This document shows, one piece after another, positions 1-32,000 of a stretch of 32,000 nucleotides of DNA (positions are counted from its first letter, which is position 1; the number at the start of each line of letters is the position of its first letter). The position numbers and the translations under genes are program-made. The stretch is from a virus. The DNA lies in IMG/VR virus record IMGVR_UViG_3300013232_000036, positions 1 through 32,000 of that record; one strand, 5' to 3'. The notes below the pieces were generated by a model. That model searched no databases. It saw nothing but the letters and a program-made list of their open reading frames with translations, and was not told the DNA's origin.

Positions 1-602
1 CAGGAGTCGGAAGCGCAGGAGACGGCCGACCAGGAGTGATGATCTTCGGGTTCCTGGGGCAGGCTACTTTGCAAGCCCCAGGAACCCTGTAGTACGGAGG
101 AAGTCTTCCACATGTCGACCACACCAGCAGTGTTGGACATGATGCTCTTCGAGGCCATGTTCTTGGCCGCGTCGGCGGTGCCCTTCGCCTTCTTGGCCGC
201 CGCGAAGCCTTCACGGGCCTGCTTGCCGGAGGCGACGTCGCCGACCGACTTGAGGAAGCCCTTCACCTTGCCGCCGGCACCTGCGGTCTTCTCGATCTCC
301 TTGAGCTCCTTGACGTAGGAGTGGGCCATCACGCGGCCGAGGTAGTCGGCCTCGGCGAGCTTCTCCTGGGCCTCCTCGTCGATCTCGGCCGAGGTCTTCT
401 CCTGGCCCTGATCGACGTCGTCGTCACCGGAGCCGTCGAGAACGGACTGGGCAACCGCCTCCAGGTCCTCCTCGGTCAGCCCGTCGGTGTCGATCTGGTC
501 GTCGTTGGCGAGGCCCTCTGCGAGCTCCGCTGCGGCGAGCTTCTCCAGGTCGGCGTCGGTGGTCTGGTTCGTTCCGTAGATTGCTGCGAGCTTGGGATCC
601 AT
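1..602 (-). CDS. acidic scaffold-like virion-module protein, partial (3' end not resolved inside window)
   Basis: ATG at 602-600; absent from the supplied ORF track because the frame runs off the window edge. Translation: MDPKLAAIYGTNQTTDADLEKLAAAELAEG...GDDDVDQGQEKTSAEIDEEAQEKLAEADYLGRVMAHSYVKELKEIEKTAGAGGKVKG. Very acidic and helical, directly downstream of the protease-like gene. Carries LEKLA (nt 534-548) and IEKTA (nt 282-296). Codon quality drops below about nt 120 and the frame runs through the 48-87 hairpin, so the true stop is uncertain. Confidence 0.55.
   Translation of the reverse strand, partial: MDPKLAAIYGTNQTTDADLEKLAAAELAEGLANDDQIDTDGLTEEDLEAVAQSVLDGSGDDDVDQGQEKTSAEIDEEAQEKLAEADYLGRVMAHSYVKELKEIEKTAGAGGKVKGFLKSVGDVASGKQAREGFAAAKKAKGTADAAKNMASKSIMSNTAGVVDMWKTSSVLQGSWGLQSSLPQEPEDHHSWSAVSCASDS
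48..87. repeat. 13-bp perfect inverted repeat (GGGTTCCTGGGGC / GCCCCAGGAACCC) with 14-nt loop; terminator-like hairpin
   Basis: Arms at nt 48-60 and 75-87 are exact reverse complements. No U-tract follows on either strand. A plus-strand frame ends with tandem TGA TGA at 37-42, just upstream. Confidence 0.8.
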
Positions 603-656
603 GTGTTGTTCTCCGTCGGTTTTGAACAGCGTTTGGGTGAGTGGCCGTCTTCGAGG

Positions 657-2288
657 TCAGAACCTCTGGGCCGAAGGATCCTCATCCGTGAGGAGTCCAT
701 GGTTGTTCGCCGCAATCACTTCTGCAACTGCGGTGGTTGAAAGCAGGCCACGATCCGAGAAATGAGCGCCCGTCATGTAGGCTACCGAGTCGTGGGTCAC
801 GATGGGGGCGGCGCTGGCAGTCTTCGCGAACATGTTCACCAGTCCATCTCCCAGAACGACTTCCCGCAACTTTGGGTCACTCTGCACCATCTCTGTTGCC
901 TGCGACATCTTCATCATCAACTCACGCCGGTAACCATTGTATGCGGCGCTGATCTTGTCTAGCAGAGAATGCTTGACGGTTGAGGGTGTGGGAAGAGCGT
1001 TTTTTGCCTCCTTCTCGAAAGAGGCGGTTCGAAGCAAGAACGAAGACCCGAAAGCAGTCCTATCCTTCACCAGATCGCTCAGGAGAGGAACAACTGTCTT
1101 TCGAGCGTCTTCGTCGAACTCGATGAGAGAGTGAGAGACCGAGGCGACCTTCTGGAAGACCTGGTTGTGGTGGAGGAAGTCGTCCGCCGCTTCCACCTCT
1201 CCCATCTTCGTGAGCACCAGATGTTGGAACTCCTCTGGCTTGAGCACGAAGCCCATTGAGGAGACGGCACCCAGAACAGCCGACAGAGGGTGGGCCGACA
1301 TCTTCTTCAGCTTGGCAGCCGGGATGGTCGGTTCCTTCTTCTCCAGACCCTGGAGCTTCTTCATCGCGAAGGAGCCGCTCGGGACGCTCTTCAGGATCTC
1401 GGCGAACTTCTTCTGCGCCGTCTTGGGCTTGCCGAACGCCTCAGCCAGCTTCTCCATGTCTTCTGCGATCTCGACGGAGGCCACCTTCTGCATCCCCATG
1501 CCGGCGTAGAACTGAGCCCCGGCATCAGCGGAGAGTACACCAGAGTAGCTCGGGACCCACAGCCTTGAGGAGGCCAGCTTCATCATCACCTTGGCGGTCT
1601 TGTCGGCTCCAATGAAGACGAAGCTGATGTCGAAGAACCGGGGGAGGGTGTTGATGACGTAGATCTTCCGGCCGTCCTTCAGGATCTTGTTCGGGCCGTA
1701 CTTCTCCCTGTCTTCCGGACCAGGGCGCATGTGCTTGCAGTAGTCGTCCTTCGTCTTGCTGTGGTTCCCACAGATGGAGCAGACGTCGAAGGGCACCTTG
1801 CAGCCCATCGAGACATCCGGGAACTCTCCGGCGTCGATGCGGCTGATGATGCCGTCCGCCTGCTCCAGCTTCGCCTTCTCCCTGTCGAGCTTGATGACGA
1901 GCTCGACCCTCTTCATCCGAGGGTTCAGGACTGAGACGATGGGGACGCCGAACGCCCGCTCCGGGTCCTTGTTCTTGTGGTGGGAGAAGGCGTGGGCAGC
2001 AAGGAAGGTCTTGTACCCGTAGTCGTCACCCTCATGAGCCAGGGCGTTCCACGGGAAGTAGTCGGCGTTGATGTTGGAGCCGAAGAACTCGCCAGCCCCC
2101 AGGGCGTTCACCAGGACGTAGCAGTACTTCTCACGATCAGCCTTGCTGATGCCAGAGACAGCCCTCTTGAGCTCATCCCCTGTGTCAGCGAAGGGTGAGG
2201 CTCCGGCGGTCTTCTCCATGCTCCCGAACAGGGACTGGGCGAAGATGCCGGACTCGGTCCTTCCCTGGAACTGGAGATGCTTGATCAT
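657..2288 (-). CDS. putative prohead maturation protease (HK97/XkdF-like serine protease core) with long helical C-terminal extension
   Basis: 543-aa ORF. The blocks AHAFSHHKNKDPERAFG and GEFPDVSMGCKVPFDVCSICGNHSKTKDDYCKH resemble, from memory and unverified, the His block and Ser-x-G block of prohead serine proteases. Gene order is protease then acidic scaffold-like ORF. N-terminus carries FGSMEKTAG. Confidence 0.45.
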   Translation of the reverse strand: MIKHLQFQGRTESGIFAQSLFGSMEKTAGASPFADTGDELKRAVSGISKADREKYCYVLVNALGAGEFFGSNINADYFPWNALAHEGDDYGYKTFLAAHAFSHHKNKDPERAFGVPIVSVLNPRMKRVELVIKLDREKAKLEQADGIISRIDAGEFPDVSMGCKVPFDVCSICGNHSKTKDDYCKHMRPGPEDREKYGPNKILKDGRKIYVINTLPRFFDISFVFIGADKTAKVMMKLASSRLWVPSYSGVLSADAGAQFYAGMGMQKVASVEIAEDMEKLAEAFGKPKTAQKKFAEILKSVPSGSFAMKKLQGLEKKEPTIPAAKLKKMSAHPLSAVLGAVSSMGFVLKPEEFQHLVLTKMGEVEAADDFLHHNQVFQKVASVSHSLIEFDEDARKTVVPLLSDLVKDRTAFGSSFLLRTASFEKEAKNALPTPSTVKHSLLDKISAAYNGYRRELMMKMSQATEMVQSDPKLREVVLGDGLVNMFAKTASAAPIVTHDSVAYMTGAHFSDRGLLSTTAVAEVIAANNHGLLTDEDPSAQRF

Positions 2289-2294
2289 GAGGTG

Positions 2295-2861
2295 TTACTT
2301 CTCCGACTTCCCGGAGTTGAGGTCTGCCTTCGACGAGCCGAAGCTGAACTGCTTGCCCTTGGCCTCGCGGAGCGTCTTCCGGGCGTTCAGGAGGTCCTTG
2401 ATGACCGTCACCTGGTTCTCGGGGATCTCCGACATCGACTTGAGGATCTGCCCACCCAGCATCGGGTCGGCGGTGAACTCCGGGGCGTACCGGTGGAGGG
2501 TGTTGAAGGAGTTCAGCAGCGTCTTCTTGTCCACCGAGCGCTGGAGCTCCGGGTTGTTCAGCATGATGGCCCGGAAGTTCTTGCCCTTGGTGAGGCCCCT
2601 CTTGGCGGCGTCGTAGAGGTCACCCGCCACCGACGCCCCCAGGCCAGAAAGGGCGGCCCCTGCCACACCCAGGCCGAACTTCCCCCAGTCCGCACCGGCC
2701 ATCTTCTCCATGGTGTGGTTGGTGATGTGGGAGATGTCGTTCTTCAGCTCGTCGGCGAAATCCGACTCCCACCGCTCCAGGACGAAGAGGGCGTTGGCCG
2801 TCTTCTCGACGGCGGCTGGATCGGCCTCGAAGGCTGCTGCGAGGAGTTCGTTGGCGTTCAT
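2295..2861 (-). CDS. hypothetical virion-module protein
   Basis: 188-aa ORF, 6 nt from the next gene. Contains VEKTA and MEKMA motifs and a Gly/Ala hydrophobic segment GLGVAGAALSGLGASVAG. Confidence 0.7.
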   Translation of the reverse strand: MNANELLAAAFEADPAAVEKTANALFVLERWESDFADELKNDISHITNHTMEKMAGADWGKFGLGVAGAALSGLGASVAGDLYDAAKRGLTKGKNFRAIMLNNPELQRSVDKKTLLNSFNTLHRYAPEFTADPMLGGQILKSMSEIPENQVTVIKDLLNARKTLREAKGKQFSFGSSKADLNSGKSEK

Positions 2862-2862
2862 G

Positions 2863-3117
2863 TCAGGCCCCTGGGGGAGTGGGTGGTCTCCCGAGCAACT
2901 GCTGCTGGGAGTTCGGGTCGAACCCGGATTTGAATTCCTTCGTCTTCTGGGTCACTGCCTGACCTGCAGACAGCCCCGTCATCGCCACACCCGCCGTCGC
3001 CAACGGGTTCTTGAGCATCTTCGACCCCACCGCACCAAGGAGGCCGGCCTCCTTCACCTGGGCGACAGCGCGGAGCTGAGCAGCCCGAGCCGCCAGCTTG
3101 GTGAGGTGCTTGAGCAT
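2863..3117 (-). CDS. small hypothetical protein, Gly/Ala-rich hydrophobic
   Basis: 84-aa ORF packed between neighbours (1-nt and 6-nt gaps). Sequence: MLKHLTKLAARAAQL...GLLGAVGSKMLKNPLATAGVAMTGLSAGQAV. Confidence 0.6.
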   Translation of the reverse strand: MLKHLTKLAARAAQLRAVAQVKEAGLLGAVGSKMLKNPLATAGVAMTGLSAGQAVTQKTKEFKSGFDPNSQQQLLGRPPTPPGA

Positions 3118-3123
3118 GTTGCC

Positions 3124-4083
3124 TCAGACCTTCTGGAGAGCGGTCTTGATGTAGTCGTTCACCTTGCCCAGCTCGGCGTCGACTTCCTTGAGGCCGTGGG
3201 CGATCTTCTCGATCTCGTTGGCGGAGGCCCGGATGGTGCCGGCCGTCTGCACCAGAGGGTGGTCCGGGTTGATGGAGCGGTGGGCCACCTTCTCCAGCCC
3301 CTTCATGTGCTCCTTCAGGACCTGCACGCTGGCCACCTTCTCGGTGACGAGGCGCATGATGACGGGGGTGAGGATGGTGTTCGTCTGGGTGGCGTTCCCA
3401 CCGGAGGCAGAGGCGGCCTTCGAGATGTCGGCGAAGGAGCCCCCGTTCAGGATGTGGCGCTTGGAGAGCTCGTAGAACTCCTCCGAGGCCTCCTTGTGCA
3501 TCAGGTCGAACTGTTCGCCGGCTGAGCTGAGGTGGTCGCGGAGACCCTTGAGCTGGTCCTTGGCGCTCATCACCTCGCTGATGGCCGTGTCCTTGGAGAA
3601 CGTCAGGTCTTCGGCCGTCTTGGCGGTGAACATCTCCTCGAACGCCTTCTCGGCGACTGACCTGGCGGAGCCGGCGGAGGCCGTCTTCACCATCGAGGTC
3701 TTCTCCTTCTTCTCCGGCTGCTTGCTGTAGTCGGAGTCCACCTTGGTGGTGATGGTGGACTTGGTGCCGTCCGAGAGCTCCTGGACAACACGATTGGGGT
3801 CAGCCAGGTCGAACTCGGGGTAGCTCTCCTTCGCCCCAGCCGTCTTCGACTGGTCGTGCTTCGCCAGGTAGACCGCCGTGTTGGCGAACTCGCAGATCCG
3901 CTTGATCTGCTCCTGGTTGATGTCATCATGGGCAGCGGCCAGCTTGGAGACGCTCTCGTTGAGAGAGATCCCCTTGTCCATGTAGATGTTGGCAGCCTGC
4001 TTGCCCATCAGCTCCAACACGTCCGGAGAGATGTTCGCGTGCTTCTCATCCCTGGCCAAGTCGGAAGAAAGCTTGTCAATCAT
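3124..4083 (-). CDS. hypothetical helical protein (scaffold- or internal-protein-like)
   Basis: The ORF track starts at GTG 4104. ATG at 4083-4081 (MIDKLSSDLARDEK...) has a GAGGGAG Shine-Dalgarno-like element upstream, so I prefer it. Contains SKTAG, VKTAS, LEKVA and IEKIA motifs. Confidence 0.7.
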   Translation of the reverse strand: MIDKLSSDLARDEKHANISPDVLELMGKQAANIYMDKGISLNESVSKLAAAHDDINQEQIKRICEFANTAVYLAKHDQSKTAGAKESYPEFDLADPNRVVQELSDGTKSTITTKVDSDYSKQPEKKEKTSMVKTASAGSARSVAEKAFEEMFTAKTAEDLTFSKDTAISEVMSAKDQLKGLRDHLSSAGEQFDLMHKEASEEFYELSKRHILNGGSFADISKAASASGGNATQTNTILTPVIMRLVTEKVASVQVLKEHMKGLEKVAHRSINPDHPLVQTAGTIRASANEIEKIAHGLKEVDAELGKVNDYIKTALQKV

Positions 4084-4148
4084 GGGTCGTAGACTCCCTC
4101 GCACCAGAGATGGTGTAGCGGGTTCAGAGTAGACTCTCAGGAGGCCAC
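4084..4148. promoter_or_regulatory. divergent intergenic region with duplicated GTAGACTC octamer and AGAGT-ag-ACTCT palindrome
   Basis: GTAGACTC occurs at 4089-4096 and 4129-4136. The palindrome at 4126-4137 abuts the AGGAGG ribosome-binding site of the HTH gene. Confidence 0.35.
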
Positions 4149-4862
4149 ATGGGAAGCGCCTTTTACTCGTTCGATGAAGCTGCCAGTCGTCTTGGCCGGG
4201 CCAAACGCTCAGTCCACGACTACGTGAAGAAGGGGTTCATCAAGAAGCGCATCGAGCACGGAGTCCCTGTACTCGACAAATCAGATGTCGACCAGCTTGC
4301 TGTTGAGCTCGGTGTGGACCTGCCGGCCATGAACCGGCACTCGTTCTTCCAGATGCAGTCCCGTCTTCAGAAGATGGAAGAGCAGATGAAGGCGGTGATG
4401 CACGCCTTGGAGCTCAGGGATGCACCCCCACTTCGCCCAGATGCCGCCATGGCACAGGGTCTCATCTCGGCCGTCACCACCTACATCCACATCGAGGGCA
4501 AGGAGACTCACTGGAACGACGCCTTCATGGAGCAGTGGATCGACATCCTGGAGAGGGTCGATGAGGAGACCCTGAACACTCTGGCGCAGGCCTCTGGGAA
4601 CCCACAGGCCTGGACTCACTTCTTCAGGTTCTGCGTGGCCATGCTGGACTTCTGCGTGGCCCAGGACATCAAGACCCCCTCCGTGACCTGGCAGTTGAGG
4701 GCAGGGAGGCTGGAGGCGGCCCGGAAGCGGCTCCGGGCGGTGGTTGTCACCTGGGTCGAGATGGGTCGTGGTACCTTTCCGGAGGCTCTCCTGGACACCC
4801 TGGGGACTCCCAGGGAGGCGCTCCTCCGCCAGGTAGCAAAAGGGGGAAGGGGCTCGGCATAA
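4149..4862 (+). CDS. helix-turn-helix DNA-binding protein (MerR/excisionase-type HTH at N-terminus), putative regulator
   Basis: AGGAGG lies 4 nt upstream of the ATG. The N-terminus YSFDEAASRLGRAKRSVHDYVKKGFIKK matches the typical HTH_17-like pattern. Confidence 0.65.
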   Translation: MGSAFYSFDEAASRLGRAKRSVHDYVKKGFIKKRIEHGVPVLDKSDVDQLAVELGVDLPAMNRHSFFQMQSRLQKMEEQMKAVMHALELRDAPPLRPDAAMAQGLISAVTTYIHIEGKETHWNDAFMEQWIDILERVDEETLNTLAQASGNPQAWTHFFRFCVAMLDFCVAQDIKTPSVTWQLRAGRLEAARKRLRAVVVTWVEMGRGTFPEALLDTLGTPREALLRQVAKGGRGSA

Positions 4863-4925
4863 GGGTTTAGAACCAAGAGATATCCTTTTGGTCCTATCCC
4901 CCAAAGGGGAGGAGAGCACCCGATC

Positions 4926-5465
4926 ATGACCAACCCCCAGAAGCAGCAGCACCCGCAGCACCAGCAGGCGCAGCACCAGCAGTCTGCTCCCGAGGCCGTC
5001 GTCCTGGAGGTCAACACCTCCTCGACTCCCGCCCCGGTGGCCTCCGAGGCCATCCAGGTCCCGGCCCGCCCCAACGGTGCCGTCCCGACCGGGCCCCAGC
5101 AGTACGCCCACCCGCAGGTGGTTCCGGCTGACCAGTTCCGGGTCATCGCCGGGCAGGGCAAGCAGATGGTCATCGACACCGGCACGCACCCGGGCATGAC
5201 CGAGTTCTACGCCAAGATGGCCGAGGCCAACGGGTTCCACGCCCAGGCCGCCGCCATCCGTGGCCGCCAGCTCGACACGAGCACCAGCGCCAGCTTCGGC
5301 CGGCTGATGGACAAACGCATCGAGGTCAAGGACGTGGTGTACGTCGTCCTCGGCGCGACGCTCGCGGTCCTCTTCTGGGAGGGCCTGGCGTTCAAGTTCG
5401 ACCTCCCGCGCATGGGCTGGTTCGATCCGGCCAACCCGACCGACATGGTGAAGCTGAAGAAGTAA
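4926..5465 (+). CDS. hypothetical membrane protein with Q/H-rich N-terminus and C-terminal transmembrane helix
   Basis: GGAGGAG upstream. N-terminus MTNPQKQQHPQHQQAQHQQ. Hydrophobic VVYVVLGATLAVLFWEGLAF near the C-terminus. Confidence 0.6.
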   Translation: MTNPQKQQHPQHQQAQHQQSAPEAVVLEVNTSSTPAPVASEAIQVPARPNGAVPTGPQQYAHPQVVPADQFRVIAGQGKQMVIDTGTHPGMTEFYAKMAEANGFHAQAAAIRGRQLDTSTSASFGRLMDKRIEVKDVVYVVLGATLAVLFWEGLAFKFDLPRMGWFDPANPTDMVKLKK

Positions 5466-5479
5466 CCAGAAGGACGGAG

Positions 5480-5509
5480 GGGAGCGGCCAACACGGCCGC
5501 TTCCTTTTA
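5480..5509 (+). terminator. rho-independent-type terminator between convergent genes
   Basis: Stem AGCGGCC (5483-5489) / GGCCGCT (5495-5501), extendable by G-C pairs. Loop AACAC. Followed by TCCTTTT. Confidence 0.6.
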
Positions 5510-7372
5510 GTCCTCAGAGACTGCCGAGTTCGTCTTTGCCTGTGGGTTGAGGACGTCGAAGCGGGGGATCTTCAGCATCGAGACCAGGAAGCAGAGCAGG
5601 ATGGAGTGGAAGGAGTCGTCCGTGCAGTCGGGGCTCTTCTTGTACTGAATCTGCCGGGTCTGCTCGTTGTACTCCGAGAAGATGTTCAGGAAGTCCTTCG
5701 AGAACGGATCTTCGAACTGGTCCCAGTCCGGGAAGCGGAACACGTCACGCCGCTTGATGGCGTTGAACATGTCGGACATCACCTCGGTGCGGTGGACCAG
5801 GAAGCGGTGGAGGTTCTCTTCCCACTTCACCTTGGTAGCCGGCTGCGAGTACTGGTACTTCCAGATCTTGTCCCTGCCGAACTTCCGCTGCAGGTGATCG
5901 TTGCGATCGAAGCCACCGCCGTAGTCCGTCCCCACCACCTTCACGCCCCAGTTCCGGATGATGGTCTCGATGAGATCGAGCTGCACCTGCGGCTCCATCT
6001 CTGGACCCTCGAACCGGTGGATGTAGAAGATGGTGAACTTCTCGTTGATGTACGCCCCGAGAGACAGCACCGTGAAGGTGTTCTCACCCGTGCCCCAGTC
6101 GATGCCTGCGAAGATGGGGGAGGCGTGACCGAGGTGCGACTTGATCTTCATGACCTGGGCTTCGGTCATCAGCAGGCCCGGCTCGCAGTTGTCGATGACG
6201 TCCTGGCGGGTGAGGGGCCTGGTGCCTGAGTCGTAGGAGAGACCGAGCACCTCGTTGTGGAAGACAGCCTGAGACTGCTTGGTCCTCTTGTCGAGGAGCT
6301 CGTGCCAGTCGAGCCACGGCACCATGAGCTGAGGGACCCGGTAGCCCTCGAACGGCTGCTTCAGCTTCTTGTAGACGCCGGGGTTCATCGACGCCCACTG
6401 GGCGTGAGGGTGGATCGAGTTGATGGGCCCGCCGCACTTCGAGCAGATGAGCCCTTCGAGGCCCATGTTCTCTTCGCCGAGGATGTTCCAGAACCAGGTG
6501 CTCGGGTCTCCTGGAACGCCGTGGCGCTCACACGGAACGACCCACTCGTTCTGGGTGGACTGCTCCGTCCAGTACTTCTCCAGCGGGTTGTCGAGGGACT
6601 TGGGCGTGCCGGAGTAGAGGAAGAGCTTGTACGAGGAGTGGGAGGCGCACTCTTCGATGACCGGAAGGTTGTCGGTGATGATGTCCTGGATCTCGTCCAC
6701 CAGGATGAAGTCGGCCGGGATACCACGGACGCGGTCGGCGTTGTGGTAGGCGTACCTGAGGGTGATCTGGCTTCGGTTGACGAACTTCTTGAGGAAGACG
6801 TTGTCGCTGAGCTTCGAGGTCGTCCAGGCCTTCAGACGTTCAGACGTCTCCACCGGCTCCCTCAGACGATCCTGACTGAAGGTCTTCGTCTGGAGGTTGG
6901 TCGGGGAGACGTAGAGAACGTTGAAGGAGTTGATGATGGCGCAGTACGAAAGGCACTTGTTCCCGAGGAGCGTGCTCTTCTCGACCTGGCGTCCACACTT
7001 CAGCAGCACTCTCTTCGTCGGGGTGTCGTACGGGAGCCGCAGGTACTTGCGCTGATCGAACGAGAAGGGGACCCTCTTCTGCAGGACCTTGTCGGGGACG
7101 GTGATCGCGAACTCGACGAACTTCGACGGGGCGACGTGGATGAGCTCCGCCTGCTTCTTGGCGACGACATCCTCGTCGATGAGAGCGTCATCGACCTCCG
7201 GCTCGTAGTCCCACTCCTCTGGGATCTCTGGTTCTCCGCTCTCCGAGATGACGACGTTGTTGACGAACTTTCGCTTGTACTCTTCCGCCGAGACTACATT
7301 CCCACCTGAGACAACGAACATGAGTTCCTCTAGAGCTCCACCACCGTTGGCCTGGCTCTCTTCGTTCTGCAC
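5507..7372 (-). CDS. terL: terminase large subunit
   Basis: Walker A-like LKCGRQVEKST, Walker B-like DFILVDEIQD, Cys pair CSKCGG, C-terminal nuclease-like blocks FAGIDWGTGEN and VGTDYGGGFD. The track start is GTG 7372; an alternative ATG at 7321 (MFVVSGG) has GAGGA upstream. Confidence 0.85.
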   Translation of the reverse strand: MQNEESQANGGGALEELMFVVSGGNVVSAEEYKRKFVNNVVISESGEPEIPEEWDYEPEVDDALIDEDVVAKKQAELIHVAPSKFVEFAITVPDKVLQKRVPFSFDQRKYLRLPYDTPTKRVLLKCGRQVEKSTLLGNKCLSYCAIINSFNVLYVSPTNLQTKTFSQDRLREPVETSERLKAWTTSKLSDNVFLKKFVNRSQITLRYAYHNADRVRGIPADFILVDEIQDIITDNLPVIEECASHSSYKLFLYSGTPKSLDNPLEKYWTEQSTQNEWVVPCERHGVPGDPSTWFWNILGEENMGLEGLICSKCGGPINSIHPHAQWASMNPGVYKKLKQPFEGYRVPQLMVPWLDWHELLDKRTKQSQAVFHNEVLGLSYDSGTRPLTRQDVIDNCEPGLLMTEAQVMKIKSHLGHASPIFAGIDWGTGENTFTVLSLGAYINEKFTIFYIHRFEGPEMEPQVQLDLIETIIRNWGVKVVGTDYGGGFDRNDHLQRKFGRDKIWKYQYSQPATKVKWEENLHRFLVHRTEVMSDMFNAIKRRDVFRFPDWDQFEDPFSKDFLNIFSEYNEQTRQIQYKKSPDCTDDSFHSILLCFLVSMLKIPRFDVLNPQAKTNSAVSED

Positions 7373-7400
7373 CTCTACTGGTGCAGCTCTTGGCCAACCT

Positions 7401-7631
7401 ATGGTCTTCGATGTTCAACCGACCGTCAACCCACTCGTGTACAAGGTCACTGTCACCTGGCCTGAGAAGGTAGCAGGTTCTCTCTCGAATCAGGTGTGGA
7501 ACTTGATGCAGATGTGGATGACGACAAACGACTGCGTGCAGAACGGCGGAGTCATTCTCACAGGTACTTCCCTCACGGCGCAGATCATCGTCAAGCGTCG
7601 AATGGGCAATCCCAAGAACGAGTCTCCTTGA
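7401..7631 (+). CDS. possible small ORF (76 aa) in the terminase/rnhB divergent region
   Basis: MVFDVQPTVNPLVYKVTVTWPEKVAGSLSNQVWNLMQMWMTTNDCVQNGGVILTGTSLTAQIIVKRRMGNPKNESP. Protein-like composition and no competing gene, but no clear Shine-Dalgarno and locally lower GC. It could instead be non-coding regulatory DNA. Confidence 0.3.
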   Translation: MVFDVQPTVNPLVYKVTVTWPEKVAGSLSNQVWNLMQMWMTTNDCVQNGGVILTGTSLTAQIIVKRRMGNPKNESP

Positions 7632-7659
7632 GGAATAAGGAGCTAGGAGGAAACACCTT

Positions 7660-8301
7660 ATGGCTGACACCATTCGAGGGGGTCTCGATGAGGTTGGTTG
7701 GGGCGCTCTTGCCGGCCCGGTCATCTCTGTCGTTGCCCTCCTGCAGGACTCCGCAGTCCCGATGCTCCCACCAGGGGTGAAGGACTCGAAGAAGACGACG
7801 GAGGCCCAGAGAAGCGCTCTGTACCTTCCGTTGTGCAGGATCGTCGTAGACGTTGGGATCGGGCACGCCTGGCCATGGGAGATGGACCAGTACGGCGCAG
7901 GCGTCGCTCTTCAGCTCTCGTACAAGAGGGCGCTGGAGGATCTCACCGTCGCTGTCCCGGAGATTCTCTACGTGGACGGCAGCAACCCAGTGAAGGCCTG
8001 GAAGGGCCAGCAGATCGTCGAACCGAAGGCGGACGACACGTACAAGCAGGTGTCCATCGCCAGCATCATCGCGAAGCACATCAGGGACACCATGATGATC
8101 GACTACGCCAGGGAGCGCCGCCAGAAGGGGCTCCACGACTACGGGTGGGAGCGGAACAAGGGCTACGGCTCCCAAGATCACATGGAAGCGATCGAGAAGT
8201 ACGGAATCATCATCGACGCGAACGACAAGACCACAAGCCACAGCGGCTACCTGCACCGTCAGGTGTACTGCCGCAACATGAGAAAAGGGAAAGGAGGGTG
8301 A
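7660..8301 (+). CDS. rnhB: ribonuclease HII
   Basis: AGGAGG upstream. Motifs GLDEVGWGALAGPV, DSKK, ASIIAKHIRD and NKGYGSQDH match RNase HII catalytic and substrate blocks. Confidence 0.85.
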   Translation: MADTIRGGLDEVGWGALAGPVISVVALLQDSAVPMLPPGVKDSKKTTEAQRSALYLPLCRIVVDVGIGHAWPWEMDQYGAGVALQLSYKRALEDLTVAVPEILYVDGSNPVKAWKGQQIVEPKADDTYKQVSIASIIAKHIRDTMMIDYARERRQKGLHDYGWERNKGYGSQDHMEAIEKYGIIIDANDKTTSHSGYLHRQVYCRNMRKGKGG

Positions 8302-8559
8302 ATGCTGGACAGCAAGATGCAATGCCTCTGCTGCGATCGAGTCGTCTTGGTTGACTCGGAGAAGTGGAAGGCGAAGGAGATGCCCGTCGCCCTGTGCCCG
8401 GAGTGCGCCAGGACAGTGCCGATGGCCACGGTGAAGGTGCTCTACGTGATGCGATCTCAGATCGCGACGATGTCGAACGAGCTGCAGCTCATCAAGAAGG
8501 ACATCGGAAGACTCTTCAAGGCGCAGGAAGAACTGGAACAGGACCTGGTGGCCGCATGA
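8302..8559 (+). CDS. small zinc-ribbon plus coiled-coil protein
   Basis: ATG follows the rnhB TGA with no spacer (GTGAATG). CLCC...(21 aa)...CPEC, followed by a heptad-like tail QIATMSNELQLIKKDIGRLFKAQEELEQDL. Confidence 0.65.
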   Translation: MLDSKMQCLCCDRVVLVDSEKWKAKEMPVALCPECARTVPMATVKVLYVMRSQIATMSNELQLIKKDIGRLFKAQEELEQDLVAA

Positions 8560-15224: not shown

Positions 15225-16298
15225 TCAGCTTGTTTTCAAATCAGATGCTGCGATCGGTCCGGCAGGTGGTCCGGCGGTTGGCGGCCCAGTGGGCGCTCCG
15301 GGGGATGTGGTCGGGTGGAGATGGCCTTTCACCCACGTCTCGAACATCTGCGTCGCCATCACAACAGGGTTCGTAGCACTTCCGACATCGAGCTTGTCCT
15401 TGATGGTGACCTTGGAGGCCTGCAGCTTCATCGTGGCCTGAGTCACGATCTCCACTGCCTGGTCGACCGTCAGCTTCATGGTCTTGGAGATCTGAGCCGT
15501 CAGTGCATCCTTGAACTTGAAGTCCGCCTCTTTCCCTACCTCGACCGTCAGCTTCCCTTCGATCTTCCAGACGACATCCTTCTTCACTTCCCAGGTGACG
15601 TTGCCTTCCTTGTCGATCTTGAGGCTGATCTTGTCGGCAGCCCCGTCCGCACCTGAAGCCTTGATTGTAAGGCTCAGGATAGTCGGGTCATTGTCCCCGT
15701 GGGAACCGATTTCCAGAGAGGCGATGGGATGGGGATCGTCTGCGAACTCTCTCGCATTCAGGGTCAAGAGAGCAGGCCGGTGCCCGTCTGTCGTGCTCTC
15801 TGGCCTTGCGATCGTCCATTCCAGGTCACCGCCAAGAGTGTGAAGACCGTAGTTCTCGCAGTAGTCCTTGATGGTGTTGTTGATGGGCAAGAACATCCGC
15901 TGGCAGAGACCAGTCCCGCCGATCTGCACCACCCCACCTCTTCGCAAGATGAGGAAGTTCTCGTCTCGGGTCCCCATCCAGATGTCGCCAGGGTTGAGGT
16001 CTTGGCGGTGAGCTCGGAACTTGTCCGTACCCTCTACCTCAGGAGCTCCCCACGCCAAGACGAAGGGCATGTTCCCGTCAGAGGGTTCGCACACCCAGCA
16101 GACAGACCCCACCTCCGGCATGAAGTAGATGCCCTCTCCGTTGTAGGAGTGCATGTACGGCACGGCGAAGGCGATGTCCGTCAGAGGGTTCGGCAAGAAC
16201 TGAGAGGCCACTGAGACGGAGTACTGGGCGATGTTCACGTCCAAGATCTTGGCCGTGTAGACCGCTGCAGACCCCTTCGAGTTCTTGACCGGAGGCAT
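15225..16298 (-). CDS. central spike / baseplate protein V-like (P2 gpV, Mu gp45, T4 gp5 type)
   Basis: N-terminal OB-like region (PGDIWMGTRDENFLILRRGGVVQIGG). Beta-helix-like repeats (KISLKIDKEGNVTWEVKKDVVWKIEGKLTVEVGKEADFKFKD). C-terminal tip GHLHPTTSPGAPTGPP, with H-x-H at nt 15315-15323. Confidence 0.5.
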   Translation of the reverse strand: MPPVKNSKGSAAVYTAKILDVNIAQYSVSVASQFLPNPLTDIAFAVPYMHSYNGEGIYFMPEVGSVCWVCEPSDGNMPFVLAWGAPEVEGTDKFRAHRQDLNPGDIWMGTRDENFLILRRGGVVQIGGTGLCQRMFLPINNTIKDYCENYGLHTLGGDLEWTIARPESTTDGHRPALLTLNAREFADDPHPIASLEIGSHGDNDPTILSLTIKASGADGAADKISLKIDKEGNVTWEVKKDVVWKIEGKLTVEVGKEADFKFKDALTAQISKTMKLTVDQAVEIVTQATMKLQASKVTIKDKLDVGSATNPVVMATQMFETWVKGHLHPTTSPGAPTGPPTAGPPAGPIAASDLKTS

Positions 16299-16310
16299 CA
16301 GCTACCTCTC

Positions 16311-16370
16311 CTAGTACACATGCTTCTTCGAGTCAGCCGGCGGCTTCCCGAACTCGGCACCGTACGCCAT
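16311..16370 (-). CDS. possible 19-codon micro-ORF (MAYGAEFGKPPADSKKHVY)
   Basis: GAGGA lies 5 nt upstream of ATG 16370-16368. It fills the only gap in this operon. Too short to support further. Confidence 0.2.
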   Translation of the reverse strand: MAYGAEFGKPPADSKKHVY

Positions 16371-16378
16371 ACCAGTCC

Positions 16379-16696
16379 TCACTTCACCACCTTCAGTCCG
16401 TACCCAAAGGTCTTCCCAAGGGCTTTCCTCAAAGGCTCTGTCATCTCGGTGGCAGTTCGTCCGGCAAATGCCCTCTGACGGTTGATTTTCGCAGCATGAT
16501 CGTACTTGTGCGCTGGAAGCTTGTTGTTCTCAACGGCCTTCTTCGCAGCCTGGAATTGGAGGCGGTTTCCGAAGTTCACACCCTTCTTGATCGATGCACC
16601 CTCAACACCACTCCGCACACGCTTCTCGATCCACTCGTCGGAAACAGCAATCTTCTCCAGTTCATCGACAAATGCGGAAACAGTGATTTCGTTCAT
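16379..16696 (-). CDS. leader-motif protein A (105 aa)
   Basis: N-terminus MNEITVSAFVDELEKIAVS (motif at nt 16646-16672). Its start overlaps the HNH stop (ATGA). GC is lower than the surroundings. Confidence 0.65.
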   Translation of the reverse strand: MNEITVSAFVDELEKIAVSDEWIEKRVRSGVEGASIKKGVNFGNRLQFQAAKKAVENNKLPAHKYDHAAKINRQRAFAGRTATEMTEPLRKALGKTFGYGLKVVK

Positions 16697-17265
16697 GACG
16701 AGCTCCTTGAGAAATCAGCTACGAGACAGCACCACTTCACAAAGTCTTCTTGTTTCAAGGAAGTCTTCATGAAGTTGAGAGTTGCGTGCACCCACTGCAC
16801 ATTTCCCTCTTCGTAGCCCTTGGAGCTGTCGATGCGATCAAGGGACGCAGACGAGGCTCCTGCGGCCATGCTGTTGGGTGAGAGAGCGAGTGGGAGTCCC
16901 GAAAGAGCGCACTTCTTGTTCTGCTTCAGGAACAGTTCCCAAGCGTACTGAATAGTGATCTTGAACGACTGGCCACGATGCTTAGCCCTCGCCATGATTC
17001 CACGAAACTTGGTGCTTGAGAGGTCACCGACGCCTCTGTACTTCGAGCTTCGGTTTCTCTTTCGAAAGCATCCGCATGAACGTGGAGCCTGGCCATCACG
17101 TCTTGGTTTCTTCACGATGTCGGACAGAGCCATCGTCTGCTCCTTCCCACATCGACACTTCACGAGCCAAATGACCCCGTACCGACTTCGATCTTCGGTT
17201 GGGCGCACCGCAGTCAAGTATCCAAACTCTTGACCGGTAATGTCTCTTGCAGGATTCGGCATCAC
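16693..17265 (-). CDS. HNH homing-type endonuclease
   Basis: SLDRIDSSKGYEEGNVQWVHATLNFMK is an HNH/His-Me finger block. N-terminal GQEFGYLTAV...WLVKCRCG is typical of phage HNH proteins. GC is visibly lower and third-position G/C bias is weak. Starts 5 nt after the RNAP stop. Confidence 0.8.
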   Translation of the reverse strand: MMPNPARDITGQEFGYLTAVRPTEDRSRYGVIWLVKCRCGKEQTMALSDIVKKPRRDGQAPRSCGCFRKRNRSSKYRGVGDLSSTKFRGIMARAKHRGQSFKITIQYAWELFLKQNKKCALSGLPLALSPNSMAAGASSASLDRIDSSKGYEEGNVQWVHATLNFMKTSLKQEDFVKWCCLVADFSRSSS

Positions 17266-17270
17266 TGACC

Positions 17271-20200
17271 TCAGTAAGCGTAAGGCTTCTTAGCCTTGAT
17301 CTCTGGCGGCGGGAGGCCGAATTCCGAGCCCCGTGCCATGCCTGCGATGGGGTGCGAGCCGTGGAGATCCGACTTCAGGCCCTGGGCGGCAGCCTGCTGA
17401 AGAGTCGTGTGGAGCTCTTGGTAGTTGAGACGGCCCATCCAGTTGGGAGACTGAGACGGGATCTCGGTGATGCCCTTGAGGATGGACTCGTGCTCGATGG
17501 GCTTCTTCCCCTTCGGGAGGTTCCGGTTGAACTCCTCGACCACCGAGAGAGGGGCGACGTCTCCGTGGATGTAGTCGCTGTGCCCAGGGTCCTTGACCTT
17601 CGTGAGGTTGGTGAGTGCCCGGACCACCACCTCGATGTTGCGCCGGCGTACGCCAGACTTCGCGTAGAGCAGATTGAGCTCGTTGGTGAGGTAGTTCTGC
17701 ACCGCGTGGATGTCCTTGGTGGTGCTGAGGAGCTCCAGCGGGTTGATGTGACCGCCTGAGAGCATCTCTCCCCTCTTCACCTCGTCCCCCACCTTGAGGG
17801 CTGGGTTCACCAGGGTGCTCTTCACCAGGTGGGCCTCACCGTTGATGACGATGTTCACACCACCGGTCGGGTCCTTGTGGATGTCGGTGATCTTGCCGGT
17901 CGTCTTCGAGATGGTGGCCTGGTTCTTGAGAGTCCTCGGCATGCCCACGATCTGCTTGAGGCGGGTGAACATGTCGACCGAGCCAGCGCCTGCACCACTG
18001 GCGACACCACCGGAGTGGAAGGCGTTCATGGCGAGCTGAGCCGCCGGCTCACCGAGAGACTGCCCAGCCAGGACACCGATGTTGGTGCCGATGTCGTGGT
18101 TGTCACCCCTCTCGTTGAGGCCGAAGCACTTGGCGCAGATGCCGTCTCCGTGCTGGCACTTCAGCGGCGAGCGGACCAAGACCTTCTGGTCCTTCAGCTT
18201 GGCCGTGATGGCAGGGGTGAGAAGAGTCCCCTCCTTCACCGTCACACCGTCCTTGAGCTTGTACGGGGCCGCCAGGTAGCGATCGTGGATGTCCGGGTGG
18301 GTGGTGTCGAGGAGAACGCCTTGGTTCGTCTTGCAGTCCGCCGACGTGATGAGGGTGCCCATCGTCGTGTTCAGGATGTCCTTCGAGACCGCTCCTGGGT
18401 CTGAGGTACCTGAGGCACGCTGCAGCGTTCCCTTTCGAGCTCCGTGCTGGGTGAGCCAGTACTCGCCGAGGTCCAGGCCCTCCGAGAAGGACTTGGTCAC
18501 GGGGGTCGTGATGGTGCGGTTCAGGGAGTCCTGCACCAGCATCGGAGCCGCCACCATCTGGCGGAGCTGTTCTGGCTTGCCACGGGCACCGGTGAAGACC
18601 ATGCGACCGATGCGGTTGTCGCTGTGGTTCCAGCGGGCCTTGGCAGCCTCTTCCAGCTTCGAGGTGGCACCGGTGTAGATCTCGACGAGCTTCTTCTCCA
18701 GAGCAGGGCCAGGCTTCAAACTCCTGGCGGCCTCCTCGGCCTTCTTCTTGGCGTCGGCGAGGATGCCGTCGCGCTCTGGGAGGACAGCGAAGTCCTTCAG
18801 ACCGAAGGAGGAGCCCAGCTTGTAGGCGTACTCGTTGCCCAGGTCCTTCAGACCGTCCACCGCCTTGGAGAACTGGGCGACGTGGTTCTTCGCCAGCTTG
18901 CCGGCGATCTCGTCTCGCAGGAACTTCTTGGTCACGTCCAGCTTGGGATCGTGAAGGATGTCCTTGTTCTTCGGGAAGCCGGACGGCATGTGCTCGGCGA
19001 ACAGCAGCCGTCCCATGGTGGTCTCAGGAGCTCCCTGCAGCTTGATGACATCCGTCGGACCGATGTCGTGCTTGGCCAGGGCCTTCTTGGCCTCGTCGAT
19101 GGTGGCGAAGGACTTCCCAGACGCCTTCCCCCACTGGGTGAGGTAGTGCAGGCCGAGGATCTGCTCCTGGTCGAGGTTGTACATCACCTCTCCGGAGGTC
19201 GGGCTGAAGAGGTTCCTCGACGGCATCATCTTCTTCACTTCTTCTACAGCCGCCTGAGAGATGGGGACCGTCACGGCCATCGTGTCGCCGTCGAAGTCGG
19301 CGTTGAAGCCACCGCAGACCAGCGGGTGGATCTGGATGGCCTTGCCCTCGACGAGCTTGGGCCAGAAGCCCTGCACAGCGAACTTGTGCAAGGCAGGGTC
19401 ACGCTTGAGGGCCACCGGGCGGGATTCCACAACCTTTTCGAGGGCTTTCTGAGCCAGCGAGGAGTCCTTCTTGATCTCCTCCTGTGCAGGAAGCATCGAC
19501 ACGCCCCAGCGACCGAGCTGTGCCACGACGAAGGGCTTGTACATCTCCATGGCCGCCCCACGAGGCAGACCCACTTGGTCGATGTGCAGTGCCGGCTCCG
19601 GGATGATGGTGGACCGCATCGAGAGGTCCAGCTTCCTCTTCACCAGCTTGCTCTGGAAGTAGCCCTCCTTCGGCTGCTCCCCCTCACCGCTTCCGATGAC
19701 GTCGAGGATGCCCTTGAGAGCGCGTGAGCCCTTCTGGTCCATGTCGTAGACCGGCTTGAAGTTGCCGACCGACTGCATCGCCTTCACTGCGTCCCAGAGC
19801 TGCAGGTGCAGAGGGTTCTTGTGCTCGTCCGAGAAGGTCTTCGAGTCGAAGTTCTTGAGCTGATCGTTGACGAGGGAGATGTTCTTGTAGAGGCCGTTCA
19901 ACGGGGCGTAGTTCACGTCCCCGCCAGGAGTCGGAGTGGCTGGGCGGAACTTCGGCGGGATGACAGGGATGTTGTGGAGGATGTAGGCCTCCGCAGGGGT
20001 GAGGCCCTGGTCCTTCAGCGCCAGCAGGTACTTCAGCTTCTTGTTGGCGCGATCGAGAGGGGCAGCCTGCAGCTTCGGGAGCTCCACCTTCAGCTTGCTG
20101 ATCTCCTTCTCGACGTCCACCTTCTTGAGGGCGTGTTCGATGGCAGCACCGCCGGTCTTCCCGTCGATGGTGCGCTTGCCGTTCATCACCTCGTCGAGCT

Positions 20201-23200
20201 CCTTGAGCTTCAGCCCGAGGAGCACAGGCACTGGGCCAGGCTTGACGTTCTCACCGCAGAAGATGGGGTTCGGCACGGGCTCCGAGAGCCGCATGAAGGA
20301 CCACTTGTCCCCGTCGAGACCTCCAGTGATGGTCGGGTCGAAGAGACCGCCTGGCACTGGCTTGAGGTTCTTCGAGAGGATGGTCTTGCTGCCGTCCTTG
20401 ATCTCGTTCCGGCCGTTGCCTGCCTGGGCGAGGATCTGCTTGTTGGTGACTGGCACCAGGCGGAGAGCTGTGCCCTCACGCGAGATGTTCACCCCAGCGC
20501 CACGGAGGAGAGCCGTGAACTTGTTGTAGGCGAAGGACGGGACAGGGGGAGGCGGCTCGTGCCCCTGCTGCACCATCGACCAGAAGTTCATGTCCTGCAT
20601 GTCGGACTTGTAGGTCGTCATCTCCCGGATGTTGGCTCGGGCGTCGTGACCCAGCAGGGCGTACATCTCCAGAGCTCCGAAGCCCTGACCACCACGCTCA
20701 CCACCACGGGTGGGCTGCTTGTCGATGTCGTACGGGAGGCCTCGACCCTGCACGTCGGTGCCACCGCCACGAGCTGAGAGCTTCTTCTCGACCTGCTGGA
20801 CCAGCTTCAGCAGGTACTGCGGACCGACCAGCACAGAGCCCAGAGCCTTCTTCGGGTCGTGTGGATCGAAGACCGTCTCCTCGTCGTGAAGACCAGCCTT
20901 CTTCAGGTCGTCCAACACCTGCTGCCGGTAGTCGTTGTTGGGCCCGGCGAAGTTGTTGACGATGTACGGCTTGCCGGTCTTCTCGGCGATCTTCGCAGCA
21001 GCCGTCTCCAGCACCTGCCCCAGGTTCATACGGGTGGGGACGCCGGAGGGGTTCAGCAGGACCTGCAGTGGGCGCTTCTCACCGGTCGCAGGATCGACCG
21101 TAAACGGCATCTCGTGGTCGGGGAGGATCTGCGTGATGATGCCCTTGTTGCCGTGGCGGCCGGCCATCTTGTCGCCGATGACGGCCTGCTCCTCCGTCTT
21201 CACGTAGATCTTCACGCCGCGACCAGAGGGCTCCCTCACGACCTTGGTGACGATGCCGGCGTGGTCCTCGTCCCACACCATGCTCTTGTCCTTGTACGGC
21301 TGGATGGCCCTCTTCCCGAGAGCACCCCAGGCGTGAGTCAGCTTGGTGGAGGGGTTCTTCCCGATGGCGGCCACCAGGACCTGGCCTGGCAGCACCTTCG
21401 TGCCGGGCTTGACGATGCCGTCGTCGCCGATGTTGTCCCACTGCTCCTTCGACATCTTCGAGGCCCGGACGATAGAGTAGGCCTTGAACTTGGTCTTGGA
21501 GACGTGGTCCGTGTCCGGGTCGATCTCCATCCCCTTCTTGTAGAGGTGCTCGGAGGTCAGCTTCTTGGCGGCGCTCTCCGAGATGACGATGCCGTCCTCG
21601 AAGTTGTAGCCCTTGTACGGGATGTAGCCGACGCGAAGGTTGGTGCCGATCGACAGAGCCCCACCCTTGGTGAAGTTCGTATCGGCCATCACCTGGCCCT
21701 TGGTCACCGTGTCCCCGGCCTTCACCAGGAGCTCGGAGTGCAGCATTCCCTTGGGGTCGTTGAGGGGGAAGTGGTTGTAGAGGTGGGCCTCGGTCTTCCC
21801 ATCCTTCCCCTGGATGTGGATCTTGTCGTCCTTGATGGCGGTGATCTTCCCGTCCACCGGGGCGTTGGCAGTCGTGAAGTGGCCGATGAGTTTCTCGAAG
21901 GTGTGGTTCGGATCCTTCGAGTCCGTCTTGGTCTGCACCAGCGGCGGCTCGCGGAACTTCAGGCCGATGGACTGCTCCATCTGCTTGTCGGCCATGGAGA
22001 CGCGGTTGCCGTTGTTGCACGGCAGGAACGGCACCATGTTCGAGGCGTAGTTGAAGAGGCCCTTCGCGGAGGGCATCACGAACTGGGCCTCCGTGAACGG
22101 GCGGATGGCGATCTCACCGTCCGGGAGCTTGACCTTCACGTTCTTGGCGACCGGAATGGGCTTGCCGTTCTCCCAGGTGACCTGGTCTGGGAGCACTGCC
22201 GTCATCGCGTGAAAGTCGGCGACCTTGAGGTACTGATCCTTGCCGGTCTTCAGGTTGTAGACCGGAGCCTCCAGGTCCTTCCCGTTCTTCTGTACGTTGG
22301 CAGCGAGGTGCAGGGTGATGCCGGTCTTCTCGGACTCCGGCGTGTGCATCGGATCGAGGAAGCCGAAGTGGCTGGCGTTCACCGCCTGCATCTCTGGCGT
22401 GAGGTGCTGGGTGCTCTTGATGCCGCCGAGGCTCGGGGCCATCAGCGTCGTCTTGCGATGGGCCGAGAGCATCTGCAGCGGGTTCGTCTGGTCGGAGCGC
22501 TCCGACACACCACCACCCTTGGTGAAGAACTCACGGATGGGGCGGTTGAAGATGTCAGGGGAGAGGATCTCACCGATGGTCTTCTTGTTGTCCACCGTCT
22601 GGCGCAGACGCCCTTTGATGTTCTTGGCGTTGCGGTCGATCATCAGCGGGATGAAGTCCTCGACGGACCAGACCTCCTTGAAGGCCAGGCTGTCACGGTC
22701 GTCAGGCTGGTGAGTCCCACGGGCCACTCCAAGAACCTTCACGGCTCCAAGGGCCAGGGCCTCACCGTTCACCTTGTCGAAGGACTTGCCCAGGGTCACC
22801 TTGGTGGTGTCCGGACGGATGATGGTCTTGTCGAAGATCTCGTTGACGTGCTTCGCGTAGTCGCCGACATCCTTCGGCTGAGGAGCGCCGTCTTCGGTGG
22901 TGCGGGCCCAGAAGTCGTGCAGGGACTTCTGGAACTTCGCGTCGTTCTTCGGCTTGTTGGCGGCGAAGATCTCCTTGCCCCACTGGTGCTCAAGCTGGTC
23001 GTCAGAGACGCCCAGGGACTTGAGGATGGGGTAGAGGGGGAGGTGGGCGCTGTCGAGCTTGAGGGAGAACTTCTTGGTGAGTCGATCGAGCTTCACCGAG
23101 AAGCCACGCCCGTCGATGCCCTTCTCCATGTTGTACTCGGTCTCCAGGTCACCGTTCTCCTGGACGCGAGTGTAGGCCCCGGACTTGAGGCGGAAGAGGT

Positions 23201-23540
23201 GATCGATCTGGTACTCGTTGCCTCCGACGATGTAGCCGTACCTGTTGGTCAGCTTGGGAAGCCGAGCGAGGACGGCTCCCTTCTTCGAGTCCACCACCTT
23301 GCCGGTGACGGTGTCGATGAGCTTGATGTCGCCCTTGACCGGGGCACCCCAGGTGCCCTCCTTGTCCTTGGCTTCTGCCTGACTGGCGATGTCGTCGTGC
23401 GCCAGCTTGTCGTCGACCCGGAGGTTCTCAACGACGAGGCGCTGCTTCTGACCCTCCCAGGGGAAGTAGGCCTGGATGGCCTTCATCGCGTTGTTCTTGA
23501 GGAGATCGAAAGACTTCTCTGGAGTCAGGCCGTCATTCAT
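17271..23540 (-). CDS. fused RNA polymerase beta / beta-prime (rpoB-rpoC-like single chain, 2,089 aa)
   Basis: Beta blocks: FLDPMHTPESEKTG, NRVSMADKQMEQS, GYNFEDGIVISE, GRHGNKG (residues 794-800, nt 21141-21161), LLNPSGVPTRMNLGQVLE, GGERGGQGFGALEMYAL. Beta-prime blocks: MRLSEPVPNPIF, IPVIPPKFRP, KRKLDLSMRSTIIP, ALKRDPALHKFAVQGF, HPLVCGGFNADFDGD (nt 19284-19304), GARKGTLQRASG, GEPAAQLAMNAFHSGG, CQHGDGICAKCFG. The junction is near residue 1025 (about nt 20470). Confidence 0.95.
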   Translation of the reverse strand: MNDGLTPEKSFDLLKNNAMKAIQAYFPWEGQKQRLVVENLRVDDKLAHDDIASQAEAKDKEGTWGAPVKGDIKLIDTVTGKVVDSKKGAVLARLPKLTNRYGYIVGGNEYQIDHLFRLKSGAYTRVQENGDLETEYNMEKGIDGRGFSVKLDRLTKKFSLKLDSAHLPLYPILKSLGVSDDQLEHQWGKEIFAANKPKNDAKFQKSLHDFWARTTEDGAPQPKDVGDYAKHVNEIFDKTIIRPDTTKVTLGKSFDKVNGEALALGAVKVLGVARGTHQPDDRDSLAFKEVWSVEDFIPLMIDRNAKNIKGRLRQTVDNKKTIGEILSPDIFNRPIREFFTKGGGVSERSDQTNPLQMLSAHRKTTLMAPSLGGIKSTQHLTPEMQAVNASHFGFLDPMHTPESEKTGITLHLAANVQKNGKDLEAPVYNLKTGKDQYLKVADFHAMTAVLPDQVTWENGKPIPVAKNVKVKLPDGEIAIRPFTEAQFVMPSAKGLFNYASNMVPFLPCNNGNRVSMADKQMEQSIGLKFREPPLVQTKTDSKDPNHTFEKLIGHFTTANAPVDGKITAIKDDKIHIQGKDGKTEAHLYNHFPLNDPKGMLHSELLVKAGDTVTKGQVMADTNFTKGGALSIGTNLRVGYIPYKGYNFEDGIVISESAAKKLTSEHLYKKGMEIDPDTDHVSKTKFKAYSIVRASKMSKEQWDNIGDDGIVKPGTKVLPGQVLVAAIGKNPSTKLTHAWGALGKRAIQPYKDKSMVWDEDHAGIVTKVVREPSGRGVKIYVKTEEQAVIGDKMAGRHGNKGIITQILPDHEMPFTVDPATGEKRPLQVLLNPSGVPTRMNLGQVLETAAAKIAEKTGKPYIVNNFAGPNNDYRQQVLDDLKKAGLHDEETVFDPHDPKKALGSVLVGPQYLLKLVQQVEKKLSARGGGTDVQGRGLPYDIDKQPTRGGERGGQGFGALEMYALLGHDARANIREMTTYKSDMQDMNFWSMVQQGHEPPPPVPSFAYNKFTALLRGAGVNISREGTALRLVPVTNKQILAQAGNGRNEIKDGSKTILSKNLKPVPGGLFDPTITGGLDGDKWSFMRLSEPVPNPIFCGENVKPGPVPVLLGLKLKELDEVMNGKRTIDGKTGGAAIEHALKKVDVEKEISKLKVELPKLQAAPLDRANKKLKYLLALKDQGLTPAEAYILHNIPVIPPKFRPATPTPGGDVNYAPLNGLYKNISLVNDQLKNFDSKTFSDEHKNPLHLQLWDAVKAMQSVGNFKPVYDMDQKGSRALKGILDVIGSGEGEQPKEGYFQSKLVKRKLDLSMRSTIIPEPALHIDQVGLPRGAAMEMYKPFVVAQLGRWGVSMLPAQEEIKKDSSLAQKALEKVVESRPVALKRDPALHKFAVQGFWPKLVEGKAIQIHPLVCGGFNADFDGDTMAVTVPISQAAVEEVKKMMPSRNLFSPTSGEVMYNLDQEQILGLHYLTQWGKASGKSFATIDEAKKALAKHDIGPTDVIKLQGAPETTMGRLLFAEHMPSGFPKNKDILHDPKLDVTKKFLRDEIAGKLAKNHVAQFSKAVDGLKDLGNEYAYKLGSSFGLKDFAVLPERDGILADAKKKAEEAARSLKPGPALEKKLVEIYTGATSKLEEAAKARWNHSDNRIGRMVFTGARGKPEQLRQMVAAPMLVQDSLNRTITTPVTKSFSEGLDLGEYWLTQHGARKGTLQRASGTSDPGAVSKDILNTTMGTLITSADCKTNQGVLLDTTHPDIHDRYLAAPYKLKDGVTVKEGTLLTPAITAKLKDQKVLVRSPLKCQHGDGICAKCFGLNERGDNHDIGTNIGVLAGQSLGEPAAQLAMNAFHSGGVASGAGAGSVDMFTRLKQIVGMPRTLKNQATISKTTGKITDIHKDPTGGVNIVINGEAHLVKSTLVNPALKVGDEVKRGEMLSGGHINPLELLSTTKDIHAVQNYLTNELNLLYAKSGVRRRNIEVVVRALTNLTKVKDPGHSDYIHGDVAPLSVVEEFNRNLPKGKKPIEHESILKGITEIPSQSPNWMGRLNYQELHTTLQQAAAQGLKSDLHGSHPIAGMARGSEFGLPPPEIKAKKPYAY

Positions 23541-23613
23541 CTGATCTCACCTTGCGACGTTGGAGAGGCTCTTCCATCCGGGGTCCTACCTCCGCGCAAC
23601 AGAGGTTCTCGGG

Positions 23614-23634
23614 CCTTGTCGGACATCGACAAGG
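23614..23634. repeat. perfect 8-bp inverted repeat CCTTGTCG-gacat-CGACAAGG (operator- or hairpin-like) upstream of the RNAP gene
   Basis: Arms at 23614-23621 and 23627-23634 are exact reverse complements. Overlaps the candidate -10 element of the minus-strand promoter. Confidence 0.7.
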
Positions 23635-23659
23635 TACAGCGATGGTGCAGAGGGGTCAA
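23631..23659 (-). promoter_or_regulatory. candidate sigma70-type promoter (TTGACC-N17-TACCTT) for the RNAP gene
   Basis: Minus-strand TTGACC at 23659-23654 and TACCTT at 23636-23631, about 90 nt upstream of ATG 23540. Weak -10, so low confidence. Confidence 0.3.
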
Positions 23660-23731
23660 CGAAAGTGACCTGAGTCTAGGCATAAGACTGTAGAGACCGC
23701 AGACCGCGTGCTCTCATCAAAGGAGCTTTTC

Positions 23732-23860
23732 ATGCCTGAAACACAGACCCCCTCGGAGACGCAAAACGAGATGTGGGAAGAAGAGAAAGAGGAAGCCCTC
23801 AACGGGAAGACGCAGCCAGACGAGGAAGTGGAAGAAGAGAAGGAAGAGACGAAGCCTTGA
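23732..23860 (+). CDS. small highly acidic protein (42 aa)
   Basis: AGGAG at 23721-23725, 6 nt upstream of the ATG. MPETQTPSETQNEMWEEEKEEALNGKTQPDEEVEEEKEETKP. First gene of the plus-strand cassette. Below the ORF-track size cut-off. Confidence 0.6.
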   Translation: MPETQTPSETQNEMWEEEKEEALNGKTQPDEEVEEEKEETKP

Positions 23861-23943
23861 TGCTCTTCTTCTGGGCGTTCGCCCTCCAGGTATTCACGCT
23901 CACCACCCATCGTCTGATGGTGGCCTGGACCAACATTCGATGA
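23860..23943 (+). CDS. possible 27-aa hydrophobic peptide, translationally coupled (TGATG)
   Basis: MLFFWAFALQVFTLTTHRLMVAWTNIR. The ATG shares its A with the preceding TGA. Its stop overlaps the GAGGAGG site of the next gene. Confidence 0.35.
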   Translation: MLFFWAFALQVFTLTTHRLMVAWTNIR

Positions 23944-23953
23944 GGAGGTAGCC

Positions 23954-24367
23954 GTGGAGCATCCCGTTCGATCAGCATTCTGCCCTCTCTACTTTAGGGC
24001 ACATGGTGGTCAGTTCCTGATCACCAAGCCCTGCTCCGCAGAGACCTTCGTGGTTCGAGGGACTCCCATCTTCAGAGATGGGGTCCTTGGGACGTGCGAC
24101 AGGCCGTTCGACTGTGGAACATGCCCGCTGATGTCCCAGTGGGTCGTAGAGATGGTGGCAGCAGGTTGGACGGTAGGGTGGGAGTGCGACCAGTGTCTCA
24201 AAGACACCCTGCTTGAGGACAAGATCCAGGGAGTTCAGCGTGAGCTCCCTGGGTTCTTCCAATCCTGCCAGCCAGACGATGCAGACAAACCCCCAATCGA
24301 AGGATGCACCCGCTGTGGGTGGCAAACGTCCTTCCTTCAAGTCATTCTGAGGAGGTCAAGTGGCTGA
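23954..24367 (+). CDS. Cys-rich hypothetical protein (137 aa)
   Basis: GTG start with GAGGAGG upstream. Ten Cys, including CDRPFDCGTC, CDQC and CTRC pairs. Confidence 0.6.
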   Translation: MEHPVRSAFCPLYFRAHGGQFLITKPCSAETFVVRGTPIFRDGVLGTCDRPFDCGTCPLMSQWVVEMVAAGWTVGWECDQCLKDTLLEDKIQGVQRELPGFFQSCQPDDADKPPIEGCTRCGWQTSFLQVILRRSSG

Positions 24368-24743
24368 CTGGTTTCTACCTTTTGCACCCCCTCAGCAACC
24401 GCTGCAGGTGCAAGAGCTCGTGCCGGAAGTCAGGTACGAGGCAGAAGAAGAGGAAGTCGAGTACGACCCGACACGCTTCCTGGTGTGCTCTCACTGCCGA
24501 TGCCCGATCGAGTACGGCGAGCAGTGCATGGAGTTCCTGCCGGGTGTCTCGGGTGTAGGTCAGAAGAGTGGACGCCCCACAGTGGTCGACGGGGACAACC
24601 TGGATCACGAACACGCCGTCCTGCACATCGGCTGCATCTACGACTACGTCTTCTGCGTCGAGGAGACCCTCGCGTACCAAGAGGAAGACGAGGTGAAGTA
24701 CTGCGCCGCCTGTGAAGCGAAACTGGATGGGGACGAGGGATGA
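24360..24743 (+). CDS. acidic zinc-ribbon-like hypothetical protein (127 aa)
   Basis: GTG start with GAGGAGG upstream. CSHCRC...C and CAAC pairs. Acidic runs EAEEEEVE and EEDE. Confidence 0.6.
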   Translation: MADWFLPFAPPQQPLQVQELVPEVRYEAEEEEVEYDPTRFLVCSHCRCPIEYGEQCMEFLPGVSGVGQKSGRPTVVDGDNLDHEHAVLHIGCIYDYVFCVEETLAYQEEDEVKYCAACEAKLDGDEG

Positions 24744-24967
24744 ACATCGACCTCAACGACCCCATCTTCAGAACCGACATCGAACATGAAGCTGAGTACG
24801 CAGAGCAGGGGTGGAAGACCTTCTACGCGATGTACTTCCAGCTTCAGAACCAGGGGGCTCCGCCGGAGCTCCTGGAAAGGGTGGTGGAGATCAACCACCT
24901 CTACAAGGAACTTGGCGAGAGACTCGCCGACATCAAGCAGTGTTTCCCTGAAGGAGGGCGACGATGA
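24740..24967 (+). CDS. hypothetical protein (75 aa)
   Basis: ATGA overlap with the previous gene; protein-like composition. Confidence 0.6.
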   Translation: MNIDLNDPIFRTDIEHEAEYAEQGWKTFYAMYFQLQNQGAPPELLERVVEINHLYKELGERLADIKQCFPEGGRR

Positions 24968-25152
24968 GCAAGCAGCCAACCTGGACGGAGAAGTACATGA
25001 AGCACCTGGAGGGGAAGAAGATCGTGAAGACTGGAGTCAGCAAGGACGGCTTCCCCTTCTTCGAGCTGGACGACAAGTCGAAGGTCGAGGTGTCCCGAGA
25101 TGAGGAGGGGAACGGTCCGGGCTTCCTGTTCGGCCTTCCCACTCCGAAGTGA
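24964..25152 (+). CDS. hypothetical protein (62 aa)
   Basis: ATGA overlap with the previous gene. MSKQPTWTEKYMKHLEGKKIVKTGVSKDGFPFFELDD... Confidence 0.55.
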   Translation: MSKQPTWTEKYMKHLEGKKIVKTGVSKDGFPFFELDDKSKVEVSRDEEGNGPGFLFGLPTPK

Positions 25153-25514
25153 ATCTGGAGGAGTTCCTCAAGAAGGCAGTCGAGAGCAACCGGATCCAAT
25201 CCAGAGCTCACCTGCAGGAGCCCGGCTTCTCGGAGCTCTACGTCCGCTACAACTCCAAGCGGTTCATCAACGACACCTGGGTGAGTCCGATCCTGGACCT
25301 GGCCTCCATCGAAGTACCCACGCATCAACGCTGCAAGGGCCGGTTCACGAAGCTCGTGAAGCGCATCCGGAAGGAGCACCCGGACCTGCACCTCTTCGTT
25401 GAGAGCGTCCTCACTCCCCGATTCGAGAAGAAGTTGGAAGCCATGGGCTTCCAGAACCTAGGTGGCATCTGTCCCTGTTTCTACATGCCACCCAAACAGA
25501 AAGGAACGACATGA
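25149..25514 (+). CDS. small GNAT-like acetyltransferase (tentative)
   Basis: GTGA overlap start. LASIEVPTHQRCKGRFTKLVKRI...LFVESVLTPRFEKKLEAMGF resembles the beta4-alpha3 (R/Q-x-x-G-x-G/A) and C-terminal GF blocks of minimal GNATs. Unverified. Confidence 0.55.
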   Translation: MNLEEFLKKAVESNRIQSRAHLQEPGFSELYVRYNSKRFINDTWVSPILDLASIEVPTHQRCKGRFTKLVKRIRKEHPDLHLFVESVLTPRFEKKLEAMGFQNLGGICPCFYMPPKQKGTT

Positions 25515-25912
25515 AGTTGACCAGCGAGAACGTGCAGAGCGTCGTCTTGGACTGCCTCTACTCTGACGAGGAGGTGCAGAAGATCGGTCACGAGAAGCTG
25601 AAGGAGCAGGCGGCCGTGGCGGAGGGCATCACCAGAACCTTCGGGTTCGACCCTGAGCGCCTGAAGAAGCACGAGAAGGACATCGAGGAGATGCTGCTGC
25701 AGCTCCCGGAGACCTTCCTGAAGTCCAAGGGAGGTGGCTGGAGCTTCCTCAACGCCGCCATCGACAAGGACGGCAACCAGTGGGGTGAGCACAGGAGCGT
25801 CGAAGAGCTCATGTGTCTCGGCCTCGCCACCAAGAAGGTCACCATCCCCATGCCCAAGGACATGTGGGGGATGTTCCCCGGTGGCGTTCCCTACTTCACC
25901 GTCGAGCTGTAG
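25511..25912 (+). CDS. hypothetical protein (133 aa)
   Basis: ATGA overlap start; last gene of the plus-strand cassette, followed by a terminator. Confidence 0.65.
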   Translation: MKLTSENVQSVVLDCLYSDEEVQKIGHEKLKEQAAVAEGITRTFGFDPERLKKHEKDIEEMLLQLPETFLKSKGGGWSFLNAAIDKDGNQWGEHRSVEELMCLGLATKKVTIPMPKDMWGMFPGGVPYFTVEL

Positions 25913-25918
25913 CGAGGT

Positions 25919-25941
25919 GAGGGCTTATGCCCTCGCTTCTT
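25919..25941 (+). terminator. rho-independent-type terminator between convergent genes
   Basis: GAGGGC (25919-25924), loop TTAT, GCCCTC (25929-25934), followed by GCTTCTT. Confidence 0.6.
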
Positions 25942-25946
25942 AGCTC

Positions 25947-26294
25947 TCAGGTCACTTCGCCGTTTCGAACGAAGCCGTGCCAGTGACCACTGGCGCTGGC
26001 ATCCACCGACGGCTCGAACGTCATCGTCTCGAAGGTCTCACCGGTGCGCTTCCAGAGGAAGCCTGGCGGCACCTCGAAGGTCTTGAGCTCGTGGACGTGG
26101 TGGTGCTTCTCCTGGAACGTCATGAGCGGCTTGGGGGCCGTGCCGATGGGGTTGGCGAACTGCACCGCCAGCCTGGTCTGCTTCGACGGGTCCGCCAGGC
26201 ACTTCGCACATGGGCAGAGGAAGGTCACACCGTCCTTGTCCGTGCCGAGGCCGGGGACATCGAACCAGCGTGGGTCGAGATCGGTGAACTTCAT
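25947..26294 (-). CDS. Cys/His-rich hypothetical protein (115 aa), possibly zinc-binding
   Basis: CPCAKC plus HHHVH and HWHGFVRNGEV. Directly downstream of the portal gene (2-nt gap). Confidence 0.65.
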   Translation of the reverse strand: MKFTDLDPRWFDVPGLGTDKDGVTFLCPCAKCLADPSKQTRLAVQFANPIGTAPKPLMTFQEKHHHVHELKTFEVPPGFLWKRTGETFETMTFEPSVDASASGHWHGFVRNGEVT

Positions 26295-26296
26295 GA

Positions 26297-28342
26297 CTAC
26301 CCCACAGGGTTCGGACGGCGCGAGGGCTTCTGCTCCGGCAGCGGGCTCTGAGAAGCGTCGAGCGGGTTCTCCTGGCTGCCCTGCTGATCGCGGACGATCT
26401 GCATGACCAGCATGTAGAGCTGCGGATTGGTGGCCTTCATCCGGTTGAGCTCCGTCATCTGGGTCATCTTGTCCTGGTCCTTGAGGGCGTTGGCCGCACG
26501 CTTGGCCAGGTACAGCAGGTTCATGCCGCCGCCCTTCTGGCCCATCGTGATGGGGCTCTGGGCCTCCATTGGGATGCCATCACCAGGGGCCTGCTGGGCG
26601 TTCTCAGTGGAGACTGTCGAGCCCTGCGGCATGGCCGGGTCGACCTGCTGACCTGGCAGCATCTCGCCTTCCTGACCCGTCTGGGGAGCCCCAGGCTGGC
26701 CGCCAGGTGTTCCTGGAAGGGCACCGCCCGCTCCGCCGGCCCCAGGCGCGCCAGGAGCCCCAGGCTGGCCACCCATACCCATGGCCATCTGTTGCTGCTG
26801 CATCTGCATCTGGGCCTTCATCTGAATGGCCTGAGCCTCAGCCTGAGTGTTGGCCTGGGCGATCTGCATCTTCCGCTGGAACTCAAGCTGCTTCGAGAGC
26901 TCCAACTTCTTGCGCTCTTCCTCGACCATGTAGTCCTGGTCGACTTCGTTGAGGAGCGTCTGGTCGGAGATCTTCTGGGCCTGGTTGAGCTGGAAGTAGA
27001 GCGTGGACCGCTGGAGGTCGTCGGCCATCTTGAAGCGCCGCATGTGCGCCTTGATGGGGGTCCACTCCATGAAGTTCGCGATCCGCTTGATGACGAACTG
27101 GTTCAGCATGTTCTCGTGGTCCGTGCGGTACCCGATGAACATGTTCTCCAGCATCCTCATGGAGACGTTGGAGCCCGAGTACGTCAGGCCACCGAAGACG
27201 AACTCCTGAGGCACCCCCATGCCGGCCACGATCTGCTTCGACCAGACGTCCATCTCCTGGTACAGGCCGAGCGCCTTGCCGTCCCCGCCGATGGTCTCGT
27301 TGCCGATGGGCAGCGGCAGGATGGGGATGTAGTTGTTGTCGTACTTCCACTTCGCGATCTCACCCTCCATGCGGCTCTTCCAGCCGTCGAGGGAGACCGT
27401 GGTGTACGGGTCGGAGCTCGCAGAGCCAGCCTGCGGGAAGAGCACACGCAGAGGAACGATGTGCTCCTGGGCAATGGCCTCCTGCGCCTTCCGGAGGATC
27501 TGCAGGTAGAAGGTGTCTTTGAGCACCGGGAAGATGAGCGGCATGCCCCAGCCCTGATCCTTCTGGCTGATGATGGGCCGCTTCATCACGAAGATGTTCT
27601 CCGGTGAGAAGCTGATGAACTTGTTCCTCTTCATGCACTCCACGAAGACATCTGGAATGGTGTCGAGGACAGTCTTCTTCCCCAGCAACATGTCGTTGCG
27701 GAGCTGGAGGGGGATCTCGAAGGTGTAGACGGGATCAGCGCCGGCAAAGCCTGGGTCGACGTTGATGTACTCCGGGTTCCACCGCTGCAGGCGAATGCGG
27801 CGCAGGTCCTTCTCGTAGAAGTCCTGGACCTTGGCGGCCCCGTGGTGATTGCACTTCGTGCACTCGATGATGTAGTCGAGGTTCCGCCACTTGTACGCCG
27901 TCTTGGCCGCCTTCTCCTTGTGGCCGCACTTGCTGCAGATGAGGTACTTGGTGAACGGGAAGTGGATGCTGATCGCACACATCCCGTACGTATAGTAGTC
28001 GAGCCCAACCTCGATCTGGAACGCCCGGTACCGAAGGTGCTGGCCGAGGACTTCCTCCCACCGCTCCTTCTTCACCGGGTCCTGCTCGTCGATGACGATC
28101 TCGGTGATGGGGTACTCGGACATCTTGTGGATGACCGTGTTGATGAGCGGGTTGACCAGGTAGTAGTACCGGCACCAGCGCATCAGCGCCTTCATCGAAG
28201 GCGGCAGGAACGTGTGGCCGATGTCGAAGAAGGGTGAGGGGTAGCGGACACCGGACCGGCTCGTGCCGTCAGCCGTGCGCCCACGCTGGCCGGAGAACCT
28301 GGAAGTCCCCCCGAAGCCCAAGCTGACGTTGTCGAAACTCAT
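26297..28342 (-). CDS. putative portal protein with zinc-ribbon insertion and C-terminal Q/M/G/P low-complexity tract
   Basis: 681 aa. The N-terminal block MKALMRWCRYYYLVNPLINTVIHKMSEYPIT resembles the conserved portal N-terminal block (compare T4 gp20 [30 protein letters not shown], from memory). CSKCGH...CTKCNHHG. QMKAQMQMQQQQMAMGMGGQPGAPGAPGAGGAGG at about nt 26640-26830. Confidence 0.55.
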   Translation of the reverse strand: MSFDNVSLGFGGTSRFSGQRGRTADGTSRSGVRYPSPFFDIGHTFLPPSMKALMRWCRYYYLVNPLINTVIHKMSEYPITEIVIDEQDPVKKERWEEVLGQHLRYRAFQIEVGLDYYTYGMCAISIHFPFTKYLICSKCGHKEKAAKTAYKWRNLDYIIECTKCNHHGAAKVQDFYEKDLRRIRLQRWNPEYINVDPGFAGADPVYTFEIPLQLRNDMLLGKKTVLDTIPDVFVECMKRNKFISFSPENIFVMKRPIISQKDQGWGMPLIFPVLKDTFYLQILRKAQEAIAQEHIVPLRVLFPQAGSASSDPYTTVSLDGWKSRMEGEIAKWKYDNNYIPILPLPIGNETIGGDGKALGLYQEMDVWSKQIVAGMGVPQEFVFGGLTYSGSNVSMRMLENMFIGYRTDHENMLNQFVIKRIANFMEWTPIKAHMRRFKMADDLQRSTLYFQLNQAQKISDQTLLNEVDQDYMVEEERKKLELSKQLEFQRKMQIAQANTQAEAQAIQMKAQMQMQQQQMAMGMGGQPGAPGAPGAGGAGGALPGTPGGQPGAPQTGQEGEMLPGQQVDPAMPQGSTVSTENAQQAPGDGIPMEAQSPITMGQKGGGMNLLYLAKRAANALKDQDKMTQMTELNRMKATNPQLYMLVMQIVRDQQGSQENPLDASQSPLPEQKPSRRPNPVG

Positions 28343-28986
28343 CCTGGCTGCACCTGTCCTGGAGGAACCTGGCTCTGCATCGGGACCTTCTGCTTCTTGC
28401 CCCGGATCTTGTCTAGCACGGTATCAGCACCGCGACCGGCACGGCCGAGAAGATACTCAGCGCCCATGGTGCCTGCGAGAGAGCCAGTGACTCCGTGAGG
28501 AGCTCCGATCAGGCCACCACCCACGTTGCCGATGAACTTGCCGAGACGCTCACCACGACCTACCCCACCGGCCTCTTCTTTGGTCTTCTTGAGCTCCTTC
28601 GCACCGGAGTAGGCACCGTAGGCGGAGAGTCCGAGACCAACCTTGTTCGCGATGCCACCATTGGCAGCGCTTCGCATTTCGAAGTCGAGACCTTGCCTCA
28701 CACCCTTCATCGGGTGGGCGAGCCCCTTGTAGAGCGTCTTGCCGACATTCTCCCCGGTCTCAGCCATCTGCTTCCCGATCCAGCCTGGCGCTGCCTTCGC
28801 ACTGGAGACGATGCGAGTCCCGAGGTTGGTGAGGATGCCGGCCTTCTTGGCCTTCCCAGTAGCCTTGGGCTCTGGAGGCTTGACGATGTCGAGATCCTTG
28901 AGGAGCGCAACGAGACCGCTCCCAGGCGACGCAACGCCGGCTGTCTGAGACAGCTTCTCCATCTCGCTGATGAAGCCAGCCTGCAT
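28339..28986 (-). CDS. leader-motif protein D, Gly-rich
   Basis: The track start is TTG 29019. ATG 28986 gives MQAGFISEMEKLSQTAG (motif at nt 28948-28974), placing the motif near the N-terminus as in the paralogous leaders. Gly-rich segments GGLIGAPHGVTGSLAGTMG. Confidence 0.6.
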   Translation of the reverse strand: MQAGFISEMEKLSQTAGVASPGSGLVALLKDLDIVKPPEPKATGKAKKAGILTNLGTRIVSSAKAAPGWIGKQMAETGENVGKTLYKGLAHPMKGVRQGLDFEMRSAANGGIANKVGLGLSAYGAYSGAKELKKTKEEAGGVGRGERLGKFIGNVGGGLIGAPHGVTGSLAGTMGAEYLLGRAGRGADTVLDKIRGKKQKVPMQSQVPPGQVQPG

Positions 28987-29000
28987 CGCGTTGGAGATCC

Positions 29001-29933
29001 TCACGGGGCCCCCAGCCAAGACTTCAGGGTCACGATCTGCTCTGCGAGCTGCTTCCTCCTGAGGTTCATGTAGTCACGAGCCACCAGCAGCTTGGCCACC
29101 TGGATGTCGACCTCGTTCTCTTCGAGATCGATCTTGGCGATGGGGTCGTTCTTCACCATCTCCCAGCGGGCCTGCACGGCTGCAGGATCATGCTTGAGGA
29201 GCAGGGTCATGTTCTTCCCACGCCCAGCGTTCATGAGCTCCTGCTTGGGCTTCATCGAGAGGCCCTGCTCGGCACTGTACTTCTCGGTGCAGGTGTCGCA
29301 GACCCCGTCGTGGAAGAGAGCCGAGTCCTCATGACCGCAGTCGTTGCAGTGGTAGTAGGGCTGGCTGACCTCAGGCTGCAGGAAGTCGAGAGGGGCTGGG
29401 ACGAAGGTGACGTCCTCCTCCAGAACCGCAGAGGCCATGTACAGCTTCACCTCTGGCTGGAACTCCTGGATGCGGATGTGCTCCAACATGTCCATCGCGG
29501 CGTAGAGCTGCTCCAGCGACGGTACCTGCATCACCGCCCAGCGTGGAACGTGACCGTTCAACCCCTGAACGATCTTCTCCATGACGTGCCAGAACTCCCA
29601 CGGAGCTCCTGAGACGTGGAGCGTCTTGAGGGTCTGGACCTTCGCCCGGTTCACCTCGGAGATGTTCATCTGGAAGACGCGCTGAACCTCAGCCCAGAGA
29701 GTCTCAGCCTCCCAGCCGTACCACCCCAGGCCGAAGGCCTTGAGGAGGGCGAAGTCGATGACCACCGGGTGCGTGTCCTGGTGGGTGAAGAGGTTCCGCA
29801 GAGTGACGGCGTTGCCGGCGTCCGGGTTCCCCTCTTCGAGGTCCTTCTCGATGGCAGAACCTTCGAGAGATGCCGTCGGCTTCACCGACTCAGCACCCTT
29901 GAGCCTGTCGAAGAGTTCTTGCTCTGGCGTCAT
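29001..29933 (-). CDS. hypothetical protein with CxxC...CxxC zinc-ribbon-like element (310 aa)
   Basis: YYHCNDCGHEDSALFHDGVCDTCTEKY; otherwise no recognisable motif. Confidence 0.7.
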   Translation of the reverse strand: MTPEQELFDRLKGAESVKPTASLEGSAIEKDLEEGNPDAGNAVTLRNLFTHQDTHPVVIDFALLKAFGLGWYGWEAETLWAEVQRVFQMNISEVNRAKVQTLKTLHVSGAPWEFWHVMEKIVQGLNGHVPRWAVMQVPSLEQLYAAMDMLEHIRIQEFQPEVKLYMASAVLEEDVTFVPAPLDFLQPEVSQPYYHCNDCGHEDSALFHDGVCDTCTEKYSAEQGLSMKPKQELMNAGRGKNMTLLLKHDPAAVQARWEMVKNDPIAKIDLEENEVDIQVAKLLVARDYMNLRRKQLAEQIVTLKSWLGAP

Positions 29934-29935
29934 GT

Positions 29936-30514
29936 TCAGACCGTCTTGAAGATCGAGAGGGCCCCCAGGACGAGAGGGCCGGCAGAACCGTGCTTCCCGA
30001 AGGTCGACACCGCCTTGCCGACGAACCCCTTGGGGGTGATGCCCTTGGCGGCCAGGGCGGCCCGCCCTGCCTTCAGGTGCTCCATCGTGAAGGCAGGCTT
30101 CTTCAGCGCCTGCTGAGCCTGCTGGCTGACGTGGGTGCCGAAGTTGGCAGCACGGGTACCGCCTTCAGCGGCGTGGACCGCTCCTGTGGTGGGGTTCCAG
30201 ATGTCGGCTGCGCCCTTCTTGACGGAGGCATGCTTGATCGCCCCGAGGGCGGCACGGAGCTTCCCACCCTTGACCGCACCCTTCGCTGCGTCCCTCATGC
30301 CGGAGTAGATCTTGTGGGCTGAGGAGCCGGCCAGGACTCCGAGACCACCCAGCTCTGCTGCGTGGGTGCCCTTCTCGGACATCTCCTTGCCACGCATCTT
30401 CTGGATGGTCGGAGCGGCCAGGATGCCGAGCCCTGCGATGTCGACCGCTGAGTGGTAGGCGAGCTTCTCCAGCTCATCTCTGAATGCAGTGAGGGTGACG
30501 GCGTGCATGGTCAC
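29936..30514 (-). CDS. leader-motif protein C, Gly/Ala/Lys-rich
   Basis: N-terminus MTMHAVTLTAFRDELEKLAYHS (motif at nt 30458-30484). Hydrophobic Gly-rich AGLGILAAP and LGGLGVLAGSS. Its start overlaps the upstream stop (ATGA). Confidence 0.65.
   Translation of the reverse strand: MTMHAVTLTAFRDELEKLAYHSAVDIAGLGILAAPTIQKMRGKEMSEKGTHAAELGGLGVLAGSSAHKIYSGMRDAAKGAVKGGKLRAALGAIKHASVKKGAADIWNPTTGAVHAAEGGTRAANFGTHVSQQAQQALKKPAFTMEHLKAGRAALAAKGITPKGFVGKAVSTFGKHGSAGPLVLGALSIFKTV

Positions 30515-32000: not shown

Follow-up and report, generated by a model that had tools for sequence, protein, structure and literature searches.

A short, degenerate motif is strongly enriched in the head-assembly proteins of this large, uncultured phage and of its relatives; the enrichment is confirmed, and the conserved core of the motif is a lysine and an alanine rather than a glutamate. 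The motif most likely marks recognition sites of the head-maturation protease, and, by analogy with known systems, we give a probability of roughly 0.58 to its being (as hydrophobic-x-K-[T/V/L/I]-A-[S/G/A]) what the prohead serine protease encoded by the phage itself, the 657-2288 product, recognizes in its substrates. Proteins are named here by their coordinates in the window, i.e., the whole 32,000-nt stretch of viral DNA analysed (positions 1 to 32,000 of IMG/VR record IMGVR_UViG_3300013232_000036).

Motif counts and chance expectation

The initial annotation had counted 16 copies of [LMIV]EK[ITLMV][AS] by eye in ten proteins. An exact regular-expression search of the translated ORFs returned the same number in the ten named proteins (3,004 aa) and none in the RNA polymerase (RNAP, 17271-23540), terminase (TerL, 5507-7372) and portal (26297-28342), together 3,391 aa, and the proposed protein-specific enrichment is thus upheld (16 vs 0 copies, Fisher p = 5.5e-6). 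All copies are confined to head-module or leader-bearing proteins. The KTA[SG] pattern was found nine times, as had been estimated, including MKTAG as residues 1-5 of 30511-31926.

Shuffling within each protein predicted 0.47 copies of [LMIV]EK[ITLMV][AS], with a maximum of 4 in 5,000 shuffles; shuffling in blocks of 15 or 30 residues, which retains local helical composition, predicted 0.53-0.54 (maximum 5), and dipeptide-preserving shuffles 1.00 (maximum 5 in 2,000). For KTA[SG], the expectation was 0.59-0.63, or 2.07 with dipeptides preserved (maximum 7). With composition controlled in this way, the observed count of neither motif was ever reached. The pattern was defined post hoc, after inspection of the data, and no exact four- or five-residue word exceeded its shuffle maximum, so that significance depends on the degenerate pattern, whose independent support comes from orthologue conservation and from enrichment in distant cultured relatives.

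These features of the pattern, the A-, K-, E- and L-rich composition of the motif-bearing proteins, and the chance that the five leaders described below stem from a single duplicated N-terminal segment are what might favor the absence of any shared function, the pattern then reflecting helical E/K/A/L-rich composition, helix-capping preferences or duplicated-segment ancestry. That explanation is largely refuted: all block and dipeptide-preserving shuffles fall far below the observed counts, K and A are better conserved inside the motif than elsewhere in the same proteins, sites shift position in linkers, and the enrichment repeats in proteins of phages Arash, D69 and G that are barely alignable to those of this phage. 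A DNA repeat as the source was rejected, as third codon positions vary in the last two codons (CTC/CTG, ACC/ACG, GCC/GCA/GCT/GCG); GAG-AAG is the preferred codon pair (usage 88% and 99%).

The protease-like protein and its head-module neighbors

The motif-bearing proteins are head-module neighbors of the prohead-protease-like gene 657-2288:

657-2288, minus strand: prohead serine-protease-like protein, 543 aa (PHROG, homologues, AF2/BFVD); MEKTAG (residues 24-29, nt 2202-2219), MMKLAS (residues 235-240, nt 1569-1586), MQKVAS (residues 266-271, nt 1476-1493), MEKLA (residues 278-282, nt 1443-1457), FQKVAS (residues 378-383, nt 1140-1157), FAKTAS (residues 487-492, nt 813-830)
1-602, minus strand: acidic head protein, 3' end beyond the window; LEKLA (nt 534-548), IEKTAG (nt 279-296)
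2295-2861, minus strand: head-module protein, 188 aa; VEKTA (nt 2796-2810), MEKMAG (nt 2697-2711)
2863-3117, minus strand: small protein of 84 aa, its gene flanked by two that bear the motif; LTKLAA near the N-terminus (nt 3088-3105)
3124-4083, minus strand: scaffold-like head protein, 319 aa; VSKLAA, SKTAG, MVKTAS, TEKVAS, LEKVA, IEKIA
12977-15214, minus strand: large head/internal protein, 745 aa; FRKMAG, YKMAAS, IEKVS, IEKTAA, LEKVS, TKTAS
30511-31926, minus strand: 471-aa protein upstream of the portal; begins MKTAG (nt 31912-31923); also FVKMAA, MKTAS (nt 31420-31431, bordering a variable linker), AVKTAS (nt 30991-31008)

The catalytic domain of the 657-2288 product spans roughly residues 55-230, and the C-terminal tail beyond it is scaffold-like. 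The protein matches phrog_18299 ('head maturation protease', E 9.4e-8); tblastn aligned it with Arash gp222, phage G gp19 and gp77 of Rhodococcus phage E3, the last annotated as 'prohead protease'. Its homologues number more than 1,400, and H103, H104 and S160 are invariant in 52 of them. Its AF2 model (pLDDT 69.6) resembles BFVD prohead serine proteases/COG3740 (E 1e-4 to 1e-2). Pfam and NCBIfam searches gave zero matches, PDB searches by sequence and by fold gave nothing, and hhalign found it unrelated to HK97 gp4 (probability 0.3). The assignment as a putative prohead protease suggested by these sequence and model comparisons is a weak one.

The motif copy remarked upon at the N-terminus of this protein is MEKTAG, and a second copy comes straight after the catalytic domain; the sites thus bracket that domain and split up the C-terminal tail. 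In the AF2 model, both flanking sites lie in flexible stretches predicted at low confidence (residues 19-33 and 226-260). The order of site, catalytic domain and site is kept in Arash gp222 and in Bacillus phage G gp19, where LVKTAA precedes the domain and LEKVAS and LLKIAS follow it. Among protease homologues, DUF5661 is found inserted between two sites, and most homologues carry Cys-rich mini-modules between sites; inter-site modules are gained and lost like beads on a string. A DUF5661 insert is also contained in 12977-15214 (residues 217-250).

Motif sites of the neighboring head proteins fall in variable linkers, and in 1-602 orthologues the second site is re-created, shifted, inside such a linker. 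Both K20 and A22 of 2295-2861, a protein weakly similar to Arash gp221, are conserved in 10/10 orthologues, and the K is preceded by E, A, V, Q or D; K644 and A646 of 12977-15214 are likewise kept in 10/10, and Arash gp218 is matched only by distant relatives of that protein. The scaffold-like 3124-4083 is homologous to Arash gp220, which has six generalized-motif copies. The small protein 2863-3117 is a weak candidate for an extra member of the motif-bearing set.

The conserved core

In orthologues at 30-75% identity, the core reads hydrophobic-x-K-[T/V/L/I]-A-[S/G/A]. Its anchor is K; over 135 non-identical orthologous sites, 89% retain the A, whereas Glu precedes K in only 47%, and V, A, D, M, N and Q are also found there. 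Conservation of the motif K and A in orthologue alignments is 0.70, compared with 0.49 for other K and 0.44 for other A in the same proteins (Mann-Whitney p 2.5e-6 and 1.9e-7, respectively), and motif sites reappear at shifted positions within variable linkers. The conserved core is Lys plus Ala, not Glu.

The initial annotation had read the copies as candidate maturation-protease sites by analogy with the Glu-containing sites of T4 (L/I-x-E) and phiKZ (S/A/G-x-E); the enrichment and the head-module setting stand, but Glu as the cut-site residue is not supported. Were the enzyme Glu-specific, like T4 gp21 or phiKZ gp175, and to cut [LMIV]-E-K between E and K, this would fit Glu being the commonest residue before K and hardly varying at the N-terminal site of the protease (FEK[T/V]AG in 83/85 homologues with the site located), and natural M-K-T-A-G starts resemble ready-made 'K-T-A' neo-N-termini. 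This reading is nevertheless very unlikely. Ala or Met precedes K in ~110/114 homologues at the post-domain protease site, the best conserved of all; S, T, A, L or M does so at the protease C-terminal site, and Q, R, K, H or E in leaders of the 10116-11030 family. With K and A conserved, a P1 pocket taking E, A, M, V, Q, R and K would not be Glu-specific, and Pfam and PHROGs gave no T4 gp21 or phiKZ protease-family match except the generic head-protease PHROG. Sequence comparison does not support a T4/phiKZ-type cut after Glu.

Leader-bearing proteins

Five small proteins, unrelated otherwise, have a leader [A/G]-F-x-x-E-[L/M]-E-K-[I/L]-[A/S] in common. Proteins of the window with leaders are the following:

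10116-11030, minus strand: HExGH (zincin-like) protein with hydrophobic segments; leader FRGFSSELEKLA at residues 44-55, LEKLA nt 10866-10880, with an extra KSKAQQRYMF domain ahead of the leader
12392-12973, minus strand: small Pro/Ala-rich protein; N-terminal leader WAGFQDELEKIA, LEKIA nt 12923-12937
16379-16696, minus strand: small protein, 105 aa; N-terminal leader SAFVDELEKIA, nt 16646-16660
28339-28986, minus strand: small Gly-rich protein; N-terminal leader AGFISEMEKLS, nt 28948-28962
29936-30514, minus strand: small Gly/Ala-rich protein; N-terminal leader TAFRDELEKLA, nt 30458-30472

In related contigs, at least 20 different small proteins carry the leader within 3-13 residues of a Met, and its pattern had 0 matches in 194,333 aa of opposite-strand ORFs. 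Orthologues of 28339-28986 keep it (AAFINEMEKIS, AAFITEMEKIA, TAFSDELEKIS), those of 29936-30514 read SAFKQELSKIS and SFKDELEKIA, and relatives carry leaders similar to that of 12392-12973 (e.g., MWAGFSDELQKIA in L001), a protein with a hydrophobic, Gly/Ala-rich C-terminus. The free-standing module 16379-16696 is fused inside the 12977-15214 orthologue of the relative L018_10001_12301, where the junction reads ...YEAQMEKAAVSDQW...

Two protease candidates had been proposed, 657-2288 and 10116-11030. In the 10116-11030 family, H168, E169, G171 and H172 are invariant (alignment A2), and phrog_1375 matches residues 4-28; 13/14 homologues start right at the leader, M..(R/K)T..(A/S)F..EM.K(L/M/I)A. 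Only 19 homologues were found, and tblastn (with 657-2288, 12977-15214, 30511-31926 and 10116-11030) and family searches found none in Arash or phage G. Because it bears its own leader, gave no homologue in these searches of Arash and phage G and belongs to so small a family, 10116-11030 is more likely cargo than a maturation enzyme. Cleavage by this protein or by a host protease, e.g., a Lys-N-type metalloprotease cutting N-terminally of Lys, would account for natural MKTAG starts through a cut between M and K, and 15 homologues all keep the HExGH motif along with a Glu downstream of it; we consider it highly improbable, however, as the enrichment persists in the Arash and phage G regions and the motif layout follows the serine-protease gene.

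Distant relatives

Homologues of the protease, portal and head-module genes, showing the same enrichment, are present among Arash gp218-gp225, in Vibrio phages D69/D181/D148 and as phage G gp19/gp14; the proteases are just 36-38% identical. With a generalized pattern, Salmonella phage Arash (OQ632216) gp218-225 gave 19 observed vs 0.83 expected copies, compared with 2 vs 1.19 in the other 16 CDS of the region; Vibrio phage D69 gave 18 vs 1.5, and Bacillus phage G gp14-28 gave 5 vs 0.42. At the middle position, Q, S and A are commoner in Arash and D69, and the RNAPs of these two phages begin MPKSAS and MPKKAS, respectively. Farther away, in PaBG, mycobacteriophage Myrna and Rhodococcus phage E3, whose proteases are structurally related, the motif is weak or missing.

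Arash gp218 and gp220-225 were found in purified virions by LC-MS/MS, with 85-100% coverage, and the RNAP was the most abundant protein (PMC10585845). As the searches were tryptic and 116 'virion' proteins were listed (PMC10585845), these data neither prove nor rule out processing. The papers on Arash, D69/D181/D148 and phage G mention neither the motif nor processing, and our literature search found no cleavage experiments for this phage or any relative.

Processing or docking

The mechanism that we propose starts from the observed enrichment, K and A conservation, site positions and co-occurrence with the protease family in distant phages, and it borrows from T4, phiKZ/SPN3US and herpesvirus capsid maturation; by this analogy we infer that the sites are cleaved, by the 657-2288 enzyme and at a particular bond. 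The protease would co-assemble with scaffold-like and internal head proteins within the procapsid, small cargo proteins being recruited by their N-terminal leader, the counterpart of the T4 capsid-targeting sequence. Cutting at or adjoining the K-x-A core would free the catalytic domain on both sides and trim leaders off cargo proteins; at linker sites it would also break the scaffold-like proteins and the protease's own C-terminal tail into fragments that can be removed. The preferred scissile bond would follow the conserved small residue, between K-x-A and S/G/A, giving P5 hydrophobic, P3 Lys, P1 Ala/Ser and a small P1', which resembles herpesvirus assemblin A↓S sites; a cut after Lys would be second choice, and one after the residue preceding Lys (the Glu of the initial annotation) the least likely.

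Some copies need not be cleavage sites. The K-x-A motif, above all the leader, might instead be a short linear binding motif, mostly uncut, by which proteins are docked onto the portal, the inner face of the capsid or the scaffold/protease core. Some copies, for example LEKVAHR in 3124-4083 and AVKTASRA in 30511-31926 (VKTA[SA]RA in 89/120 homologues), lie within probably folded blocks with conservation on either side. Others are at extreme N-termini: 30511-31926 starts M-(K/R)-T-A-G-hydrophobic x3-D-F-Y-D-D in ~110/120 homologues (38-97% identity), and cutting there or at the MPKSAS end of the abundant Arash RNAP would free only 1-5 residues, so that a binding epitope fits these ends at least equally well. 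The virion peptide coverage of the Arash homologues points the same way. Docking without cleavage is still unlikely as a general account, because sites flank the catalytic domain as far away as phage G and mark joints of exchangeable modules and variable linkers, a typical processing-site layout; furthermore, targeting sequence and cleavage site coincide in T4, and binding and cutting are hence compatible.

Comparison with known systems

The T4 prohead protease gp21 recognizes L/I-x-E sites, and internal proteins IPI-III carry a capsid targeting sequence (reviewed in PMC9026906). As in T4, a short degenerate motif recurs across many head proteins and is missing from terminase and tail proteins, a ~10-20-residue N-terminal leader ending in the motif is common to unrelated small candidate cargo proteins, and the protease itself contains putative sites; unlike T4, the core is K-x-A, not x-x-E, and the protease has no detectable sequence relationship to gp21. 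Many head and ejection proteins carry S/A/G-x-E (AXE) sites for the phiKZ gp175 and SPN3US gp245 proteases (PMC5694885, PMC10052503, PMC7411985). Shared with those phages are large size, an RNA polymerase probably packaged in the virion, multiple sites per protein that cut propeptides or scaffold to fragments (here predicted), and a motif usable to predict the mature virion proteome; here, however, Glu is dispensable, the protease family and capsid gene set differ, and the RNAP is a single fused beta-beta' ORF.

For herpesvirus assemblin (MEROPS S21), both the release (R) and the maturation (M) site read (V/L/I)-x-A↓S. The conserved Ala followed by Ser/Gly/Ala, the 657-2288 site directly after the catalytic domain (MMKLAS) and that ~50 residues from the protease-scaffold C-terminus (FAKTAS, of 543 residues) are similar, but P3 would be Lys, not hydrophobic, the virus is bacterial, and neither a fold nor a sequence match to assemblin was obtained for 657-2288. 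HK97 gp4 (MEROPS S78, COG3740) cleaves gp5 at K103↓S104, i.e., after Lys, and the HK97 delta domain holds LEQKLASGA; BFVD matches of the 657-2288 model include HK97-type prohead proteases, but the HK97 site is FNK↓SLG, not K-x-A-S, and hhalign gave no relationship to gp4. The best reading of the motif is that it provides recognition/processing sites, together with a T4-like capsid-targeting leader, for an uncharacterized clade of putative prohead proteases.

Genomic context and relatives

The window has a GC content of ~62%, and most of its genes lie on the minus strand. It gave no match in a nucleotide search against deposited phages, and the related DNA consists of IMG/VR contigs of 140-210 kb. 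At the protein level, its nearest relatives in culture, Salmonella phage Arash and the Vibrio phages D69, D181, and D148, share 36-38% of protease residues and about 31% of portal residues with it; Bacillus phage G (gp19), Rhodococcus phage E3 (where gp77 carries the annotation prohead protease), and the cluster C mycobacteriophages encode protease homologues that are farther removed. Genes are named below by their window coordinates.

Features of the window
657-2288, candidate prohead protease (543 aa)
4149-4862, plus strand, HTH protein
4926-5465, plus strand, Gln/Pro-rich protein
5507-7372, large terminase (phrog_675, E 9e-59)
7660-8301, plus strand, RNase HII (E 4e-29)
8556-8972, plus strand, NUDIX hydrolase (E 3e-23)
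16693-17265, HNH endonuclease
17271-23540, minus strand, RNA polymerase (RNAP) beta and beta' fused in one 2,089-aa ORF (Rpb2 domains 3 and 6; Rpb1 domains 1, 2, 3, and 5)
about 23950-25950, plus strand, run of small ORFs from RNAP to portal
26297-28342, portal

The minus-strand structural operon is broken by plus-strand islands at 4149-5465, 7660-8972, and about 23950-25950. The 357-aa product of 15225-16298 (minus strand) has weak PHROG similarity to baseplate hub, tail lysozyme, and baseplate assembly proteins (E 4e-4 to 3e-3), and its neighbors are head or internal-protein genes, not tail genes. The beta and beta' parts of the Arash RNAP are encoded by separate genes, gp206 and gp216; because both rank among the most abundant virion proteins by MS, with RNAP first by spectrum count, packaging of the multisubunit RNAP in the virion is suggested.

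Motif enrichment

Two motifs, [LMIV]EK[ITLMV][AS] and KTA[SG], had been singled out by eye in the initial annotation as candidate maturation-protease sites. Its counts proved exact by regular expression: 16 copies of the first across ten proteins (3,004 aa) and none in RNAP, terminase, and portal (3,391 aa; Fisher p 5.5e-6 for the split), and nine copies of the second, including the MKTAG at the start of 30511-31926. Shuffles of these proteins (within-protein, in 15- or 30-residue blocks, or dipeptide-preserving; 2,000-5,000 shuffles) predicted 0.47-1.00 and 0.59-2.07 copies, respectively, and the observed counts of both motifs were reached by 0 of 2,000-5,000 shuffles; the enrichment thus survives every shuffle type that controls for an E/K/A/L-rich helical composition. 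A DNA-level repeat as the source of the motif was ruled out, as synonymous positions vary and GAG-AAG is merely a preferred codon pair. The 1-602 product diverges at its C-terminus, where no frameshift was found. The pattern was set post hoc, after inspection of the data, and no single exact 4- or 5-mer rose above the shuffle maxima; for these reasons, independent support was sought.

Conserved core of the motif

Each motif-bearing protein was aligned with its orthologues from related contigs (30-75% identity). Conservation of the motif K and of the A two residues after it averages 0.70, compared with 0.49 for other K (p 2.5e-6) and 0.44 for other A (p 1.9e-7) in the same proteins. Over 135 non-identical orthologous sites, with K as the anchor at position 0, position -2 is hydrophobic (L/M/F/I/V), position +1 is T/V/L/I, position +2 is Ala in 120 (89%) and Ser in 10 (7%), position +3 is S/G/A in 81 (60%), and position +4 is often A. 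Glu occupies position -1 in only 63 of the 135 (47%), and V, A, D, M, N, and Q are found there too. Across 120 protease homologues, the N-terminal site is FEK[T/V]AG and the C-terminal site is M-F-[S/T/A/L/M]-K-T; in the site directly after the catalytic domain, M-A-K-L-A-S, Ala or Met precedes K in about 110 of 114 homologues, and in the leader of the 10116-11030 family, the preceding residue is Q, R, K, H, or E. From this orthologue profile, the two motifs are a single signature, hydrophobic-x-K-x-A-small, in which the Glu before K is a common neighbor that can be dispensed with. The sites do not fit a Glu-P1 motif of the T4 (L/I-x-E) or phiKZ/SPN3US (S/A/G-x-E) kind, to which the initial annotation had likened them and in which Glu is invariant directly ahead of the cut; processing or targeting sites remain a likely interpretation, and Glu-directed cleavage is an unlikely one.

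This generalized pattern adds copies in the same proteins (e.g., MMKLAS, MQKVAS, FQKVAS, FRKMAG, and FVKMAA), and the RNAP and terminase of the window are still without any. Some of the copies that lie within conserved blocks, such as LEKVAHR and AVKTASRA, may not be sites at all.

Replication in other phages

The generalized pattern was compared with within-protein shuffles in other phages.

Copies of the generalized pattern in related phages
Arash gp218-225; 2,471 aa; observed 19; expected 0.83
Other 16 Arash CDS of the region; 8,584 aa; observed 2; expected 1.19
Vibrio phage D69; 8,173 aa; observed 18; expected 1.5
Phage G gp14-28; 3,659 aa; observed 5; expected 0.42

Of the phage G copies, three, the majority, fall in the protease and one in the portal, and the signal fades in the farther phages E3, Myrna, and PaBG. 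Arash gp218 and gp220-225 were found by LC-MS/MS in purified virions (PMC10585845); with 116 proteins listed and its searches limited to tryptic peptides, that study is silent on their processing. Virion proteins of PaBG reportedly undergo processing at multiple sites, but this phage, whose protease is only structurally related, is uninformative on the motif because K-x-A-[SGA] is absent from its head proteins. The acidic, scaffold-like PaBG gp82 (12919-14850 of the PaBG locus), encoded beside the capsid gene, contains EEATAS twice, EVTAS, and AVAST, and repeats of the EEATAS type may be PaBG's own site motif. The delta domain of the HK97 capsid protein (1029-1428 of the HK97 locus) contains the motif-like LEQKLASGA, a single occurrence that may be due to chance.

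A probable prohead protease, 657-2288

The product of 657-2288 is a probable, though not a proven, prohead protease. Its gene has a head-module placement between those for the portal and the major capsid protein, and in syntenic relatives, an HK97-like major capsid protein is encoded about 3.5 kb downstream of the protease (15297-16418 of a related contig; gp222 then gp226 in Arash). It is homologous to proteins annotated as prohead protease, and its sole curated-family match is phrog_18299, "head maturation protease" (E 9.4e-8). H103, H104, and S160, the putative catalytic residues, are invariant in 52 homologues with a spacing of 56-57; the interval from catalytic His to catalytic Ser is about 50-70 residues in prohead serine proteases of the HK97/T4 gp21/assemblin fold. 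The HH/HQ...SMGC pattern also occurs in phage G gp19, E3 gp77, and Myrna gp97. Single-sequence AF2 of the whole protease was unusable (pLDDT 34), and the model used was the one made with the 52 homologues, with a pLDDT of only 69.6. Foldseek of this model against BFVD returned phage G gp19 (2e-11), then PaBG and phiRSL1 proteins, followed by entries named "Prohead serine protease" or "COG3740" (E 1e-4 to 1e-2, probability about 1.0); against the PDB, nothing was better than E 0.24. Neither 657-2288 nor the 52 homologues matched Pfam or NCBIfam, Peptidase_S78/U35, S77, and S80 included, and a PDB sequence search with the protease family profile gave no match. Hhalign against HK97 gp4 indicated no relationship (probability 0.3).

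Position of sites and exchangeable modules

As the initial annotation had stated, the protease carries the motif at its own N-terminus, at residues 24-29 ahead of the conserved domain. A second site follows just after the domain (residues 235-240), and four more split the C-terminal 300 residues, the last (487-492 of 543) being about 50 residues from the end. Both domain-flanking sites lie in low-confidence segments of the model (residues 19-33 and 226-260). The same site-domain-site order is repeated in Arash gp222 and in phage G gp19, in the latter as LVKTAA, domain, LEKVAS, LLKIAS.

The segments between sites act as modules that can be exchanged. Several protease homologues have DUF5661 inserted between two sites, and this domain is also present in 12977-15214, where it is the only Pfam/NCBIfam match among the other motif-bearing proteins; in most protease homologues, Cys-rich mini-segments fill the same interval. 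The 16379-16696 product is a free copy of a module that, in a relative, is fused into the 12977-15214 orthologue with the motif at the joint. Different lineages have formed the motif anew at shifted places in their variable linkers.

DUF5661 (PF18905) lies at 14465-14566 of the window, residues 217-250 of 12977-15214, and is also found in proteins P0002, P0008-P0014, and P0100 and in two related contigs (L022, 10750-11232; L024, 13679-14350). It acts as a mobile module, found in different head proteins of different relatives and always between or beside K-x-A sites, and its end, ...YY.KL..(M/V)EK, is itself motif-like. Protease orthologues two to three times longer also exist, one of them (L010 7178-12202) of 1,674 aa, matched by the window protein in four blocks. 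Proteins P0097, P0106, P0025, and P0117 also belong to this group of orthologues, some of which carry Hint, intein-splicing, or LAGLIDADG Pfam domains, the mark of inteins within the protease gene. One homologue, P0190, seems to begin exactly at an internal MKTAS as if naturally split, but it sits on a 3.2-kb contig and was discounted.

An N-terminal leader on small proteins

A leader, [A/G]-F-x-x-E-[L/M]-E-K-[I/L]-[A/S], lies near the N-terminus of five small, otherwise unrelated window proteins (10116-11030, 12392-12973, 16379-16696, 28339-28986, and 29936-30514), whose orthologues keep it while the remainder diverges. Scanning all ORFs of related contigs yielded 22 distinct leaders, mostly 3-13 residues past a Met, and none in 194,333 aa of opposite-strand ORFs. 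The T4 capsid targeting sequence is likewise a short N-terminal leader shared by unrelated small proteins encoded with head genes. A targeting sequence of the T4 type is both necessary and sufficient to bring a protein into the procapsid, where the prohead protease removes it; the leader described here is a candidate for such a role.

The 10116-11030 protein, listed in the initial annotation as a second protease candidate, has 19 homologues in a small, conserved family with an invariant HExGH, a downstream Glu, and hydrophobic segments, and is plausibly a zincin-type enzyme. The leader directly opens 13 of 14 homologues; in the window protein, a KSKAQQRYMF domain (phrog_1375), absent from the homologues, is fused ahead of it. 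Because it carries the leader itself, and because the stretches of Arash and phage G that were examined list no such protein and are still motif-enriched, packaged cargo is a better reading of it than a maturation enzyme. In several homologues, the HExGH protein continues at its C-terminus into a fusion with the neighboring gene's product (11030-11554, FFERHPKK...). These two minus-strand ORFs are separate in the window and overlap by one base at 11030.

Predicted processing and the scissile bond

We consider it somewhat more probable than otherwise (roughly 0.6) that the motif marks sites of the phage's own prohead protease. The most economical reading, by analogy, would be the logic of T4, phiKZ, and the herpesviruses written in a different code: the protease would co-assemble with scaffold-like and internal proteins, leader-tagged cargo would be recruited to the head, and cutting at the motif would then release the protease, fragment the scaffold-like chains, and trim the leaders.

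The bond we favor is predicted to follow the conserved small residue, K-x-A↓S/G/A, because the footprint would then run from P5 to P2' with Ser as the only tolerated replacement for Ala, as expected of a small S1 pocket, and because the layout mimics the release and maturation sites of herpesviruses. Herpesvirus assemblin cuts A↓S at its R and M sites; here, +2 is Ala in 120 of 135, with sites after the domain and near the C-terminus. Cleavage after K is possible, and HK97 does cut after Lys (FNK↓SLG). A cut before K would explain some N-termini, namely the M-K-T-A-G that starts about 110 of 120 homologues of 30511-31926, and the MPKSAS and MPKKAS with which the RNAPs of Arash and D69 begin (that of the window lacks a K-x-A-small site), but it needs a P1 pocket open to almost anything. 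The same N-terminal copies also keep open the rival reading, in which the motif would be an epitope for docking and not a place of cleavage.

A broader reading, in which K-x-A would be an unrecognized prohead-protease specificity class in a clade of >1,400 members from uncultured 140-210-kb phages encoding multisubunit RNA polymerase, is doubtful as a whole. The head interior would then be polyprotein-like, beads on a string, with the motif separating modules (DUF5661, Cys-rich mini-domains, and free or fused small proteins), and a universal leader of 10-15 residues would be enough to load any cargo, the zincin-like enzyme included. Recognition might be mainly on the prime side, with the cut just before Lys, which would account for the proteins whose natural start is M-K-T-A-G.

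Significance

That head proteins share a recurrent protease motif and a targeting leader is already a well-known principle; what is new is the code, with Lys/Ala instead of Glu, together with the enzyme clade and the modular layout. We found no report in the literature of the motif strings, the leader, or a cleavage specificity for this protease clade, and none of the family's >1,400 homologues has been characterized. The Arash LC-MS/MS data are a concrete target for re-analysis. If the reading is true, a third and chemically different recognition code would stand beside the Glu-based codes of T4 and phiKZ, and the leader would be a ready tag for loading foreign proteins into the capsids of Arash-like phages, which can be grown on laboratory strains of Salmonella and Vibrio. 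Should the sites be processed, a single short pattern would allow the mature proteome of the virion to be predicted across a large and almost wholly uncultured clade of big phages, including its propeptides, scaffold fragments, and packaged cargo.

What the first reader, a model, noticed from the sequence alone, without database searches (positions are those of the whole stretch)
17271..23540. Single-chain, compact beta + beta-prime RNA polymerase in a phage-like gene context
One uninterrupted 2,089-codon ORF carries the hallmark blocks of bacterial RpoB followed by those of RpoC. RpoB blocks: FLDPMHTPESEKTG; NRVSMADKQMEQS; GYNFEDGIVISE; GRHGNKG at residues 794-800 (nt 21141-21161); LLNPSGVPTRMNLGQVLE; GGERGGQGFGALEMYAL. 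RpoC blocks: MRLSEPVPNPIF; IPVIPPKFRP; LNGLYKNISLVN; KRKLDLSMRSTIIP; ALKRDPALHKFAVQGF; HPLVCGGFNADFDGD with N1413 (nt 19284-19304); bridge-helix-like GARKGTLQRASG; trigger-loop-like GEPAAQLAMNAFHSGG; CQHGDGICAKCFG. The beta C-terminal block (VPSFAYNKFTALLRGAG) runs straight into the beta-prime N-terminal block (KPVPGGLFDPTI) near residue 1025 (about nt 20470), with no stop or frame change. Each half is roughly 1,020-1,065 aa, against 1,342 and 1,407 aa for E. coli beta and beta-prime, so most lineage-specific insertions are missing. Cellular rpoB-rpoC fusions exist (Helicobacter, Wolbachia). Jumbo phages (phiKZ, AR9) encode multisubunit-type RNAPs, but those are split into more polypeptides, not fewer. 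I cannot match a minimal fused enzyme sitting among terminase, portal and spike genes to a described phage system.
Basis: partly seen in the sequence, partly recalled or inferred. Interest (0 to 1): 0.9.

Follow-up and report, generated by a model that had tools for sequence, protein, structure and literature searches.

The report
Single-chain beta–beta′ RNA polymerase of phages
A large phage encodes both big subunits of a bacterial-type RNA polymerase as one seamless 2,089-residue protein, a design shared by hundreds of uncultured phages and apparently never described as a fusion.

Summary
ORF 17271-23540 (-) is one stop-free 2,089-codon gene: a complete compact beta followed directly by a compact beta′. 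All catalytic motifs are intact.

It is not an artefact. 98 full-length homologues align without gaps across the join. All 112 IMG/VR loci that contain the junction read through it in one frame. 931 protein clusters (50% identity) match the junction segment.

It is not a host gene. The neighbours are portal, large terminase and other phage genes, and two scans of 185,579 cellular genomes found no relative.

The join is seamless. The last residues of beta and residue ~20 of beta′ form adjacent strands with a two-residue turn. The N-terminal zinc-binding domain of beta′ and the lineage-specific inserts are missing.

Isolated phages Arash (Salmonella) and D69 (Vibrio) share the same junction and deletions, but split beta′ further on. 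In Arash these proteins and a sigma-like protein were abundant in virion preparations.

Most likely this is the phage's own transcriptase. It is probably virion-associated, and its promoter-specificity factor is unidentified.

Phage beta/beta′ polymerases and cellular beta–beta′ fusions are both known, but I found no description of this fused phage clade. I rate it a new variant of a known kind.

The parts
17271..23540 (-). Single ORF of 2,089 codons plus stop: the fused beta–beta′ RNA polymerase
   Evidence: identical to database protein P0127 from a 53,465-bp JGI contig
20475..23540 (-). Beta module (residues 1-1022). Protrusion/lobe, fork/Rif region, flap, the double-psi beta-barrel with GDKMAGRHGNKG, and the C-terminal clamp piece. 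It aligns to E. coli beta 84-232, 429-931, 1048-1126 and 1207-1339.
   Evidence: AlphaFold model of residues 1-620 matches bacterial beta with TM 0.69
17274..20474 (-). Beta′ module (residues 1023-2089). Clamp, clamp helices, the NADFDGD barrel, bridge helix, second Zn site and trigger loop. It aligns to E. coli beta′ 167-949 and 1150-1347.
20451..20492 (-). The junction (residues 1017-1030, VNISREGTALRLVP). The last beta strand and the first beta′ strand are predicted as adjacent strands joined by a two-residue turn, with no added linker.
   Evidence: pairwise alignment to the E. coli beta C-terminus plus beta′ N-terminus; model with block pLDDT 83-95 here; gap-free in 98 homologues
20304..20324 (-). 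Site of the deleted N-terminal Zn-binding domain of beta′ (residues 1073-1079, GGLDGDK). It replaces about 32 residues of E. coli beta′ that hold the four Cys.
21141..21161 (-). Beta active-site motif GRHGNKG (residues 794-800)
   Evidence: invariant or nearly invariant in the family
19284..19304 (-). Beta′ catalytic motif NADFDGD (residues 1413-1419)
   Evidence: D-F-D-G-D invariant in the family
18360..18470 (-). Bridge helix (residues 1691-1727, containing HGARKG)
17988..18065 (-). Trigger loop, N-terminal arm (residues 1826-1851, GEPAAQLAMNAFHSGG), without the E. coli SI3 insert
26297..28342 (-). Portal protein. Its linkage to the RNAP gene is conserved in 35 related loci, including Arash and D69.
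12977..16298 (-). Two conserved genes downstream of the RNAP (357 aa, weak baseplate-hub/tail-lysozyme match; 745 aa, DUF5661). They are present in 34 and 33 related loci, on the same strand as the RNAP.
5507..7372 (-). Large terminase subunit (GpA_ATPase type)

Best explanation
The ORF encodes the catalytic core of a phage-owned, bacterial-type DNA-dependent RNA polymerase made as one polypeptide.

Shown:
- A complete but compact beta is joined head-to-tail to a compact beta′.
- Both double-psi barrels, the Mg-binding NADFDGD, the beta lysine motif, the bridge helix, the trigger loop and the second Zn site are intact and conserved.
- The join is seamless. The last strand of beta and the first conserved strand of beta′ (about residue 20 of E. 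coli beta′) are predicted to lie side by side with a two-residue turn. These two chain ends are neighbours in cellular RNAP (established knowledge).
- The N-terminal Zn-binding domain of beta′ and the lineage-specific inserts are gone.
- The architecture defines a large clade of phages with genomes of about 165-213 kb, known almost entirely from metagenomes. Its sister branch holds the isolates Arash and D69, which share the junction but split beta′ at about position 1,504.

Inferred:
- Covalent tethering fixes 1:1 stoichiometry. It may also replace the assembly role that the alpha dimer and omega play in cells.
- The enzyme is made late with the structural genes next to the portal gene and is carried in the virion. 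This would let the phage transcribe its own genes from the start of infection, independently of host RNAP and probably insensitive to rifampicin.
- Promoter choice comes from a separate phage-encoded factor. In the Arash/D69 branch this is a sigma70-family-like protein. In the window's own branch it is unidentified.
For: Identity and integrity:
- Pfam, PDB and fold matches.
- Residue mapping of the catalytic elements.
- These residues are invariant across 50 homologues.

Real and under selection:
- 98 full-length homologues at 47-79% identity from JGI, ENA, Logan and NCBI, with a gap-free junction that is as conserved as the rest of the protein.
- 34 of 34 complete IMG/VR loci, and all 78 further loci that contain the junction, read through it in one frame.
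- 931 clusters at 50% identity match the junction segment at E <= 1e-10. All but two of the 150 listed match as a single stretch running across the join, and all 144 new representatives span it on the family model.
- Intein-sized inserts in relatives sit exactly in the HTPE, NPSGVP, NADFDGD and trigger-loop motifs. Relatives carry precomputed intein and homing-endonuclease Pfam domains. This pattern is typical of essential active enzymes.

Seamless junction and Zn-domain loss.

Phage, not host:
- Phage genes surround the ORF, and synteny is kept on a 195.7-kb contig.
- No relative was found in 185,579 cellular genomes.

Clade structure: an NJ tree on 1,615 gap-free columns with 200 bootstraps gives 100% for the fused-junction clade, the all-in-one subclade and Arash/D69.

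Virion association:
- In Arash, Gp206 (beta+beta′N) was the most-detected protein in purified particles (3,516 spectra). Gp216 (beta′C) gave 1,210 and the sigma-like Gp10 gave 467 (PMC10585845).
- Divided by protein length these are 2.3, 2.0 and 2.0 (my arithmetic), which is compatible with one complex.
- Portal–RNAP linkage is conserved in 35 loci.

Sigma-like partner: Gp10 matches Sigma70_r3 above Pfam's cut-off and is conserved at 44% identity in D69/D181/D148 at the same genome position.

Rif pocket: substituted at positions equivalent to E. coli Q513, F514 and the 526-533 stretch.
Against: - No activity data exist for any member.
- Virion association rests on one proteomic study of a relative only ~34% identical. 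That preparation yielded 116 proteins, including ribonucleotide reductases, and the authors themselves raise carry-over of abundant intracellular proteins.
- No sigma, alpha or omega homologue is recognisable in the window or in the ±10 kb flanks of related loci.
- Contigs carrying the Arash-type sigma-like protein do not coincide in length with the listed contigs carrying all-in-one enzymes.
- No recurrent intergenic motif and no excess of sigma70-type promoters was found.
- Two of three residues known to matter for sigma70 docking on the E. coli clamp helices (R275, E295) are not conserved (my reading), so the mode of initiation is open.
- Independence from alpha and omega is inferred only from their absence in 32 kb and in the Arash annotation.
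Confidence: 0.75

Rival explanations
1. It is an active phage RNA polymerase but not a virion component. It is synthesised after infection and transcribes middle or late genes, while host RNAP starts the programme.
For: The Arash virion preparation contained many non-structural enzymes, so carry-over is possible. Unfused compact phage enzymes such as that of Cobetia phage Carin-5 sit in replication modules next to a sigma gene, not among structural genes. No packaging signal or processing site was identified here.
Against: Gp206 was the single most-detected protein in Arash particles, above the major capsid protein. The gene is embedded in the structural module next to the portal gene in all 35 loci examined, on the same strand as conserved structural-size genes.
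Confidence: 0.25
2. The single ORF is an assembly, sequencing or frameshift artefact that joins two adjacent genes.
For: Only a single contig was given, and reads could not be mapped.
Against: An identical protein exists in an independent database entry. 98 full-length homologues, 112 IMG/VR loci and hundreds of 50%-identity clusters from different projects and assemblers all read through the same gap-free junction. Two isolated, separately sequenced phage groups share it.
Confidence: 0.01
3. The window is bacterial chromosome, or a prophage that captured a host gene, and the ORF is an ordinary cellular rpoB-rpoC fusion like those of Helicobacter or Wolbachia.
For: Cellular fusions in that gene order exist (PMC7483510). 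The enzyme is slightly closer to bacterial RNAP (28-29% identity) than to the Carin-5/YerA41 phage enzymes (22-24%).
Against: The neighbours are terminase, portal, protease-like and baseplate-like genes and many ORFans. Relatives lie on viral contigs of about 165-213 kb. There was no hit in 185,579 species-representative genomes. The clade is monophyletic and separate from the bacterial references with 100% bootstrap. It lacks the Zn-binding domain and the inserts of cellular enzymes.
Confidence: 0.01
4. The protein is a decayed polymerase homologue kept for a structural or DNA-binding role in the virion, without catalysis.
For: The Zn-binding domain is lost. The trigger-loop residue equivalent to E. 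coli R933 is Asn. Arash and D69 have AADYDGD in place of NADFDGD.
Against: All three catalytic Asp, the beta Lys motif, the bridge helix, the trigger-loop Met/His and the second Zn site are kept and are invariant or nearly so across the family. Intein-sized inserts target exactly these motifs.
Confidence: 0.03

Closest known systems
RNA polymerase of Salmonella phage Arash (Gp206 + Gp216) and of Vibrio phages D69/D181/D148
   Same: They have the same seamless beta→beta′ junction, the same loss of the first ~19 residues and of the Zn-binding domain of beta′, and the same portal–RNAP linkage. Genome sizes are similar (181-188 kb). They are the sister clade with 100% bootstrap.
   Different: They are only ~34% identical to the window's enzyme. 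Their beta′ is split at family position ~1,504 into a second gene a few kb away. Their catalytic motif is AADYDGD. The records annotate these genes simply as 'RNA polymerase subunit beta' or 'hypothetical protein', and the fusion is not remarked on.
mReC: multisubunit-RNAP-encoding Caudovirales (Weinheimer & Aylward 2020, PMC7481178)
   Same: These are tailed phages, some over 200 kb, with compact beta and beta′ that are still alignable to cellular COG0085/COG0086. They were found by metagenome mining.
   Different: All mReC rows list two different genes, and none exceeds about 1,560 aa. Fusion is mentioned there only for crAssphage. Most mReC terminases are of the PF03237 type, whereas this one is PF05876. 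I could not obtain mReC sequences, so the phylogenetic relation is untested.
Cellular rpoB–rpoC fusions (Helicobacteraceae, Wolbachia)
   Same: Beta then beta′ in one reading frame (PMC7483510, citing Zakharova 1999 and Lane & Darst 2010).
   Different: Those are host chromosomal genes. By established knowledge they are full-size subunits. This one is viral and about 25% shorter than E. coli beta plus beta′, and it lacks the Zn-binding domain.
phiKZ/AR9-type jumbo-phage multisubunit RNAPs
   Same: Phage-encoded beta/beta′-related enzymes, one set of which is virion-packaged for early transcription (PMC7598289, PMC7824862).
   Different: Those are split into four or five polypeptides, are very divergent, and come as two paralogous sets without sigma. 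This one is a single polypeptide that is easily alignable to bacterial RNAP. PHROGs of that type score only E 1e-25 to 1e-6 here.
Single-chain two-barrel phage RNAPs (crAss-like gp66, YonO, P23-45 tape-measure-fused RNAP)
   Same: One polypeptide carries both catalytic barrels, and some are virion-delivered.
   Different: Those retain little beyond the barrels and are barely detectable by sequence. This enzyme keeps the full bacterial beta/beta′ domain order.
Cobetia phage Carin-5 and Yersinia phage YerA41 RNAPs
   Same: Compact beta/beta′ enzymes in isolated phages of 145-155 kb. Carin-5 has an adjacent gene annotated as a sigma factor.
   Different: The genes are unfused and in the order beta′ then beta, and beta′ is split in YerA41. 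In Carin-5 they lie in a replication module. They are 22-24% identical to the window's enzyme and form a separate clade with 100% bootstrap.

Membership tests
Bacterial-type multisubunit RNAP catalytic core (beta + beta′) | Beta′ double-psi barrel with the Mg-binding NADFDGD motif | tested here: met
   FNADFDGD at residues 1412-1419 aligns to E. coli 458-464. D, F, D, G, D are invariant in 50 homologues.
Bacterial-type multisubunit RNAP catalytic core (beta + beta′) | Beta double-psi barrel with the conserved lysine motif (E. coli K1065/K1073 region) and the E813/D814 motif | tested here: met
   GDKMAGRHGNKG and YNFED are identical to E. coli.
Bacterial-type multisubunit RNAP catalytic core (beta + beta′) | Bridge helix, trigger loop and the second (C-terminal) Zn site of beta′ | tested here: met
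   HGARKG; GEPAAQLAMNAFHSGG; C1736, C1795, C1802 and C1805 align to E. coli C814, C888, C895 and C898.
Bacterial-type multisubunit RNAP catalytic core (beta + beta′) | Overall fold of beta and beta′ | tested here: met
   The model of residues 560-1560 (pLDDT 83) matches bacterial beta′ chains at E about 1e-35. The model of residues 1-620 (pLDDT 76) matches bacterial beta at TM 0.69.
Bacterial-type multisubunit RNAP catalytic core (beta + beta′) | N-terminal Zn-binding domain of beta′ (four Cys) | tested here: not met
   About 32 residues are deleted, and only one Cys lies in residues 1020-1125.
Bacterial-type multisubunit RNAP catalytic core (beta + beta′) | Assembly with an alpha dimer and omega; initiation with a sigma factor | tested here: inconclusive
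   No alpha, omega or sigma homologue was found in the 32-kb window or in the flanks of relatives. A sigma-like partner is known only in the Arash/D69 branch. Whole genomes were not retrievable.
Bacterial-type multisubunit RNAP catalytic core (beta + beta′) | Template-dependent RNA synthesis | not testable with these tools
   Needs biochemistry.
Cellular rpoB–rpoC fusion (Helicobacter/Wolbachia type) | Beta followed by beta′ in one ORF | tested here: met
Cellular rpoB–rpoC fusion (Helicobacter/Wolbachia type) | Encoded on a cellular chromosome | tested here: not met
   The neighbours are phage genes. No relative was found in 185,579 species genomes.
mReC (Weinheimer & Aylward 2020) | Tailed-phage contig whose beta and beta′ are recognisably homologous to the cellular subunits | tested here: met
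mReC (Weinheimer & Aylward 2020) | Beta and beta′ as two separate proteins of at least 800 aa each (the study's selection rule and all of its listed rows) | tested here: not met
   One ORF here. All mReC rows list two different genes.
mReC (Weinheimer & Aylward 2020) | Large terminase of the PF03237/VOG01069 type | tested here: not met
   The window's terminase matches PF05876 above its cut-off, while PF03237 scores below its cut-off.
mReC (Weinheimer & Aylward 2020) | Placement inside the mReC clade in an RNAP tree | not testable with these tools
   No mReC sequences could be retrieved. The scans returned only the fused family or nothing.
phiKZ/AR9-type jumbo-phage RNAP | Beta and beta′ each split into two or three polypeptides; two paralogous sets | tested here: not met
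   A single polypeptide here. There is one set in Arash (2 places = Gp206 + Gp216) and one in D69. The number of sets in the window's own genome is unknown.
Minimal single-chain two-barrel RNAPs (crAss gp66, YonO) | Only the two barrels are retained, with no detectable similarity to the rest of beta/beta′ | tested here: not met
   Eight Rpb1/Rpb2 Pfam domains are detected, with near end-to-end alignment to bacterial subunits.
Arash/D69-type two-piece enzyme | Shared seamless beta→beta′ junction and loss of the Zn-binding domain | tested here: met
Arash/D69-type two-piece enzyme | Beta′ split at family position ~1,504 into a second gene | tested here: not met
   The window's ORF is continuous. 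The split is seen in Arash, D69 and L132-L143.

The most novel reading that the evidence does not exclude
This is a self-sufficient, single-polypeptide bacterial-type RNA polymerase core of about 230 kDa. It folds and works without alpha and omega, travels in the virion, and starts phage transcription using a specificity factor unrelated to known sigma factors (or none). That would make it a natural minimal form of the cellular enzyme, and possibly an old lineage rather than a recent capture from bacteria.
Probability: 0.25. Interest if true: 0.85.

Novelty: new variant of a known kind. Interest (0 to 1): 0.62.

Why it matters
- **Minimal enzyme.** Bacterial-type RNAP is normally built from five chains on an alpha-dimer scaffold. 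Here nature has made the whole catalytic core as one compact chain, conserved across hundreds of phage lineages. It is a ready-made candidate for a minimal, easily expressed multisubunit-type polymerase for structural work and synthetic biology.
- **Test of alpha and omega.** It offers a natural test of what alpha, omega and the beta′ Zn-binding domain are really needed for.
- **Phage biology.** If the enzyme is delivered with the virion, it adds a third solution to host-independent early transcription. The known ones are the N4-type single-subunit enzymes and the phiKZ-type five-piece enzymes.
- **Survey blind spot.** Surveys that require separate beta and beta′ hits will miss this abundant clade.
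- **Experimental access.** Arash and D69 are culturable relatives, so the main predictions can be tested directly.

Tried and rejected
- **Conserved promoter.** Sigma70-type promoter and terminator matches in 15000-28500 were no more frequent than in shuffles. No 9-mer recurred in five or more of 86 intergenic stretches from the window and eight relatives.
- **Linked accessory subunit.** No small gene next to the RNAP is conserved. Pfam and PHROGs found no sigma, alpha or omega in the window.
- **Arash sigma-like Gp10.** It has no homologue in the window or in any locus flank. A co-occurrence test by exact contig length was negative for the all-in-one sublineage.
- **Wider context of the window.** The exact protein was not on record for context look-up.
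- **Relation to mReC.** Three scans returned only the fused family or nothing. The ~1,370-aa proteins that resemble the mReC 'beta' size class turned out to be fused genes that stop at, or just inside, the intein-sized insert at the NADFDGD site.
- **My own error.** My first tree used Carin-5 subunits in the wrong order. The record's annotation is ambiguous, and the real order is beta′ then beta. I redid the tree and the topology did not change.
- A junction alignment of ten diverse sequences was too variable for the genome scan, so I used four sequences instead.
- **dN/dS not attempted.** The available DNA pairs are too diverged (at most 79% amino-acid identity) for meaningful synonymous rates. 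Conservation of length and sequence was used instead.

Full report
**1. The observation**

The ORF at 17271-23540 on the minus strand is real: 2,089 codons, an ATG start and no internal stop. A Shine-Dalgarno-like AAGGTGA precedes the start codon.

Pfam finds Rpb2 domains 3, 6 and 7 in residues 349-984, then Rpb1 domains 1 to 5 in residues 1165-1988. The beta′ half scores about 410 bits against Thermus beta′. The beta half scores about 246 bits against a solved bacterial beta chain (8i23_C) and aligns over residues ~20-1020 to several others.

**2. Anatomy**

I built a profile from 98 full-length homologues and mapped it onto E. coli. This shows what is kept and what is missing:

| Subunit | E. 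coli segments with a counterpart | E. coli segments without one |
|---|---|---|
| beta | 84-232, 429-931, 1048-1126, 1207-1339 | ~232-429, ~931-1048, ~1126-1207 |
| beta′ | 167-949, 1150-1347 | ~950-1150 |

By established knowledge the missing segments are the positions of the lineage-specific inserts of E. coli.

- **Catalytic elements are identical or nearly so.** These are GDKMAGRHGNKG and YNFED in beta, and NADFDGD, the bridge-helix HGARKG, the trigger-loop M..FH and the four Cys of the second Zn site in beta′. They are invariant or nearly invariant in 50 family members.
- **The join adds nothing.** GVNISREG corresponds to the very end of E. coli beta (GINIELEDE). TALRLVP corresponds to beta′ from about residue 20.
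- **The Zn-binding domain is gone.** A stretch of about 32 residues holding the four Cys of the N-terminal Zn-binding domain of beta′ is deleted.
- **Models agree with this.** An AlphaFold model of residues 560-1560 (pLDDT 83, pTM 0.73) places residues 1017-1022 and 1025-1030 as adjacent strands with a two-residue turn, with block pLDDT of 83-95. That model matches bacterial beta′ chains. A model of residues 1-620 matches bacterial beta at TM 0.69, although Pfam missed the protrusion and lobe.
- **The rifampicin pocket is substituted.** This affects positions equivalent to E. coli Q513, F514 and the 526-533 stretch. Rifampicin insensitivity is my inference from that.

**3. Not an artefact and not a host gene**

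- The database search returned 728 relatives. Nearly all of the best 120 are ~2,080-2,130 aa at 47-79% identity. They come from four independent sources and sit on contigs of up to 213 kb.
- The junction region is gap-free in 98 of them and as conserved as the rest of the protein.
- In IMG/VR, 34 of 34 complete loci and all 78 further loci that contain the junction read through it in one frame. The only two exceptions are cut by contig ends.
- I searched the 186-residue junction segment against 1.84 billion representative proteins. It gave 931 clusters at E <= 1e-10. All but two of the 150 listed match as a single stretch running across the join.
- On the family model, all 144 new representatives span the junction. 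Of them, 76 hold the whole enzyme in one protein, 15 are Arash-type, 5 stop at the NADFDGD insert site and 48 are fragments.
- The window's protein is identical to a JGI entry from a 53-kb contig.
- The neighbours are phage genes: large terminase, portal, a protease-like protein and a baseplate-hub-like protein. Gene order is kept on a 195.7-kb contig at 77% identity.
- Two scans of one genome from each of 185,579 bacterial and archaeal species found no relative.

**4. Wider family**

- **Isolates with the same junction.** Salmonella phage Arash (Gp206, 1,525 aa) and Vibrio phage D69 (1,527 aa) share the seamless junction, the loss of the beta′ N-terminus and the Zn-domain deletion. Their beta′ continues in a second gene of about 606-609 aa.
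- **A recurrent split.** The split at family position ~1,504 recurs in many metagenomic loci.
- **Tree.** An NJ tree on 1,615 gap-free columns with 200 bootstraps gives 100% support for the fused-junction clade, the all-in-one subclade and Arash/D69. Three bacterial references and the unfused Carin-5/YerA41 enzymes fall outside. Sampling of bacteria is thin (three species, two phyla), so this says nothing about deep origins.
- **Intein-sized inserts.** Longer relatives carry inserts of 350-490 aa at four sites inside the HTPE, NPSGVP, NADFDGD and trigger-loop motifs. They have precomputed intein and homing-endonuclease Pfam domains.

**5. How it probably works**

- **The enzyme.** An active RNA polymerase core is strongly supported by sequence. 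The tether fixes stoichiometry, and it joins two chain ends that are neighbours in cellular RNAP.
- **Independence from alpha and omega.** This is my inference. None is seen in the window, and none is annotated in Arash.
- **Virion association.** This is inferred from two observations. First, the RNAP gene sits next to the portal gene in 35 related loci, including Arash and D69. Within the window's family it also lies just upstream of two conserved structural-size genes on the same strand. Second, in Arash virion proteomics Gp206 had the highest spectral count. Gp216 and the sigma-like Gp10 were also detected, with similar length-normalised counts of 2.3, 2.0 and 2.0 (numbers, arithmetic mine). 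The authors caution that abundant intracellular enzymes may be carried over.
- **Specificity factor.** Gp10 matches Sigma70 region 3 above Pfam's cut-off and is conserved in the D69 group. I found no counterpart for the window's sublineage and no promoter motif. Its specificity factor is unknown.

**6. Comparison with what is known**

- **Cellular fusions.** Beta–beta′ fusions exist in Helicobacteraceae and Wolbachia.
- **mReC.** Compact beta/beta′ enzymes in tailed phages were described in 2020 as mReC. Every row of that study's table lists two separate genes, and the paper mentions fusion only for crAssphage. Its selection rule required separate COG0085 and COG0086 proteins. That rule would plausibly skip a fused gene, which is my inference.
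- **Reviews.** Reviews of jumbo-phage RNAPs from 2020, 2021 and 2026 describe only enzymes split into more pieces.
- **Arash paper.** It calls Gp206 'subunit beta' without comment.
- **Limit of the search.** Within the searchable library I found no description of this fused clade. Papers in subscription journals could not be searched.

**7. Verdict**

This is a real, widespread and apparently undescribed architectural variant of phage-encoded bacterial-type RNA polymerase. It has culturable relatives in which the key predictions can be tested.

It remains a worthwhile finding. Interest 0.62; novelty: new variant of a known kind.

Noticed in passing
window 16379-17265 (-): An HNH-type endonuclease gene (190 aa, PHROG endonuclease families) and a 105-aa ORF sit between the RNAP stop codon and the conserved 357-aa gene. 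In the 77%-identical relative L003 the 363-aa gene follows the RNAP directly. This looks like a mobile homing-endonuclease insertion.
   Followed up: partly
L009, L020-L022, L028, L029, L033, L128 and others; proteins P0014, P0018, P0034, P0080, P0091-P0093: Many relatives carry inserts of 350-490 aa at four discrete sites inside the most conserved RNAP motifs: beta HTPE (~401), beta NPSGVP (~834), beta′ NADFDGD (~1420) and the trigger loop (~1845). They have LAGLIDADG, intein-splicing and Hom_end Pfam domains, and up to three inserts occur in one gene (3,387 aa). The window's own gene has none.
   Followed up: partly
L132-L143, L001 (Arash), L002 (D69): A recurrent split of beta′ at family position ~1,504 yields a two-gene layout ([beta–beta′N] + [beta′C]). 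The gap ranges from 40 bp to several kb. In D181/D148 a homing endonuclease is annotated under the match. L132 is additionally split within beta at ~585.
   Followed up: partly
L001 and L002 (Arash Gp206, D69 gp261): The catalytic motif reads AADYDGD rather than NADFDGD in these isolates. The three Asp are kept.
   Followed up: no
L122 (Cobetia phage Carin-5, PV155638.1): Both large RNAP genes are annotated 'subunit beta'. By motifs the order is sigma – beta′ (1,083 aa) – beta (927 aa), the reverse of the bacterial order. No canonical NADFDGD was found by a simple pattern. Pfam did not recognise the adjacent 196-aa 'sigma factor'.
   Followed up: partly
window 23954-25912 (+): A cassette of five small plus-strand genes interrupts the minus-strand structural block between portal and RNAP. 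Only two have homologues in related loci, and one (25511-25912) matches phrog_26039 at E 3e-39. This is a variable region.
   Followed up: no
window 23656-23910 (-): The 84-aa ORF just upstream of the RNAP gene is low-complexity (Ser/Leu/Pro-rich) and has no homologue in any related locus. It may not be a gene, which would leave ~400 nt of non-coding sequence upstream of the RNAP.
   Followed up: no
window 9010-9080 (-): ARAGORN calls a tRNA-like gene with an undetermined anticodon in the 640-bp gap between the NUDIX gene and the next minus-strand gene.
   Followed up: no
window 7660-8972 (+): RNase HII (PF01351, E 4e-29) and a NUDIX hydrolase (PF00293, E 7e-23) lie beside the terminase gene. 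RNase HII is at the same relative position in L003.
   Followed up: no
PMC7481178, Supplementary Data 2: Several mReC contigs carry two RNAP sets of different size classes, for example 1,362+1,009 aa and 1,019+899 aa on a 308-kb contig. This is reminiscent of the virion and non-virion pairs of phiKZ-like phages.
   Followed up: no
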